Positions 1 through 64,000 of a DNA stretch of 64,000 bases are shown piece by piece (position 1 is the stretch's first letter; every line of letters begins with the position of its first letter). The notes under the pieces are model-generated. The model did not search any database. It was given only the letters and a program-made list of their open reading frames with translations, and had not been told where the DNA came from. The stretch comes from an uncultured Anaerolineales bacterium (GTDB lineage: Bacteria; Planctomycetota; Phycisphaerae; FEN-1346), in contig CAYWVR010000001.1 of NCBI GenBank assembly GCA_964461715.1, positions 80,784 through 144,783 on the forward strand, in the 5' to 3' direction. Position numbers and translations under genes: made by a program.

Positions 1-879
1 CGCGATGGGCACGGTCCAGTGGCTTCCGACCGTCCGGTTGAACTGGCGGACGTAATCGACGAGGACCATCAGGACCGCCACCCAGAGGACGCTCCGCGCC
101 GCAAAGAGGTTGGCGACGTCGAGGTCCTGGGCGACCTGGCGCTCCTGCGGCGGGAGGCTGATGCCCTCCTGGTCGTGCTCCGCCGGCGCGGCCTCGTCCC
201 CCGAGGGGGGAAGGCGCTGTTCGGTCAGGGCCTTCTCCTCGCCCTCGCGGACGCGTTCCGCGTTCGGGTCGCGGCCCTGCTTGCCCCGTTCCCGGTATGC
301 GTACCCGGGCGGGGCGGCCTCGCCCTCGTCGGTCACGGTGACGACGGTGCCGTCGCTCATGACCTTCTCGACCTTGGCCTTCTCGACGCCCGCGAGGTCG
401 AGCGGGTCGGCGGCGGTATCCTCGGCGAAGGCGATGTCGGCGGCCTGGTCGCGGAGCTTGCGGAGCTCTTTCTCGCGTTCGAGGCGGCGGGCCTCTTCGG
501 CGGCCTTCAGGGCCTCGGAGATGTCCTCGCGGATGACCTGTACGTAGTAGGTGCTGTTGAGGTCCGCGAGGAAGAACCCCGCCAGGGCCAGCCCGATGGC
601 CGCCCAGTGGATCGCCCGGACGCGGCGCGTGAGCACAAGCACGATTCCGGCCAGGACGACCGCCACGACGACCGAATCGTCCGGCCACTGGAAATCGGCC
701 CATCGAAGCACCGCCTGCCCCAGGAAGGCCGTGATGAGCACGAGGCCGTAGGCGGCGATGTAGAAGAGCGGCTGGCGCCGCCGCACGACGAGCATCGCGA
801 TCACCACGAGGGCGGCGGCGTAGACGAGGATCGCCAGGATCCCGCCAACGCCGAGATAGGTTGGGAGCTTGCCGATCAT
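1..879 (-). CDS. Membrane protein, last visible gene of the ExbBD/TPR operon (3' end outside the window)
   Basis: Absent from the ORF track; translated by hand. ATG at 879 overlaps the upstream TGA (ATGA) and the frame is open to base 1: MIGKLPTYLGVGGILAILVYAAALVVIAMLVV..., about 4 hydrophobic helices, a charged coiled-coil segment (KAAEEARRLEREKELRKLR), then another TM helix. Confidence 0.85.
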   Translation of the reverse strand, partial: MIGKLPTYLGVGGILAILVYAAALVVIAMLVVRRRQPLFYIAAYGLVLITAFLGQAVLRWADFQWPDDSVVVAVVLAGIVLVLTRRVRAIHWAAIGLALAGFFLADLNSTYYVQVIREDISEALKAAEEARRLEREKELRKLRDQAADIAFAEDTAADPLDLAGVEKAKVEKVMSDGTVVTVTDEGEAAPPGYAYRERGKQGRDPNAERVREGEEKALTEQRLPPSGDEAAPAEHDQEGISLPPQERQVAQDLDVANLFAARSVLWVAVLMVLVDYVRQFNRTVGSHWTVPIA

Positions 880-2429
880 CGTCGGTATTGCTTCGTCTCT
901 TCAAGGTACTGGGTGAAGGCGTAATGGACGATGTTGATGCCCATGTGGAACGCGCCTTTGGCGAGGCGCGGGTCCATGCCGCTGTGGCCGGTCTTCCAGG
1001 CGTCGTTGATGTCGCCGGGATGATAGAAGACGCACCAGCGTCCCTGGTGCTTGATGCCGAGGGCCCGCCGCCCGCCGTGGTGCCAGAGGGGCGGGGCCCC
1101 GTCCGGGAACTGGTACGGCTGCTGGAAGATGGGGTCGTCGTCGGCGATCACGAGGAGCCGCTTGTCCGGAAAGAGCGCTCGCACGAACGAGCGGAAGCTG
1201 CGGTCCCAGCTCTGGGTGCCCGCGTCCGCGAAGAGCATGCCCCCGTCGAGGCAGTAATCGCGCAGCGACCGCAGCTCGCGGCTGGAGACGCTGATGCGGC
1301 CCGATCCGGTCATGTAGACGAAGGGGGGCGCGAAGCCCTTGGGGTACTTGTCGAGGTAGTGGATGGGATGGGCCTCGCTGGTCTTGGCGGTCCGGAGGCC
1401 CGACATCCGCTGGAGCTCTTCGAGGAAGTTCAGATCGGCCCGGGAGTAGGCGTCCATGCCGTCGTCCCAGTCCGGGCCGTTGTACTGGAGTCGGATGAAG
1501 CGGATGGGATGGCGTCCGACGCCCTCGGGCCATCCGCCCGACTTGCCGCCCCCGGCGCCCATGGCCCCGTGGACGGCGTTGACGTCGGCGTTGTAGACGA
1601 GTTGGGTATCCTCGTCGATCTCGCGGGAGATTTCCGATTCGTCCAGGTCGGGCACGTGGAAGTAGATCATGGCGTTCGGGTTGAGGACGAACTTTTTCGG
1701 CTTCTTCTCGCGGGGCTTGACGAAGGCGACCTTGGCGACCGACGGCGTGCCCGAGCCGTGGGGGACGTAGTACGGATCCACGCAGCCCCAGAGCTGCAGG
1801 AGGATCGGCCCCGCGATGACGGCCAGGTGCGTGGCGACGCTTGTCAGCCAGCTCTTGCGGTAGCGGGGGTCGCGGCCGTGGGTGCGGACGTTCTCGAGGA
1901 TGCGGTCGCCCATGGCCCACGTCTCGACGTCGCGTCGGGCGTAGAGGTTCAGCGTGGCCGCGCGCCAGGAGACCACGTGGAGGTACGCCAGGATGGCCAG
2001 CCACCCGAGCGCCGGCCACAGGTAATGCCACCGGGCCTCCCACACGTCGAGGAACATGCCGATGTTGAGCTTGTGGTCGGCGGCGACGGCGGTCACCTTG
2101 AAGACGGCGTAGACGTAGACGAGCAGGGCGAGGTAGGCGACACCGTAGCCCTTGCGAAGGAAGCGGAGGCTCGGCTTGCAGCGAAAGAGCCCCGCCACCG
2201 CCGCCAGAGCCATCAGGCCCGCGCACGCGCCCAGGATAACCGCGACGCCGGTGAAGAAGCTCGGCATCTCGGCGTTGGTGAAGGGGCCGCGGAAGTCGGC
2301 GCTTCGGACGAGCAGGTCGGCCAGGCGGTAGGGCGCGAGGATGGCATGGTAGCCCATCACCCCCGCCAGCGTGGCCGGCGGGACGGTGAGGAAGGCGGGC
2401 AGGGCGATGTGCTCGAGCGTGCGTCTCAT
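876..2429 (-). CDS. Polytopic membrane protein with TonB-like S-x3-H helix and C-terminal DUF4159 domain
   Basis: About 4 N-terminal TM helices, then SWLTSVATHLAVIAGPILL and a Lys/Gly-rich linker. The C-terminus has DUF4159-type motifs (PFVYMTG, GGMLFADAG, DDPIF, GRWCVFYHPGDINDAW, GINIVHYA). Confidence 0.8.
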   Translation of the reverse strand: MRRTLEHIALPAFLTVPPATLAGVMGYHAILAPYRLADLLVRSADFRGPFTNAEMPSFFTGVAVILGACAGLMALAAVAGLFRCKPSLRFLRKGYGVAYLALLVYVYAVFKVTAVAADHKLNIGMFLDVWEARWHYLWPALGWLAILAYLHVVSWRAATLNLYARRDVETWAMGDRILENVRTHGRDPRYRKSWLTSVATHLAVIAGPILLQLWGCVDPYYVPHGSGTPSVAKVAFVKPREKKPKKFVLNPNAMIYFHVPDLDESEISREIDEDTQLVYNADVNAVHGAMGAGGGKSGGWPEGVGRHPIRFIRLQYNGPDWDDGMDAYSRADLNFLEELQRMSGLRTAKTSEAHPIHYLDKYPKGFAPPFVYMTGSGRISVSSRELRSLRDYCLDGGMLFADAGTQSWDRSFRSFVRALFPDKRLLVIADDDPIFQQPYQFPDGAPPLWHHGGRRALGIKHQGRWCVFYHPGDINDAWKTGHSGMDPRLAKGAFHMGINIVHYAFTQYLEETKQYRR

Positions 2430-2441
2430 CGCGGAGCCGGG

Positions 2442-2897
2442 TTACCTCGCACCCTCGGGGTTCGTCTCGTCGATGCCCAGGCCCGTGGTGCCGGGGACCT
2501 CGGGGATCTCCTCGGGATCGGCCGTCTCCGTCAGCTCGCGCACGACGGGGTGATCGCGCTTGTCCCCGGGGATGCCGGCGGTGGGGTCGTCCTCCGGGAC
2601 GGGTTTCTCCTCGGGGGCAGGCTCCGTCTCGTTGGGCGCGGGCTTGGCCTCGGCGGCGGCTTCGGCGGCGGCCTTGGCAGCCAAATCCGCCTCCTTGCGC
2701 TCGCGCTGCTCGACCTCGCGTTTCTCGACGCGCGACGGGTCGAGCTTGTCCAGCACGTAGCTGTAGCTCGTGCCGCCGATCACCAACACGTGCAGGCCGA
2801 CGGCCAAGGCGAGACCGATGACGAAGATGTCGATCCGCCGGAATCCGGCGACGAGCTTGTCGGGGCTGAGGCGCTGAAGGTCTTTATCCTGGGTCAT
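2442..2897 (-). CDS. Small TolA/TonB-like single-pass protein (151 aa)
   Basis: Start re-called at ATG 2897 (ATGA overlap with exbD stop). TM segment LALAVGLHVLVIGG, then an Ala/Glu/Lys helix and a Pro/Glu-rich tail. Confidence 0.7.
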   Translation of the reverse strand: MTQDKDLQRLSPDKLVAGFRRIDIFVIGLALAVGLHVLVIGGTSYSYVLDKLDPSRVEKREVEQRERKEADLAAKAAAEAAAEAKPAPNETEPAPEEKPVPEDDPTAGIPGDKRDHPVVRELTETADPEEIPEVPGTTGLGIDETNPEGAR

Positions 2898-3355
2898 GGC
2901 ACGATCTCCGGCCCGAGGCCGGCAGCACGGCTCGGGCGTTCGGGTTTCCCTTCCTCGCCGACGGCGGCGATGATGCCGCCGGCTTCGCTGATGGCGTCGA
3001 GGACCGGTTCGAAGGTGGCTTTCGGGATGGTCCGGTCGCACTCGAACCAGACGGTGCGGGTCCGCGTGTCCTCCGGGGGCACGTCCCTGAGGCGGATTTC
3101 GAGGGCGTTGGTGAGGGCCTTGGCCGTGGGCACCTTGCTCGTGTCGAGGTAGATGATGCCGGCCTCGTCGATCTTGACCTTGATGCGGCTCTTTTCGAGC
3201 TGCTCGACGTCGCGGGAGACGGGCGGGGTGACCTTGACGCCGGCGTCTTTGGCGATGTCGGAGACGAGGACGAAGAAGATGATCAGGAGGAAGGCGATGT
3301 CGCCCATGCTCGTCAGGGGGATGAGGACCTTGGGTTTTCGGCGGCGGGCCTTCAT
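2894..3355 (-). CDS. exbD: ExbD/TolR family biopolymer transporter
   Basis: IPLTSMGDIAFLLIIFFVLV TM with the conserved Asp; ExbD-type periplasmic domain. Confidence 0.9.
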   Translation of the reverse strand: MKARRRKPKVLIPLTSMGDIAFLLIIFFVLVSDIAKDAGVKVTPPVSRDVEQLEKSRIKVKIDEAGIIYLDTSKVPTAKALTNALEIRLRDVPPEDTRTRTVWFECDRTIPKATFEPVLDAISEAGGIIAAVGEEGKPERPSRAAGLGPEIVP

Positions 3356-3792
3356 TCGCCGTCGCCTCCTTCCTCGCCGTCGGCCTCGCGGACGATGACG
3401 AGGTTCCCGCCCGCCTTGGTGACGGCGGCCATGATCTCGAAGTACTCCTGCCAGGAGCAGCCGCCGGTGGCTTCAAAGAGGACGACCTTCTTCGGGTCGT
3501 CGTCGGGGAGCTTCCGGAGGTCCATGTCCGCGAGTTCTTCGCGGAGTCGCGGCATGGAGAGGACCTTGTCGTCGAGGCGGATCTGGCCCTCGTGGAGCTG
3601 GACGGTGGTGGTCTTCTCGGGCTCCTCCTCGCTCTTCTCGCCGGCGGGCAGCTCGCTTCGGAAGCCCATCGTCTTGGTGATGGCCAGCGTCAGGAGGAAG
3701 AAGATGATGAGCAGGAATGCGATGTCGGCGAACGAGGTCGTGGGGACCTCGTCGATCCGGTTGCCGCGATCGAGTTTGCGTTTCTTCGCCAT
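3352..3792 (-). CDS. exbD: ExbD/TolR family biopolymer transporter
   Basis: Start re-called at ATG 3792 (MAKKRK); VPTTSFADIAFLLIIFFLLT TM with the conserved Asp. Confidence 0.9.
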   Translation of the reverse strand: MAKKRKLDRGNRIDEVPTTSFADIAFLLIIFFLLTLAITKTMGFRSELPAGEKSEEEPEKTTTVQLHEGQIRLDDKVLSMPRLREELADMDLRKLPDDDPKKVVLFEATGGCSWQEYFEIMAAVTKAGGNLVIVREADGEEGGDGE

Positions 3793-3820
3793 GGCGATCC
3801 AGCTTTGCGTCGCGGCTGTT

Positions 3821-3856
3821 GCCGCGGGTCGGAGACCTGCCGCACCGACCCGCGGC
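3821..3856. repeat. Perfect 12-bp inverted repeat (REP-like hairpin) between exbB and exbD
   Basis: GCCGCGGGTCGG (3821-3832) and CCGACCCGCGGC (3845-3856), 12-nt loop. Confidence 0.7.
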
Positions 3857-3882
3857 CGCCGCTCCAAGCGGGGCCGTCGGGA

Positions 3883-4536
3883 CTAGCCGCGGGCCGTGCG
3901 TTTGGCCTCGGTGGCGACGAAGTCGAGGAGCTCCGAGGAGGCCTCCTCGATCTCCAGGTTGATCTTGTCGGCCACCGACTGGAAGACGTTGTAGGGGATG
4001 ACGGCGGCCAGGGCGATCAGGAGGCCCGTCGCCGTGGTGATGAGGGCCTCGGAAATGCCCAGGGCCACGCCCTCGGCTTCGGCCCCGGAGGCCGACAGCT
4101 CCGCGAAGGCCCCGATCATGCCGGTGACCGTGCCGGTCATGCCGAGGAGCGGGGCCGCCGAGCCGATCGTCGCCAGGATGCCCAGCCGCTTCTCGACCGC
4201 GCTCATCGCGTGCTGTCCGTAGTCGTCCATCGCCTTCTCCATGACGTCCGTCAGGTCCGCCGGACGGTCCGCGAGGTCGCGGTGCTTGGCGTAGGACTGG
4301 AGGCCCGAGAGGAGCACCGCGCTGACGGGCCCCGGCGTGTGGGTGCAGAGGCGCGCCGCATCGTCAATCCGTTCCTCCTCCATCAGCGCGAGGACCCGGG
4401 CCCGCAGGGACCGCGTGTCGTGCTTGGAGTTGGCGTAGAAGGCCCAGATTCGGTCGATCAGCACGCCGAGGGTCAGCACGCTGCACACCAAGAGCGGGAT
4501 CATCAGCGGGCCGCCTTCGAGAAGATACTTAAGCAT
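3883..4536 (-). CDS. exbB: MotA/TolQ/ExbB proton channel protein
   Basis: GGPLMIPL; APLLGMTGTVTGMIGAF and GISEALITTATGL signature helices. Start re-called at ATG 4536. Confidence 0.93.
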   Translation of the reverse strand: MLKYLLEGGPLMIPLLVCSVLTLGVLIDRIWAFYANSKHDTRSLRARVLALMEEERIDDAARLCTHTPGPVSAVLLSGLQSYAKHRDLADRPADLTDVMEKAMDDYGQHAMSAVEKRLGILATIGSAAPLLGMTGTVTGMIGAFAELSASGAEAEGVALGISEALITTATGLLIALAAVIPYNVFQSVADKINLEIEEASSELLDFVATEAKRTARG

Positions 4537-4948
4537 GGTCCGAATCCTCACAATGGATCTGGGCAAGCACTTGGCAGGCGTCCAGAGGCATCATACGGAG
4601 CTGTGTGAGCGTGGCCCCGTCGGCCGGGGCGAGCACCAGCTCGCCGGTCACGTGATTGTAGAGACTCTCGCGGAGGAGGCGGTACGGCACCCGCTCGGCC
4701 CACGGGCGCGGTCCGTGGGCCACGAGGACGAGGGCTTCGACCGTGGCGAAGCAGCGGAGCCGCCGCCGGCCGAGCCAACTGCCCACGTCGACCGGGGTGC
4801 CGGTGCGCAGGGCCTCGAAGACGTCGTCGCCTTCGAGGGTTTCGGCGGCGAAGGCGCGGGCACGGCGTCCGAGGCGGGCTCGGTCGAAGGCCTCGTCGGG
4901 CGCCAGCGGCGTCCGGCGGGCCGGGGGAAGGTTGACCGCCTGTGTCAT
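4529..4948 (-). CDS. Hypothetical cytoplasmic protein (139 aa), translationally coupled to exbB
   Basis: ATG 4948 (MTQAVN); stop overlaps the exbB start; beta-rich core plus C-terminal helix, no signal peptide. Confidence 0.65.
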   Translation of the reverse strand: MTQAVNLPPARRTPLAPDEAFDRARLGRRARAFAAETLEGDDVFEALRTGTPVDVGSWLGRRRLRCFATVEALVLVAHGPRPWAERVPYRLLRESLYNHVTGELVLAPADGATLTQLRMMPLDACQVLAQIHCEDSDHA

Positions 4949-5070
4949 AGTCGTTCCGTGAATGGCCAGCCGGTCGGCCGGCGCGCGACAGGCCCCCCGA
5001 CCTGCCGCGCCCCCGGTCTCTGTCTGGAGCACGGGCGAACCAGCCGCCCGTGGCCTCCTCGCTTGATGCC

Positions 5071-8000
5071 CTAATCGATCTTCAGATCGGTCAGGCGTTC
5101 GTCGGTGAGCCTCCCGCGGGCGAACTTGGCCCACTTCGTCGTCGGGTAGTCCCAGGTGAGCTTCTTGAAGACGATGTAGGCGTTGCGGAGGGCGTCCCGG
5201 TTCGTCTCGGCGCTCTTCATGTACGAGTCGCCGCACCAGTACATGCTCTCGGCGACGAGATCCTTGTCGGCGCCGGGCTTCTCGATGACCTTCTTGAAGG
5301 TCTTGACGGCCTCCTCGTACTCGGCGGCCTGCATGAAGCACTGGGCCGCCAGGACCGTGGTCTTATCGGCCAGGCGATGCTCGGGGAACCGTTCGGCGAG
5401 GCGTCCGAAGACCTGGCCGGCGGTCTTGAACATCTCCTGGCTCTGCATGACGACCTTCTCGCGTTCGATGGGGTCTTCCCGGGCCTCGGCCCGGGTCTTG
5501 GCCTCCTTGCCCTTGACGAGGAAGTACTGTCCGAGGCGAGCGATCGTCTCGGCCACGAGCTCGTTGTCCGGGTAGCGGTAGGAGAGCTTGACGTACTCCT
5601 CGCAGGCGGTGTCGATCTTGCCCATCTTCTCGAAGACGAGGGCCTTCTTGTACTGGGCCTTGGGGGCGTAGATGGAGTCGGGGTAGGAGGCGACGATGTC
5701 GGAGAACCGGTTGATGGCCTCGACGTAGAACTCCTGCTTCATGTCCTCGTTGACGGCGTCGTTGGCGAACTCGAGGGCGAGGTTGGCCAGGAGGTAGTCG
5801 GCCTGGGCCCGGGCTTCGGTATCGGGGAAGTCGCGGATGGCCTCCTCCAGGAGCTTCTTGCCCTGCATGATTTCCCGCCGCGCCAGGCTCTGCTGGTCCA
5901 GCTCCCGGTGCCGCTTGGCCAGCTCGAAGTAGGCCTCGGCGATGGTGAACTGGGTCTGCATGGCGATGGCGGGGTCCTTGAAGCGTTTCGTAAAGGGCAG
6001 GACCTCGCCGTCGGAGCCCTTGTACACGGAGACGAGGCGTGCCAGCGGCGCCGGCTCTTGCTCCTTCGGCGGGGTGTAGGTCACGGTGACCTCGTCGCCG
6101 TAGGTGACGGGCAGGGCGAAGGGGTCCCGGGCCTCCTCGGCCTCATCCCTGTAGACGATCTTGGCGAATCCCTTGAAGACGCCGCTGTGGGAGAACGTCT
6201 CGGTGACCGAGGCCTTCTTGGCCGTGCCGCTGGAGGTGGTGACGTCCAGCTCGACGGTGTCCTTGTCGTCGGAGGCGTCGCGCGTGGGGTCGATAAGGCG
6301 GAAGTAGATGACCTCGCCGACGTAGATCCCGTCGACGGTCTCCTGGTAACGGCGGTCCATGATGTCGAAGAAGGCGTCGGCGGCCAGGGCGATGCGCCGC
6401 TGGAGCCAGTGGGTCTGGCCCTGCGGGTCGGTGTAGCGGTAGCCGATGAAGACGTCGTCGTCGCCCTTGATCTTGAGGACGGGCGGCTCCTCCGGGCCGA
6501 CCGTCTCGTCCTCGAGGGCCAGCGTCTCCTCGGGCAGCTTGCCCAGCTCCATGGGGATGCTGAAGGTGTAGCGGCCGTCGTCGAGGGCTTCGAGGGCGTA
6601 GGGGTTCGAGCGGACGAGCACGCTCTTGTAGCCCGGCGGGGGCGTCAGGCTGCCCGCGTTCGAGGGGCGACCCGTCAACCGGATCGTGCCGGGCACGTTT
6701 ACGTTGAACTCGGCTTCCTCGGCCAGACCCATGGCCTTGCGGCCCGAGGAGGTCTGCACGAAGATCTCGGTGGACGACTCGGGGCTCTTGGCGATGGCCG
6801 GGAAGAGGACCTCCACCAGCAGGGGCAGCCCGATCATGCCCTCGGCGGGCTCGTCGGGGCGGGGCAGCTCGGGCCACGTGGCGACGATGGTCCGCGTCAC
6901 GGGGACGTACTCCTCGAATTCGCCGGCGGCCTCCTGTTGCTGGGCTTGGACCTCCTCCTTCTCCTCGGCCGCCAGCGGCATGCTCTCGATGTCGTAGGCC
7001 CGCAGCTCGGGCGGCTCGAACCAGACCTGCTCGACGATCTGCGTCCGGTTCCAGGGGATGCCGGGGTCGGTGTTTTCGGCGTCGACGTAGGTGAGGATGA
7101 TGTCGTCGCCCTTGACGATGCGGATCTCGCTGTCGCGCCGGGGCGCGGCCTCGACGGGGAATACGCTGCCGAGGAAGATGCCGGAGTGCTCGGCCGTCTC
7201 GAGGGCCCTGTGCTCGGTGGGCCGGCCCTCGCTGGTGCGGACGGTGAACGGGACGGTGTCGAGCTTGTCGGAGACGTCCATGTCGGGGTCGTTGATGAAG
7301 ACGTTGACCTTGTCGCCGGGCTCGAATCGGCGCATGGGGATGTAGCGGGCCGTCCGCTCGCCGCGCCCCGACATCTGGTACTCGACGAACGTGGCGCTGA
7401 TGACGGCGTTGGTGTAGGTGGCCGTCAGGAACGCCTCGTGGTGCTCCTTGCCGCGCGTCACGAACAGCGGGTCCTCGTAGCTGACGGTGACGCGGTCGCC
7501 GGGCACGATTTCGAGGACCTGGTTCTCGCGCAGCTCCATGAAGTCGGTCTCGGTCGGCAGGACGGTCTCGCCGGCGGCGTCGGTGAGAGTGATCTTGTCG
7601 ATGGCCGGGGCGTCCGTCTCGAAATCCACCAGGACGAGCCGCACGACGCGACCCCGGCTCCCGGCGGGGAACTCGACGGTGAAGGCCCCGTCGCCCTCTG
7701 CGGCGGTGATCTTCGCGGGGTCGACGGCCAGGGCCGCGGCCACCTCCGGCTTGCCGGCGACGTCGAACATGGCGGCCGGGCAGGGGACCATGTAAGGCGG
7801 CTCCGGCGTGTCGCAAAGGACCTCGAACTCCGGCGCCGCGGTGCGCGTGGCGATGACGAACACGTCGACGACGTGGACGCCCTTGCCCAGGCTCCGCTTG
7901 ATCATCGGCAGCGGCGGGGCCTCGCCGCGCGATCCGCCGCGCGGCACCCGGCCCAGCTCGCCGTCGATGGCCCAGACGTAGGTGATGCCGTCGGTCTTGC

Positions 8001-11000
8001 CCTTGTGGTCAAGCTGGAAGGTGCGGACCTGGCGGCGATCCATGGTGAAGGTGCCGCGGAGGTGGGCGATGTAGCGGGTGTCGTCGGAGAGGCTCAGCTT
8101 GTTGGAATGGCCCATGACGCCGCGGTCCCACTTGGCGGCGAAGGTCTTCGGCTTGGACGTGCCTTTGCCGCGCCCGGTGGAGATGTAGCCCGTCTCCATC
8201 CAGTCCTTGAGGGCGTCGAAGTTGGTGGTGCTCGGGGCGTCGCGACCGGCGCCGAATTGAGCGAAGGTCAACTCCAGGGCCCCGTCCCACGGCGTGTGGG
8301 GGTTGGGCCAGGCGCCGACGGTCGTGAAGGACCGGGCGTTGAGGCTGGTCTGGACCCGGAAGTTCTTGAACTTGCGGCCGGGGACGTCGGCCTTGATGGC
8401 CATCTTGCCCAAGGCCACGTTGTCGTTGAGGTCCACGGAGAACGTCTGCGGCCGCGGGCTGCCCGGCAGGCCCACCCAGGCGGGGTAGTCCTTGGCCGAG
8501 ATGACCATGTTCGGGTCCTTGCCGGCGTCGGAGTCGGAGGCGTAGGCCCGGGCCTGGCCGGAGGCCGTGGGCACGGAACCCTCGAAGACGCCCGTGTGGG
8601 TGCCGGTCTCGGTGAGGGTGTACTCGGCGATGGTGTCGCCGGAGGAGGCGGCAATGCGGACCTTGAGGGTGTCGGCCTTGGGTGTGCGGCTTCGGTCGAG
8701 GTCCTCGACGCGGACCTTGATGTCGTTGCCGGGCTTGATCTGGTTCCAGGGCCGGACGGTATTAAGGCTGATCGAGGGCCCTTCCTGGCCGCGCTCCATG
8801 GCCAAGCGGGCGCGGATCTCTCGCTCCAGGGCGAGGGCCTCTCGTTCCTCGTCGGAGAGAATCTTGCCGCTGGAGATGTCGAGACGGGCGTCCGTGCGGA
8901 CGGTCAGGCTGTAGACCTCGCTGTCGGTGATGCGGTGCTCTTTCTTGAAGGCCTCGGCGTAGTCGTAGTAGACGGTGTCGGAGCCGAGGAGCTCGAGGGT
9001 GCCGCTGGCCTTTTTTGCCGGGGCGAGGGTCGTGGGGATCGTGCCGCGGAACTTCGTCTTGGTGTCGCCGAAGGGGACGAGGCTGAAAATCTCCTCGTCG
9101 CCGGACTCGGTCCAGACGCGCATCTGGATGTCGGTGGAGGGACCGACGACGGTGAGGTTGCGGTCCTCGAGGGTGATCTTCAGAGGCTTCGAGGGGATGA
9201 GGAACCGCTGCCGCGTCACCGGGCCGATCTCGACGTCGGTGGGCTCCTCGAGCTTGTTCATCTTGACGTTGGCGCGGGCCTCGAGGATTTTGGCGTTGGC
9301 GTGGTCGGGGGCCCGATCGAAGACCTGCTGGAGGTAGTCGAGGGCCTCGGCGTACTCGCTCTGGTCGAAGCTGACGAGGGCGAGGTGGTAGAAGCTCTCG
9401 GTCTGGAGGTAGGGGTCCTTGGCGCGGGCGAGCTTCTCGAGGCGTTCGGCGGCCTCGTCGAAGCGTCCGGTCAGGCGGTCGACCTCGGCGACGGCCAGCT
9501 CGGCGTCGCGTTTGGCATCGGTGCCCTCGAACTCGGGGTCGACGGCGATCTTCTCATAGAGGGCCCGGGCCCGCGGGAACTCGCGGCGCGCCAGGGCGAT
9601 GTCGGCGTAGGCCAGTTGGAGGCGGCCCCGGACCTCGGCGTCGAAGCTGCCCGAGACGCTGTCGAACCACTGGATCATCCGCTGGGCCAGTTGCTCGGCC
9701 GGCTCGAACTGACGCAGCTCCGTGTGCTTGCCGATCAGCCAGATCAGGAAGTTCGGGTCCAGGTCCTTGTACATCTCGGTGACGAGGGCTCGGTTGGCGG
9801 CATACGTGTCCCAGGCGGTGGTGAACTTGCCCGTCAGGTACGAGGCCTGGGCCACGTAGATCGGGTACTCCCGCTCGCCTCGCTTCACGGGGATGACGTT
9901 GCCGATGTTGCCGATGGTCTTGGAGCGGACGGTCGTCAGGCCCGTCTTGACGTCCGAGGAGATGCTCGTGCGGAGGACGTCGAGGCCGCCGGAGCTGTAG
10001 ACGTAGGCGAGGTCGTAGTGCCCCTCGTCCAGCAGGCCGCGGGCCAGCGAGGCCAACTCCTGGGCCAGGCTGCTGGAGCGGGTGTCGCGGGCGATGCCCC
10101 AGAAGAACGGAGCCAGCTCATACAGCCGCGTGGCCCGGTCCTGGGCCACGAGGGCCCGGTGCAGGTTCAGGGCCAGGTCCTCGAAGTGCCACCCCTCGTG
10201 CCACACGCTGGGCACGCCGAAGGGGAAGAGCTTCAAGAGGATGTCGACCTCGGCCTTCGTGGCCTTCGTCGGGTCGCCGAAATCGACCAGCGCGCCCATG
10301 TAGGGCGGGGTCACGCGGGCCGGCACGTCGACCTGGCGCTGGGTGTACGTGTCGAGCCGGTCGAAGAAGTCCTTGCGGCCGGCGGGGGTCTTGAGGTCGG
10401 CCTCGGTGCTGAAGTAGGCGCGGCCCATGGCGTAGGTGTCGAAGCGGGTCTTGCCCCAGGTGGCCTCGACGGCCCGGGTCATGGCGTCGCGGGGCTTCGG
10501 GTCGGCGCCGAGGGCCCGGGCCTGCCAGTCCCAGAAGTCCGACCGGCTATAGACCACGCCCTCGCCGTTGTAGCCGAAGGGGAGCGTCTTGTGGCCGTCG
10601 AGGACTTCGGCGGCACAGTTAACGACCTTCTTCTCGGTGTCGCGGCCGTAGTCCCAGTAGCGGCGGTCGAGGAACCCGGTTTTCCTGGCCTCCTCGACGA
10701 AGGCGTCGTCGAAGTGGGACTCGACGGGGTACTTCTCCTCGAGGCCCGCGACGTCGTGGCGGACCATCCACATGTAGGCGACGGTGGCGCTGCGGATGTC
10801 GGAGGGGCGCCAGTCGACCTTATCCAGGAGCCGCTTGGCGATGATCTGGTCGTAGATCCGGGCGCCCCAGTCCTTGTGCGACCACCCGTTGCCGACGCGC
10901 GTGCCGCGGAACCAGGCGAAGAGCTCGACCGGGAGGCGGCCCTTGTCGACGTGCGTGGCCAAGGCCTCGCCGAGGACCTCGTTCATGCGGAGGGCCATTT

Positions 11001-13050
11001 TGACGTCGTTGCGATGGATGCGATAGAGCGACCACTCGCGGCGCTTGAAGATCAGCGAGAGCAGGTTCTCCAGCCTGTCGTTGCCGCCGCCGGGCTCGTA
11101 GCTTTTCAGCAGGTCGGCCAGGGCGGCCATTTGGACGTCGAACGGGGCGACGTCGCGCGCGCCGTTGAAGATGTAGGCGAAGACGGCCGCCGCGAACGGC
11201 GTGCGGCCATTCGTGTAGTCCTTGACCATCGGGTAGAGGTCGGTGGCCGCCCGGGCATAGGCGGCGGCGTCCTTGCGGCGCTCGGCGAGGACGGCCTCGG
11301 CGGTCTTGCGGCAGAGGTCGTTGGGGGCCCGGGCGGGGTCGCCGCCGGTTTTCATGGAGACCTTGAAGGCCTCTTCGAGGGGCGAAATCTGTTCGAGCCG
11401 GGCGAGCTCGACCTCGGCGTCCTTCTTGCGGGCCTCCTTGCGGAGGTTGTCGGCCCAGCTCTTGAAGCTGCGGTAGACGCCCTGAACGATCTCGTTGCGG
11501 TCGCGCTGGGCGAAGGGCACCCAGTCGAGGGCCTCCAGGTGCGGGATGAAGTCGGTCTTCTTCTCGCCCGTCGTGCGCCAGGCCGACTCGAGGCAGCGCT
11601 TGGCGGCCTCCGGGTCGAAGATGACGGCGGGGGACTGGGAGAGGTACCGCTTGCCGAAGTGGACGAGAGCCCGGTGATAGACCTCGTCGGCGGGGGCCTT
11701 CTCGCCCTCGGTGTGGAGGGTCCGCCAGGCCGGCCACAGGCGGCGGCTAAGGACCTCGTACGCCTCCGTGAAGTCCAGGTGCCAGGCCTCGTTGCGCATG
11801 AGGTGGTCGACGGCCTTCGCGAGGTCGTCGCCCCCGGCGGCGAGCGAGTTGATGACGGCGGCGGAGCGGCTCGGAACGTTCTTCAGGAACGCCGCCTGCG
11901 TCTGGATGAGGGCGGGGTCGGCGATGTTCGTGGCGAAGGTGACGTCGCGGGCGCCCTCGGCCTTGGCGAAGAGGTCGGGGTACTTGCCTCCCAGCTCGGC
12001 CCACTGGACGGGCTCGGCCAGGAGGCTGCTCTTGTTGCGCACCAGCGAGGCGTTCAAAAGGGCGGTCCGCTCCTCGCCACCCAGCTTCTCAAAGGCCCAG
12101 ACGAACAGGGCCCGCTTCGGCTCGACGAGCTTCGACCACGCATCGTCGCGGAAATCGTCGCCCCCGGCCAGCCCCCGGACCACGTCCTCGACGGTCTCGG
12201 CGGTGGGGTAGGCTTGGACGTAGGCGCGGGCGGCCTCGGCGACCCCCTGGAAGCTCCTGGCCAGGGCGGCGGGGTCCTTGCCCGCGCTGCTCGCCTCGAA
12301 CTCCAGATTGGCCGCATAGAACCCGTACCGGGCCGAACGCTGCTTCGAGTCGCGGATGGCGGGGACGATCTTGCGGATGGCGGGGAGGGCGGCGTACTGG
12401 GAGGTGCGCGCGTGTCTTACCTGGTTCATCAGATAATCGAGATGCTCCCAGTAGAGGAGCCGCTCCTGCTCCAGGGGGAGCTTGTCGCCCATCACGGTTG
12501 CGAGGCCTCGGGCCAGGGCGGGGAAGTCCTGTCGCTTGGCCGCCTGCTCCAGGTACCAGGGCTCGAACTTGCGATAGGCGGCGGTCTGGCGGAACTTCTC
12601 GCCCTCGGTGCTCATGAAGAGGTACGCGTCGTCCTCGGCGCCGAGGAGGTCGATGTCGATCATGAGCATGAGAGCGGCGGCGCGGCTGGCGACCTCGCCC
12701 GGCTTGGTGAGCTTGAGGTAGGTCTTGTAGCGGGAGACGGCGCCGCGGTGGTCGCCGGCCTCGAAGGCGTTCTCGGCGGCCAGACGCATCACCTCCGGCG
12801 AGGGCTGGAAGTGATGGGCCAGGTAGCCCTTCATGGCGAGGGAGACGGCGTAGCTGCGGCCGAGCTCGCGGCCGGACTGGAGGAGCTTGAGGGCATCCTC
12901 CTCGCCGGCCCCGCCGGGGTTCGTCTGGACCTTCTGGAGGAGCTGCTCGAAGGCCTCGATCTTCTCTTCCGGGGCGTCGGCGGCGAGGGCGAGCGTCGCG
13001 GCGCCGAGAAGCGCCAGGGCCATCCACGTGAGTGGCAAAGTGGTCTTCAT
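5071..13050 (-). CDS. Giant exported TPR protein (about 2660 aa) with repeated Ig-like modules and putative F5/8-type C and PA14-like domains
   Basis: Signal peptide MKTTLPLTWMALALLGAATLALA after an AGGGGA SD (alternative ATG at 13059). TPR/BamD-like helices (YPDSIYAPKAQY) and repeated LxETxxHxGxFxG modules. Confidence 0.88.
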   Translation of the reverse strand: MKTTLPLTWMALALLGAATLALAADAPEEKIEAFEQLLQKVQTNPGGAGEEDALKLLQSGRELGRSYAVSLAMKGYLAHHFQPSPEVMRLAAENAFEAGDHRGAVSRYKTYLKLTKPGEVASRAAALMLMIDIDLLGAEDDAYLFMSTEGEKFRQTAAYRKFEPWYLEQAAKRQDFPALARGLATVMGDKLPLEQERLLYWEHLDYLMNQVRHARTSQYAALPAIRKIVPAIRDSKQRSARYGFYAANLEFEASSAGKDPAALARSFQGVAEAARAYVQAYPTAETVEDVVRGLAGGDDFRDDAWSKLVEPKRALFVWAFEKLGGEERTALLNASLVRNKSSLLAEPVQWAELGGKYPDLFAKAEGARDVTFATNIADPALIQTQAAFLKNVPSRSAAVINSLAAGGDDLAKAVDHLMRNEAWHLDFTEAYEVLSRRLWPAWRTLHTEGEKAPADEVYHRALVHFGKRYLSQSPAVIFDPEAAKRCLESAWRTTGEKKTDFIPHLEALDWVPFAQRDRNEIVQGVYRSFKSWADNLRKEARKKDAEVELARLEQISPLEEAFKVSMKTGGDPARAPNDLCRKTAEAVLAERRKDAAAYARAATDLYPMVKDYTNGRTPFAAAVFAYIFNGARDVAPFDVQMAALADLLKSYEPGGGNDRLENLLSLIFKRREWSLYRIHRNDVKMALRMNEVLGEALATHVDKGRLPVELFAWFRGTRVGNGWSHKDWGARIYDQIIAKRLLDKVDWRPSDIRSATVAYMWMVRHDVAGLEEKYPVESHFDDAFVEEARKTGFLDRRYWDYGRDTEKKVVNCAAEVLDGHKTLPFGYNGEGVVYSRSDFWDWQARALGADPKPRDAMTRAVEATWGKTRFDTYAMGRAYFSTEADLKTPAGRKDFFDRLDTYTQRQVDVPARVTPPYMGALVDFGDPTKATKAEVDILLKLFPFGVPSVWHEGWHFEDLALNLHRALVAQDRATRLYELAPFFWGIARDTRSSSLAQELASLARGLLDEGHYDLAYVYSSGGLDVLRTSISSDVKTGLTTVRSKTIGNIGNVIPVKRGEREYPIYVAQASYLTGKFTTAWDTYAANRALVTEMYKDLDPNFLIWLIGKHTELRQFEPAEQLAQRMIQWFDSVSGSFDAEVRGRLQLAYADIALARREFPRARALYEKIAVDPEFEGTDAKRDAELAVAEVDRLTGRFDEAAERLEKLARAKDPYLQTESFYHLALVSFDQSEYAEALDYLQQVFDRAPDHANAKILEARANVKMNKLEEPTDVEIGPVTRQRFLIPSKPLKITLEDRNLTVVGPSTDIQMRVWTESGDEEIFSLVPFGDTKTKFRGTIPTTLAPAKKASGTLELLGSDTVYYDYAEAFKKEHRITDSEVYSLTVRTDARLDISSGKILSDEEREALALEREIRARLAMERGQEGPSISLNTVRPWNQIKPGNDIKVRVEDLDRSRTPKADTLKVRIAASSGDTIAEYTLTETGTHTGVFEGSVPTASGQARAYASDSDAGKDPNMVISAKDYPAWVGLPGSPRPQTFSVDLNDNVALGKMAIKADVPGRKFKNFRVQTSLNARSFTTVGAWPNPHTPWDGALELTFAQFGAGRDAPSTTNFDALKDWMETGYISTGRGKGTSKPKTFAAKWDRGVMGHSNKLSLSDDTRYIAHLRGTFTMDRRQVRTFQLDHKGKTDGITYVWAIDGELGRVPRGGSRGEAPPLPMIKRSLGKGVHVVDVFVIATRTAAPEFEVLCDTPEPPYMVPCPAAMFDVAGKPEVAAALAVDPAKITAAEGDGAFTVEFPAGSRGRVVRLVLVDFETDAPAIDKITLTDAAGETVLPTETDFMELRENQVLEIVPGDRVTVSYEDPLFVTRGKEHHEAFLTATYTNAVISATFVEYQMSGRGERTARYIPMRRFEPGDKVNVFINDPDMDVSDKLDTVPFTVRTSEGRPTEHRALETAEHSGIFLGSVFPVEAAPRRDSEIRIVKGDDIILTYVDAENTDPGIPWNRTQIVEQVWFEPPELRAYDIESMPLAAEEKEEVQAQQQEAAGEFEEYVPVTRTIVATWPELPRPDEPAEGMIGLPLLVEVLFPAIAKSPESSTEIFVQTSSGRKAMGLAEEAEFNVNVPGTIRLTGRPSNAGSLTPPPGYKSVLVRSNPYALEALDDGRYTFSIPMELGKLPEETLALEDETVGPEEPPVLKIKGDDDVFIGYRYTDPQGQTHWLQRRIALAADAFFDIMDRRYQETVDGIYVGEVIYFRLIDPTRDASDDKDTVELDVTTSSGTAKKASVTETFSHSGVFKGFAKIVYRDEAEEARDPFALPVTYGDEVTVTYTPPKEQEPAPLARLVSVYKGSDGEVLPFTKRFKDPAIAMQTQFTIAEAYFELAKRHRELDQQSLARREIMQGKKLLEEAIRDFPDTEARAQADYLLANLALEFANDAVNEDMKQEFYVEAINRFSDIVASYPDSIYAPKAQYKKALVFEKMGKIDTACEEYVKLSYRYPDNELVAETIARLGQYFLVKGKEAKTRAEAREDPIEREKVVMQSQEMFKTAGQVFGRLAERFPEHRLADKTTVLAAQCFMQAAEYEEAVKTFKKVIEKPGADKDLVAESMYWCGDSYMKSAETNRDALRNAYIVFKKLTWDYPTTKWAKFARGRLTDERLTDLKID

Positions 13051-13105
13051 CGAATCCATTCCCCTATGGCGTATCGCGTTCCGGTAAACGGGTGACGGGC
13101 GCGGC

Positions 13106-15367
13106 TCATCGCTCGGCCGACGCGCTGGCGGTCTCGGCCGCTTCCAGGGCTTCCTTGACCTTCTCCAGCAGGTCCCGGGCCTGCTTGGCGTGCTGGCTGT
13201 TGGGATACTCGGTCACGAGCTGCGAGCACTTCTCGTAGGCCTTCCGGAGGTCGCCCATGCGGTAGGAGACGAGCACCCACTTCAGGAGCATCGAGTCGAG
13301 GAACTCGGCGTCCGGGTAGTCCTGGAAAATCTGGTCCAGGAGGTCGGAGGCCTGGGCGTAGTCCTTCGTCTCGATGTAGTAGTCCACGAGCTTCGCGAGC
13401 GACTCGCCGGCGAACCCGCTGTCGGGATACCGGTCGGCGCAAGTCTTGTACTGCTGGATGGCGGCCTCCGGGATGACGAACTGGCTCTTGGGGATGCCCG
13501 CGTCGGTGGCCGCGGCCAAGGCCTTCGTCTCGATGCACCGGGCGATCATGAACTGGGCCTCGGCCTTGGCCATCGAGTTCTCGAGCTTCAGGATCTCCTG
13601 GAAGACCCGCGACGCCTCGTCGTACTCCTTGTTCTCGAATCGGATGCGTCCGATGCCGACGAGGGCTTGGTCGACGAAGGGCGAGTCGGGGTAAAGCCGG
13701 TTGAAGAGCTGGCAGGTCTGGATGGCGGAGGCGTAGTCCTCCTGGACGATGTACAGCTCCCACTTGAGCTTGAAAGCCTCTTCCTTGAGGTTCGAGGGGA
13801 TGGGGCTCTCGATGCGGATGATGGGATCGACGCGGTCCAGGCCCTCGCCGGCCTTTGAGCGGGCCCCGTCCATCAGGCCCATGCTCTTGAAGATGCGGGC
13901 CAGCTCCAGGAATGCCGTGGCCTCCACGAGGTTCTTCCTGGCCCGCAGGATCGGGTCGGGCACGACGTTCTGCCGCGGGGTCGGGCGGGTGGTCAGCTCG
14001 CCCGCGACCTTCAGCGACGCCGTGGCCTCGCGGGGCGACTCGCCGCCGATGTGCAGGTCGTCGATGTAGGTGGCCACGACCTCGTCCCCGAGGGCGCAGA
14101 CGAGACGGTCGTCGGTCTTGTCGACCGGCTGGTCCTCGCGGTAGCGGTCGATCATGACGCTGCCGCCGAAGCGGCCCGTGTGGACGGGCTTCTCGCCCAG
14201 CTCCGTCAGCTTGAGGACCACTTCGTCGCGGATCTGGAAGGTCTCCTCCTCGCCGCGCCGGAGCCGTTCCAGGTCGATGCCCAGCTCGCCGATCGTGTCC
14301 TCCTGGTACCGGGAAACGATGCGGATTTCGGCCCGGTCGGCCTTGGGGCCGGTATCGAGGTCGGCGTCGTGGAGGACGGCAAAGAGGGGCTGGCCGAGGA
14401 AGGCGGCGCTGGCCGCCGTGTCGTAGGTGCCCGTGGTGAAGCTCACCGAGCCGGTGGAGACGACCCGGACGGTCTTGGCGCGCAACACGTCCTTCTGGCC
14501 CTCCTTCGTGTTGTCGTCGAAGTACTTGACGGCGATCGTATCGCCGCCGACGACCTGGAGGATGCCGTCGCCGGCCTCGGGGGGGGCGATCTCGGTGGCC
14601 GTCGAGGTGATGAACAGGCCCTGGCTGCCCGAGAGGGGGATGCACCGGAGCGTCTCGGTGTCGCCCTTGCCGCTCGCGACCTCGACCTGGATGTCCCGGC
14701 CGAGGCGGTGGAGGACCGGGAGGTCGGCGTCCTCGATCTTGCAGTAGAAGCGGCGCCCGGCCTCGACGTACTCGACGGTGGGGCTCGTCGGGTCGACGAA
14801 GGTCCCGACGAGGCTGAGGTTGCGGATGGCCTGCTGCCAGTTGCCCTGGGCGAAGTGGCACATGCCGATGTAGTAGTAGGCCTGGTTCGCCCAGACAGTG
14901 TTGGGATAGGCGTCGGTGATCTTGCGGAGGATGGGGAACGCCGAGCTGTACTGCTTCATCTGGAAGTAGGCCACGCCCGTCAGGTACATCGCCTCGAGAT
15001 ACATCTCCTGCTGCGGGCCCTTGAGCTCCTTGTCGCCGCGCTCCAGCTCCTTCAGGCGCCGCAGGTACGCGATGGCCTGGGCTTGCTGGTACTGGTCGAG
15101 GTGGTGCTTGCCGAGCTCGAGGTAGGCCTCGTAGCGGACGGGACTGTCCCCGTGCTGCTCGATGATGGTTTCGAGCATCTTGACGGCCCGGTCCTTCTCG
15201 CCGGCCAGGAGCAGATCCTGGGCCTTCTTGAGGAGCTGCTTGGCGGCGAAGTCGCTCTCGGGGTTTCCGGCGGGCGCGGCGGGGGCGGGTTCCTCCTGCG
15301 CGTGCGTCCCGGCCGTCAGGCCGAGCACGCCTGCCAGGATCAGGCTCCCTACGATCCATCGTCTCAT
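13106..15367 (-). CDS. Exported TPR-Ig-Ig-TPR protein (753 aa)
   Basis: Start re-called at ATG 15367 (MRRWIVGSLILAGVLGLTAGTHA signal peptide); YPNTVWANQAYY and YPDSPFVDQAL TPR motifs. Confidence 0.88.
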   Translation of the reverse strand: MRRWIVGSLILAGVLGLTAGTHAQEEPAPAAPAGNPESDFAAKQLLKKAQDLLLAGEKDRAVKMLETIIEQHGDSPVRYEAYLELGKHHLDQYQQAQAIAYLRRLKELERGDKELKGPQQEMYLEAMYLTGVAYFQMKQYSSAFPILRKITDAYPNTVWANQAYYYIGMCHFAQGNWQQAIRNLSLVGTFVDPTSPTVEYVEAGRRFYCKIEDADLPVLHRLGRDIQVEVASGKGDTETLRCIPLSGSQGLFITSTATEIAPPEAGDGILQVVGGDTIAVKYFDDNTKEGQKDVLRAKTVRVVSTGSVSFTTGTYDTAASAAFLGQPLFAVLHDADLDTGPKADRAEIRIVSRYQEDTIGELGIDLERLRRGEEETFQIRDEVVLKLTELGEKPVHTGRFGGSVMIDRYREDQPVDKTDDRLVCALGDEVVATYIDDLHIGGESPREATASLKVAGELTTRPTPRQNVVPDPILRARKNLVEATAFLELARIFKSMGLMDGARSKAGEGLDRVDPIIRIESPIPSNLKEEAFKLKWELYIVQEDYASAIQTCQLFNRLYPDSPFVDQALVGIGRIRFENKEYDEASRVFQEILKLENSMAKAEAQFMIARCIETKALAAATDAGIPKSQFVIPEAAIQQYKTCADRYPDSGFAGESLAKLVDYYIETKDYAQASDLLDQIFQDYPDAEFLDSMLLKWVLVSYRMGDLRKAYEKCSQLVTEYPNSQHAKQARDLLEKVKEALEAAETASASAER

Positions 15368-15512
15368 GGCATTCCCCTGGTTCTGGGATCTCGTGATCTG
15401 TGCGTGCGGGATGCGGGAGGCACCATCCGCGGCCCCATCCCGCACCGTCCGGGGTCTGTAACCACGCGGAGCGGCGGTGGTATTGCCGAATCGCGCGTCG
15501 CGGCCGATCCGC

Positions 15513-17276
15513 CTATTCGGCGTCGACACCGCCTTCGATCCGCGTCACCCCGCGTTTCTCCAGCTCGTGGTGGGCGCGGCTGGACTGGCCGCTCTCGGGA
15601 TACTTGTTGGTCACTTCGCGGAAGACGGCGATGGATTCCCTCTTCTGGCCGGCCTTGTCATAGAAGTAGGCGATGCGGATGCAGGCCTCGGGCGCGTCCC
15701 GGGGGAAGAAGCTCTCCACCTGCCTCAGCTCGCGGATCGCCTGGCCCAGCTTCTTCATCTGGAAGTAGCAGTTGGCGATCCGCCAGCTGGTCTCGGGGGG
15801 CTTGTTGATCTGCTGCCAGCAGGCCAGGGCCTGGTCCCACTGCTTCTCGGCCTCGTGCATCTCGGCCTTCAGGGTGAGGGCCTCGGTCGAGTACGCCGGC
15901 ACCCCCGCCATCTCCGCCGCCAGCGGGATGCCGTCCTCGTGCCGCTTCGTCCCCGCGTAAAAGCGCAGCAGCTCCATCCGGCCGCGCGGCTCGTCCTCCA
16001 TGCTGCGGCAGAGGGTCTTGACGATGTCCTCGTCCTTCTCCCGGAAGTAGCGGGCCAGCTCGGCGCGGCGGTCGTCGGAGAGCTGGTCGAGGCGGATTTT
16101 GTAGAAGCAGTTCTTGCCCATCTCCGCGTCCTTGACGCGGTCGTAGAGCAAGGTCATGAGCCTCTCGATCTCCGGGTTCTTCATCCGCTCGAACTGGAGC
16201 TTGTTGTAGTACTCCATGACCTTGCCCTTGTGGGCGGCATAGAGGCCGATCCAGCGGACGATGCGGGCGAAGTCGCCCTTCCCCTGATGCTCCTTGAAGT
16301 GGGCGTCGAGGCGGGCCATCCACTTGGCCGGCTCTTTCTCATGGGCCAGCCGCCACCCGGCCAGCGTGATCTGGACGTCGTCGTCGGCCTCATAGCGCCC
16401 CTGGAGGGCGTCGGCCCAGTACTGGAAGTACCGCTCCCGGAGCTCCGTCTGGTCCTCGCCGAAGTCCCGGGCGTGGTGGTTGACGCGGTGGATCACGGTG
16501 TTCCAGTAGTCGCGACTCTCGCCGACCTCGGCCGACACCTTCTGCGGGCCACGCCTGTCGAATGTGCCGCATGCCGCGTAGAAGTCCCGCAGGGCCGCCT
16601 CGTCGGGCTTGATGCGGACGTAGTACTCGACGGCCTTGCGGATGGCCTCGTTGGCGGCCCCGGGATTCTTGGTGCGGAAATCGAGGGCGACCTGGCGGTA
16701 GTAAACGGCGGCCCGGTCGTGCTCGCCGGCGCGGCTCATGTAGTCGCCGATCTGGTTGATGGCCCCGGCGGCAAGGGGGTGCTTGGAGTAGGCCTCGTCG
16801 TCGGCCATCTCCACCCACGTCTTGACGGCCTCCTCCTCGCTCCCGTTCTCCCAGTGGCACTGGCCGATGTGGAACTTGGCGGCGGCGGCGTACTTGACGC
16901 GGTTCGGCCAGTAGTCCAGGACCTCCTTGTACCACTTGATGGCGTCGAACCGCTTCTCGTCCCGGTGCAGGCACCGGGCCTTGCGGAAGACGGCGTAGGG
17001 GAGGGCCTGGGAGCGCGGGAACGTGAGGATGAACGCCTCGTACTGGGCGAACGCGTTCCGCCAGTCGCCCTTGCCGTAGGCCTGGTCGGCCTGGTTCAGG
17101 CTGTGGCCCTCGAAGGTGTCGAGCTGCTTGAACTCGTCGCTGGAAAGCTGGACCTCGTCGCCACTCGAGCTGCGGCGACGGGCCGTCGCGCGGGACGGCA
17201 CGGCCGCCAGTGCCGCCAACGCCGTCGCGGCGGCCAGCGTCCACACGAGGATCGGTCGGTACGATCGCATCATCAC
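15513..17276 (-). CDS. Exported TPR protein (587 aa), first gene of the operon
   Basis: Signal peptide; FPRSQALPYAVF, YPESGQSSRA and other TPR helices. Confidence 0.85.
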   Translation of the reverse strand: MMMRSYRPILVWTLAAATALAALAAVPSRATARRRSSSGDEVQLSSDEFKQLDTFEGHSLNQADQAYGKGDWRNAFAQYEAFILTFPRSQALPYAVFRKARCLHRDEKRFDAIKWYKEVLDYWPNRVKYAAAAKFHIGQCHWENGSEEEAVKTWVEMADDEAYSKHPLAAGAINQIGDYMSRAGEHDRAAVYYRQVALDFRTKNPGAANEAIRKAVEYYVRIKPDEAALRDFYAACGTFDRRGPQKVSAEVGESRDYWNTVIHRVNHHARDFGEDQTELRERYFQYWADALQGRYEADDDVQITLAGWRLAHEKEPAKWMARLDAHFKEHQGKGDFARIVRWIGLYAAHKGKVMEYYNKLQFERMKNPEIERLMTLLYDRVKDAEMGKNCFYKIRLDQLSDDRRAELARYFREKDEDIVKTLCRSMEDEPRGRMELLRFYAGTKRHEDGIPLAAEMAGVPAYSTEALTLKAEMHEAEKQWDQALACWQQINKPPETSWRIANCYFQMKKLGQAIRELRQVESFFPRDAPEACIRIAYFYDKAGQKRESIAVFREVTNKYPESGQSSRAHHELEKRGVTRIEGGVDAE

Positions 17277-17374
17277 CTCGGGTTTCCGGAGCTTCGGAAG
17301 GCGCCCCCCCGGTGCCTCTGACCCGTACGCTCAAACCCGCGGCTCGGGGCGAAGTTTCCCCGCTTTCGTGACCC

Positions 17375-18448
17375 TCAGCCGCCGTCGTACGCTTGGCGGC
17401 AGGCATCGACGAACGCCTCGATGTTGGCGATGGGCACCTCAGGCTCGAGGGTGTGGGTGGGCGAGAGGATCAGGCCGCCTCGGGCGCCGTACCGCGAGAC
17501 GCACTCGCGGACCCGGCGGTGGACGTCCGCGGGCGTGCCGAACGGCATCGTCGACTGCGTGCCGATGCACCCGTCGAAGATGAGCCGGTCGCCCCAGCGG
17601 CGATGGACCTCGTCCCCGTCGAGGCACTCCGGCTGGAGGGGGTTCAGGATGTCGAGGCCCATCTCGATCATCTCGCCGATGATATGGAAGATGTTCCCGT
17701 CGCTGTGATAATGGATGCGGAGGTCAGGCTTGATCTCTTTGGCCGCCCCCCAGACGCGGGCCCAGCGGTTCCCGATGAAGTGCCGCCACATCTCGGGGCT
17801 GAACATGAGCGACTTCTGGTTCCCGACGTCGTCGCCGCAGTAGACCGCGTCCAGGCCGTGCTCGGCCGCGAGGCGGGCCGTGACGAGGTTGTTCTCGGCC
17901 AGCCGCTCCAGCAGACACTCCGCCCACGCGGGCCGCTCGATCATGTCCATCAGGAACGGCTCGTAGCCCCGGATCTGCCACGCGATTTCGTACATGTGCC
18001 CCGCCCATGTGCTCGTGGGGCGACCCTCGGCCCGGGCCTTCGCCACCGCCTCGGGGTAGTGGTCGGCCGTGTAGGTCGAGAGGTCGGGCAGGGGGTAATC
18101 CTCAATCTCGGCGAGACTCGTGGCGTTCCGGAGCGGCGAGACCGTCCCGATGAAGTGATATAGCCCCGCCGGCACCCGGGCCACGCCCCGTCCGTCAATC
18201 CGCGTCCCCGGCGGCAGTTCGACGCCGTGCCAGTAGCGATCGTAGTCGATCGGTTCGGCCCCCTCGGGGGGGCGCGGGGTCATCCGCCACGACGAGAAGC
18301 ACCCGTAGTGCCGCGCGATGTCCCCCTCGCCGCCGACGTGGTCCTTGAGCCGCCGCTCGAGGTCCGGCGTGCAGGAGAAATGGTAGAGCAGGCGGTCGGG
18401 CCGCCGGTGGGCGACCGTGTCGAGCCAGACCTCGCGATCGGTGGGCAT
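17375..18448 (-). CDS. Uroporphyrinogen decarboxylase (URO-D/CIMS-like) family protein
   Basis: GDDVGNQKSLMFSP, HSDGN, LNPLQP, GCIGTQSTMPFGTP, GGLILSPTH motifs. Confidence 0.9.
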   Translation of the reverse strand: MPTDREVWLDTVAHRRPDRLLYHFSCTPDLERRLKDHVGGEGDIARHYGCFSSWRMTPRPPEGAEPIDYDRYWHGVELPPGTRIDGRGVARVPAGLYHFIGTVSPLRNATSLAEIEDYPLPDLSTYTADHYPEAVAKARAEGRPTSTWAGHMYEIAWQIRGYEPFLMDMIERPAWAECLLERLAENNLVTARLAAEHGLDAVYCGDDVGNQKSLMFSPEMWRHFIGNRWARVWGAAKEIKPDLRIHYHSDGNIFHIIGEMIEMGLDILNPLQPECLDGDEVHRRWGDRLIFDGCIGTQSTMPFGTPADVHRRVRECVSRYGARGGLILSPTHTLEPEVPIANIEAFVDACRQAYDGG

Positions 18449-18531
18449 GCGATCCTCCGAAACGGATTCCTCTTGCGCCGGGCTGCCGCCGGATGGTACC
18501 CTGAACCCGTCCCCGAGGGAAGGAGAGGCTC

Positions 18532-18948
18532 ATGAAATCCCATCGCAAGGAGCTCTGGTTCCGCACCGACACCCGCCGGGCGTACCTGAACATCACCCCC
18601 CGGGTCCGCGAGGCCTTGGCCGAAAGCGGCGTCACGGAGGGCCTGTGCCTCGTCTCGGCCATGCACATCACGGCCAGCGTCTTCATCAACGACGACGAGC
18701 GGGGCCTGCACCACGATTTCGAGGTCTGGCTCGAGCGCCTCGCCCCCGAGAAACCCCACAGCCAGTACCGCCACAACAACGGCGAGGACAACGCCGACGC
18801 CCATCTCAAACGCTCCGTCATGGGCCGCGAGGTCGTCGTTGCCGTTACGGGTGGCGAGCTAGACTTCGGCCCATGGGAGCAGATCTTCTACGGCGAGTTC
18901 GACGGCAAGCGCAAGAAACGTGTCCTCGTAAAGATTATCGGGGAATGA
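18532..18948 (+). CDS. yjbQ: YjbQ/UPF0047 secondary thiamine-phosphate synthase family protein
   Basis: [31 protein letters not shown]; GGAGAG SD. Confidence 0.93.
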
Positions 18949-19025
18949 CGTCGGCCCGCTCCACTTTCGCCGCCGGCGACCGGATACCCCTTCCTGCGAG
19001 CTTGCCGGCACAATGGCCGGGGCTC

Positions 19026-19298
19026 TCACGTGCGCCGGAGCTGCTCGCGGTATTCGGTGGGCGTGAGGTCGAGATAGCGGCGCAGGAGGATGCCTATGCG
19101 GGTGGGGCTGGAGAAGCCGGCCGCGTCCGAGACGTCCTGGATCGCGTCGGAGGTCTCGCGCAAGAGCCGCATGGCTCGTTCCAGATGGGCCCTGTGGACC
19201 TCCTGAAGGGGCGTACGGCCCAGGGCACGGCGAAACTTCTGCTCCAGCCGCCGGCACGATCTCACCACCGCCGAAACCACGTCTTGCACGCGGATGTC
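19026..19298 (-). pseudogene. C-terminal AraC/XylR-type HTH remnant
   Basis: DIRVQDVV...RRLEQKFRRALGRTPLQEVHRAHLERAMRLLRET...AAGFSS...LTPTEYR; the N-terminal sensor domain is absent. Confidence 0.7.
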
Positions 19299-19440
19299 GC
19301 GGTCGGCAACGACACCTTCGACTTTGAGTACAGCACCGATGGCGGTGCGAACCGGGCCAGCCTCTACGGCGGGGCCCTGGGAAGCAGCGCCAGGCTCGAC
19401 CATCTGGTTCCCATCGGCTCGCCCGCCCATCGACCGGACC

Positions 19441-20457
19441 CTACGTCTTCAGATCGTACATTTCCGCCGTCACGACGTGCTTCAGGGGCTCCCCCGCGGC
19501 GAAGCGGCGTAGGTTCTCGAGGACGAAGGCGGGTACGCGGCCGCGGGTGTAGTAGCGGTATCCACGCGGACGGTTCGGCGCGAAGTAGGACCCGGCGCCC
19601 GCCCCGACTCGGTGGCACGTCAGGATCGTCCACGGGTGCTTTGCCGGCGGCGAGCCCGGCCAGTTCCCCTCGTCGCAAATGACGTCCAGGGCGGCCAGAA
19701 TCCGCCCTTGCTCCACGAGAAGCGCCAGGGCCTCCTCGTTCACGATGCCCCCGCGGGCCGTGTTCACCAGGATGCCTCCCTGCGGCAGGAGCTCCAGGAG
19801 TTCCCGCGTCACGCTACCCCGCGTCTCGTCCGTCAGGCCGCAGTGGAGGCTGACGATCTGGCACGTGGCAAAGAGCTCGCGGAGCGTGGTGCAGCGGCGG
19901 ACGTCGTCGGAAAGATCGGCCGCGTAAGGGTCGTAAACCGCGATTCTCGCCCCGAACGGCCGCAACAGGTCTGCCATGTGCCGCCCGATGGGCCCGAACC
20001 CGTAGAGCCCGACGTCGCGCCCGCGCAAGGTGGGACGATACTCCTGGTAGACGCACCCGTGGGCTTGGCCGCGCGCGACGGCCGAGAGGGCCGGCAGTTG
20101 CTTGAGCTGGGCGAGGAGCATGGCCAGGGCCCCCTCGGCGATGTTCCAGACCTCGTTGCCCCAGTTCGTGACCACCAGCCCCGCCTCCAGGTGCGCCTTT
20201 GAGACGATGGGCCGCACCGAACCGGCGACGTGGCAAACGTACTTCAGCCGCCCGAGGTCCTCGGCCAGCTCCGGCGGGAGGCGCGGCGAGCGGTGGCTCG
20301 TGACCACGACGTCCGTCTCCCGCAGCCGCGACAGGAGCGTTTCCGATGGCCAGGACTCCCAATCGCGCATGTCCACCGGCCGGTAGGCGTCGGCCAAGTC
20401 GCCGAGGTCCTCGGGCCGCACCCGCTGGTCCTTCATGAGAAGACCCAGAATCAGCAC
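19441..20457 (-). CDS. D-isomer-specific 2-hydroxyacid dehydrogenase family protein
   Basis: GTG 20457 after a GAAGGG SD; GLYGFGPIG, SLHCGLT, NTARGG, ALDV, CH motifs. Confidence 0.88.
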   Translation of the reverse strand: MLILGLLMKDQRVRPEDLGDLADAYRPVDMRDWESWPSETLLSRLRETDVVVTSHRSPRLPPELAEDLGRLKYVCHVAGSVRPIVSKAHLEAGLVVTNWGNEVWNIAEGALAMLLAQLKQLPALSAVARGQAHGCVYQEYRPTLRGRDVGLYGFGPIGRHMADLLRPFGARIAVYDPYAADLSDDVRRCTTLRELFATCQIVSLHCGLTDETRGSVTRELLELLPQGGILVNTARGGIVNEEALALLVEQGRILAALDVICDEGNWPGSPPAKHPWTILTCHRVGAGAGSYFAPNRPRGYRYYTRGRVPAFVLENLRRFAAGEPLKHVVTAEMYDLKT

Positions 20458-20550
20458 GTCGCGTCCCTTCTTCCCTTTGTTCCAGGAAAGCGGCCATTGT
20501 AGCGGCGGCGGCCTTCGGTTACCATTGGTTCTCCCGGGCGAGGAAGAACC

Positions 20551-21357
20551 GTGATACGCACGTCGTTCTGCACCATCGCGTTCCAGAAGAACAAGTGGGG
20601 CCGCGATCGGACCGTCGAGGCGCCGCTGGTGGAGATCCTGCCCGTCGTGGCCGAGGCGGGTTACGACGGGGTCGAGATCTGGGGCCCGCATGTCGCGGAT
20701 CTCGACGAAAAGGGCCTCCAGGCGGTCGAATCGGCTCTTCAGGCAGATGGCCTGGCCGTCGCCATGGTCTCGCCGTACTTCGATTTCACGACCGACGGGG
20801 ACCGCGCCGCGGCGAGCGTGGCCGAGGGCCGAGCCCTCGTGCCGCCGGCCCGGCGGCTCGGCTCGCGGGGCATTCGCTGCTTCACCGGTCGCGTCGGCAG
20901 CGAGGAGGCCACGGAGGAGCAGTGGGTGCGGACCGTGGCCTGCCTCCGCGATCTGGCCGATGGCGCCCCCGACCTCCTCTGGGCCCTCGAAACCCACGAT
21001 CGGAACCTCGTGGACACGATTCCGGCGGCCCTCCGTCTGGTCGAGGAGGTGGACCGCGCGAACGTCCGCCTCATCTTCCAGCCGGGCACGTTTCCGGAGG
21101 CGTATATGGAGGCTTGCCGGGCCCTCGCCCCGGTCTCGTGCCACGTCCACGCGACGAACCGGGCCGGGGGCGGGAGGAGCGGCCTGGAGGCCGGAGACAT
21201 GGATTACGGGGCGGTCTTCGCCTGCCTCGCCGAGGCCGACTTCGACGGCTTCGTCTCGGTCGAGTGGATGGGCGAGGATCCCGCCGGAGCCGCGCGGCGG
21301 GAGGGGCCGTATCTGAAGCGTCTTGCGGCCGAAACGGCCCGGAAGGGGGCTTCATGA
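20551..21357 (+). CDS. Sugar phosphate isomerase/epimerase (xylose isomerase-like TIM barrel)
   Basis: AGYDGVEIW, LETH, HVHA, FDGFVSVEW. Confidence 0.88.
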   Translation: MIRTSFCTIAFQKNKWGRDRTVEAPLVEILPVVAEAGYDGVEIWGPHVADLDEKGLQAVESALQADGLAVAMVSPYFDFTTDGDRAAASVAEGRALVPPARRLGSRGIRCFTGRVGSEEATEEQWVRTVACLRDLADGAPDLLWALETHDRNLVDTIPAALRLVEEVDRANVRLIFQPGTFPEAYMEACRALAPVSCHVHATNRAGGGRSGLEAGDMDYGAVFACLAEADFDGFVSVEWMGEDPAGAARREGPYLKRLAAETARKGAS

Positions 21358-24300
21358 GGGTTTTCGCGCTGGCCGCCCTCCTCGCCCTGGCCGTCTCGGC
21401 CCTCGCCGCGGAGCCCGAGGGCGGGGTCCTGATCCGCTACGGCGTCCCCCGGGACGCCCTTGTCACGATCAACGTGACCCGGCCCGACGGATGGGTCGTC
21501 CGCGAGCTGGTCGTCGCCCGGCCCCACAAGGCGGGCCTGCACGAGGCCTTCTGGGACGGTCGCGACAACCTCGGCCGCATCCTCCCGCCCGGCGAGTACC
21601 GGTGGCGGATGCTCCATCACCCGGGCTTGGCGTGGCCGCACCTCGTGAGTTTCGGCAACAGCGGCACGCCCCCGTGGCGGACGGCCGACGGGACGGGCGG
21701 ATGGGGCGGCAACCACGGCCAGCCCGTGGCCGTCCGGGCCGATTCGAGCGGCGTGTACCTGGGCTGGTCCTCGACGGAAGGGCCCGCGGCCCTCATGAAA
21801 CGCACGCCCGACGCCTCTCGGGCCCTCTGGGGACGGGCCGAGTTCGGCGATTTCGGGGGCGTCACCCGCCTCGCCGGCGACGGCGAGCACATCTTTGCCG
21901 CCCGGCCGGACATGCTCTGGAAGCTCGATCCGACCACCGGCGAGACGGTCGCCGAGGTCCCCCTGGCCGATACGAAGCCGCCCCCGGACGCCGAGCCGCT
22001 CTTGGCCGACCCGACGGACATCTCCCACACGTTCCGCCCTCGGCCGGGCAAGGAGGCCATGATCTGGGGTCTGGCGGCCGGAAACGGGCACGTTTACGTC
22101 TCAAACCCCTGGCAAGACCGCATCGACGTCTTCGACGCGGCGACGCTGACGCCCCGGCCCGAGCGGGCCGTCTCCGTGCCCCGGCCGCGCGGCCTGGCGA
22201 TGGGGCCGGAAGGGGTGCTTCTGGCCGTCAGCGAGGGCCGCGTCCTCGCCGTGGACCTCGAGACGCGACAGGCCAAGCCGCTCGTCGCCGAGGGCCTCGA
22301 CGCCCCCTTCGACGTCGCCCGGGCCCCGGATGGTAGCCTTCTCGTCACGGACTGCGGCACGCACCAGATCAAGCGTTTCTCGGCTCGGGGGAAGCTTCTG
22401 TCGACCTTTGGAGGTGAGGGCGGGGGCCGCGACCTGACCGAGGGCGGCCCGTTCGTGGCCGAGGACTTCCGCTACCCCGTGGCCGTCGCCGCCGCCTCCG
22501 ACGGGAAGCTTTGGGTGGCCGAGGACATGATCCCGAAACGGATCGCCCGCCTCTCGCCCGAGGGCCGGGTCCTGTATCAGGGCTTCGGATCGGTCAACTA
22601 TGCCGCGACCGTCGCTCCGAACCCGAAAGACCCGTCGGAGGTCTTCTCGACGATGTGGGGCCTCTTCAGCGCCCGCATCGACCCGTCCGAGGGCACGTGG
22701 CGGATGGGCCGCATCCTCCGCCGCCGCTGGGGCGAGGGCGGACCGGGCGTCCTGGAGGGGGCCCGCATGGACACCAAGCCCCATCGCCTGATCCCGCGCG
22801 GCGAGGCCCTGTATCTCTGGAGCGGCCGGGCACTCTATCGTGTGGAGGCGGACCACCTGAAGCCCATGATGTGGTTTCGGCCCCGCCTGCTCGATGCACG
22901 GCCCAACGGCATCGACGTCGACTTCCCGGAGCCCGCCCGGAGCCGCCTGCTGGCCCTCCAGGCGGAGCGCGGGCTCGGGGGCCGGGGCTCACGCAGCCAC
23001 GTCATCCTCTGGACCGACGAGAACGACGACGCGGCCGTCCAGGCCGAGGAAGTCCGTTTCCATGCCCTGCCGGAAGCCATGGGCCGCCTCCACTTCGGCT
23101 CGCGGGACATGGCCGACGACCTGGCCCTGGTGACCGTCGGGGCCGTCTGGCGGCCCTATGAGCTGACGCCGGGCGGCGTGCCTCTCTATCGGCCGGAGGA
23201 GATCGAGGCGGCCTCGGAGGCCGACCGCTTGCGGCCTTTTGCCGGGGAATCGCCCCACCGGGGACGGGACGGGGGATTCTACGCCCTCATTAACCGCCAT
23301 AATCCCACCCTCCCGTTCGGCCAGGGCTTCTGGTCCAAGCGCGACAGCGAGAACTACGTCGTCGGCTTCGGCCCCGACTGGATCGTTCGCTGGGCCGTCG
23401 GCCGTCATGCCGTCGGTAAGGCCGACCGCCCCGGCGAAATCTACCACCTCCACCACATCGCGGGCGAGGCCGCCGGCTGCGTCTTCGCCGTCGATGTTGA
23501 GGGCGGTACGCACGTGGTGCACCGCGACGGGCTCTACGTCCAGCGGCTGCTCCGAGACCCTCGGACCGACCGGGAGCGCGGTCCGGATCGCATCGATTGC
23601 GAGAACTTCTCGGGCGCGGTCTTTACGGACCCGGAAACGGGAAGAGTGACGTACTACGCCTCGGACACGGGTGCCAGCCACGTTTTCGAGGTTCGCGGCC
23701 TCGATGAGATCAGGGTCACGGAGCCGCAGCCCGTGACGCTCGAGGCCCCGAGAATCGGCCTCGCCGCCCGGGCTGCTCGCGAGCTGGAGGTCTACTCGAT
23801 TCGCCGCGTCCCGCCGGGGGCGGCGGTTGAAGCGCGGCACGGGCTTCTGCCGACCTCCAGCATCGACTGGTCGCGCGACGTCCCCGCCGCCGCGATCCAT
23901 CGTAACGGCGTCCCGGCGGCCGAGATTCGCATGCTTTACGACGATACGATGCTCTACGTCCACGCGCACGTGCTCTCGGAGACGCCCTTCGAGAACCGCC
24001 GCCTCGAAGGGACCGAGGTCTTCGACGTCCAGCGGGCCGGCCATACGGTCGAGGTCCTCCTCGGGTGCGACAGCCGGGCCTCCGCCAGGCGCACGGAGCC
24101 CGTCCGGGGGGATATGCGGCTCGTTTTCGGGCAGGTGGTAGGCAAGGGCGAGGGGGCCGTCGTCATGCAGCCTGTGGCGGATTTGGAGAGCGAGATGCCC
24201 GTCGCACGACGCTATGAGGGGGCCCCGAACCGCACGCTGCGGCACGTGGGATGGTTTTCCGGGGCCCAGGCGCGGGTCGACCGGCCCATTCAGGGCAATG

Positions 24301-24680
24301 GCTACGTCCTCCAGATGGCCATTCCTCTGGTCCGGCTCGAGTCGCTGGCCCGGCCGGCCCCGAAGGACGACATCGTCGACCTCGTCGAGGGGCTCCTGGA
24401 GGCCGAGGAGACCGCCGATCGTCTCCTTCCCGGCGAGGAGGCCGATTTGGCCACGCGAGGCACCCCCGACCCGAGGAACGTGCCCGGGCGCAAGATCCGC
24501 TTCGACGTGGGCGTGACGTGGGTCGGCGCGAACGGGAGCCGCGAGAAGGCCTTCTGGATGGGCCGCCACGCCGAATCCGCCTCCACCGGAGGCCTTGCCG
24601 CCGAGGCTTGGCTCTACCCCTTGGCATGGGGCTGGGCGAAGTTCGAGCACCGCACCAGCGCCCCCGGCGACGGAGAGTAG
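21354..24680 (+). CDS. Exported FlgD-Ig / NHL beta-propeller protein with C-terminal CBM9-like domain (1108 aa)
   Basis: ATGA-coupled start at 21354; signal peptide; WDGRDNLGRILPPGEYRW (FlgD-Ig); NHL repeats (PFDVARAPDGSLLVTD, YPVAVAAASDGKLWVAE); YDDTMLYV...GYVLQMAIPL. Confidence 0.8.
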   Translation: MRVFALAALLALAVSALAAEPEGGVLIRYGVPRDALVTINVTRPDGWVVRELVVARPHKAGLHEAFWDGRDNLGRILPPGEYRWRMLHHPGLAWPHLVSFGNSGTPPWRTADGTGGWGGNHGQPVAVRADSSGVYLGWSSTEGPAALMKRTPDASRALWGRAEFGDFGGVTRLAGDGEHIFAARPDMLWKLDPTTGETVAEVPLADTKPPPDAEPLLADPTDISHTFRPRPGKEAMIWGLAAGNGHVYVSNPWQDRIDVFDAATLTPRPERAVSVPRPRGLAMGPEGVLLAVSEGRVLAVDLETRQAKPLVAEGLDAPFDVARAPDGSLLVTDCGTHQIKRFSARGKLLSTFGGEGGGRDLTEGGPFVAEDFRYPVAVAAASDGKLWVAEDMIPKRIARLSPEGRVLYQGFGSVNYAATVAPNPKDPSEVFSTMWGLFSARIDPSEGTWRMGRILRRRWGEGGPGVLEGARMDTKPHRLIPRGEALYLWSGRALYRVEADHLKPMMWFRPRLLDARPNGIDVDFPEPARSRLLALQAERGLGGRGSRSHVILWTDENDDAAVQAEEVRFHALPEAMGRLHFGSRDMADDLALVTVGAVWRPYELTPGGVPLYRPEEIEAASEADRLRPFAGESPHRGRDGGFYALINRHNPTLPFGQGFWSKRDSENYVVGFGPDWIVRWAVGRHAVGKADRPGEIYHLHHIAGEAAGCVFAVDVEGGTHVVHRDGLYVQRLLRDPRTDRERGPDRIDCENFSGAVFTDPETGRVTYYASDTGASHVFEVRGLDEIRVTEPQPVTLEAPRIGLAARAARELEVYSIRRVPPGAAVEARHGLLPTSSIDWSRDVPAAAIHRNGVPAAEIRMLYDDTMLYVHAHVLSETPFENRRLEGTEVFDVQRAGHTVEVLLGCDSRASARRTEPVRGDMRLVFGQVVGKGEGAVVMQPVADLESEMPVARRYEGAPNRTLRHVGWFSGAQARVDRPIQGNGYVLQMAIPLVRLESLARPAPKDDIVDLVEGLLEAEETADRLLPGEEADLATRGTPDPRNVPGRKIRFDVGVTWVGANGSREKAFWMGRHAESASTGGLAAEAWLYPLAWGWAKFEHRTSAPGDGE

Positions 24681-24715
24681 GGCCCTCCAGAGGCCCCTAC
24701 GAGGCCTTTCGCGGC

Positions 24716-26626
24716 CTACTCCAGTTCCGTCCCGACCTCTTCCCACTCCCGCCAGAGTGCCTGGAGGCGCTCATCGCCGGAGGCATACTCGGCCCCGAGG
24801 GCGGCGACGCGGTCGGTGTCGGCGGCCTCGCCGGCCTGTGTGATGGCCTCGGAAAGCCGTTCGAGGTCGGCTTCGAGGGCCGTGATTTCGGCCTCCAGGG
24901 CCGCATGGCGTTCCCTCAGGCGTTCGATGCGGGTTTCGCGGCGGCGCCTTTCGCGGATGGCCGCCCGACGCTCGGCTTCGCGGCGGGCCTTGGCCTCGCG
25001 GGAGGGGCCCTTCGAGGAGGCGGCGGCCTCGCGCCGCCCCCCCCTCCATCGTACGTATGCGTCCCAGGACCCCAAGATGTCGTGCACCGACCCGTCCTCC
25101 AGGGCCCAGACCCGCGTCGCCACGGCCTGGATCAGGAACCGGTCGTGGCTGACGAAGAGCACCGTCCCGTCGAACCCGCGGAGGGCCTCCTCCAGCACCT
25201 CCACGCTGGGGATATCCAGGTGATTCGTCGGTTCGTCCAGGGCCAGCAGCGTCGCCTTCTGGGCCGCCAGCCGCGCCAGCACCACGCGGCTCTGCTGGCC
25301 TCCGGAGAGGTTCCGGACGGGTTTCAGGGCCTCTTCGCCCGCCAGGAGCACCGATCCCAGCAGCGTCCGGGCCGCCTCCACCGTCAGGCCCGGCGCGCCC
25401 GCCCGGACCGCCTCGACGGCCGAATCCGCCGCATCCAGCTCCCCGCGGTCCTGCGAAAGGTACCCCACCGCCACGCCCGCCCCGTGCTCCACGTGCCCCG
25501 AAAGCGGTCTCAGCATGCCCAGAAGCGTCTTCAGCAGCGTCGTCTTTCCGCTCCCGTTCGCCCCCACGATGGCGACCCGCTCGCCCCGCGTCACCTCCAA
25601 CCGCTCGGCCCGCACCAGGGGCTCCTCGTACCCCGCCGCCAGGTCCGTCGCCCCCAACATCTTGTCCCCGGTCCGCCGGGCGGGCACAAGATGGAGGTGG
25701 ATGTCGTCGTGTCGCGGAGGGCGGGGCATGGCCTCCTCACGCAGGAACCGTTCGAGTTGCGTGCGGCGGCTCTGGGCCTGCGTGGGGTTGGCCCCGGCGA
25801 TGTTGCGGCGGATGAAGTCCTCGGTCCTGGCGATATGGGCCTGCTGGGCCTCCCAGCGGCGTATCCGTTCCTTGTGGCGGACCTCCCGTTGCTCCAAATA
25901 CGCCGCATACCCGCCCCGATAGGCCTCCAGGCCCCCAAACGCCACTTCCCACGTCCGCGTCGTCGTCCGGTCGAGGAAGTACCGATCGTGGCTGACGATC
26001 ACCATGGCCCCGCCGGCGGTCCCCAGCCACCCTTCCAGCCACTCCACCGCTTCCAGGTCCAGATGGTTCGTCGGCTCGTCCAGAAGCAGTAGGTCCGGCC
26101 CCTCCACCAGCAGCCGCGCCAGGTACGCCCGCGTCCGCTGGCCCCCCGACAAACGGGCCAGAGGACGGTCCCAGAGCCCCTTCTCGAACCCGAGGCCCGT
26201 CAGGACCTGCTCGATCCTCCGCCGGTAGTCGTAGCCGCCCAAATGTTCGAATTCGGCCTGCAAACGCCCGTAACGCGCCAATCGAGCCGCATCCCCGTCC
26301 CCCAGCTCCCCCGCCAGCCGCTCCAGCTCGCGCTCCCGCCGCTGCAGGTCCGCGAAGACCCCCCGCAGCACCCCCGCCAGCGTCGTCCCCTCCAAGGGCG
26401 GCGACTCCTGCGGGAGGTACCCCACGACGAGCCCCGCGGTCCGGTGCACGGACCCGTAAGTTGGTTCCAGATCGCCACTTATGAGTCGAAGGAGCGTCGT
26501 CTTGCCCTCGCCGTTTCGGCCCACGAGGCCCACCCGATCCCGCTCCCCCACCGCGAACGAAATGCCCGCGAGGACCGGCCGCCGGGCGTAGAGGTGCGTG
26601 ACGTTCTCTCCGATGACGAGCGACAT
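24716..26626 (-). CDS. ABC-F family ATPase (Uup/YdiF-like) with C-terminal coiled coil
   Basis: Two NBDs (GRNGEGKTT, GANGSGKTT, LSGGQ x2, DEPTNHLD x2), no TM helices; start at ATG 26626. Confidence 0.93.
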   Translation of the reverse strand: MSLVIGENVTHLYARRPVLAGISFAVGERDRVGLVGRNGEGKTTLLRLISGDLEPTYGSVHRTAGLVVGYLPQESPPLEGTTLAGVLRGVFADLQRRERELERLAGELGDGDAARLARYGRLQAEFEHLGGYDYRRRIEQVLTGLGFEKGLWDRPLARLSGGQRTRAYLARLLVEGPDLLLLDEPTNHLDLEAVEWLEGWLGTAGGAMVIVSHDRYFLDRTTTRTWEVAFGGLEAYRGGYAAYLEQREVRHKERIRRWEAQQAHIARTEDFIRRNIAGANPTQAQSRRTQLERFLREEAMPRPPRHDDIHLHLVPARRTGDKMLGATDLAAGYEEPLVRAERLEVTRGERVAIVGANGSGKTTLLKTLLGMLRPLSGHVEHGAGVAVGYLSQDRGELDAADSAVEAVRAGAPGLTVEAARTLLGSVLLAGEEALKPVRNLSGGQQSRVVLARLAAQKATLLALDEPTNHLDIPSVEVLEEALRGFDGTVLFVSHDRFLIQAVATRVWALEDGSVHDILGSWDAYVRWRGGRREAAASSKGPSREAKARREAERRAAIRERRRRETRIERLRERHAALEAEITALEADLERLSEAITQAGEAADTDRVAALGAEYASGDERLQALWREWEEVGTELE

Positions 26627-26684
26627 GGCCCGAAGGATACGGTCCGGCCCGCCCGATGTCCATGCCCCATCGGGCGGCCTCGTC

Positions 26685-26730
26685 CGCGTTGCCCATCTGC
26701 CACGCGACGCGTTGCCCATCTGCCACGCGA
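26685..26730. repeat. Perfect tandem duplication of 23 bp
   Basis: CGCGTTGCCCATCTGCCACGCGA twice (26685-26707, 26708-26730), upstream of the ABC-F start. Confidence 0.9.
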
Positions 26731-27141
26731 GGCGTTTCCCGAAGTCAACGCGCGGTCGTGATCGCGATTCGCAGCGCGATACTTGATCGACGGGAAACGC
26801 GGACCTTCCACCCCCAACATATGGGGGGCGCCCAACTGCGCGGCGGGGCCTACTCTGGGTATCGGTTTCGATGCTCAGGTGTACGTGTGGCGGGATTCGT
26901 GAAACGTTTTATCCCTAAGCGACACACTTTTCGCGACTTTTTGGGGGGTACCGGGGGGGTAAGCGGGGGTGAAGCGGGTACTTCTTGCACGTTTTCGGGG
27001 GTTTGTGACGACGAACTTGGGCGTGCGCGGCGTTGCCGTGTCGCGGAGGCGTAAGGGGTTTCCGTGAGGGCGGCCACAAGGTCGAAGGTCGCGTCCTTCC
27101 CCTGGACAGCTCGCCTCGCCGGACGGATGAGACCTCGACGG

Positions 27142-27288
27142 ATCGAGGGCGCCGGCGAACGTCAGGTTGTGCGCCGCGCCTTACGACCAGAGCACATCGA
27201 CGCTGCCGGGCTCAAGGGGGAGGTCCTCGAAGTCGCAGGCGAGCGGATGAATGCGGTCCGCCAGGCCGCGAGCCCGGGCCGCATCCAT
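27142..27288 (-). pseudogene. Class I SAM-dependent methyltransferase remnant with nonsense codon
   Basis: Hand translation: MDAARARGLADRIHPLACDFEDLPLEPGSVDVLWS*GAAHNLTFAGALD. TAA at 27181-27183 sits where Glu of the WSEGA motif is expected. Confidence 0.7.
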
Positions 27289-27338
27289 GGCCCGTCGCGA
27301 CCCTCACCGCATCCCTCTTCCGTCCAGGGCGAGGGGGC

Positions 27339-29558
27339 CTATCGCTGCCGCACGCCGCGAATGCGCGCGGCGCGCTGTTCGAGCGGTTGGGCGGCGGCGG
27401 GGCGTTGGGTGGCCCGGTAGAGGCCCGCGAGGTTCTCGGCGGCGGCGGCGGTGTCGGGATGGTCGGGGCCGAGGGTCGTCTCCTGGATTCCCAAGGCCCG
27501 CTTGAAGAGCGGCTCGGCCTCGGCGTAGCGCGCCTGGTTGCTATAGAGATACGCCAGATTATTGAGGCTTGCCGCGACGTCCGGGTGGTCCGCGCCGAAT
27601 GTCGCCTTTCGGACCGCCAGGGCCCGCTCCAAGAGCGGCTCGGCCTCCTCGAAGCGTCCCTGGATGCGGTAGAGGCCCCCAAGGTTCGAGAGGCTCGTCG
27701 CGACGTCGGGATGGTCGGGCCCGAGGGACGTCTCGCGAATCTTGAGGGCCCTGTCCAGGAGCGGCTCGGCCTCGGCCCATCGGCCCTGCTGCCGGTAGAC
27801 GCGGGCCAGGCTGTCGAGGGCGGCGGCGGTCCGGGGATGGTCTTTCGCTCGGCGGCCGTTCCCGATGGCCAGGGCCCGCCGGAGCATCGTCTCGGCCTGC
27901 CCGGTGCGGCCGGCGGCGGCATGGGCGAGGGCGAGGTTGTTGAGACTGGTCGCGACGTCCGGATGATTCCGCCCGAGGGCCTTCTCCTGGATCGCCACGG
28001 CCCGCTCCAGGAGCGGCAGGGCGGCCTCCTCCTCGCCCCGGCTGCGGTGCAGGGCGGCGAGGTGGTTGAGGGTGGCGGCGAGGTCGGGGTGCTGTCGCCC
28101 GAGGGCCGTCTCCTGGATCGCGAGGGCCCGGGCGTAGAGGGGCGCGGCCTCGTCGAACCGGCCCTGCGTCCGATGATAACCCGCCAGGTTCACGAGGGCG
28201 GCGGCGAGGTCCGGGTGATCGGGCCCGAGCGACCGTTCCCACACGCCGAGGGCCCGTCGGTACAGCCGCCCCGCCTCGTCGTAGCGGCCCCGCGTGTCGT
28301 GGAGCAGGGCGAGGTTGTTGAGGGACGCGGCGACGTCGGGGTGGTTGGGCCCGAGGGCTTTCTCGCGGATCGCCAGGGCCCGGCGGTACAGCGACTCCGC
28401 CTCGTCGTAGCGGCCGGCGTCGAGATGCAGCCCCGCCAGATTATTCAGGCCGCACGCCATCGTCGGGTGGTCCGGCCCGAGCTTCGATTCCCAGACCTGG
28501 AGGGCCCGTTCGTAGAGGGGCCCCGCCCGTTCGTCCTGGCCGCGCGCCGCGTAGAGGCGGCCAAGGTTGTTGACGCCGGCGGCGACGTCGGGATGGTCGG
28601 GCCCGAGGGTCCGCTCCCAGATTCGGACGGCCCGTTCGTAGAGCGGCTCCGCCTCGGCGTACTTGCCGCGCATGTCGTGGAGGAAGGCGAGGTTGTTGAG
28701 GGCGACGGCGGTGTCGGGATGGTCGGGTCCGAGCTTCGCCTCGCGGATGGCGAGGGCCCGGCGAAGGAGCGGCTCGGCCTCGTCGTAGCGTCCCTGCGTG
28801 CGGTGGAGCAGGGCAAGATTGTTCAGGGCCGTCGCCACGTCGGGGTGATCGGGCCCGAGGGCCTTCTCCCATATTTCGAGGGCTTCCCCATAGAGCCGCT
28901 CGGCCTCGTCGTAGCGTCCCCGGCTCCGGTGGAGCTCGGCGAGGTTGTTGAGGCCCCGGGCGGTGGTGGGGCGCGGCGGGCCGCCCCCGTTCTTCTTCAG
29001 CTCGAGGGAGCGGGCGTAAAGCTCCGCGGCCTTCTCGTTTCGGCCGCGGCTTCGGTAGAGGGCGGCAAGGTTGTTGAGGCACGTGGCCAGCGCCCGCGGC
29101 GCGCACCCGTCGGTCTCGCAGATTTCCCGCGACCGGCGGTAGAGCGGCTCGGCCTCCTCGAGCTTGCCCTGATGGTGATAGAGAATCGCAAGGTTATTGA
29201 GACTCGTCGCCACGTCGGGGTGCTTCGGCCCGAAGTGCCGCTCGCGGATCTCGAGCGCGCGGCGGTAATGCGGCTCGGCCCGGCGATAATCGCCGCGCGC
29301 CCGGCAGAGGCGGGCGACGTGGTTGTGGCTGGTGGCGGCGTCGGGGTGGTCTCGTCCGACGGTCCGCTCCGCGAGGTCGAGGGCCCGTTTCGCGACGTCC
29401 AGGGCCCGGTCGGTCTCGCCCGCGCGGCTGAGGCGGATCACCTCCCGGTTGAGCTCGATCCATTCGGGGCTCGTGCCGTCGGCCGGGGCTGCCGCAACGG
29501 CGCGGGCGAGGAACGTAAGGAACGCGAGAAGCGCGAGGAATCGTGCGAGGGCCTTCAT
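27339..29558 (-). CDS. Exported kinesin-light-chain-type TPR protein (about 17 repeats of 42 aa)
   Basis: ATG 29558 after GGAGG; signal peptide; repeats of NNLAxL...GRYxEAEPL..RAL.I.E..LGPDHPD. Confidence 0.92.
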   Translation of the reverse strand: MKALARFLALLAFLTFLARAVAAAPADGTSPEWIELNREVIRLSRAGETDRALDVAKRALDLAERTVGRDHPDAATSHNHVARLCRARGDYRRAEPHYRRALEIRERHFGPKHPDVATSLNNLAILYHHQGKLEEAEPLYRRSREICETDGCAPRALATCLNNLAALYRSRGRNEKAAELYARSLELKKNGGGPPRPTTARGLNNLAELHRSRGRYDEAERLYGEALEIWEKALGPDHPDVATALNNLALLHRTQGRYDEAEPLLRRALAIREAKLGPDHPDTAVALNNLAFLHDMRGKYAEAEPLYERAVRIWERTLGPDHPDVAAGVNNLGRLYAARGQDERAGPLYERALQVWESKLGPDHPTMACGLNNLAGLHLDAGRYDEAESLYRRALAIREKALGPNHPDVAASLNNLALLHDTRGRYDEAGRLYRRALGVWERSLGPDHPDLAAALVNLAGYHRTQGRFDEAAPLYARALAIQETALGRQHPDLAATLNHLAALHRSRGEEEAALPLLERAVAIQEKALGRNHPDVATSLNNLALAHAAAGRTGQAETMLRRALAIGNGRRAKDHPRTAAALDSLARVYRQQGRWAEAEPLLDRALKIRETSLGPDHPDVATSLSNLGGLYRIQGRFEEAEPLLERALAVRKATFGADHPDVAASLNNLAYLYSNQARYAEAEPLFKRALGIQETTLGPDHPDTAAAAENLAGLYRATQRPAAAQPLEQRAARIRGVRQR

Positions 29559-29699
29559 GGCGTCCTCCTTCTCTAGTCTTCGTGCCGCCGCCGGCCGGGT
29601 CAAGGCGACCCCGTACGTTCCTCTCACCGTCCGGGGGTATCTCGACTACGCGAGACGGGGGGCTTAAGCGCGTTCGGCGGGAAGCGGGGGGCCGCCGCC

Positions 29700-29820
29700 G
29701 GGACGTGGCACTTCTGCCCGACGTGCGGCGGGCCGCTTTTCTGGAAGAGCGACACCGGCGCCCCGATCGACCTCCTCGCCGGCACCCTCGACGATCCGGG
29801 CGTCTACGGGGAGAAGGAGC
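29700..29820 (+). pseudogene. GFA (glutathione-dependent formaldehyde-activating) family C-terminal remnant
   Basis: Hand translation: GTWHFCPTCGGPLFWKSDTGAPIDLLAGTLDDP; no start codon or N-terminal Cys motifs. Confidence 0.65.
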
Positions 29821-29869
29821 AGCCGGGCGGCGGGGGGACCGCGGCAGGGCGGGACTTCGCATGGCGATG

Positions 29870-30092
29870 CGCGGGCGTCGTCGAAGGCGGCCTGGAAGGC
29901 GACGAAGCGGGCGTCGCAGACCTCGGCCGGCTCGCGCACGACCCTCCGCCCGGACGCCATCGGCGCGTGCCACGCCTCCGTCACGGCCCCGCACGGCAGG
30001 ATGAAGGGTTCGCAGAGGACGAGCCGCGCCTCCGGCCGCTGCGTGCGCGTCCCGTCCCGCAGCACCCGGTAGACCTCTGCATATCGGTTCAC
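29870..30092 (-). pseudogene. SGNH/GDSL hydrolase internal remnant
   Basis: YAEVYRVL...PEARLVLCEPFILPCGAVTEAW...ARFVAFQAAFDDA; lacks the GDS and DxxH motifs. Confidence 0.6.
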
Positions 30093-30122
30093 TTCGACGC
30101 CGTTGCGCCGCCCCTCCTTCGC

Positions 30123-31208
30123 TTATTGTGCCTGCAAGAGCCGCATGCGCCGCGCGAGGTCCATGGCCTCGTAGCGGCACATTTCGTGGCAGCAGAAGCA
30201 GGCGATGCATTTCGCATAGTCGATCTCGGGGCCCGCCTCGGTCATCGTGATCGCCTCGACCGGACACGCCGCCGCGCACGAGCCGCACTTGACGCACCGC
30301 CCGGCCCGCAGCCGCGGCTTCGTGCAGAAGAGATACGTCGCCAGCCGCGCCAGCCACCCGCCCATGCCCATGCCGATGCGCGGCAAACGGAAGCCGGGGA
30401 CGGGGTCCGCGGGGCCCTCGACGCGCACGCCGTCCATCCCCGCGGGACCGAGGCCGCGCGCGGCCGCGGCGGCCGGCGTCGGCAGCCGCTCGGGCACGAA
30501 ACCCATCATCGTGGCCATGCAGACGTCGAGGGCGACGGCGTTGGTGGCGGCAAGCAATCGCCCGACCTCGCGCGGCGCTCCGCCGGAGGGGCCCTGGCCC
30601 TCCATCGCGACGACGGCGTCGAGGAGCGTCAGGTCCGGCGGGCGGACCTGGTAGACGTCGACGATGGCGCGGCCGAAGGCGTCGGGCCCGCGGGCCTCGC
30701 GATGGAGCCGCATCTTCTCGCCGCCCACCAGATAGCCATACGTATTCTTGACGCCGCCCGTGATCCCCGCCGCGACGTGCGTCTTCATCTTCGGGAGGCT
30801 GACCAGGAGGTCGGCTTCGAGCACCTCGCGGCTGACGGCGAAGGCGTCGGCGAACTCGCTCCCGGTCGGGGTGCGGACGGGCGAGGCCCCGAGGTTCACG
30901 TACCGCTCGCCCGCGACGCCGAGGATGCCCGAGGCTCGGGCGGCGTGCTCATTGGAGCCGTAGGCCCGCATGCCGGAGTTGTCGCCCACCCGGACGCGCC
31001 CCGCCCCGCGCCGCTCCAGTGCCGCGATCGTCGCCGCCACCAGGCTCGGGTGCGTACACACGTGCTTCTCGGGCGGCAGGGGCCCGAGGATGTTCGGCTT
31101 GACCAGGACGGTCCGTCCGCGCACCTCGACCCCGAACGCATCGAACGCCGCCTCCACCGCCTCCGTGATGCGGTCGTAATCGGTCTCGTACGCGACGACC
31201 AGGTCCAT
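30123..31208 (-). CDS. DUF362 domain protein with C-terminal 2x[4Fe-4S] ferredoxin
   Basis: VLVKPN, THP, PKMKTH, GGVKN; CVKCGSCAAACP and CIACFCCHEMC. Confidence 0.9.
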   Translation of the reverse strand: MDLVVAYETDYDRITEAVEAAFDAFGVEVRGRTVLVKPNILGPLPPEKHVCTHPSLVAATIAALERRGAGRVRVGDNSGMRAYGSNEHAARASGILGVAGERYVNLGASPVRTPTGSEFADAFAVSREVLEADLLVSLPKMKTHVAAGITGGVKNTYGYLVGGEKMRLHREARGPDAFGRAIVDVYQVRPPDLTLLDAVVAMEGQGPSGGAPREVGRLLAATNAVALDVCMATMMGFVPERLPTPAAAAARGLGPAGMDGVRVEGPADPVPGFRLPRIGMGMGGWLARLATYLFCTKPRLRAGRCVKCGSCAAACPVEAITMTEAGPEIDYAKCIACFCCHEMCRYEAMDLARRMRLLQAQ

Positions 31209-31240
31209 GGCGCCGTCCTTGCCCCAAGGTCGGGCGTGCG

Positions 31241-32536
31241 CTACGCCTCCTTCAGGAACATCTCGACCACCGGCACCGTTACGTCCGGTTGGACGACCGG
31301 GAGGGTGAGGGCGAGGGTGGTCTGGGCGTCGGTCTTGCGGCTCTGAGGATGGTCGGCGACGGTCTTCATGGCGACCTCGGAGGCGTCGTTCAGGAGCTGG
31401 GCGTACTCGACGCGGCCGGCGAGGCCCGGCAGGAAGAGCATCTTGAAGGGCCAGGCGAACACGTGGCAGTAGAGGCGGTTCGTCTCGGGGTTGTAGGTGT
31501 AGCGGCAATCGGCGGGGGCGACGAGGTCGTCGGGCGCGGCGGTGCAGCCGTAGATGGACCGGTCGTGGTATTTCATCCATCGGCCCATGCCGGCGAGTCG
31601 GTCGAGGGCCCGGGCGTCGAACTCGCCGCGCCCCGTGGGCCCGACGTTCAGGAGCAGGTTCCCGCCCTTCGAGACCGAGTCGACGAGCATGCGGACGAGA
31701 AGGTCGACGCTTTTCCACGTCATCTCATCGCGATCATATCCCCACGAGCCGGAGAACGTCTGGCACGCCTCCCACACCACGGGCGTCCCGTCGACGCGGA
31801 CCCACTCCCGCGGCTGGAACTGCTCGGGCGTCTTGATGTCCCAGCCTTCCTCGAGGTCCAGCCGGTCGTTCAGGAGGATGTCGGGCGCCCGCTCGCGGAT
31901 GATCTTGATGAGTGTCTCGCTCTGCCAGGCCTCGCGGCCCTTGCCCTCGGGCCCGCGGTTCCTGTAGGAGAAGTCGAACCAGAGGATGTCGACCGGGGCG
32001 AAGCGGGTGAGCAGCTCGCGGACCTGGCCGTGGAGGTACTCGGCATACTTGGCCTGGTCGCGGCCCTCGTTCATCTTCTCGCGGTCGCCGTGGTTGCGGT
32101 ACGGGCCGAGGATGGGGTCGAGCTTGTACTGCGGGTGGTGCCAGTCGATGAGCGAGTGGTAGAAGCCGACCCGCATATCTTCCTTGCGGAACGCGTCGAC
32201 CATCGGGGCCAGCAGGTCCCGCCTCGCGGGCGTGTTCGGGGCCTTGTAGTCCGTCCGGTCCGTGTCCCACAGGCAGAATCCCTCGTGGTGCTTCGTGGTG
32301 ACGACGAAGTACTTCATGCCCGCGCCGGCGGCGGCGGCGGCCCAGGCGGCGGGGTCGTAGAGGTCCGGGTCGAAATGGCGGAAGTAAACGTCGTAGACCT
32401 CGTCCGGGATCTCTTCCCGGTGTTTCACCCACTCGTGCCGGGCCGCCAGGGCGTACAGGCCCCAGTGGATGAAGAGGCCGAATCGGTCGTGGACGAACCA
32501 GCTCGTGTCGCCGGGGCTCGGTCGGGTTTCCAGCAT
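31241..32536 (-). CDS. Alpha-L-fucosidase (GH29), no signal peptide
   Basis: FGLFIHWGLY, TTKHHEGFCLW, ILWFD nucleophile, GGNLLLNVGP. Confidence 0.95.
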   Translation of the reverse strand: MLETRPSPGDTSWFVHDRFGLFIHWGLYALAARHEWVKHREEIPDEVYDVYFRHFDPDLYDPAAWAAAAAGAGMKYFVVTTKHHEGFCLWDTDRTDYKAPNTPARRDLLAPMVDAFRKEDMRVGFYHSLIDWHHPQYKLDPILGPYRNHGDREKMNEGRDQAKYAEYLHGQVRELLTRFAPVDILWFDFSYRNRGPEGKGREAWQSETLIKIIRERAPDILLNDRLDLEEGWDIKTPEQFQPREWVRVDGTPVVWEACQTFSGSWGYDRDEMTWKSVDLLVRMLVDSVSKGGNLLLNVGPTGRGEFDARALDRLAGMGRWMKYHDRSIYGCTAAPDDLVAPADCRYTYNPETNRLYCHVFAWPFKMLFLPGLAGRVEYAQLLNDASEVAMKTVADHPQSRKTDAQTTLALTLPVVQPDVTVPVVEMFLKEA

Positions 32537-32620
32537 GGTTGGGCTCCTGTCGGGTTCGGAGTATTCCAGATAAAAATAGCGAGGGCCGCCCCGAATGCAA
32601 GCGCAAGGCGCGCGCGTCGC

Positions 32621-34081
32621 CTACGCCCCGAGCGCGTCGACGACCGTCTCGCGCATCAGGTCGGCGGGGGCCGCGCGGCCGGTCCAGAGCTCGAACTGCT
32701 CGACGGCCTGGCGGAGAAAGTGGTCGAGGCCGCGCACGGTCCGGCCGCCGGCGGCCCGGGCCTCGCGAAGGAGCCGCGTCTCGGCGGGGTTGTAGACGGC
32801 GTCGTAGACGACCAGGTCCTCGGTCAGCATCGAGGCGGGGACGGGCGAGGCGTCCGTCTCCGGGTGCATGCCGACGGGCGTGCAGTTGAGGAGGAGGTCG
32901 ATTCTGACGCTGCAGTTTTCGATTTTCGATGGAAGGACCACGGCCCCGGTTTCCGACGCCAGGGCTTCGGCGCGTTCGGTGTCGACGTCCGAAAGCATCA
33001 CCTCCGCGCCGCGCTGGGCGAGGCCGAAGGCCATGGCCCGCCCCACGCCGCCCGCGCCGAGAACAAGGGCCCGCTTGCCCGCGAGCCCCCCCTCGCCGAC
33101 GACCGCCTCGATGGACGCCATCCCGGCGGTCCAATCCGTGTTCGTGCCGAAGAGCGACCCGTCGCCTCGGCGCTGGACGGTGTTGATGGCCCCGATGCGG
33201 CGGGCAAGCGGCTCGATCTCGTCCATCGCCGCCATCACGGACTGCTTGTGCGGGATGGTGACCGAGTAGCCCGCGAAATCGAACTCGCGCATCGCGGGGA
33301 CGAAGCGGGCGGCGTCGCCCTCGACCCACAGGGGCAGGTAGACGGCGTCGAGCCCCAGGGCCGCGAAGGCCGCGTTATGAATCTGGGGGCTCAGGCTGTG
33401 GCCGACGGGGTCGGCGATGACGCCGTAGACGTCCGTGGCGGGGCCCAGCGCGTGGGCCCGGTACCGCTCGCGCATGAGTCGGGCCGTCACCTGTCCCGGC
33501 GCGGCCTCGCGCCCGCCGCCCTCGAACGCGCCGAACGTCAGGAACGCGCCGAACTTGCGGGCGAGGACCCGGGTCAGCACGCCGCGCTCGCCCATCGACA
33601 GGGCGATCGTCGGCACGGTTGCGTCGCGAAGGAGCCGCAGCACGGGCACCGTGTCGAGGATGTGGCGGGCGGTGACGGCGATTTTGACGACGTCGGCGCC
33701 GGTGGCGGCAAGGCGGGCGTGGAGGGCCGGGAGATCGTCCGGCGTCCCCTCGGGGTCGTGGAAACTGACGATGCGCCGGGCGGCGACGGGTCCGAGGGCC
33801 GCGATTGCGTCGTGCTCGACGTCGACGTAGTCGGCCCCGAGGTCGGCGGCGCGTCGGAGAAGGGCCAGGCGCTCGTTCTCCGGCCCGTCCCACAGGCCGC
33901 CCTCTCGCACGGGCCGACAGGTGACGATGACGGGGCAGGGGGGCGAGGCGAGGAGGCGCTCCAGGTCCCGCTCGTCCATGGCGTCGAGCCGCAGCTCGAC
34001 GGCGTCGGCGGACTCGGCGGCGCGGACCATTTCGTCCAGGGCCGCGTCCGTCGAGGCGGGCATCAGGCTAGTGCAGAGCAT
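32621..34081 (-). CDS. aroE: Bifunctional type I 3-dehydroquinate dehydratase / shikimate dehydrogenase (AroD-AroE fusion)
   Basis: VELRLD, IVSFH, VVKIA, APGQ (AroD); HSLSPQIHN, SVTIPHK, GAINT, NTD, GAGG (AroE). Alternative start at 34120. Confidence 0.93.
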   Translation of the reverse strand: MLCTSLMPASTDAALDEMVRAAESADAVELRLDAMDERDLERLLASPPCPVIVTCRPVREGGLWDGPENERLALLRRAADLGADYVDVEHDAIAALGPVAARRIVSFHDPEGTPDDLPALHARLAATGADVVKIAVTARHILDTVPVLRLLRDATVPTIALSMGERGVLTRVLARKFGAFLTFGAFEGGGREAAPGQVTARLMRERYRAHALGPATDVYGVIADPVGHSLSPQIHNAAFAALGLDAVYLPLWVEGDAARFVPAMREFDFAGYSVTIPHKQSVMAAMDEIEPLARRIGAINTVQRRGDGSLFGTNTDWTAGMASIEAVVGEGGLAGKRALVLGAGGVGRAMAFGLAQRGAEVMLSDVDTERAEALASETGAVVLPSKIENCSVRIDLLLNCTPVGMHPETDASPVPASMLTEDLVVYDAVYNPAETRLLREARAAGGRTVRGLDHFLRQAVEQFELWTGRAAPADLMRETVVDALGA

Positions 34082-34171
34082 GGGAGGCGGAACCCGAATC
34101 TCGAAGCGCCCCAGGCGCATGACGAAACCGCGGCGAGCAACGCCCGCCGTCATCCCGCGCGTCGCGCGTCC

Positions 34172-34465
34172 TTACACGTCCGTCGCGGGCGCGGCCGCTG
34201 CGGCGGCCAGGGCGTCGAGCTTCTTCTGCATGCGGCCGATGAGGCGGCCGGCGGTGTTGCGGTGCAGGGGCCCGTTGGCGGCAGCGCGGTGCATCAGCTC
34301 CTGGACGCGGCGGAAGGCGGCGCGGGTCTCGTCGACGTTCCCGGCCGCGAAGGCTTCGTCGAAGGCGCGGCGAACGGTGCGGATGCGGCTCTTGATGGCG
34401 CGGTTCCGCCGGCGTTGGCGGGCGTTCTGTCGGACGCGTTTGCGGGCGGAGACGGAATGGGGCAT
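34172..34465 (-). CDS. rpsT: 30S ribosomal protein S20
   Basis: MPHSVSARKRVRQN...RNRAIKSRIRT...HRNTAGR. Confidence 0.95.
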   Translation of the reverse strand: MPHSVSARKRVRQNARQRRRNRAIKSRIRTVRRAFDEAFAAGNVDETRAAFRRVQELMHRAAANGPLHRNTAGRLIGRMQKKLDALAAAAAAPATDV

Positions 34466-34479
34466 GACGGAGGTTCCCT

Positions 34480-35973
34480 TCAGGCCTGCTCGGAGGTTTC
34501 GGAGGTCTTGCGGCGGAGCGCTTCGAGGCGCTTGGCCGTGTCCCGGTACTGATAATCCTGCTGCACGATATCAGAATACCACTCGATGGCTTCCTTGTTT
34601 TTGCCCTGCTGTTCGAGGGTCGTGCCGAGGTTGTACCGCAGTTCCTTGCCGAGCGGGTCGCTGGCCAGCTCGTACTGGTGGATGCCCTGCTCGAACTGGC
34701 CCTGGGCCTCCTCGTAGAGCTTCTTGGCGTAGAAGCACTTGCCGAGCATGTTGAAGGCCTCGATGCGTCGCTTCGGGTCGCGGGTGGCCTGCTGCAAGGA
34801 GACGATGGCCGGGTCGTGCCGGCCGGCGCGGTACTGGCGGAGCCCCAGCTCGAAGCGGATCGCCAGGTCCGTCGGGTACTGCTTGTGGCGTTCCTCGTAG
34901 ATGGCCAGCTCGGCCTTGTTGCGCTGCTCGAGGATTTCCTTCTGGCGGACCTGGAGGTCGGCGCGGTCGGGCTCGGCCTCGAGGGCCTCGCCGACCTCGC
35001 GGAGGCGGGCCCGGTAGTCGGCCATGCGGATGTCGTCCATGCGGGCCTTGTAGCGGTACTCGCCGCTGGTGGCGAGGGCCTGCTTCAGGAGGCCCGTGGC
35101 CTCGTCCGTGTCGCCCTTGCGCCAAGCGCACTCGGCGAGGGCCTGCATCTTGACGGGGTTCTCGGGGTCGGCGTCGAGGGCGGCCTTGAGCTCGGCGTAC
35201 TGGCTTTCAAGCTGGTCGGCCGTGCGGACGACCTGTTGGGTGGCGGAGGCGGCGGCGGTGCGCCGGTCGCGGATCATGTCGCGGAAGTCCGAGACGCTCT
35301 CCAGCTTGCCCTGCTGGATGGAGGCGGCGGCGGAGAGGTTTCGGATGCGGCGGTCGATCTCGCGGTCCGCGGGGTCGATCTTGATGGCCTGGTTCAGGGC
35401 GGTGATGGCGTCGGCGAAGCGTTCGCGGCCCTCGTAGAGGTCGGCGAGGGTCGTGAAGATTTGCTTCTGGGGCTTCTTGGCGCTGCGCATCGACTCCTCG
35501 GCGGCCCATTCGCCGAACCAGATGGCCAAGTCCGTGTACTCCTGCCGCCGGGCCGTCTGCATCAGTTGCGACAGGAGCATGACGTTCTGAGGGGCCTTCG
35601 CCAGGGCCGCCTCGAGGTTCAGCATGGCGTCCTTGTTTCGGCCGAGCATCTGGGAGAAGGCGGCCTTGGTCTGACCGAGGAGGGCCCCGAGTCCGGCGCC
35701 TTTGCCCTGGCCCTGGCGCTTCAGGGCCGTCTCCTTCAGGCCCTGGTGCCCCCGGTCGATGTCGAGGGGATTGAGGCGGAGCCCTTCGAGGTAGCACCGG
35801 ATGGCATAGTCGAAGTTGTCGCGGACCGCCGCCTGCTCGGCCCGGTCGAACCACCCGTCGGCCATCTGGCGGATTTCCGGCGAGAGCTCCTCGACGCTCG
35901 TCTCGCCTTCGCCCTCCGTCTCGCCCTCGGTCTCGGGGGTCGGTTCCTGGTTCTGCTTCTCGGGGTCCGGCAC
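34480..35973 (-). CDS. Cytoplasmic TPR protein
   Basis: GTG 35973 after GGAGG; TPR helices (DNFDYAIRCYLEGLRLNP, YPTDLAIRFELG, DYQYRDT). Confidence 0.85.
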   Translation of the reverse strand: MPDPEKQNQEPTPETEGETEGEGETSVEELSPEIRQMADGWFDRAEQAAVRDNFDYAIRCYLEGLRLNPLDIDRGHQGLKETALKRQGQGKGAGLGALLGQTKAAFSQMLGRNKDAMLNLEAALAKAPQNVMLLSQLMQTARRQEYTDLAIWFGEWAAEESMRSAKKPQKQIFTTLADLYEGRERFADAITALNQAIKIDPADREIDRRIRNLSAAASIQQGKLESVSDFRDMIRDRRTAAASATQQVVRTADQLESQYAELKAALDADPENPVKMQALAECAWRKGDTDEATGLLKQALATSGEYRYKARMDDIRMADYRARLREVGEALEAEPDRADLQVRQKEILEQRNKAELAIYEERHKQYPTDLAIRFELGLRQYRAGRHDPAIVSLQQATRDPKRRIEAFNMLGKCFYAKKLYEEAQGQFEQGIHQYELASDPLGKELRYNLGTTLEQQGKNKEAIEWYSDIVQQDYQYRDTAKRLEALRRKTSETSEQA

Positions 35974-36040
35974 CGCTTGCGCCTCCCTGGGATGCACATG
36001 GCGGCCCCGGGACGAACCGCGCCCCGGAACCAAGGGGTTC

Positions 36041-36068
36041 AGTCTACTCCCGCGCGGGGGTCTGTCAA
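36041..36068 (-). promoter_or_regulatory. Sigma70-type promoter for the TPR-rpsT direction
   Basis: TTGACA-16 bp-TAGACT on the minus strand. Confidence 0.65.
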
Positions 36069-36090
36069 CCCCAAAAGCAGGACTGCGGCC

Positions 36091-36119
36091 TTGTGGAAGG
36101 CACTCGGCGGGCCTATAAT
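36091..36119 (+). promoter_or_regulatory. Sigma70-type promoter for def-fmt
   Basis: TTGTGG-17 bp-TATAAT. Confidence 0.65.
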
Positions 36120-36154
36120 GGGCCAAGCAAAGGACCCACACGAGGAGCCGTGCG

Positions 36155-36694
36155 GTGGAGATTCGAATCTATCCCGACCCCGTGCTGCGCGTCGCGGCCG
36201 ACCCCGTGACCGACTTCGACGACGATCTGCGCGCCTTCGCCCGCGCGATGGTTGAGACGATGCACGCGAACCGGGGGCTCGGGCTGGCGGCCCCGCAGGT
36301 CGGCGACCGCCGCCGACTCGTCATCATCTCGCCCGACGGCGAACCGGGCCACGAGACCGTCCTCGTCAATCCGCGCCTCACGCAGCGCGACGGCTGGGAG
36401 ACCGGCGACGAGGGGTGCCTGAGCTTCCCGGGCATCTACGTCAAAATCCGTCGTTACGCCCGGGTGTCGGCCGAGTACGAGGACCTGGAGGGCAAGACGC
36501 GGGTCCGGGAGGCCGAGGGGCTGCCGGCCCGTGCCGTGCAGCACGAGATCGACCACCTCGACGGGCGTCTCCTCGTGGACCGCATGAGCGCGGTCCAGCG
36601 GATGAGCCATCGCCGGCGCTTGCGTGAGCTGGAGCGCCGCTACGCGCAGTCCCGCCCCCACGCCCCGGCCTCGGTCGGCGGGGGGGGGGAGTGA
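36155..36694 (+). CDS. def: Peptide deformylase
   Basis: GLGLAAPQVG, EGCLS, QHEIDHLDG. Confidence 0.97.
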   Translation: MEIRIYPDPVLRVAADPVTDFDDDLRAFARAMVETMHANRGLGLAAPQVGDRRRLVIISPDGEPGHETVLVNPRLTQRDGWETGDEGCLSFPGIYVKIRRYARVSAEYEDLEGKTRVREAEGLPARAVQHEIDHLDGRLLVDRMSAVQRMSHRRRLRELERRYAQSRPHAPASVGGGGE

Positions 36695-36777
36695 CACTTG
36701 GCGGCGTCCCTGGCCGGGCGGCAGCGCGCGGCGCGCCCCGGCCCGAGCGCCCGACCGAGGACGCCCTGGAGCGGTCC

Positions 36778-37752
36778 ATGCGCATCGTCTTCGCCGGGTC
36801 CGGAACCTTCGGATTACCCAGCCTGTGCGCCTTGCGGGACGGCGGACAGGAGGTCGCCCTCGTCGTCACGGCCCCCGACCGCCCCGCCGGGCGCGGCCAG
36901 GTGGTCCGCCCCGGGCCCGTCAAGCGATTCGCGCGGGACGAGGGGCTGGAGGTCCTCGAGACCGACACCGTCAACGCCCCGTCCGTCGTCCGCCGCATCC
37001 GGGACGCGCGGCCGGACCTCCTCCTGGTGATCGCCTTCGGCCGCAAGATCGGCCCGCTTCTGCTGGCCCTGCCGAGGTACGGGGCCGTCAATCTCCATGG
37101 GTCGCTCCTGCCGAAGTACCGCGGGGCGGCGCCCGTGAACTGGGCCCTCATCCGCGGCGAAACCGAGACGGGCCTCTCCGTCATCCGCATGACCGACCAG
37201 ATCGACGCCGGCGACATCCTCGGCCAGCGGGCCACCCCCGTTGATCCCGACGAGACCGCGGGCGAGCTGCACGAGCGTCTCGCGCGGCTCGGGTCGCGGC
37301 TCGTGACGGAGGTCGTGCGGGAGCTGGTGCTCGAGGAGGTCGAGCCGCGCCGCCAGAACGAGACCCAGGCGACCTTCGCCCCGCGCTTGAAGAAGCGCGA
37401 CGGGGCCATTGACTGGGACCGGCCCGCCCCGGACGTCCACAACCACATCCGCGGCGTCACGCCCTGGCCGGGGGCGTTCACCTACCTGCCGGGGAAGCGC
37501 GACAAGTCGCCACTGCGGATCGTCGTCAACCGGACGACCCTCCCGGAGGAAACCCCCCAAGGCGGCAAGCCCGGCGAGATGGTCGCCGCCTCCGAGGCCG
37601 GCCTCGACGTTGCCGCGGCCCGCGGGAGCGTCCGGCTCCTCGAGGTCACCCCCGCCGGCAAACGCACCATGACCGCCGCCGACTTCCTCCACGGATACCC
37701 GGTCCGGGCGGGCATCCGGTTCCTTTCGAGCGCGAAGGGCGCCTTGGCGTGA
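36778..37752 (+). CDS. fmt: Methionyl-tRNA formyltransferase
   Basis: MRIVFAGS, PDRPAGRG, NLHGSLLPKYRGAAP; start re-called at ATG 36778. Confidence 0.96.
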   Translation: MRIVFAGSGTFGLPSLCALRDGGQEVALVVTAPDRPAGRGQVVRPGPVKRFARDEGLEVLETDTVNAPSVVRRIRDARPDLLLVIAFGRKIGPLLLALPRYGAVNLHGSLLPKYRGAAPVNWALIRGETETGLSVIRMTDQIDAGDILGQRATPVDPDETAGELHERLARLGSRLVTEVVRELVLEEVEPRRQNETQATFAPRLKKRDGAIDWDRPAPDVHNHIRGVTPWPGAFTYLPGKRDKSPLRIVVNRTTLPEETPQGGKPGEMVAASEAGLDVAAARGSVRLLEVTPAGKRTMTAADFLHGYPVRAGIRFLSSAKGALA

Positions 37753-38186
37753 TCGATCGCACCGTCGTTCGCCTCAATAACGTGGCCGTCAAGCTCCGAC
37801 GCACCCGGTGCCGGCCCGAGGAGCTGTTGGTGCTCTTCTCGCGGTGCCTTCAGCGGTCGGCGTGCGAGTGCAACGTCGGCGACGATCTCGAGAACTGTAA
37901 GCGGTGCGGCCGGTGCGCCGTGGCCGACTTCCTCCGGCTTCGCGACGAGTACGGGGTGCGGGTCTTCATGGCCACGGGCGGGCGGCACGCGGTCGAGCGG
38001 GCCCGCGACCCGGAGATCAAGGCGATCGTGGCGGTGGCGTGCGAGAAGGAACTGAAAGGGGGCATCTTCGCGTCGCTGCCGAAAGCCGTGCTGGCTGCCG
38101 AGATCGCGTGGCCCGTCGGGCCCTGCAAGGACACGACGGTCGACATTCGCCGGGTGGAGGAGGCCGTGCGGTGGTTCCTCCGCTAG
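37749..38186 (+). CDS. DUF116 Cys-rich protein
   Basis: RCLQ...C, CKRCGRC, ATGG, VAVACE, CKDT; located between fmt and rsmB. Confidence 0.88.
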   Translation: MIDRTVVRLNNVAVKLRRTRCRPEELLVLFSRCLQRSACECNVGDDLENCKRCGRCAVADFLRLRDEYGVRVFMATGGRHAVERARDPEIKAIVAVACEKELKGGIFASLPKAVLAAEIAWPVGPCKDTTVDIRRVEEAVRWFLR

Positions 38187-39571
38187 GGTCCCCTGTCACC
38201 GCCCGGGCCGCCGCCCTCGAAGCCCTCCGCCGCGCCGAGGCCCCCGACCTGTTCCTCCAGGACGCCCTCCACGCCGTCTTCGCCGAGACCGACCTCGCGC
38301 CCCGCGACCGGGCCCTCGCGACCCAGCTCGCCGCCGGGACGATGCGCCATCGACGGACGCTGCGGCTCGTCGTCAGCCACGTGCGCGGCAAGGGGCGGCG
38401 GGCGTCGTCGATCCAGCCGGCGCTCCTGGCGATCCTCGAGCTTGCGGCCTTCCAGCTTCTCTTCCTCGACCGTGTGCCCGACTATGCCGCAGTCAACGAG
38501 GCCGTCGAGGCGGCCCGCGCCACGGCCCGCAGCGCCGGTGCCGCACGCAAGACGGCCGGGTTTATCAACGGGGTGCTGCGCGGCATCGGGCGACTCGTCC
38601 GGGGGCATGAGCCCGAGGGCGTGCCCGGGCGCGAGGCCCTCCCGCATCCGGAAAGGGGCGTGGTGCGGCTGGCCGAGCCCGTCCTCCCCGACCCGAGGAC
38701 GGACCGGGACGCGTTCCTCGGCGAGGCCTACTCGCTGCCCGACTGGCTCGTCCAGCGGTGGCTTACGACCTATGGGAAGCGGACCGAGTCGATCTGCGCG
38801 GCATCGAACCGGCGGCCGCGGACGATTGCCCGCGTCAACCCGATGAAGCAAGAGGCGCGGGCGCGGCTGGAAGAGGCGGGCCTCGATCCGGAAGGCGACG
38901 CGGTCGACGTCTCGCCGCTTGCGCCGGCGGAGTTGGCGGCCCTGCTCGATGAGGGGGTCGTCACGGTGCAGGACCGGTCCGCGATGGAGGCCGTGCGGCT
39001 GCTGGAAGCGCGGCCGGGGGAGCGGGTGTTGGACCTCTGCGCCGCGCCCGGCACGAAGACGACGCAGATCGTCGAGGCGATGGGCGATGAAGGGACGGTC
39101 CTCGCCTGCGACCGCGACGAGGGGAAGCTGGCCCCGGTGCGGGACGTGGCTGTCGCCCGAGGCTTCGCGAGCGTGAGGTGCTGTCCGGCAGCGGACCTTG
39201 CGGCCCTCGTTCCCGAAGGCGGATTCGACGCCGCCCTCGTCGACGCCCCGTGCTCGAACACGGGGGTCCTGGCGCGGCGGGTCGAGGCGCGGTGGCGGCT
39301 GCGGCCGAAGGACGTCGTGGAGCTCGCCGCCATCCAGTCGGAGCTCCTGGCGCGGGCGGCGGACCTCGTGCGACCCGGCGGGCGGCTCGTCTACTCGACC
39401 TGCTCGCTGGAGCCGGAGGAGAACGGGGGCGTCATCGACCGGTTCCTCGCCCGCGCGGACGGTTGGCGCGAGGTCCGTCGCGAGGCGATCCTGCCGACGC
39501 ACGACCATGACGGGGCGTTCGTCGCGCGCCTTGAGCGGGGGATCGCCACGGTCCTTGCCGGGGGCGCCTGA
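38171..39571 (+). CDS. rsmB: 16S rRNA m5C methyltransferase RsmB/Sun with NusB-like N-terminus
   Basis: GTG 38171 after GGAGG; YAAVNEAV, FINGVLR, DLCAAPGTKT, DAPCS, YSTCS. Confidence 0.92.
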   Translation: MVPPLGSPVTARAAALEALRRAEAPDLFLQDALHAVFAETDLAPRDRALATQLAAGTMRHRRTLRLVVSHVRGKGRRASSIQPALLAILELAAFQLLFLDRVPDYAAVNEAVEAARATARSAGAARKTAGFINGVLRGIGRLVRGHEPEGVPGREALPHPERGVVRLAEPVLPDPRTDRDAFLGEAYSLPDWLVQRWLTTYGKRTESICAASNRRPRTIARVNPMKQEARARLEEAGLDPEGDAVDVSPLAPAELAALLDEGVVTVQDRSAMEAVRLLEARPGERVLDLCAAPGTKTTQIVEAMGDEGTVLACDRDEGKLAPVRDVAVARGFASVRCCPAADLAALVPEGGFDAALVDAPCSNTGVLARRVEARWRLRPKDVVELAAIQSELLARAADLVRPGGRLVYSTCSLEPEENGGVIDRFLARADGWREVRREAILPTHDHDGAFVARLERGIATVLAGGA

Positions 39572-39589
39572 TCACGCTACCATGCCTCC

Positions 39590-40540
39590 ATGCCCGCCCT
39601 CGACCCCATGCCCGAACCGGACGTCGCCCGCGTTGATGGGGCCGCCGGGACGCGGGTCCAGTATCGCCGCGCGGCGCGGGGAGCCTGGGTCGGCATCGTC
39701 GGGAACCTGGTGCTCGGGGTGGCGAAGCTCGCGGGCGGCGTCCTGGGGACGAGCACGGCCCTCGTCGCCGACGCCCTGCACAGCCTCTCGGACTCGGTTT
39801 CGAGTGTCATCGTCCTCTGGGGCCTGAAGTCCGCCGGCCGCCCCGCCGACAAGGAGCACCCCTTCGGCCACGGCAAGGCCGAGTTCGTCGCCGCCCGAAC
39901 CGTGGCGATCCTGCTGATCTTCATCGCCATGGGGCTCGGGTATCAGGCGGTCACGAAGATTCTCGACCCGCCGGAGGCCGTGTTCCCGAAGCCGTTCACC
40001 CTCTGGTTCGTGATTGCGAGCGTCGTCGTCAAGGAGGGCCTTTTCCAGTACAAGATCCGGCTGGGGCGGCGTGTGGGGAGCGAGAGCCTGATCGCCGATG
40101 CGTGGCACCATCGGAGCGACGCGTTCTCGTCGCTGGCCGCCCTGGCGGGGATCGCGGCGGCCATCGTGCTGGGGCACGAGTGGAGGATTCTCGACCCGAT
40201 TGCCGCGCTGGCGATCGTCGGCCTCCTGGCGGCGATGGGCGTCAAGACGTTCCTGCGGGCCGGGTCGGCCCTGATGGACGAGGCCGCCGACGAGGAGACC
40301 GCCGCCGCCATCCGTCGCGCGGCCGTGGAGGTCGAGGGCGTCGAGGACCTGGAGAAGGTGATGACCCGCCGCTCGGGCCTCGAGATCCACGCCGAGCTGC
40401 ACGTAGAGGTGGACGCCGAGATGCCCGTCGGCGAGGCCCACGACATCGCGACCGCCGTCACCGCGCGCATCCGCCGCGAGGTCCCCGGCGTGACCCACGT
40501 GACGGTGCACGTTGAGCCATATGTCCCCGGGGATCATTGA
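39590..40540 (+). CDS. Cation diffusion facilitator (FieF-like)
   Basis: ADALHSLSD, HPFGHGKAE, ADAWHHRSD, VHVEP. Confidence 0.93.
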   Translation: MPALDPMPEPDVARVDGAAGTRVQYRRAARGAWVGIVGNLVLGVAKLAGGVLGTSTALVADALHSLSDSVSSVIVLWGLKSAGRPADKEHPFGHGKAEFVAARTVAILLIFIAMGLGYQAVTKILDPPEAVFPKPFTLWFVIASVVVKEGLFQYKIRLGRRVGSESLIADAWHHRSDAFSSLAALAGIAAAIVLGHEWRILDPIAALAIVGLLAAMGVKTFLRAGSALMDEAADEETAAAIRRAAVEVEGVEDLEKVMTRRSGLEIHAELHVEVDAEMPVGEAHDIATAVTARIRREVPGVTHVTVHVEPYVPGDH

Positions 40541-40582
40541 ACGGCAGGCATGGGGCATCAGGCAACGGCGACGGCTCGGCCG

Positions 40583-41038
40583 TCAGTCCAAGGGATTGTA
40601 CTTGTACCGTCCCCGGTGCGTCCCCGGCAGGTCCCCGGCCGTCAGCTCCGGCGTCCAATCGACGTTCAGGGGACGGTTGCGGGCGGCGTCGACGGCGGCG
40701 ACGAGGCGGTAGCGGGTCGGGTCGCCGTACCAGCCCACGTCGTAGCGGGCGACGAGGCGGCTCTCGGCCCCCTCGCGCCAGAGCTCGATCCGTTCGCACC
40801 CGTCGAGGTCGGGCGGCGTCTCGGTCGACGTGAACCAGCTTCCCCGGAGCATCAGGTCCCTCGGCCCGGCCGCCAGGGGCGGCATGGGCAGGTCGCCCCG
40901 CTTCATCCACACGGCCACCGCCGCCCCGCACCCCGGCCGCGCGTCGCCGACGTAGGCGGCCATGGCGACGGCCCCCGCGAGGGCCGCGATGACCAGCACC
41001 GCCAGGCCTTCCTTCTTCATCCTCGGCGTCTCGCTCAT
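40583..41038 (-). CDS. Hypothetical membrane-anchored or exported protein (151 aa)
   Basis: ATG 41038; N-terminal hydrophobic helix; no family recognised. Confidence 0.55.
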   Translation of the reverse strand: MSETPRMKKEGLAVLVIAALAGAVAMAAYVGDARPGCGAAVAVWMKRGDLPMPPLAAGPRDLMLRGSWFTSTETPPDLDGCERIELWREGAESRLVARYDVGWYGDPTRYRLVAAVDAARNRPLNVDWTPELTAGDLPGTHRGRYKYNPLD

Positions 41039-41311
41039 CAGCGCATCTTCCGCACGTGCTGCATCTCGGCGCCGGGCCCGTCGCCCGGTCGCCTCTTGAA
41101 CGCCGAGGCCGCGGCGAGGTTCCGTGGGATATCGTTGCGGCAGGGCGGGCACCTGTATGGTCGCCCCATTGGTTTGACGCGGGGGGTCTTTGACCCACGG
41201 CGAAGGCGCCGCGGACGGCGACGCCAAGAGCCGAAGCCTGAGTCCACCGCTTCCCCTTGCCCTTAGGAAGCGGACATTTCTACTGAGTCGCGACAGGCGC
41301 CCTGAAAACGG

Positions 41312-41340
41312 TTGGCATGGGGTCGGTGCGACATTACGAT
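41312..41340 (+). promoter_or_regulatory. Sigma70-type promoter for surE
   Basis: TTGGCA-17 bp-TACGAT. Confidence 0.6.
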
Positions 41341-41383
41341 AACGGGCCGGCGGCACGGGCCGCCCAAGTTCAAGCGAGGACCC

Positions 41384-42139
41384 ATGCGCATCCTTTCGAC
41401 GAACGACGACGGCATCATGGCCCCCGGCCTGCTGGCCATGCGCCGGTCGCTGGCGGCCGTGGGCGAGGTGACCGTCGCGGCCCCCATGACGGCCCAGTCG
41501 GCATGCGGCCACGCCATCAGCCTGAACGAGCCGGTCGTCTGCCACCGGATGGACCTCGGCGACGGCGTCAAGGGCTACGGCATCGAGGGCAGCCCCGCCG
41601 ACTGCGTCAAGCTCGCCCTGTTGGAGCTCTTGTCGGAACGGCCGGACCTCGTCGTCAGCGGCATCAACCTCGGGGAGAACGCCGGGATCAACGTCCTCTA
41701 TTCCGGGACGGTGGCGGCGGCGATCGAGGCGGCCTTCTACGGCGTGCCCTCGGTCGCCGTGAGCCTCGAGAGCGCCGACGAGGTGGACTTCGAGCGCGCG
41801 GCCGAGGTCGCGCGGGGTCTGGTCGAGCAGATCGCGGCGCAGCGGCCGCCGGCCGGCACGATGGTCAACATCAACCTCCCGAACCTCGTGGCCGGGCCGC
41901 CCGCGGGTCTGCGCGTCGTGCCGCAGAGCATCCGGAGCTGGAACGACCGGTGGGACCGGCGTCAGGACCCGCAGGGGCGGACCTACTACTGGATGTACGG
42001 GGACCGGCCGCCGGAGGAGGGGGACCGCTCGGACGTCGCGGCCCTCGCCGGACGGTACGTCACGGTGACGCCCCTTCGGTTCGACCTGACCGACCACGCC
42101 CGGCTCGACGAGGTCGAGGGGTGGGGCCTGCATCTCTAG
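41384..42139 (+). CDS. surE: 5'/3'-nucleotidase SurE
   Basis: MRILSTNDDG, GSPADCV, VSGINLGEN, YSGTVAAA. Confidence 0.96.
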   Translation: MRILSTNDDGIMAPGLLAMRRSLAAVGEVTVAAPMTAQSACGHAISLNEPVVCHRMDLGDGVKGYGIEGSPADCVKLALLELLSERPDLVVSGINLGENAGINVLYSGTVAAAIEAAFYGVPSVAVSLESADEVDFERAAEVARGLVEQIAAQRPPAGTMVNINLPNLVAGPPAGLRVVPQSIRSWNDRWDRRQDPQGRTYYWMYGDRPPEEGDRSDVAALAGRYVTVTPLRFDLTDHARLDEVEGWGLHL

Positions 42140-42145
42140 CCGTCT

Positions 42146-42742
42146 CTAGGGCCGGGCCCGCCGCACGAGCGGCACGAATTGCTCCGGATGGAACCGGTTG
42201 GGCCGGACGACCATCAGCGAGACGAGCCGCCACTGGCCGTCCGGGTCGGGCTCGAAGCGTCCCTCCCACGTCACGTTCTGGTAGATGCGGGGAATCTGGA
42301 ACTCCGCCCCCGGCTTCGACCGCACCAGGGCGCCTTGCCGCACCGTCGCCGCACCGTCCTCCATGCGGATCGTGCCGGGCGTGGGGAAGGCGAGGGTGAC
42401 CCGGGGCAGGCCGGCGTCGGCGAGGAGCATGAGGTCGTCCTTGCCGAACTTGCCGGCCCTGTAGCGGTCGCTGATCCGCTCGGCGAAGCGGACCACCTGG
42501 CCCCGCTCGGCGGCGTCCTTGAGGATGCGGACGCTGCGGCGGAGGGCCTCGCCGTCGGTCTCGACGAGGGCGTCGGCCGCCCCGAGTGCCAGGCCCGCCA
42601 GCGGCACGGCCACGGCCGCGACCAGCAGCCCCCGCGACCGCCGCCTCTGCCACGCCACCAGCAGGACGATCTCCGCGAGGCCCAGGGTCACCCACAGGGG
42701 CCGTGGGTCCTCCAGGATGAGCCACGTGAGGGCGTCGGTCAT
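42146..42742 (-). CDS. Hypothetical membrane protein (2 TM plus possible NTF2-like domain)
   Basis: Two N-terminal TM helices followed by an alpha+beta domain. Confidence 0.7.
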   Translation of the reverse strand: MTDALTWLILEDPRPLWVTLGLAEIVLLVAWQRRRSRGLLVAAVAVPLAGLALGAADALVETDGEALRRSVRILKDAAERGQVVRFAERISDRYRAGKFGKDDLMLLADAGLPRVTLAFPTPGTIRMEDGAATVRQGALVRSKPGAEFQIPRIYQNVTWEGRFEPDPDGQWRLVSLMVVRPNRFHPEQFVPLVRRARP

Positions 42743-42857
42743 GGGGTCTCCTCCTCGGGGGTCGGACCGTCCAGCCCCATCCTACCGCCGCCCGGGCGCC
42801 GGCGTCAGCAGAAAAAGGGGCGCCTCGGGCGACCGCGGGCGAGGCGCGAAATCCGCG

Positions 42858-42885
42858 TTGCATCCGCCGCGCCGCCAAGTATAAT
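42858..42885 (+). promoter_or_regulatory. Sigma70-type promoter for aminotransferase-serA
   Basis: TTGCAT-16 bp-TATAAT. Confidence 0.6.
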
Positions 42886-42959
42886 CGCACCCCCGGAAGC
42901 GTGAACCGCATCAGGCGGGCGCCGGCCCTCGCCGGACCCCACGGAAAGGACGATGCCCT

Positions 42960-44096
42960 ATGTTCAAGACGCGCCTGTTTGCCCCCGGCCCCACCCCCGT
43001 CCCCGAGGAGACGCTCCTCGCGCTCGCCAAGCCGATGTTCCACCATCGGACGGCCGAGTACCGGGCCATGCTCGAGCAGCTCACCCGGGACATGCAGGCC
43101 ATCCTCAAGACCTCCGCCGAGGTCTACACCATGACCGGCAGCGGCTCGGCCGCCATGGAGGCCGCCGTTGCCAACCTCGTGGGGCGCGGCGAGACGATGA
43201 TTGCCGTCCGCGGCGGGAAGTTCGGCGAGCGATGGAGCGAGATCGGCCAGGCCTTCGGCGCCGAGGTGGTCAACCTTGACGTCGAGTGGGGTGCCGCCGT
43301 CACGGCCGACTCGATCGAGGAGGCCCTCGGGGCCAACCCCTCCGCCGTCGCCGTCTACCTCCAGCACTGCGAGACGTCCACCGCCACCGCCTGCGACGTC
43401 AAGGCCATCGCCGAAGTCGTCGCCAAGACCGACGCGTGCCTTGTCGTCGACGGGATCACGGGCGTCGGCGCCCTGCCGTACCACATGGACGACTGGGGCG
43501 TGGACGTCACCGTCATCGGGAGCCAGAAGGCCCTGATGATGCCGGCGGGCCTGGGGTTCGTCGCCTGCTCCGAGAAGGCCTGGACGAAGATCGAGGCCAC
43601 CGACCCCGGCATGTACTACAACAACCTCCGGGCCTTCAAGAAGAGCCTCGCGAAGTGGGACAACCCCTGGACCCCCGCGAACTCGATGGTGCGGGCGGCG
43701 CTGGTCTCGACGGGCATGATCCGCGAGATGGGCATCGAGACCGTCTGGGCCGAGACGCGCCGCCGGGCCGAGGCGATGCGCGCCGCCGCCGAAGCCCTGG
43801 GCCTGGCCCTGTTCTCGAAAAGCCCCTCCGACAGCGTCACGGCCCTGTGCGTGCCGGAGGACGTCGACGGCGAGGCCCTGCCGAAGGTCCTCGCGAATGA
43901 CTTCGGCGCGCGGGCGGCGGGCGGCCAGGCCCAGCTCAAGGGCAAGATCGTCCGGTTCTCCCACATGGGCTACCTCGACGCCTTCGACACGCTCGCCGCC
44001 GTTGCGGCCCTGGAGATGGCCCTCGGCAAGCTCGGCCACAAGGTCGACTACGGCGCCGGCGTCGCCGCGGCCCAGAAGACGCTGGCCCGGGGCTGA
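42960..44096 (+). CDS. Class V PLP aminotransferase (alanine-glyoxylate/serine-pyruvate family)
   Basis: PGPTPV, GKFGERW, ETST, VDG, GSQKAL (PLP Lys), RFSHMG. Confidence 0.93.
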   Translation: MFKTRLFAPGPTPVPEETLLALAKPMFHHRTAEYRAMLEQLTRDMQAILKTSAEVYTMTGSGSAAMEAAVANLVGRGETMIAVRGGKFGERWSEIGQAFGAEVVNLDVEWGAAVTADSIEEALGANPSAVAVYLQHCETSTATACDVKAIAEVVAKTDACLVVDGITGVGALPYHMDDWGVDVTVIGSQKALMMPAGLGFVACSEKAWTKIEATDPGMYYNNLRAFKKSLAKWDNPWTPANSMVRAALVSTGMIREMGIETVWAETRRRAEAMRAAAEALGLALFSKSPSDSVTALCVPEDVDGEALPKVLANDFGARAAGGQAQLKGKIVRFSHMGYLDAFDTLAAVAALEMALGKLGHKVDYGAGVAAAQKTLARG

Positions 44097-44123
44097 CCGT
44101 ACAATCTCGCGAGAGGGACACGC

Positions 44124-45734
44124 ATGAAGATTCTGGTTTCCGACAAGCTGGCCGACGACGGCATCGAAATCCTCAAGGGCGAGCCCGGCTTCGAGGTCGA
44201 CGTTCGGACCGACCTGAAGCCCGACGAGCTCAAGGCCGAGATCGGCGCGTACGACGGTATCGTCATCCGCTCCGGCACGAAGCTGACGGCCGACGCCCTG
44301 GTCAAGCCGGGCAACCTGAAGGCCATCGCCCGGGCCGGCGTCGGCGTCGATAACGTCGACATCCCCACCGCCACCAAGCACGGCATCGTCGTGATGAACG
44401 CCCCGGACGGCAACACCATCTCGACGGCCGAGCTGACGATCGCCCTGATGCTCGCCGTCTTCCGCAACATCGTTCCCGCGTGCGAGAGCCTGAAGGGCGG
44501 CAAGTGGGACCGCAAGGCCTACATGGGTCGCCAGGTGGCCGGCAAGACCATCGGCATCGTCGGCCTCGGTCGGATCGGATCGGCCGTTGCCCGCCGCTGC
44601 CTCGCGTTGGACATGAAGGTCGTCGGCTACGACCCGTTCGTCGCGGGGGGCACGGACCTCGCGAAGCAGATCCGCCTCGTCGACAACCTCGACGACCTGC
44701 TCAAGGAGGCGGACGTCCTGACGGTCCACACGACGTTGACGGACCAGACGCGCGGCCTGATCGGGGCCGAGGCCCTCGGGAAGATGAAGAAGGGGTCGGT
44801 GGTTCTGAACTGTGCCCGGGGCGGCATCGTGGACGAGGCGGCCCTGGCCCAAGCCCTCGAATCCGGCCACATCGCCGGGGCCGGCCTCGATGTCTACACC
44901 TCCGAGCCGCCCGAGAATCGGGCCCTTGTCGAGCACCCGAAGGTCGTCTGTCTGCCGCACCTCGGCGCTTCGAGCCGCGAGGCGCAGGAGAACGTCGCCG
45001 TCGACGCCTGCCACGCCCTCGTCGATTACCTCAAGGGGCGGGACATGCGCAACTGCCTGAACGTCCCCGCCTTCGACTTCGAGAAGGCCGGCGAGCTCAA
45101 GCCCTACGCCGAGCTGGGCCACCGCATGGCCGCGGTGACCGCGGCTCTGGGGCAGGGGCGACTCAAGAAGATCACCGTCACCTACGCCGGCGAGCTGGCC
45201 AACGAATCCTACAAGATGGTCACCGTCAGCACGATCATGGGCCTGCTGCAGAACGTCGTCAGCGTGCCCCTGAACATGATCAACGCCCTGGTCGTGGCCC
45301 AGGAATGCGGGGTGGAGGTGGTCGAGCAGACCAGTGCCGATGCGCGCGGCTACGCCTCGAGCATCCGCCTGGCCGTCGAGACCGACCGGGCCCGCCACAC
45401 GATCTACGGTACGGTCTTCCACCGCACGTACCCGCGGATCACGGCCATCGACGACTTCTACATGGAGGTCAAGCCCGAGGGCGACATGGTCATCACCTTT
45501 AACCAGGACCGCCCGGGCATCATCGGCGAGGTCGGCACGATCTTCGGCTCGCACCGCATCAACATCGCCAGCATGGGCTTCGGCCGCAAGATCGATCAGA
45601 CCGAGGAGGCCTGCATCGTCCTGACGCTGGACCAGGTCCCGACCGCCGAGATCATGGAGGAGCTGCGGTCGAGGGAGTTTATGAAGGGGGTGGTCCACGT
45701 GAGCCTCCCGCCCCTGGTGAGCGAAGGTGAGTAG
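44124..45734 (+). CDS. serA: D-3-phosphoglycerate dehydrogenase (type I, ASB+ACT)
   Basis: RAGVGVDNVD, GLGRIG, NCARGG, PHLGAS, DRPGIIG. Confidence 0.96.
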   Translation: MKILVSDKLADDGIEILKGEPGFEVDVRTDLKPDELKAEIGAYDGIVIRSGTKLTADALVKPGNLKAIARAGVGVDNVDIPTATKHGIVVMNAPDGNTISTAELTIALMLAVFRNIVPACESLKGGKWDRKAYMGRQVAGKTIGIVGLGRIGSAVARRCLALDMKVVGYDPFVAGGTDLAKQIRLVDNLDDLLKEADVLTVHTTLTDQTRGLIGAEALGKMKKGSVVLNCARGGIVDEAALAQALESGHIAGAGLDVYTSEPPENRALVEHPKVVCLPHLGASSREAQENVAVDACHALVDYLKGRDMRNCLNVPAFDFEKAGELKPYAELGHRMAAVTAALGQGRLKKITVTYAGELANESYKMVTVSTIMGLLQNVVSVPLNMINALVVAQECGVEVVEQTSADARGYASSIRLAVETDRARHTIYGTVFHRTYPRITAIDDFYMEVKPEGDMVITFNQDRPGIIGEVGTIFGSHRINIASMGFGRKIDQTEEACIVLTLDQVPTAEIMEELRSREFMKGVVHVSLPPLVSEGE

Positions 45735-47055
45735 GACACCCCCGGCATCGGTCTGCGTTGCGGCGCTCGTCGCCCTGGCCTTGGTCCCGGGCTGCGAGCC
45801 CACGGCGGGCGACGCGCCCGTCCTTCTGTTCTCCGGCAACAACGACGGCGTCATTGCCGCCTGCGGGTGCCCGGGGAACCCCTCCGGCGGATTCGCCAAG
45901 CGGCAGGGGCTCATCGAGCAGTATCGACGCTCCCGCCCGAACGTCCTGCTCGTGGATACGGGCAACCTCTTTCCCGAGCGGGCCAACGCCGTGAAGGTCA
46001 AGTACCTGGCCCGGGCGGCTGCGGAGGCCGAGTACGACGTGCTGGCCCTCGGGGTGGGTGAGTTCCTGCTGGGCCTCGAACGGCTCCGCGAGCTTCGCGA
46101 CGCATACGACCTGCCGTTCGTCTGCGCCAACGTCCGCGACGCCTCCGGCGCCCGCGTCGCCGCGCCCCACGTGGTGCGCGAGGTGAAGGGGATCCAGGTG
46201 GGCGTCTTCGCGGTGATCGCGGATTGGGTCTACGGGTTTCCGCGGCTCGAATGGCGCGAAGGTCTGGCGATCGAGGACCCCGTCGTCGCCGCCCGTCGCC
46301 AGGTCGAGGCCCTGGCCGCGTGCGACGTCATCGTCGCGGTCTCGCACCAGCCGATGGCCGACACGCGGCGGCTGGCGGAGGAGGTCGAGGGGATCGATCT
46401 GGTGCTGGTCGGGCACGAGCAGAAGCTCCTCAAGACCCCGCAACGCGTGGGCGGGACGTGGCTCGTCATGGCGAACGAGCTGGGGAACTTCCTGGGGGCG
46501 GTGGTCCTCGCGCCGCCGCCGCAGGTCGAGTCCCCGGTCTACAACGTTACGTTCCTCTCGGCCCGGGTGCCCGGGTCCCGATGGGTCGAGGACCTTTACT
46601 GGGAGTACGTCGAGGAGGCCAAGGAGAAGAAGCCGCCCACCTGGGACACCCCCGTCCCCACCGTCTTCGAGCCTGCCGAGGCCTGCCAGCCCTGCCACAA
46701 AGCCGAGTACGCCCAGTGGAAGACGACGACCCATGCCCACAGTTGGGACGTGATCAAGAAGGCCGGCCGCACCGACGATCCGGAGTGCGTCCTGTGCCAC
46801 ACGATGGGCTTCGGCCGGGAGGGTGGGTTCGTTTCGATGAAGAAGACGCCCGGCCTCGGGCGCGTGACCTGCCAGGGCTGCCACAACACGACGAGCGACC
46901 ACGTGGAGCGGGGCCTGAAGGTCAACGCCCGGCTGGACATCTCCTCGCGTCTGTGCATGTCCTGCCATGGCCCGATCCAGAGCCCGGAGTTCGATTATTA
47001 CGCGTACAAACCTCGGATTCTCCATCATCCGCCGGGGAAGAAGAAAGAGCGATAG
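45727..47055 (+). CDS. UshA-like (5'-nucleotidase-fold) lipoprotein fused to a tetraheme c554-type cytochrome
   Basis: Lipobox LVPGC; ACGCPGNPSGGFAKR; DTGN; four CxxCH motifs (CQPCH, CVLCH, CQGCH, CMSCH). Confidence 0.85.
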   Translation: MSRTPPASVCVAALVALALVPGCEPTAGDAPVLLFSGNNDGVIAACGCPGNPSGGFAKRQGLIEQYRRSRPNVLLVDTGNLFPERANAVKVKYLARAAAEAEYDVLALGVGEFLLGLERLRELRDAYDLPFVCANVRDASGARVAAPHVVREVKGIQVGVFAVIADWVYGFPRLEWREGLAIEDPVVAARRQVEALAACDVIVAVSHQPMADTRRLAEEVEGIDLVLVGHEQKLLKTPQRVGGTWLVMANELGNFLGAVVLAPPPQVESPVYNVTFLSARVPGSRWVEDLYWEYVEEAKEKKPPTWDTPVPTVFEPAEACQPCHKAEYAQWKTTTHAHSWDVIKKAGRTDDPECVLCHTMGFGREGGFVSMKKTPGLGRVTCQGCHNTTSDHVERGLKVNARLDISSRLCMSCHGPIQSPEFDYYAYKPRILHHPPGKKKER

Positions 47056-47250
47056 GGCCCCCGGCCCCCCGTTTTACCGCCCCGCTTGCGGGGCGCTTTC
47101 GCGCCAGAGACGTTCGAGGGCCCCCGAGCACAAAGGGGCGCGGCGGGTCTTCCGGCCCGCCGCAAAAGCGGCGCCCCCGTTCGGACGCGGCGGCGGGGAA
47201 ATGCGCAGGACGATGCCGGGCCAAGCCCGGCGTGGTACGGTGACCGGACC

Positions 47251-49218
47251 ATGTACGGCTACGTCCTTCTGAGCCTGATGATGACGCTCGTGGCGATGGA
47301 CCTCGCCCGCGGGGCCCCCGCGCCCGCGGGCGGGCCGGTGCTCACCGCCATGGCGGCGCTGGCGGTCGTGGTGCTGGTGGCGGGGCTGGCGCTTGGGTCG
47401 TGGATCGCGCGGCACCGGGACCGGGTGCACCTGGAGGAGCAACGGTTCCTGCGCCGGGCGGGCCTGCTGGGCAAGCTCTACCGTCTGCTCGTCGTGGCGG
47501 TCTGGGCGGGGATGCTCTTCGGGCTCGGGTGGCCGGCCCTGGCGGGGGCGTGGGCGCCCCTGGCGTGGGACTCGGTCCGGTTCGGCGTCACGCTCCTGCC
47601 GCTCCCGGGGCTCTGGCTCCTCTCGTGGGTCGCGCTCCACCGGGCGGACCGGCGGCTACGCGAGGTGATGTTCGAGCGGCTCGGAGTCCTCGTCCGCTCG
47701 GCCCAGTGGACCCTCGCGCGCTATGTCGTTTTCCGCCTCCGCCAGTACGTCCTCGTGATCCTCGTGCCGCTCTTTGTGTTCCTGTCGGTGCAGGACGCGG
47801 CGGCGGCGATCTGGGGATGGCCGCACGGCGGGCCGGCGGCGGTGGGTCTGGTGCTCGCGATGGTGGTGGCGGCGGCCTTGCTGGCCGGGGTGTGGCTCCG
47901 GGTCTGCTGGAGCACGGAGGTCATGCCGGGCGGCGACCTGCGTGCGCGCCTGGAGGCCCTGTCCGACCGCAGCCGCGTCCGTGTCGGCGACATCCTTGTC
48001 TGGCGGACGAACGTGACCATCGCCAACGGATGCATGGTCGGGCTCGTGGGCCCGCTTCGCTACATCATGATCACCGACGCCCTGATGCTCAGCCAGCCGA
48101 ACGAGGAGATCGAGGCCGTCTTCGCCCACGAGGTCGCCCACGCTAAGTATCACCACGTCGCTATGTACATGGTGCTGGCGCTCGGCGGCGTGGGGGTGGC
48201 GACGCTGATCCTCGAAGGGGTCACGCTGGCGGCCCATGCCTTCGGCTACGTCCTGACGCAGGAGGCCCTGATCGGCCTGTTGGCCGCTTCGGTCCTCGGC
48301 TACTGGTGGCTCGTCTTCGGCTTCATCTCCCGGCGATGCGAGCTGGAGTGCGACCTCTACGCCGTCCGGGCCACGAGCTGCCCGGTCGGCTGCTCGCCGC
48401 CCGACACGGGGGCGCGGGCCTCGCGCGGATCGCTCGAACCCGACGCTCCCCGGGGCCTTTGCGAGCACCGCGTCGGTGTCTTCACCTCCGCCCTTCGCCG
48501 CATCTCGCGCTTAAACGGCTCTGCCGAGACGAGCCGTGGGTGGCGGCACTTCAGCGTGGCGCGCCGCTGCCGCTTCCTGGAACGGGTCCTGGCCGACCCG
48601 GCCAAGGGCGTCCGTTTCGAGCGGCGGGTCCGCCTCCTGAAGGCCGGGGCGCTCGGGGCGGCCGTAGTCGTTGTGGGCCTGGCGGCGGGGGTGTTCGTGC
48701 TCGCGTGGGCCCTGGCCTCAGGGCCGGATGACCCAGAGCACCCGGCAGGCCCAGAGGACGGCCGACCGGAGGAAGCGACCTACCTCGTGCGCCTCGTGGA
48801 TGGGCACCAGATGGACCGTCTCTCCCTCCGGCCGCCAGAGCTTCACCGTGACGCCGATCCGCCCGCGCAGTCGGACGATCGCCGTCTGCCCCGGCTCCGG
48901 CCCGAGGCGCCGGTCGCAGACGACGACGTCGCCGTCGCGGATGCGGGGGACCATGCTGTCGCCGTCGACGCGCAGGCCGAAAAGGTCCGGCTCGGCCCGC
49001 TCCAGCCACGGCAAGTCCACGAACTCGGCCACCCCCTCGGCCGTCGGCTCGCGGAGCTGGACGAGCATGGCCGGTCGCCTCGGCCGCCCGGGCCAGGACG
49101 TCCGCGGGCGCGAGGCGGTTCGTCTCGTAGTAGTTGTACGTGGAAGGACGGAGGTCCAGCGCCCGGGCCATCGCCGCCCGTCCGCGCGGCCCGAAGACCC
49201 GCTCGCGAAGGGCCCTGA
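47251..49218 (+). CDS. M48 (Ste24/HtpX) membrane zinc metalloprotease with long C-terminal read-through
   Basis: Multiple TM helices, AHEVAH, SRRCELECD; the last about 165 codons are antisense to the XRE-S24 gene. Confidence 0.85.
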   Translation: MYGYVLLSLMMTLVAMDLARGAPAPAGGPVLTAMAALAVVVLVAGLALGSWIARHRDRVHLEEQRFLRRAGLLGKLYRLLVVAVWAGMLFGLGWPALAGAWAPLAWDSVRFGVTLLPLPGLWLLSWVALHRADRRLREVMFERLGVLVRSAQWTLARYVVFRLRQYVLVILVPLFVFLSVQDAAAAIWGWPHGGPAAVGLVLAMVVAAALLAGVWLRVCWSTEVMPGGDLRARLEALSDRSRVRVGDILVWRTNVTIANGCMVGLVGPLRYIMITDALMLSQPNEEIEAVFAHEVAHAKYHHVAMYMVLALGGVGVATLILEGVTLAAHAFGYVLTQEALIGLLAASVLGYWWLVFGFISRRCELECDLYAVRATSCPVGCSPPDTGARASRGSLEPDAPRGLCEHRVGVFTSALRRISRLNGSAETSRGWRHFSVARRCRFLERVLADPAKGVRFERRVRLLKAGALGAAVVVVGLAAGVFVLAWALASGPDDPEHPAGPEDGRPEEATYLVRLVDGHQMDRLSLRPPELHRDADPPAQSDDRRLPRLRPEAPVADDDVAVADAGDHAVAVDAQAEKVRLGPLQPRQVHELGHPLGRRLAELDEHGRSPRPPGPGRPRARGGSSRSSCTWKDGGPAPGPSPPVRAARRPAREGP

Positions 49219-49252
49219 GACGCTTCGGAATCCCCTCGGCGGCTCCCTTCAT
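48718..49252 (-). pseudogene. XRE HTH plus S24 peptidase (LexA/CI-like) repressor, split by a frameshift/deletion
   Basis: HTH RLRALRE...MARALDLRPSTYNYYE from ATG 49252. The S24 domain (VDGDSMVPRI, VTVK) is at 49068-48718 in a frame shifted by one base. Confidence 0.75.
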
Positions 49253-49312
49253 TGCCCGTGCCTCCCCTCCATTGCCCGGAATCGACGCCATCGCGTGCGA
49301 CTCCGCGCCCTT

Positions 49313-49356
49313 CGTTCGCATATGCGCACGATAGCCGGTTCCGGGCGTCGGGGCAA
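49313..49356 (-). promoter_or_regulatory. Promoter and candidate operator of the XRE-S24 gene
   Basis: TTGCCC-17 bp-TATCGT on the minus strand, with an 18-bp palindrome CGTTCGCATATGCGCACG (one mismatch) over the -10/start region. Confidence 0.5.
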
Positions 49357-49500
49357 GCCTTACATGGCGATCTCTCCGGTCCCCTCCCGGCTTTCGCTTC
49401 CGATACGGCGGAACCTTTCGCCGACGGCCTGTTCCGTTCGTATAATGGAATAGGAAGGTGGAGTTTTCCACGAAACGGAGGGGTGTGAGGGCCGTCCAGT

Positions 49501-50205
49501 ATGGTGGACAGAGGCATGGAAGGCGGAGATCGGCCCATGCATGCAGTGGCGGCGGCCGCGCGGTTGGACGCTGAGGCGCTCGGCTCCTTGAGCGAGGCGA
49601 TGGCACGCAAGCGCGCCGACCTGGCCGGGCTTCTTGAGGTTGCCCGAAGCGGCGACGCCGACGCGTTCACGGAGCTCGTCCACCGGTTCGAGCGGAGCAC
49701 GTACCTCTTTGTCCTGCGCATGGTCCGGCGGCCCTCGGTGGCCGAGGACCTCGCCCAGGACGTCTTCATCCGGCTCTGGCGCCACCTCGGCGAGTTCGAC
49801 TCCGCCGAGACGCTCCCCGCCTGGATCCGCCGCGTTGCCGTCAACGCCGTCATCGACCATTGGCGCAAGACCGACGCTCGCCAGCGGAAGCTCCAGGCCT
49901 TCCGGGAGCATCCGGTGGCGCGGCACGCGGTGCGTCCGTCGGCGCGGATGGAGACGCAGGAGGCGATGGACGCGGTGCGGACGGCCATTGACCGTCTGCC
50001 CCCGAAGCTTCGGAGCGTGCTCATGCTGCGGACCGTCGAGGGCCTCGACTACGAGGAGCTCGGTGAAGTCCTGGGCCTATCCGCCGGCGCCGTTCGGAGC
50101 CGGCTCTTCCGCGCCCGGCAGGAAGTGCACGAGACGCTGAAACGCCTCAACGCCGCCGACTACTTGGCCGAGATGTACCGGACCGCCCGGCGGCAGAGCA
50201 ACTGA
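49501..50205 (+). CDS. ECF sigma-70 factor
   Basis: AEDLAQDVFI, WIRRVAVN, EGLDYEEL, GAVRSRLFRAR; TATAAT at 49441-49446. The exact start is uncertain. Confidence 0.93.
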   Translation: MVDRGMEGGDRPMHAVAAAARLDAEALGSLSEAMARKRADLAGLLEVARSGDADAFTELVHRFERSTYLFVLRMVRRPSVAEDLAQDVFIRLWRHLGEFDSAETLPAWIRRVAVNAVIDHWRKTDARQRKLQAFREHPVARHAVRPSARMETQEAMDAVRTAIDRLPPKLRSVLMLRTVEGLDYEELGEVLGLSAGAVRSRLFRARQEVHETLKRLNAADYLAEMYRTARRQSN

Positions 50206-50242
50206 GCAGGGCACCCGGACGGGGCTTGCGCGGGGTAGGGCA

Positions 50243-50935
50243 ATGGGACGCTGCATGGCCAGACGAATCCTCAGCCAGTACCACGACGGCGAGCTCGCGC
50301 CCGTGGCGGCGCGGCGGGCCCGCCGCCACGTCGAAGCCTGCCCCCGCTGCGCCGAGGCCCTCCTGGAGATGGAGACCGTCGACACGGCTGTCCGGGCCGT
50401 CGCCGTCGGGGCCGCTACGACGCCCGACATCGCCCGGGCCGTCACCTCGGACCTGAAAGCCCGCGGGGCGTTCTTCAGCGCGCGGGTCGCCGCCGGCCGC
50501 CGCCGCCTCTTCGGCGGGCGCGTGGCCGTGGCCCGCGCCGCGGCGGCCGTGGTGCTGGCGGCGGTATTGGTGGCGGCGGTGTTCGCGGGGCTGGATCGAC
50601 TGTCGCGGGAGGACTGGGCCCGCCAGACGGCTCCCGTCCTGGCCGACGCCGACCGTGTCCTCGTGCGGCTCGTCTACGTCGACCCGGAGGCCCGGCCCGA
50701 CGCCCTATCCCGGGCGCGGGCCGAGGCGCGTCAGCTCGGCCTGCCGGAGCGCCTGGCCGATGTCGGCAGCAAGGCCGGCCCCGCCCTCGCCCCCGAGTTC
50801 GGGTACCTGACACGCACGTTCGAGGTACTCGCGGGGACGCAGGAGATCCCGGCCGACGTGGCCGAGGGCCTGGCGCGCGGCGACGTGCGGGATCGCGTGG
50901 TCCGTCTGCGCGAGGATCTCGCCGCACGGTTCTGA
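50243..50935 (+). CDS. zf-HC2 (ZAS) anti-sigma factor, single TM
   Basis: YHDGEL...HVEACPRC and a central TM helix. Confidence 0.88.
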   Translation: MGRCMARRILSQYHDGELAPVAARRARRHVEACPRCAEALLEMETVDTAVRAVAVGAATTPDIARAVTSDLKARGAFFSARVAAGRRRLFGGRVAVARAAAAVVLAAVLVAAVFAGLDRLSREDWARQTAPVLADADRVLVRLVYVDPEARPDALSRARAEARQLGLPERLADVGSKAGPALAPEFGYLTRTFEVLAGTQEIPADVAEGLARGDVRDRVVRLREDLAARF

Positions 50936-51077
50936 ATGATCCCACTTCCCCTGGGTGGTGACACGGGACGGTTGCCTGTCCGTGCCATCGTGGCGACTGC
51001 TGAGCGGAGGAAGGGGGTCGACGGGTCGCCCGGCCGCGATATAATGCCGCGGCCCTTTTCGTCGGGAGGTCGAGTGG

Positions 51078-52076
51078 ATGCGGCAGGCGTGGGTGGGTCT
51101 CGTGCTGATCGTCGCGGGGGCCGCCGGATGCACGCCGCACGTCCCCGCCGAACGGGTCACCTTCGCCACGCTTGCGGGCGTCTACTATGACGCCACCGGC
51201 GGGGCCAGCGTCGAGGCCGCCCTCGCCGAGGACGCCGACGTCCTCCTTTCCCGGGCGGTCACCCGCATCAACACGGTCGACGAGCCGGACTTCGTCCTCC
51301 TGGCCGGCGACCTGTTGGCCCGCTCCGACCCCTTGAGCCTCGATCGCCTCAAGGCTCGTCTCGACGACCTTGCCGTTCCGTACTATGTCGTCCTCGGCGA
51401 CCACGACGGCCCCGTCGCGCCCGGCAAGGGCGAGACCGTGAGCCGCAGCACCATCATCTGGGCCTTCCAGGGTCACGGCTTCCAGGGGGCGCGGGAGTAT
51501 TGGGCCGCCGAGGTGCGCCCGGGGCTGCTGCTCGTGGGGCTGGATACGGCGGTGCCGGGTCGGGCGGCGGGGCACGTCGGCGTGCGGCAACTGGCGTGGC
51601 TCGACCGGATGCTCGCGGCCCATCCGGCGAAGGCGGTGATCGTGGCCGCCCATCACGGCTTGGTCCCGCTGCATCCGCTGGACGAGGGCCAGGCGTGGCG
51701 GAACCTCATGGTCGACAACGCGGACGCTGTCCGGGCGGTGCTCCAGCGGCACCCGAACGTGGTGCTCGTGGTGACGGGCCACCACCACTTCGCCGAGGGC
51801 CGCGTCGAGGGACACGTCGTGCACTTGGCGGCGCCGAGCGTGTCGGTCTGGCCGCTGGCCTACGCGCTGGTGCGTCTGGGGCGGACCGAAGCCGAGGCGC
51901 TCTGGGTGCCCCTGGACGAGAGCGACCTGAGGCGCCGGGCCCAGGAGCGGCTCCTGGCGAGCTCGACGCTGCGCGGGCCGTTCCCGGCCGGCGAGGACGG
52001 CGACACGGCATGCGTCCGCCTTTTCGGCGGCAAGAAGCTGGAGAAGTATCGTCTGCCGACCATCCGACCGGACTGA
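51078..52076 (+). CDS. Calcineurin-like metallophosphoesterase lipoprotein (partly degenerate)
   Basis: Lipobox AAGC; AGDL, GDHD, AAHH, GHHH; TATAAT at 51040-51045. Confidence 0.85.
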   Translation: MRQAWVGLVLIVAGAAGCTPHVPAERVTFATLAGVYYDATGGASVEAALAEDADVLLSRAVTRINTVDEPDFVLLAGDLLARSDPLSLDRLKARLDDLAVPYYVVLGDHDGPVAPGKGETVSRSTIIWAFQGHGFQGAREYWAAEVRPGLLLVGLDTAVPGRAAGHVGVRQLAWLDRMLAAHPAKAVIVAAHHGLVPLHPLDEGQAWRNLMVDNADAVRAVLQRHPNVVLVVTGHHHFAEGRVEGHVVHLAAPSVSVWPLAYALVRLGRTEAEALWVPLDESDLRRRAQERLLASSTLRGPFPAGEDGDTACVRLFGGKKLEKYRLPTIRPD

Positions 52077-52085
52077 CCCGCCCGT

Positions 52086-52604
52086 CTACGGCCGCTTCGG
52101 CGACAGGACGCAGACGAACTGGCTGTCCTGGAGCGCCTCGTACTCGTGGTCGAAGAAGCAGTCCCACACGAGGCCCTCGCCCGAGCCCACCTGGTAGTCC
52201 GTGCCGCGCACCTGCACCCGGAGCTTCCCGTCCAGAACGTAGCAGTGCTCGTAATCGTTTCGGTGCATCTCCGAGGCGTTGCCGCGCGCCCCTTTCGGTG
52301 CGGTGACCAGGCAGATGCGCGTGCCGTCGAGGTCGATCCATTGGCACTGGCCCTCGCCGAGGACCTTGCGCTTCTGCTCCTTGGCGCGGATGGGCAGCTT
52401 GCCCTCGGCCAGGGCGAGCAGATGATGGGTCGGCAGATCGAGGGCCCGGGCGATGCGGTCGAGCGTCCGCAGCTCCGGGTTGCCCTGGTTCCGCTCGAGT
52501 TTCGAGAGGGCGACGTAGCTCACGCCGCACTTCTCGCTCAGACCGTTGATGGTCAGCCCGTGCTTCTTCCGCAGGCCCCTCAAGACACTGAAATCGTAGG
52601 TCAT
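52086..52604 (-). CDS. XRE-family HTH plus cupin transcriptional regulator
   Basis: LRGLRKKHGLT...LSKLERNQGNP; H-x3-E-x2-YVLDG...H cupin motif; ATG 52604. Confidence 0.9.
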   Translation of the reverse strand: MTYDFSVLRGLRKKHGLTINGLSEKCGVSYVALSKLERNQGNPELRTLDRIARALDLPTHHLLALAEGKLPIRAKEQKRKVLGEGQCQWIDLDGTRICLVTAPKGARGNASEMHRNDYEHCYVLDGKLRVQVRGTDYQVGSGEGLVWDCFFDHEYEALQDSQFVCVLSPKRP

Positions 52605-52629
52605 CGTGTTCCCCCCTTCGCCGGGTGAA

Positions 52630-55600
52630 TCAGGGTTCCTGGATCTTGTCACCGCAGACTTTCTGGAACCGGCACCGGTCGCAGGCCTGACGGGGGCCGG
52701 GCTCGAACCGCCCGGCCGCCATGCCCCGGAGCGCCTCACGCGCCTCGGATTCCACCGCCTTCAGGTCCTCGGTGGCAAGGCTATGCCTGTGCGTGACGGC
52801 CGAATCGAGGAAGTAGACGGACCACGCCGCCGGCGGCCGCCCGAGCCATCGCGCCAGCGCCAGGGCATAGAGTCCCAGTTGCAGGCGGTAGCGCTCCGCC
52901 CCCTCGGCTGCGTCCTCCTCCGTGCTCGGCCGGCCGCTCTTGTGGTCGACCAGCTCCCACCGTCCGTCGGCGTCCTCGAACACCAGGTCCACGGTGCCCG
53001 CCACGCGGGTCGCGTCGAGGGCCAGAAGGACGGGCATCTCGCGCTCGGTGCGTCGGGCGGCCGCGACGCGGCGGCCGAGGTCGCTCGCGCGGAAGGCGGC
53101 CAGGGCCTCCTCGGCGGCGCGGCGACGGGCGTCTTCGACCGTCGGCGGCGCCGGCGGCGCTTCGCGAAGCGCGCCGGTCACGGCCGCCTCGACCGCCTCC
53201 TCCGATGGGCCTGCCAGCTCGAGGGCCCGGTGCAAGAGCTTCCCGCGCCCGGCGGGCGTCAAGCCCGTCGCGGGGTCGGGCCGCGGTTCGGCGGGCGTAT
53301 CGACGCCGAGGACCCGCGTCCAGAGGTAGCGGCGCGGGCAGGCCGCGTAGGTGTTGAGGTCGGTGGCGGTGACCCGGGCGGGGGGGAACGCGAGGCGAGG
53401 CAGCGGGGCGATACGGGCGAGGGTTTCCTCGATCCGTCCGGCCGGGGCCGACTCGCGCCGGGCCCGAAGCGCCGACCAGACGACCCGACCCCCCTCGAAT
53501 ATGCCGCGCGGGCCGACCCGCCGCGCATCGCGGCGGACGGTCTCTTGGACGGGTCCGCAGGCGACCATCTTGACGTTCCCCCCGGTCGGCGTCTCGGCGT
53601 CGGCTTCGTCTCGGCCCGCGCCAAAGGCCGCCAACACCTGCTCGAGCCACGTTGCTGCGCGAGACCGATTGTATATCCTGGCGCCGGCCAGTATCAAATA
53701 ATCTTTTGCGCGGGTGGTGGCGACATAGAGGAGGCGCAGCGACTCGGCCCGGGCGGCGCGGGCGTCGGCCGCCCGCGCCAGCGCCAGTGCGCACGACGGG
53801 GCCGCGTCGCTCTCCTCGTCGCGAAGCCGCACGGCCAGGCCCGTGATGGGATGCAGGAGCACCGGGTCGCGCGGCGGCTGGAGCGACCGGGCCAGGTCCG
53901 GCACGACGACGATCGGGAACTCCAGACCCTTGGCCTTGTGGATGGTCATCAGGCGGACGGTGTCGCCGCCGGGGTCCTCGACGGAGGCCTGCTCCTGGCG
54001 CATCTCGCTGCGGAGGAAATCCGTAACGTAGTGGATGTAGTCGCAGAGGGCATAGAGGCCCTCGCCCTCGAAGCGGCGCGCCAGCTCGACCATCTGCCGC
54101 AGGTTCGCGTAGGCCCGGGCCCCGCCGAAACGGCCCACCGCGCCGGCCGCATAGCCGGAGTCGAACGTGACCCGGTCCACGAGGTCCGCGAGGGAGAGGC
54201 GGTCCTTGAGCGCCGACCACTCCGCCAGGCGCGCCGCGGCACGCTCCGCGCCCCGGAGGTCCTCCTCTTCGAGGCCCTTGATCTCGGCGGCCCGCTCCAG
54301 GGCGCGGGCGAGGTCGGGTCCCGCGCGGCCGAGGCGCCAGAGTCCCTCGTCGCTGACGGCGAAGAAGGGCGAGCGCAAGAGGCCCGCGAGGTTCAGGTGG
54401 TCGTCGGGATCGTCGATCACCCGTAGGGCGGCGAGGACGTCCAGGACCTCCTGCTGCTTGTAGAACCCGCCGCCCGAGACCACCGTGTAGGGCACGCCTT
54501 GCCGCTCCAGGGCCTCCTCGTACAGGTGAAGGAAGCTCATGCGGCGAAAGAGAATGGCGACGTCGCCCCACCGGGCCGGTCGTGCGGTCTCCGTGTTGGA
54601 ATCCCGGACCTGCACGTCGCCGTCGGAGACGGCGGCCTGGATGCGTGCGGCGAGGGCCCGGGCCTCCTCCAGGTGCCCCTCCTCGCTGCGGAACCAGCCC
54701 TCGTCGTCCTCGGGGTTGGTGATGACGAGGCACTCGGCGGGCGGGTCGTTCACCGGGGGTTGCAGCCCCTCGATCGGCTCGTACGCCTCGCCCATGAGCG
54801 GTGAGAAGAGGTCGTTGACGAGGTCCGCCAGACCCGCGCTCAGCCGCCAGCTCTCCACCAGCGGTTTCCTGCCGTCCGGGCCGACTCGGTCGCGGGCCTC
54901 GTCGAAGACCTCGACCTCCGCCCCGCGGAATCGGTAGATGGACTGCTTGGGGTCGCCGACGCCGAAGAACGCGCCGTTGCGCATCGCCCCCCCGCGTCCG
55001 CCCTTCGAGGCAAGCCGCTCGACGATCTCGAACTGGAGCGCGTTCGTGTCCTGCAGCTCGTCGACGAGGATCGCCCGGAAGCGGGCGCGGCAGGCGTCGA
55101 GGACCCGCCGGTCGCGGCGCAAGAGGTCGCGGGCGAGCACCTGGAGATCCTCGAAGTCAAGGACGCTGCGGCGGCGTTTCTCGACGTCGTAGCGCTCGAT
55201 GGCGACGCGAGCCGTGTGGTCGAGGGCCCGGGCGACGGCCAGATGGGCCCGTTCCGCCGCCTCGTCGAAGGGGGGGAACCGCGCGCGCACCTTGCGGAAC
55301 GTGTCGCGGAGGGTGCCGACCGCGTCCTTGGCTTCCTTCAGGGCCTCCTTGGAAGGCCACTTCTTCGCGCTGCCGCCCCGAAGATTCGCGCCGCAGATCG
55401 TCTCGACGGCCTCGGCGGCGATCTCCGGGGTCCGGGCCGTGCGCAGACGCCGGAGGGCGTCGTCGACGGCGGCCCGGGTCTCCTCCATTCGGTCGCCGAC
55501 TTCGCCCGAGAGGGAGGCGACGGTGCGCGCGGCGTCGGCGACGGCCGCGCTGTCGAGGGCCTCGTCGGTCGCACGGCGGATCTCCTCGCCGACTTCCGCC

Positions 55601-56217
55601 TCCAGGGCCCGGAGAATCTCCACGTCCGAGGCCGCCAGCGCCGGGGCCGCGATCCGCTCGAGTTTCTCCCGCTGGTCGCGCACCAGGTCCGCGAGCACCG
55701 ACCGGAGCGTCCGCAGGTCGAAGTGCGCGAGGACGGTTTCGGCGTCCGGGTCGTCGGCGTCGAGAAGATTCTCGATCGTGACCGTGACGAGCCGGTCCAC
55801 CAGGAGGGCTGCCTCGGCCTCGTCCAGGAGGTCGAAGCCGGGATCGACGCCCGCCTCGATGGGGTACTGCCTCAGGAGCGACGCGCAGAACCCGTGGATC
55901 GTGTTGATGGGGGCGACGTCCACGTCCCAGTACCGCTCGAGCCAGCGTCCGAGCCTGACCGGGTCGCCGGCGCGGCGGGCCTGGTCGATGCGGTCCCGGC
56001 AGGCCTTGCGGATGCGGTCGCGCATCTCGGCGGCGGCGTTCTCGGTGAAAGTGATCGCCGCCAGCCGCTCCAGCGCCAGGTCCGGCATCTCGTCCAGGAA
56101 GCGGACGTACCGCTCCACCAGGACCCGCGTCTTGCCGCACCCCGCGCCGCTCGTGACGCAGGTGTTGCGGCGGAGGTCCTCGACGGCGGCGCGTTGATCG
56201 TCGGTGAGGGGGCTCAC
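52630..56217 (-). CDS. addA: ATP-dependent helicase/nuclease subunit A
   Basis: GAGCGKT, TFT, DELQD, VGDPKQSIYRFRGA, TIHKAKGLEF, YVATTRA, C-terminal VD...DHK nuclease; GTG 56217 coupled to the addB stop. Confidence 0.9.
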   Translation of the reverse strand: MSPLTDDQRAAVEDLRRNTCVTSGAGCGKTRVLVERYVRFLDEMPDLALERLAAITFTENAAAEMRDRIRKACRDRIDQARRAGDPVRLGRWLERYWDVDVAPINTIHGFCASLLRQYPIEAGVDPGFDLLDEAEAALLVDRLVTVTIENLLDADDPDAETVLAHFDLRTLRSVLADLVRDQREKLERIAAPALAASDVEILRALEAEVGEEIRRATDEALDSAAVADAARTVASLSGEVGDRMEETRAAVDDALRRLRTARTPEIAAEAVETICGANLRGGSAKKWPSKEALKEAKDAVGTLRDTFRKVRARFPPFDEAAERAHLAVARALDHTARVAIERYDVEKRRRSVLDFEDLQVLARDLLRRDRRVLDACRARFRAILVDELQDTNALQFEIVERLASKGGRGGAMRNGAFFGVGDPKQSIYRFRGAEVEVFDEARDRVGPDGRKPLVESWRLSAGLADLVNDLFSPLMGEAYEPIEGLQPPVNDPPAECLVITNPEDDEGWFRSEEGHLEEARALAARIQAAVSDGDVQVRDSNTETARPARWGDVAILFRRMSFLHLYEEALERQGVPYTVVSGGGFYKQQEVLDVLAALRVIDDPDDHLNLAGLLRSPFFAVSDEGLWRLGRAGPDLARALERAAEIKGLEEEDLRGAERAAARLAEWSALKDRLSLADLVDRVTFDSGYAAGAVGRFGGARAYANLRQMVELARRFEGEGLYALCDYIHYVTDFLRSEMRQEQASVEDPGGDTVRLMTIHKAKGLEFPIVVVPDLARSLQPPRDPVLLHPITGLAVRLRDEESDAAPSCALALARAADARAARAESLRLLYVATTRAKDYLILAGARIYNRSRAATWLEQVLAAFGAGRDEADAETPTGGNVKMVACGPVQETVRRDARRVGPRGIFEGGRVVWSALRARRESAPAGRIEETLARIAPLPRLAFPPARVTATDLNTYAACPRRYLWTRVLGVDTPAEPRPDPATGLTPAGRGKLLHRALELAGPSEEAVEAAVTGALREAPPAPPTVEDARRRAAEEALAAFRASDLGRRVAAARRTEREMPVLLALDATRVAGTVDLVFEDADGRWELVDHKSGRPSTEEDAAEGAERYRLQLGLYALALARWLGRPPAAWSVYFLDSAVTHRHSLATEDLKAVESEAREALRGMAAGRFEPGPRQACDRCRFQKVCGDKIQEP

Positions 56218-59200
56218 GCGTCGCCCTCCTCGTCGGTGCCGTCGGCCTCGCCGCCGAGGACCTCGAGCTCGGGGACCGGGTTCGCTTCCCACTTGCGGCG
56301 GATGCGCCACTCGGCGTAGCGGCAGATGTCGCGGAATGGGCAGAAAGCGCTGCACCCGTCGCGCGGATAGACGGGGAACGCCCCCCGGCGCATGGCGGCG
56401 ACAAAATTATGGATGTAGGTGAGGGACCGGTCAAGCTGCGCGCCGTCGCCCGTGAGGCAACCCACGGTGGACGGCTTTCGGATGGGCAGGAAGAAGGCCC
56501 GCACCTGGTCGGCCGGGCCGCCCACCAGCCACCGGGCCGCCCAGATGTAGACCGGGAGCTGGAAGCTGGCGCCCGCCTGCATCGCCGCGAAGCTGGGGGC
56601 GGCCGAGCCGGACTTGTAGTCGACGACCTGGATGCCCTCGCCGGAGACGGCCCGGTCGATCCGGTCGATCCGCCCGCGCAGGCGCAGGGGGCCGTGGGGC
56701 GTCTCGAGGATCAGAGGGTCGGCCGTGCCCGGCGGGCGGGCCGGCCCCGCGCCGCCGAAGGCGACCTCCGTGTGCGCGGGCCGCCACCCGCGCTGGGCCT
56801 TCGCTTGGACGTGCCAGTCGACGAGCCGCGCGAGGTCACGCCGGATGTTGGCCCGTGTCACCTTCCAGAGGGCGGGGGAGCCGACGTGGCCGGCCCGCTC
56901 GATCGCCTCAAAGTGGGCCGACGCCGTCTCCTCCAGCAGGGCCAGGGCCGCCTCCCGATCCTTCTCGGGCAGTTCGGCGTCGATCTCGGTCGAGGCCACG
57001 AGGGCGGCGACGAAGCGCTCGAGCACGGCGTGGTAGATCGTGCCGAGGTCGGGGGCCGAAAGGTCGCGCGTCGGTTCCTCCTGCGGCTCCAGGCCGAGGA
57101 CCGCCCCCGCGAGGTACGCGAACGGGCACCCGCCGTAGAGTTCGAGGCGGTGGGCGCTCAGCGTCTCGCGACCCGGGACGCGGGCGCAGAGGGCTTCGAG
57201 GATGTCCGGGGAGGCGAGTAGCCCGTCGAACCGGTCGAAGGCCTCGCCGTGCTCGCGTTGCCACTCGACGGCAAGCCCCGCTAGGGCGGCCCGCGCGGGG
57301 TCGCTCTTCGACGCCAGGGCCTCGATCGTCGCGAGCACGAGGTCCATCTGCGGCGTGGCCCCGGGCCCCCACGCTTCGTAGAGGGCCCGGGCTGTCAGCT
57401 CGCGCTGCGTCCGCACGCGAAGCGCGGGGAGGTCCAGGTCGCGGACCGGGGTCTCGATGCGCGGCAGGGCCGGCCCGTCGCCCTCGCCGGCAAAAAGGCC
57501 GTCGACCTGGTCGAGGTAATGACTTGCCAGCACCGGGCGGCCCCGGGCGTCGAGCGACGGGTACCCGAGGGTCAGCGTCCGCGTGGCGCGAGTGACGGCC
57601 ATGTAGAAATAGAGCATTTCCTGCTCGGCGTCGCGGCCCGCGTCCTGGAGGGCGACGCCTTGCGTGCGGAGCGCGGCTCGCTCGCCGTCGGTGAAGAAGG
57701 GCGGCCGCCGCGCGCGGCGCGGGAAGCTCCGCTCCGCGAGGCCCAACAGGAAGACATGCTCGAACGAGAGGGCCCGGCCCTGGACGACGTCGAGGACGAC
57801 GACGGGGGCGTCGGCGGGTTCCTCGGCCGGGACAGACTCCAAGTGCAGGCCGCGCGTCACCTCGGCGAGGAAGGTCTCCACGGTCACGTTGCCGGTCGCG
57901 GCGTCGGTGGCGATTTCCTCCAGGACGTCTTCGAAGGCGGCGAGGGCTTTGAGGTCGCGAGCCACGCGGGCGGGGTGGGTGTCGTCCGCGGCGGCGTCCC
58001 GGAGGCCGGCCTTTCGGACGATTTCGCGGAAGCGCGCGGCCAGTTTGGCGCGCGGCGCGCGGACGGGAAGCTCGATCTTCGCAAAGAGCGTCTCCAGCAG
58101 CGCCGCGGCCCGCTCGATCTGGGCGACCGTCCGGTCCACCTCGTCCTTCGGAGCGGGGAGGACGTCGGCGTCGGGGTCGCCCTCGGCCCGGCGGCGGACG
58201 CGGCTCGCGAGGGCCGCGAGGGCCCGGCCGTACCGGGCGCGTCCCTCCCAGACGCCCGCATCGCGTGCGTAGCGGACGGCGGCCCGGACGGTGGCCTTGT
58301 CGGCGCCGAAGGTCTCGGGCCGAAGGTACCCGCTCCTCGCGAGCCGTTCGAGGGCCCGGAAGGCGTAGTCCTCGGCCTGGAGCTGCACCAGGGCCATGGC
58401 CGCCCGCACCACGGGGCACGCCGCCAGCGACCGGCGATGCTCGACGCGGACGGGAATCCCGTAGCGCGGGAAGATCTCGCGCACCAGGGACGCGTACGGT
58501 TCGTGCGAGCGGACGAGAACGCCGATGGAGGCGCCGGGCGCGTTGCGCCGCAGGTCGACGATGCGGCGGGCGGTCTCCTCGACCTCGCGTGTGCGGCCGG
58601 CGGCCTGGAGGACGCGGATGGCCCCCGTGGGCGTCGGCAGGGGGCCCTTGGGGGACAACTCGAAGAGGTGCCGCCGCACGTGCTCGAGGTCTGGCGGCAG
58701 GTTCGCGACGGCGTCAAGTTCGATCTCTTCGAGGTGCTTCCCGAAGCGACTGCGAAGGGCGTCCCGCGTGCGGCCGGTGACGCCGAAGAGGCGCGGGCGG
58801 TCGGGCTGCCACGGGAGGGTGAGGATCGTCCGTTCGGCGCGGGAGGCGAGGGCTTCGAGCACGTCGAGCTGGGCCGGGAAGAAGTCCTGGAACCCGTCGA
58901 CGGCCAGCAGCGCGAGGTCGCCGAAGGGACCGAACTCCTCCGCCTGCACGAGGTCGGCGGCGTGCCAGAACTGCCCGGCCTCGTCGTAGACCTCCTCGGC
59001 GTGGAGGGCCTCCTGGTACGCCCGGTAGAGTCGGGCCATGAGCCGATGCCGCGGGGAGCCGAGGGGGCCGGTGAGGGCGCGGCCGAGGTTGTCCGGCTCG
59101 ACGCGGGCCTCCTTCAACTCGCGGAAGAGCCGGTCGAGCGCCTCGACGAGGCCGGGGGCCGTGCGCACGGGGCCCAGCAGGTCGGCGCTCTTTTCGTCGA

Positions 59201-59510
59201 GCCCGTCCAGGCACCCGCGGATGACCCGCCGCCGGGCGAGCTCCGAGATCCGGCGCACGGGCCGCGCGGCCGCCGCGAGGAGCCGGTCGGCCAGCTCCGG
59301 GAGCGTCAGGACCTGCGGCCGGACGAGGACGCCGTCGCCGGCGGCCGCGAGGAGGGCGTCCTCGGTGGTGCGGCGGCGTGCGCCGGTGGGGACGAGCAGC
59401 AGGCACCGGCCGGGCCGGTCGGGGTCGAGGGCATTCCGGTACGCCCGGCGCACGTGGGCTGCCTTCCCGCTTCGGGCGGGTCCGACGATCAGGGTGACGG
59501 GTGTGGCCAT
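56214..59510 (-). CDS. addB: ATP-dependent helicase/nuclease subunit B
   Basis: GPARSGKA, VDGFQDF, YMAVTRA, CPFAY, GRIDRID, DYKSG, FQLPVY, CSAFCPFRDIC. Confidence 0.9.
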   Translation of the reverse strand: MATPVTLIVGPARSGKAAHVRRAYRNALDPDRPGRCLLLVPTGARRRTTEDALLAAAGDGVLVRPQVLTLPELADRLLAAAARPVRRISELARRRVIRGCLDGLDEKSADLLGPVRTAPGLVEALDRLFRELKEARVEPDNLGRALTGPLGSPRHRLMARLYRAYQEALHAEEVYDEAGQFWHAADLVQAEEFGPFGDLALLAVDGFQDFFPAQLDVLEALASRAERTILTLPWQPDRPRLFGVTGRTRDALRSRFGKHLEEIELDAVANLPPDLEHVRRHLFELSPKGPLPTPTGAIRVLQAAGRTREVEETARRIVDLRRNAPGASIGVLVRSHEPYASLVREIFPRYGIPVRVEHRRSLAACPVVRAAMALVQLQAEDYAFRALERLARSGYLRPETFGADKATVRAAVRYARDAGVWEGRARYGRALAALASRVRRRAEGDPDADVLPAPKDEVDRTVAQIERAAALLETLFAKIELPVRAPRAKLAARFREIVRKAGLRDAAADDTHPARVARDLKALAAFEDVLEEIATDAATGNVTVETFLAEVTRGLHLESVPAEEPADAPVVVLDVVQGRALSFEHVFLLGLAERSFPRRARRPPFFTDGERAALRTQGVALQDAGRDAEQEMLYFYMAVTRATRTLTLGYPSLDARGRPVLASHYLDQVDGLFAGEGDGPALPRIETPVRDLDLPALRVRTQRELTARALYEAWGPGATPQMDLVLATIEALASKSDPARAALAGLAVEWQREHGEAFDRFDGLLASPDILEALCARVPGRETLSAHRLELYGGCPFAYLAGAVLGLEPQEEPTRDLSAPDLGTIYHAVLERFVAALVASTEIDAELPEKDREAALALLEETASAHFEAIERAGHVGSPALWKVTRANIRRDLARLVDWHVQAKAQRGWRPAHTEVAFGGAGPARPPGTADPLILETPHGPLRLRGRIDRIDRAVSGEGIQVVDYKSGSAAPSFAAMQAGASFQLPVYIWAARWLVGGPADQVRAFFLPIRKPSTVGCLTGDGAQLDRSLTYIHNFVAAMRRGAFPVYPRDGCSAFCPFRDICRYAEWRIRRKWEANPVPELEVLGGEADGTDEEGDA

Positions 59511-59519
59511 GGGCGCCCG

Positions 59520-59548
59520 AAGCTATCGCCCGCCCGGGGGCGTGTCAA
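59520..59548 (-). promoter_or_regulatory. Sigma70-type promoter for addBA
   Basis: TTGACA-17 bp-TAGCTT ending 9 nt before ATG 59510. Confidence 0.65.
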
Positions 59549-59564
59549 GCGGAGCCCTTTTCAC

Positions 59565-59593
59565 TTGCCGGTCGGGGCGGCTTTGGCCATAGT
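59565..59593 (+). promoter_or_regulatory. Sigma70-type promoter for the kinase-like/PgpA gene
   Basis: TTGCCG-17 bp-CATAGT. Confidence 0.5.
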
Positions 59594-59635
59594 ACGGCCC
59601 GCTTTCTCGCCGACAAGGATACCAGAGCCCGCACG

Positions 59636-62326
59636 ATGAGCACGGACTACTCATCCGAACTGTGCCGCCGCCTCGCCGACGTGGCCGAGGCTCAGGACCT
59701 GCTGCGCGCGCGGCGGGTGACGCGGCACGAGGCGGGCGAAGAGGTGGAGCTGGCGCTGACGGGCGTGGCCCCGGCGTGGAAGGCCCGGGCACGGTTTGCG
59801 CTGGAGAAGTACGTCGGCGGAGGGTTCGCCGGCCAAGTCTACCGGGCCCGGGCCCTCGAGGTGCGGGCAACGGGCCCCGGCACCCCCTCGATCGAGGTGG
59901 GCGGCACGTACGCCCTCAAGATGATGGTCCCGTGGTCGCGGTTCGGGCGTGCTTTCCGCGACACGATCTACTCGATCGGCTTGCAGGCCCCCTTCGGGCT
60001 CCAGGTCAACCCCGACGCGATCCGGGCGGCGGCCCTGTGGCAGAAGCTCCTTCGGCGCGGCGCCCGCGTGACGCTCGGCCAGGAGCGGGCCGTCGTCGAC
60101 GTCCATGCCACCTTCCACGACCCGGCCCTTCAGAGTATGGGCGAGGTGCTGGAGTGGGTGGACGGGCGGGTGTGGCGGCTGGAGGTCAACGACCGGCTGT
60201 TCGCGAAGGCCCCGCCCCCGGCCCGCGAGGTCGACCCGCTCGCCCCCGCCGGCGAGACGGAGTACGAGGCGAAGAAGGCGTTCATGCGGCAGATGGTGGA
60301 CCTCTTTCACGCGATGGGGGCCCCGGAGCTGGCGCGGCAGTACGAGTGGTGGACGATGAAGAGTCAGCCGAACGTTCTCAAGCGCTGCGAGGCCGAAGGC
60401 GACCCGGCGGCGGGGCTGGTGGCGGTGGACTTCGGGGCGGGCCTGGCGCTCTTGCCGTTCCTGCCGATGAGCCCGGGGGACGTGAAGCTGATCCTGAAGG
60501 GCCTCGCCCGGGGACGGATGGTCCAGTTCGACCGCGGGGACCTCGAACGCCTGCACGCCTTCGTGGCCGAGCACCCGCAGGAGTTCACGGACCTCGGCGG
60601 CGCGGTGGCCGAATTGACCCGCGTCGAGCGGGTGTATCATCGGAGCCAGCCGGATCTTGCGCACCACGGGCCGCGCCTCGTGACGGACCGGGCCCTCGGC
60701 GGGCAAATCGTCCGGGGGTTCGTGCGGGCGTATCGGACGCAGGGCAAGCTGGACCTGGCGAAGGCCGACCATTTCCGTCGGCGGTCGGGCCGGGCGCTCC
60801 TGTTCATCGCACTGGGCATCCTGCCGATCCTCGGGCCGTGGCTCCAGCGGCTCTGGGGCAACGCCGCGTACCGCCGGCACGTGGCGCGGCGGCTGACGAG
60901 CCGGGACTACTTCGTCCGGGCGCTTCGTGCGCGGCAGGCGGAAAAGCTCATCGACTGGCACCGCAAGGGTCGCGCCGGCGCCGAGCGGACGGAGCGGCTG
61001 CTGGAGCGCCGCGTGTTCTTCTGGGTCGAGGCGTTCACGCTGGGCCTTTTGCCGGCGGGGCTGCACCGGTTCCTCTCGGACCGACGGTTCGCGTGGGACG
61101 TGTTCCGGAGCCTGGCGCTGCGGCCGCTCAAGCTCCTGGTGGACGATACGTACCGGCGGGCGTGGCTGATGGAGATGGTCGAGGACGGGCACCGCGACGG
61201 GATGCTGCGGCGGGAGGAGGCGGACCGGATCCTTGCGCGCATCGACGAGCCCTACATCCAGAAGTACCTCAAGTGCCTGGCGGTCCACGTCTGCACGCTG
61301 CCGATTACGCAGGTCGTGTCGATGGTTGTGGCGGGGGTGTACATGGCGGTGACGGAGAGGCCGTGGTCGGAGGCGTGGGTGTGGGCGGTGGCGATCCTGG
61401 CGGCGTTCCAGATCACGCCCATCTCGCCGGGGAGCCTGACGCGAGGCGGGTACGTGGTGTGGGTGATGATCCGCGAGCGGAACTGGTTCGACTATCGCCT
61501 CGCCTCGGCCATCAGCTTCTGGAAGTACATCGGGTACCTGGGCTTCCCGATCCAGATGGCCTCGTCGTACCCGGTGCTTGCGCAGTTCATGGCCACGCGA
61601 TGGGCGACGGGGGCCGTGCGCATTGTCCCGGTGTTCGGTGAGCGGGGGGCCCTGCTGGAATACGGCATCTTCACGACGTTCTTCAACGTGCCCATCAGCT
61701 TGGGCCGCCGGTGGCGGGAATGGGCGGCGCGCCTCCGCGTTATGGGCGGGATCGGGTCGTGCGGCGGGATCGGGCGGCTGCCGGGGCCGACGGGCACGTA
61801 CGGTTCCTTCGCGGCGGCGGCGGTGCTCTTCGGGCTCTTTCATATCCCTTGCCCGTGGTGGCCGGTGTTCATCGCGCTCTTTCCGCTGACGGCGCTCGGC
61901 GTCGTCTCGGCCGGGGCTACCGAGGAACTCGTCGGTCGCAAGGACCCGAAGGTGTTCGTCCTCGACGAATGGATCGGGATGATGATCGCGGCCCTGGTGA
62001 CGTGGGCGCCGGGGTTCCTCGAGGGCATCGCGACGTTCCTCGCCGAACGCGGGGCGTTCGAGGGCGACCCGGCGGCGTGGGGGGCGATGGGGCGGGGGGC
62101 GTGGCTGGCGCACTTGGAGGCCCTGCCGGGCGACGCGTGGGCGTGGGCGAGCCTCGGGATCGCGTTCGTCTGGTTCCGCGTGTGCGACATCATCAAGCCG
62201 CCGCCCGTGCGCCAGGTGGAGCGGCTGCCGGGCGGGTGGGGGATCATGGCCGACGACGTGCTCGCCGGGGCGATGGCCCTGGCCCTCTCGATCGTGACCG
62301 TGCTCGCTCTGAACGCCTTCGTCTAG
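59636..62326 (+). CDS. Protein-kinase-like membrane protein fused to phosphatidylglycerophosphatase A
   Basis: GGGFAGQVYRA, ALK, EWVDG, KSQPNVL, VDFG in the N-terminal part; C-terminal PgpA motifs GTYGS, KDPKVFVLDE, FRVCDIIKP, GIMADDVLAG. Confidence 0.8.
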   Translation: MSTDYSSELCRRLADVAEAQDLLRARRVTRHEAGEEVELALTGVAPAWKARARFALEKYVGGGFAGQVYRARALEVRATGPGTPSIEVGGTYALKMMVPWSRFGRAFRDTIYSIGLQAPFGLQVNPDAIRAAALWQKLLRRGARVTLGQERAVVDVHATFHDPALQSMGEVLEWVDGRVWRLEVNDRLFAKAPPPAREVDPLAPAGETEYEAKKAFMRQMVDLFHAMGAPELARQYEWWTMKSQPNVLKRCEAEGDPAAGLVAVDFGAGLALLPFLPMSPGDVKLILKGLARGRMVQFDRGDLERLHAFVAEHPQEFTDLGGAVAELTRVERVYHRSQPDLAHHGPRLVTDRALGGQIVRGFVRAYRTQGKLDLAKADHFRRRSGRALLFIALGILPILGPWLQRLWGNAAYRRHVARRLTSRDYFVRALRARQAEKLIDWHRKGRAGAERTERLLERRVFFWVEAFTLGLLPAGLHRFLSDRRFAWDVFRSLALRPLKLLVDDTYRRAWLMEMVEDGHRDGMLRREEADRILARIDEPYIQKYLKCLAVHVCTLPITQVVSMVVAGVYMAVTERPWSEAWVWAVAILAAFQITPISPGSLTRGGYVVWVMIRERNWFDYRLASAISFWKYIGYLGFPIQMASSYPVLAQFMATRWATGAVRIVPVFGERGALLEYGIFTTFFNVPISLGRRWREWAARLRVMGGIGSCGGIGRLPGPTGTYGSFAAAAVLFGLFHIPCPWWPVFIALFPLTALGVVSAGATEELVGRKDPKVFVLDEWIGMMIAALVTWAPGFLEGIATFLAERGAFEGDPAAWGAMGRGAWLAHLEALPGDAWAWASLGIAFVWFRVCDIIKPPPVRQVERLPGGWGIMADDVLAGAMALALSIVTVLALNAFV

Positions 62327-62931
62327 TCGACCGGCGACTCCTCGTCGACGGGCATCTTCAGCAGCTGATACCCCCGCTTGATGTATACGAGGCCTGAGAG
62401 GCCCGTGAAGAGCGTCGTCGCCCAGATCGAGACCACGAGGCCCACCCAGACCCACCGGGGCGTGTCCTCGAGGTAGTGCCCGAGGTAGACGAGCGTCCAC
62501 GTGATCGCCACGCACTGGAGGAACATCTTGGCCTTGCCGCTCCAGGTGGCGGCGAACTCGACGCCGTGCGATTCGCTGAAGCTCCGCATTCCCGTCACCA
62601 GCAGTTCCCGGGCGATGATCAGGACGACCATCCACGCGGCCCAGGGCGTGTGCGTGCCCAGCGGCCCGACGAAATAGACGAGCGCCCCGCAAACGATGAT
62701 TTTGTCGACGAACGGGTCGGCGATCCGCCCGAATGCCGACACGTGCCCCAGCCGCCGCGCGAGGTACCCGTCCAGCAGGTCCGTGGCCACGCCCACCAGG
62801 AAGACCGCCGTGGCCGCGTCCAGGAGGGCTGAGGACGGTGCATCCGGGTCATGGAAGCCGACCACGATGAAGAAGGCGATGGCCATGAAGAACCGGGAGG
62901 TGGTCAACAGGTTCGGGACGTGTCGCGTCAC
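62323..62931 (-). CDS. pgsA: CDP-diacylglycerol--glycerol-3-phosphate 3-phosphatidyltransferase
   Basis: PNLLTTSR, TDLLDGYLARR, FGRIADPFVDK, IIARELLVTGMR, GKAK; GTG 62931. Confidence 0.93.
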   Translation of the reverse strand: MTRHVPNLLTTSRFFMAIAFFIVVGFHDPDAPSSALLDAATAVFLVGVATDLLDGYLARRLGHVSAFGRIADPFVDKIIVCGALVYFVGPLGTHTPWAAWMVVLIIARELLVTGMRSFSESHGVEFAATWSGKAKMFLQCVAITWTLVYLGHYLEDTPRWVWVGLVVSIWATTLFTGLSGLVYIKRGYQLLKMPVDEESPVD

Positions 62932-64000
62932 GGCGTCGCCTCTCCAGGGCCCTCGGTCTCGATCACCTCGCCCACCAGGTCGCGGCCCTGGTGGTCCGTG
63001 ATCCGCACGCGGGCCCGCGCCCCGACCGCGGCCGCCCCCGCGTCCAGGAGGACGACCGAGTCGACCTCCGGCGCCTGGCCCGCGTGCCGGGCGTCCAGTC
63101 GGCCGGCCTCGGCGCTCGGGCCGTCGACAAGGACGTCCATCTCCCGCCCGACCTGCGCCGCGGCCGCGTCCACGGCGAGCGCCTCGGCCCGCCGCATGAG
63201 CCGTTCCCACCGGGTCCGCCGGACCTCCGCCGGGACTTGGTCCGGCAGCTCGGCGGCCCGCGTTCCGGGTTCGCGACTATAGACGAAGACGCCCACGTGG
63301 TCAAAGCGAACTTTTTCCACGAACGCGACCAGGGCCGCGACGTCCGCCTCCGTCTCCCCGGGATAGCCTACGATGAAGCTCGTCCGGAGGGCCACGCGCG
63401 GCACGCGGCCGCGGAGGCGGTCGAGGAGGGTTTCGATCTCGGCCCGCGTCGTCCGCCGGCCCATGCCCCGCAGGATCGCGTCCGAGACGTGCTGGAGCGG
63501 CAGATCGACATACGGCACGAGCGGCAGCCCGCGGGCGAGGACGTCGAGGACGTCCTTCGAGAACGAGGCGGGATGTGTGTAGAGGAGCCGGAGCCACTCG
63601 GCCCCGCTTCGCTTGGCCAGGGCCTTGAGGAGCCGGGCGAGCGTCCATCCGTCCGCGAGGTCGCGCCCGTAGGCGGTCGTGTCCTGGCCGATGAGGATCA
63701 GCTCGCGGGCCCCGTCGGCGACCAGCTCCTTGGCCTCCGCCAGCACTTGCTCCGCGGGCTTCGAGCGCAAGGGCCCGCGGATCGACGGGATCGCGCAGTA
63801 TGCGCACCGGTTGTCGCAGCCCTCGCTGATGCGGAGGTACGCGTAGTGGCGCGGCGTCAGCCGGAGCCGCTCGCGGTCCTCGGGCGGGAAGGGGGGAAGC
63901 TCGTCGACCGCGACGATCGGCGGCGCCCCGGCCGCCCGCGCAAGCGCCTGGAGGCAGAGCTCTGCCATGCGGTCGCGGTCGGCCAGACCGACGACGGCGT
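62928..64000 (-). CDS. rimO: Ribosomal protein S12 methylthiotransferase (5' end outside the window)
   Basis: YAYLRISEGCDNRCAYCAIP, IGQDTTAYG, RLLYTHP, QAPEVD in the TRAM domain. Confidence 0.95.
   Translation of the reverse strand, partial: AVVGLADRDRMAELCLQALARAAGAPPIVAVDELPPFPPEDRERLRLTPRHYAYLRISEGCDNRCAYCAIPSIRGPLRSKPAEQVLAEAKELVADGARELILIGQDTTAYGRDLADGWTLARLLKALAKRSGAEWLRLLYTHPASFSKDVLDVLARGLPLVPYVDLPLQHVSDAILRGMGRRTTRAEIETLLDRLRGRVPRVALRTSFIVGYPGETEADVAALVAFVEKVRFDHVGVFVYSREPGTRAAELPDQVPAEVRRTRWERLMRRAEALAVDAAAAQVGREMDVLVDGPSAEAGRLDARHAGQAPEVDSVVLLDAGAAAVGARARVRITDHQGRDLVGEVIETEGPGEATP

Follow-up and report, generated by a model that had tools for sequence, protein, structure and literature searches.

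The window analysed here is a 64,000-nucleotide stretch of DNA from a planctomycete, in keeping with the PVC-type cell proposed in the initial annotation, and it opens on a module whose genes all lie on the minus strand. The core runs in the order TPR587, TPR753, a giant protein, a small PH-like protein, ExbB, ExbD1, ExbD2, a TolA-like anchor, a DUF4159 protein and a polytopic membrane protein (Table 1). At least 10 co-oriented genes, several coupled through stop and start codons, had been described initially, and both observations held: 4-base ATGA stop/start overlaps join ExbD1 to ExbD2, ExbD2 to the TolA-like gene and the DUF4159 gene to the membrane protein gene (as read from the coordinates and a methionine-first anchor alignment), and the stop of the PH-like gene lies 2 nt ahead of the ExbB ATG. 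Base 1 is not the end of the operon, which continues for another 4.3 kb; the membrane protein and three lipoprotein genes extend past that point and bring the total to 13 co-oriented genes. The original gene and domain calls were upheld by Pfam for TPR, ExbB, ExbD and DUF4159, and domain searches of the locus, including the stretch past base 1, found no TonB_C, TonB-dependent receptor, TolB or OmpA/Pal, as first noted. The URO-D-like neighbour had no tblastn match at any related locus.

Table 1. Genes of the module and its neighbours. Positions refer to the window except those prefixed G000:C1.
Feature	Position	Strand	Remarks
TPR587	15513..17276	-	signal peptide, Pfam TPR_6; first gene of conserved module
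TPR753	13106..15367	-	TPR-beta domains-TPR, exported
Giant exported protein, 2662 aa	5071..13059	-	signal peptide, TPR, beta-rich repeats
Small PH-like cytoplasmic protein, 139 aa	4529..4948	-	predicted fold
ExbB/TolQ-family proton-channel subunit, 217 aa	3883..4536	-	PF01618, 102 bits
ExbD1, ORF 171 aa	3352..3867	-	PF02472, 61 bits
ExbD2, 153 aa	2894..3355	-	PF02472, 62 bits
TolA/TonB-like anchor, 151-152 aa	2442..2897	-	TM helix, linker, conserved C-terminal peptide
TM/DUF4159 protein, 517 aa	876..2429	-	PF13709, 119 bits
Polytopic membrane protein, first 293 of 475 aa	1..879	-	TM helices; runs 549 nt past base 1
DUF4159 lipoprotein, 285 aa	G000:C1 79389-80246	same as module	beyond base 1
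LamG lipoprotein, 576 aa	G000:C1 77803-79533	same as module	beyond base 1
PA14 lipoprotein, 445 aa	G000:C1 76469-77806	same as module	beyond base 1
GH38 mannosidase	after PA14 lipoprotein gene	convergent	adjoins operon
URO-D-like gene	17375-18448	co-oriented with module	upstream neighbour

Gene order proved strongly conserved in two PVC phyla, the ten-gene core being kept at 15 other Planctomycetota loci (G002, G006, G036 and 12 of 16 further loci) and at 3 of 5 Verrucomicrobiota loci. TPR587 (by tblastn), TPR753 and the DUF4159 protein were present at all 18 syntenic loci and the PH-like protein at 12 of the 18 (tblastn). The giant occurred in 16 of the 400 genomes sampled from Planctomycetota and in 5 of the 301 from Verrucomicrobiota, and full-length orthologues of the DUF4159 protein in just 2 of 21 genomes of the organism's own family; the module-specific proteins had no paralogue elsewhere in their own genome. 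The module is thus a conserved Planctomycetota/Verrucomicrobiota operon, patchy among the sampled genomes, and because of this patchiness a core envelope role is disfavoured.

The motor genes encode intact channel residues, as initially annotated: alignment located the equivalents Thr148, Glu176 and Thr181 in ExbB, whose 217-aa start was set at a Met conserved in orthologues, and a transmembrane Asp is present in both ExbD1 (likely start at 3792) and ExbD2. In 4 of the 14 module ExbBs, Thr or Ile takes the place of Glu176; the ExbD1 Asp was kept in every orthologue among the matches listed. The best PDB matches of ExbB were ExbB (6e-17) and TolQ (2e-14), and its NCBIfam scores lay below cut-off for both tolQ (TIGR02796, 117 against 221) and exbB (TIGR02797, 80 against 206), as did that of ExbD1 for tolR (24.5 against 127.3). 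At each locus the first ExbD gene was closer to ExbD1 and the second to ExbD2 (tblastn), and ExbD2 is a second orthologous ExbD type. In a small tree of module ExbBs, own-genome paralogues and E. coli TolQ and ExbB, the 14 module ExbBs formed one clade (93/95) that included none of the 7 own-genome paralogues. This bears out only in part the separation from Ton and Tol motors that had been anticipated, judged against E. coli references; the clade's neighbour was E. coli TolQ+ExbB (sister, 97/93, long branches), which argues for a motor of ordinary ExbB/TolQ type. At the G275 and G336 loci the ExbB is another protein, of 300 aa, in which Gly stands at the Glu position as judged by eye from unaligned translations, and there is only one ExbD; a two-ExbD motor is therefore not obligatory.

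Two TonB/TolA-like transducers had been annotated, and this assignment stood for the 151-152-aa anchor and the DUF4159 protein but not for the last membrane protein, which differs in topology. The anchor, with a weak TonB N-terminal match (NF008082, 3.5e-4), carries A-x-x-x-H in its TM helix and continues through an Ala/Pro/Glu/Lys linker to a conserved stretch of ~30 aa at the C-terminus; it has no globular C-terminal domain. Ala32, His36 and Ser44 were invariant and the C-terminal motif was kept in the 10 aligned sequences; at 8 loci where tblastn missed the anchor, an ORF with like features occupied the same position in 8 of 8. The DUF4159 protein has five TM helices, namely a 4-helix membrane bundle and a TonB-like helix with S197-x-x-x-H201 (over 16 sequences, His201 never varies and Ser197 is kept in at least 90%), the same S-x-x-x-H helix as that read in E. 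coli TolA at its own locus. Beyond the helices lie a disordered Lys/Pro linker of ~80 aa and a periplasmic DUF4159 domain, and the AF2 model (pLDDT 76) shows the same succession of transmembrane helix, disordered linker (residues 221-297 nearly all <50) and globular domain (about 70-93 per 10-residue block). Foldseek matched this model best to 4i66 (E 1.8e-10, target TM-score 0.79); class I glutamine amidotransferase and ThuA-like folds came next, and the C-terminal domain is accordingly modelled as a glutamine-amidotransferase-like fold. Full-length relatives (500-570 aa, 47-65% identical) came from sources named as Planctomycetota, Lentisphaerae, Kiritimatiellia and Verrucomicrobiae.

The three exported TPR proteins all found their best NCBIfam matches in YbgF/CpoB and BamD models. 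TPR587, with a signal-peptide-like helix at 8-26, matched Pfam TPR_6 (3e-17) and scored 82 bits for tol_pal_ybgF, under the 90.1 cut-off. For TPR753 the correct reading frame is that of the 13106-15529 ORF, with a start at Met55 that yields 753 aa; the overlapping 13047-15359 ORF was rejected as the wrong frame (0 Pfam matches). TPR753 matched TPR_6 (3e-26) and YfiO, and exceeded the cut-offs for both tol_pal_ybgF (106 bits against 90.1) and a BamD subfamily (107 against 81.4). The giant comprises an N-terminal region of ~1150 aa with no family match, TPR, repeated beta-rich domains and a C-terminal YbgF/BamD-like TPR (TPR regions at about 1150-1270 and 2395-2660); residues 30-1150 and 1290-2390 had no PDB sequence match. 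Residues 300-1100 gave just 136 matches among 1.84 billion representative proteins, and all full-length matches were 2637-2838 aa long. By BLASTP, TPR753 residues 163-458 and 450-788 aligned to residues 1205-1496 and 2291-2651 of the giant, and on this alignment TPR753 appears to be a small-scale counterpart of the giant's C-terminal half.

The PH-like protein had no match in Pfam or NCBIfam and was modelled by AF2 (pLDDT 91, pTM 0.85) as ~7 strands and a C-terminal helix; the Foldseek matches listed against the PDB were all of PH/PTB/FERM type, though weak (best E-value 0.014), and the ESM Atlas pointed to bPH_3. The 475-aa membrane protein, for which Pfam, NCBIfam, PDB and Atlas gave no match, aligned as N-terminal TM helices, a ~145-aa acidic loop, a conserved Gly-Lys..Arg motif, another TM helix and, at the C-terminus, a conserved domain of ~200 aa. 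The positive-inside rule would put that domain in the cytoplasm and the loop between TM helices in the periplasm, and on this topology the protein was rejected as a TonB-like transducer. Complex modelling, put forward initially as a check, was run for the PH-like protein, the 475-aa C-terminal domain and ExbB and gave a score of 0.34 (runs 0.34, 0.00 and 0.49; best control 0.00), with at least 8% of contacts in agreement between runs and partner pLDDT of at least 67. In calibration, 58 of the 80 solved complexes reached this mark, as did 2 of the 110 mismatched pairs, and scores of 0.60 or less took in only 7 of the 80 solved complexes plus both mismatches that passed; the model itself, with custom alignments and three chains, differed from the calibration set-up. 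These values weakly suggest a cytoplasmic-side complex of the three proteins.

Other ExbB/ExbD systems occur in the same genome (94% complete). Its 2 TonB-dependent receptors and its TonB_C genes are confined to contigs C10 and C21, each TonB_C beside a receptor, and C21 holds a Ton cluster of receptor, two ExbB, two ExbD and TonB_C. C28 carries a Tol-like cluster (1126-aa TPR, ExbB, ExbD and PD40 protein) and C16 a separate vWA-type ExbBD cluster. Neither TolB_N nor FtsZ_C was matched in the genome, and OmpA matches were found on C26, C5 and C27 only, with no OmpA/Pal gene on the module's contig.

Among the closest described layouts is that of the TPR-tolQ-tolR-tolR clusters with a vWA, non-TonB transducer in PVC lineages (Williams-Jones et al. 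2025, Mol Biol Evol, PMC12204202); the layout of the module is therefore not unprecedented. The two share a TPR gene, one TolQ-like subunit alongside two differing TolR-like ones, and the lack of a receptor. In each, the transducer runs from a conserved-His TM helix through a disordered linker to a globular domain at the C-terminus that is not TonB_C. In the module, however, this domain is DUF4159 with a glutamine-amidotransferase-like fold instead of vWA, the transducer has 4 additional TM helices, a second anchor lacks a C-terminal domain, and there are three TPR proteins (the 2662-aa giant included) as well as the PH-like and the 475-aa membrane proteins, while the vWA-type cluster of the same genome lies on C16. 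The module is set apart here by the published text description, and some of the loci listed there may be the module itself. The initial view that this is a distinct PMF-driven envelope machine is partly supported, by the ExbB clade of its own, the synteny and the absence of a receptor, but not by its basic layout.

A second likeness is to the Agl-Glt core complex. According to Luciano et al. (2011, PMC3169522), aglR, aglQ and aglS form a single operon outside myxobacteria with gltC, gltD and gltE, which encode TPR proteins, and the TonB-like gltG; the authors give AgmU, AglT and AgnA as having signal peptides. In gene content the likeness is close: one TolQ-like and two TolR-like subunits, several exported TPR proteins (three in the module), a proline-rich TonB- or TolA-like single-pass protein, a single operon and a patchy distribution. 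The module could accordingly be a PVC counterpart, possibly a true homologue, that powers gliding, adhesion-site movement or a surface-coat process. Low in the Foldseek list for the DUF4159 fold there is also a match to the N-terminal domain of IFT52 (rank 49, E 0.085). A domain of that type has also been reported in the Bacteroidetes gliding protein GldG. Against this, the module has no Glt outer-membrane parts (GltA, B, H, K), no CglB-like adhesin and no GltI/J or AglZ cytoplasmic parts as described there, and its giant, PH-like, DUF4159 and 475-aa proteins are extra, with no Glt counterpart stated there. The NCBIfam matches included no Agl- or Glt-named family, although NCBIfam may hold no such models. 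We know of no report of gliding in these lineages, and we consider this explanation unlikely.

Tol-Pal-like envelope maintenance or division, with CpoB/BamD-like TPR proteins taking the part of TolB-Pal in tethering or constricting the outer membrane of FtsZ-less cells, would suit the lack of FtsZ_C and TolB_N matches, the choice of tolQ as the best NCBIfam family of ExbB, the sister position of E. coli TolQ+ExbB, the TolA-like anchor and the YbgF/CpoB- and BamD-type TPR proteins, of which TPR753 passed both cut-offs. However, the tolQ and tolR equivalog cut-offs were missed by wide margins, TolB and Pal are lacking from the module, the genome has its own Tol-like cluster with a PD40 protein, and at 587-2662 aa the TPR proteins are far longer than E. 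coli CpoB (~260 aa). A housekeeping role is unlikely because the giant and the DUF4159 orthologues are too rare among the genomes sampled, and we judge this account quite improbable. An ordinary Ton system serving receptors encoded elsewhere, with the TPR genes as unrelated neighbours, would agree with the ExbB and ExbD Pfam assignments, the intact channel residues, the His-helix anchors followed by linkers and the 2 receptors in the genome, but is close to refuted, since the module has two different ExbDs and no TonB_C, both TonB_C genes adjoin receptors (one with ExbB/ExbD genes of its own in a canonical cluster), the exbB equivalog cut-off is unreached, and the order of the TPR, giant, DUF4159 and membrane genes relative to the motor is retained in both phyla.

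We therefore favour, as reasonably probable, a self-contained PMF-driven trans-envelope module of the ExbB/TolQ family, which is not to be equated with the Ton or Tol-like clusters of its own genome; trans-envelope refers here to the exported scaffolds, because no outer-membrane component was found. In such a module, an ExbB pentamer around an ExbD1/ExbD2 heterodimer would form the proton-conducting motor, on which the anchor and the DUF4159 protein would dock through TolA/TonB-type helices with the conserved His. The 151-aa anchor would offer a flexible linker ending in its conserved acidic peptide, and the DUF4159 protein would reach into the periplasm through its 80-aa disordered linker with a non-catalytic glutamine-amidotransferase-like domain. 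Both may relay force, or a change in conformation, to a scaffold in the periplasm built from the three Sec-exported TPR/beta-sandwich proteins (587, 753 and 2662 aa), which would replace a TonB-dependent receptor or TolB-Pal as the target. The 475-aa protein, through its cytoplasmic domain, and the PH-like protein would provide a cytoplasmic side that Ton and Tol do not have.

As to its output, for which polysaccharide capture, envelope shaping or motility had been suggested initially, 4 genomes (its own, G002, G200:C36 and G599) have LamG or PA14 lipoproteins with an N-terminal domain in common behind the module or behind a solo giant; such lipoproteins are missing at most loci. Together with nearby glycosidases, the adjoining GH38 mannosidase among them, they are the only pointers to glycans, and they offer a hint. 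Because it combines a motor, two anchors and three scaffolds with no known outer-membrane partner, the module seems to be related to the Ton, Tol and gliding machines without having been described before, and our best guess is that it may serve the handling of surface or periplasmic glycans through accessory LamG/PA14 lipoproteins.

The window corresponds to G000:C1:80784-144783. G000 is a planctomycete: one hit in the phylum sample centred on a named Planctomycetaceae MAG coincides in contig number, coordinates, E-value and bit score with a hit in the own-phylum sample, whereas DUF1559, tried as a planctomycete marker, yielded just four weak matches. The genome under study (G000; 3.46 Mb in 93 contigs, 94% complete) has a GC content of ~68%; spurious ORFs are therefore common, and true reading frames were chosen by third-position GC. 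The initial annotation had described a co-oriented series of genes with overlapping stop and start codons, and this was confirmed: all lie on the minus strand, and ATGA overlaps join ExbD1 to ExbD2, ExbD2 to the TolA-like gene, the DUF4159 gene to the membrane protein gene, and the LamG gene to the PA14 gene. Reading the operon beyond base 1 completed the membrane protein at 475 aa and added three lipoprotein genes. An ORF overlapping TPR753 (13047-15359) has no Pfam match and was rejected as a wrong frame. A GH29-type alpha-L-fucosidase is encoded 14 kb upstream of the operon (window 31241-32620, minus strand), and the content of window 24716-62326 looks ordinary, with an ABC-F ATPase, two TPR proteins, an AroD-AroE fusion, SerA, an M48 peptidase, AddA/AddB-like helicase-nucleases and a PgpA-domain protein. 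In what follows, the module is the ten-gene core from TPR587 to the 475-aa membrane protein, and the giant is its 2662-aa TPR/beta protein.

Genes of the module and its surroundings, in operon order (window positions unless a contig or locus is named), and other ExbB clusters of the same genome
Feature	Position	Strand	Remark
TPR587	15513-17276	-	
TPR753	13106-15367	-	true frame is the 807-aa ORF
Giant, 2662 aa	5071-13059	-	
PH-like protein, 139 aa	4529-4948	-	
ExbB	3883-4536	-	
ExbD1	3352-3867	-	
ExbD2	2894-3355	-	
TolA-like anchor, 151 aa	2442-2897	-	
TM/DUF4159 protein, 517 aa	876-2429	-	
Membrane protein, 475 aa	start at 879, runs past base 1	-	
DUF4159 lipoprotein, 285 aa	beyond base 1	-	after the 475-aa membrane protein
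LamG lipoprotein, 576 aa	beyond base 1	-	after the DUF4159 lipoprotein
PA14 lipoprotein, 445 aa	beyond base 1	-	after the LamG lipoprotein
GH38 alpha-mannosidase	L001:7001-9688, just beyond base 1	+	convergent; closes the operon
Ton cluster	C21		receptor, two ExbB, two ExbD, TonB_C
Tol-like cluster	G000:C28:26198-36513 (L111)		1126-aa TPR, ExbB, ExbD, 176-aa protein, 1303-aa PD40 protein
vWA-type cluster	G000:C16:70576-79253 (L110)		Zn-ribbon-vWA, TPR, ExbB, two ExbD, 984-aa TPR

The gene set forms one unit. Full-length relatives of the DUF4159 protein were present in 3 of 40 related genomes, namely two of the 21 genomes of the same family (G002 and G006) and one of the same class (G036), and in these three the module genes are all present in identical order. 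The N-terminal region of the giant, which belongs to no known family, was used as a search marker and matched 16 of 400 further genomes of the phylum, spread over four families. Sixteen Planctomycetota loci from 14 marker-positive genomes (all except G192 and G438) were compared; 12 have the module genes from TPR587 through the DUF4159 gene, three are solo giants, and one is cut by contig ends. Two of the genomes sampled are almost closed (6 and 8 contigs) and may represent isolates. The giant was likewise found in 5 of 301 Verrucomicrobiota genomes, the sample representing the phylum of a Rubritalea MAG; at five loci from four of these (all except G695), the full module was present three times, and the other two loci were the solo giants of G448. 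Neighbourhood conservation in PVC genomes, on which the initial annotation had made its reading depend, was thus borne out, gene order being kept in both Planctomycetota and Verrucomicrobiota. At eight loci where the low-complexity TolA-like gene gave no tblastn match, an ORF in the corresponding position encodes the His-bearing helix, linker and C-terminal motif. Among 1.84 billion representative proteins, 136 matched the N-terminal region of the giant, and every full-length match was 2637-2838 aa long; DUF4159-protein relatives with a named source came from Planctomycetota, Lentisphaerae, Kiritimatiellia and Verrucomicrobiae. Module-specific proteins had no paralogue elsewhere in G000, and a contig scan with ExbB as query returned nine loci at 31-35% identity and no orthologues. 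The module is a real, conserved, previously unnamed variant of ExbB/TolQ-driven envelope machines, PVC-specific as far as sampled, and its rarity argues for a role that is probably accessory rather than housekeeping.

Second or solo giants without adjoining motor genes were seen at L082 (G200:C36), L086 and L087 (G412), and L105 and L106 (G448); at L082 the gene after the giant encodes the N-terminal domain common to the LamG and PA14 lipoproteins. At L088 (G366:C2), the TolA-like gene between the ExbD2 and DUF4159 genes is split over two reading frames, which a frameshift or an error in assembly would explain.

ExbB matched PF01618 with 102 bits, and ExbD1 and ExbD2 matched PF02472 with 61 and 62 bits, respectively. 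The channel residues at this locus had been called intact, and alignment to E. coli ExbB agreed: the residues aligned to T148/E176/T181 are present, and the transmembrane Asp is kept in both ExbDs. Across the module ExbBs the Thr148 and Thr181 equivalents occur in 14/14 and the Glu176 equivalent in 10/14. Neither ExbB nor the two ExbDs reached the NCBIfam equivalog cut-offs, ExbB scoring 117.1 against tolQ (cut-off 221) and 80 against exbB (206.2), and ExbD1 and ExbD2 scoring 24.5 and 24.9 against tolR (127.3) and 21 and 18 against ExbD_1 (152.95). In a 33-row ExbB tree, the separate lineage anticipated in the initial annotation was recovered insofar as the 14 module ExbBs group together (93/95) to the exclusion of every own-genome paralogue. 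Their sister group is E. coli TolQ plus ExbB (97/93), but the branches are long and the tree has only three named references. The motor is thus of normal ExbB/TolQ type, within a lineage of its own. The first and second ExbD genes fall into two orthologous series spanning both phyla, which points to an ExbD1/ExbD2 heterodimer. At two planctomycete loci, L084 (G275:C2:18959-38958) and L085 (G336:C120:18803-36678), the scaffold genes, TolA-like anchor and DUF4159 protein are kept, and the motor consists of a different ExbB of ~300 aa, with Gly at the aligned Glu position (read by eye), and a single ExbD of more canonical type, an apparent exchange of the motor within the module.

By membership, the module is neither Ton nor Tol. 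It shares with Ton the ExbB Thr/Glu/Thr and ExbD Asp residues but has no TonB_C domain and no receptor and falls below the exbB and ExbD cut-offs; compared with Tol-Pal, it lacks TolB and Pal and falls below the tolQ and tolR cut-offs. TonB_C (PF03544) was found in no module protein and only twice in the genome, on C10 and C21, which are also the only contigs with matches to the TonB-dependent receptor family PF00593; no such receptor was found among the genes between window position 21150 and a point 4.3 kb past base 1. TolB_N had no match anywhere in the 94%-complete genome, nor did FtsZ_C, and the four OmpA matches lie on C26, C5 and C27, with none on C1. The absence of receptor, TolB and Pal that had been remarked in the window therefore holds for the operon beyond base 1 as well. 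Eight MotA_ExbB matches were obtained in G000. Besides the clusters listed in the table, among which the Tol-like cluster has its PD40 protein adjoining ExbB, the genome carries further ExbB-ExbD pairs (C20 and C6) and a MotA-like gene (C27).

Two TonB/TolA-like transducers had been proposed. One stood: the TolA-like anchor has a helix with an invariant Ala32-x-x-x-His36, then a variable linker of Ala, Pro, Glu and Lys and, at the C-terminus, a conserved peptide of ~30 aa, a globular domain being absent. The last membrane protein did not, since it is of different build, and the second transducer is instead the DUF4159 protein. An alignment of the latter and 15 orthologues shows an invariant His201 and a Ser197 that is at least 90% conserved, and the helix pattern S197-x-x-x-H201 is the same as that of Ser18-His22 in E. 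coli TolA. Its AF2 model (pLDDT 76) has a confident four-helix membrane bundle followed by a helix at 194-213, a stretch (221-297) with pLDDT almost all <50, and a folded alpha/beta domain. The best Foldseek match of this domain was 4i66 (Hoch_4089; E 1.8e-10, target TM-score 0.79); class I glutamine amidotransferase and ThuA-like folds came next. PF13709 scores were nearly the same for the 517-aa protein (119.4 bits) and the 285-aa lipoprotein (119.3 bits), against a gathering cut-off of 25.9. Because the alignment of 16 sequences contains no invariant Cys, we infer that the DUF4159 domain is non-catalytic. In G036 the DUF4159 protein, only 348 aa long, has the TolA/TonB layout of single helix, linker and domain. 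A separate DUF4159 family was also seen: ~12-13 kb beyond base 1 (G000:C1:67592-68923), two tandem DUF4159-like stretches share one 537-aa open frame, and double-DUF4159 frames of ~520-600 aa recur in most relatives.

The 475-aa membrane protein comprises N-terminal helices, an acidic loop of ~145 aa, one further helix and a conserved C-terminal domain of ~200 aa, for which the positive-inside rule predicts a cytoplasmic location; the protein had no usable ESM Atlas match, and its profile had no PDB sequence match. The 139-aa protein, modelled at pLDDT 91 with about seven strands and a C-terminal helix, retrieved PH/PTB/FERM-type domains in all Foldseek matches listed, the best E-value being only 0.014, and bacterial PH families in the ESM Atlas; on these models we call it PH-like at fold level only. 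In a three-chain complex prediction, the PH-like protein scored 0.34 against the membrane protein C-terminal domain plus ExbB (best control 0.00), a level at which a pass is by calibration more often wrong than right, and the score fell to 0.00 once the membrane protein domain was replaced; the prediction hints at a complex of the three.

Each of the TPR proteins, the giant included, starts with a signal-peptide-like helix, and TPR753 and the giant have TPR-plus-beta-domain modules in common. PDB sequence searches gave no match for the centre and N-terminal region of the giant. Against TIGR02795 (CpoB/YbgF-type; cut-off 90.1), TPR753 scored 106 bits, TPR587 82 and the giant 69, these being sums over several repeats in proteins far larger than CpoB/YbgF. 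The LamG and PA14 lipoproteins have an N-terminal domain in common, which recurs downstream of the module or a solo giant in G002, G200:C36 and G599.

One report (PMC12204202) describes PVC clusters of the order TPR-tolQ-tolR-tolR in which the transducer is a transmembrane helix plus linker plus vWA domain. The module shares with these the TPR, tolQ-like and two heterologous tolR-like genes, as well as the succession of His-bearing transmembrane helix, disordered linker and globular C-terminal domain; it differs in that this domain is DUF4159, with an amidotransferase-like fold and outside the Pfam VWA family, and in its many extra parts, whereas the vWA cluster on C16 of G000 is near the published type. 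With the Agl-Glt core complex, as presented in PMC3169522, it shares a single operon that encodes one TolQ-like and two TolR-like proteins, exported TPR proteins and a TonB-like protein with a high Pro content, a likeness in gene content. Literature searches brought up no published description of the module, and the supplementary locus lists of both papers may overlap it; for DUF4159, the literature yielded the Pfam release only.

ExbB/TolQ-type 5:2 motors are known to power the import of nutrients in Ton, the constriction of the envelope in Tol and gliding in Agl. In the working that we propose, a proton-driven ExbB5-ExbD1/ExbD2 motor would act through two His-helix anchors on a scaffold of exported TPR/beta proteins in the periplasm, one idea being that the C-terminal peptide of the 151-aa anchor docks onto a TPR protein, and the PH-like protein and the membrane protein C-terminal domain would form the cytoplasmic side; the contacts between the parts and the output of the machine are likewise putative. 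The LamG/PA14 lipoproteins and the adjoining GH38 gene hint at a glycan link. A bolder and rather improbable extension is that, alongside Ton, Tol and Agl-Glt, the module makes up a functionally separate fourth class of ExbB/TolQ-type machine. The motor would then pull a ~290 kDa periplasm-spanning TPR/beta-sandwich scaffold via two unconventional transducers, one with a docking peptide and one with a non-catalytic amidotransferase-like domain; the PH-like protein would gate the cytoplasmic side, the LamG/PA14 lipoproteins would be exchangeable cargo adaptors, and, as output, glycans or other macromolecules would be captured, moved or released at the surface of the PVC cell without a receptor.

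Every further output shows the adaptation of one rotary motor to different jobs. The module is a sharply defined ten-gene unit in two PVC phyla, with no outer-membrane partner known. In DUF4159, so far without function, it offers a transducer domain of a new kind, and it has a cytoplasmic PH-like partner that is absent from Ton and Tol. It opens both DUF4159 and a conserved family of 2.7-kaa proteins to testing. PVC bacteria have unusual envelopes and are among the major degraders of glycans, so an energised scaffold in the periplasm could matter for the uptake or display of macromolecules by these cells.
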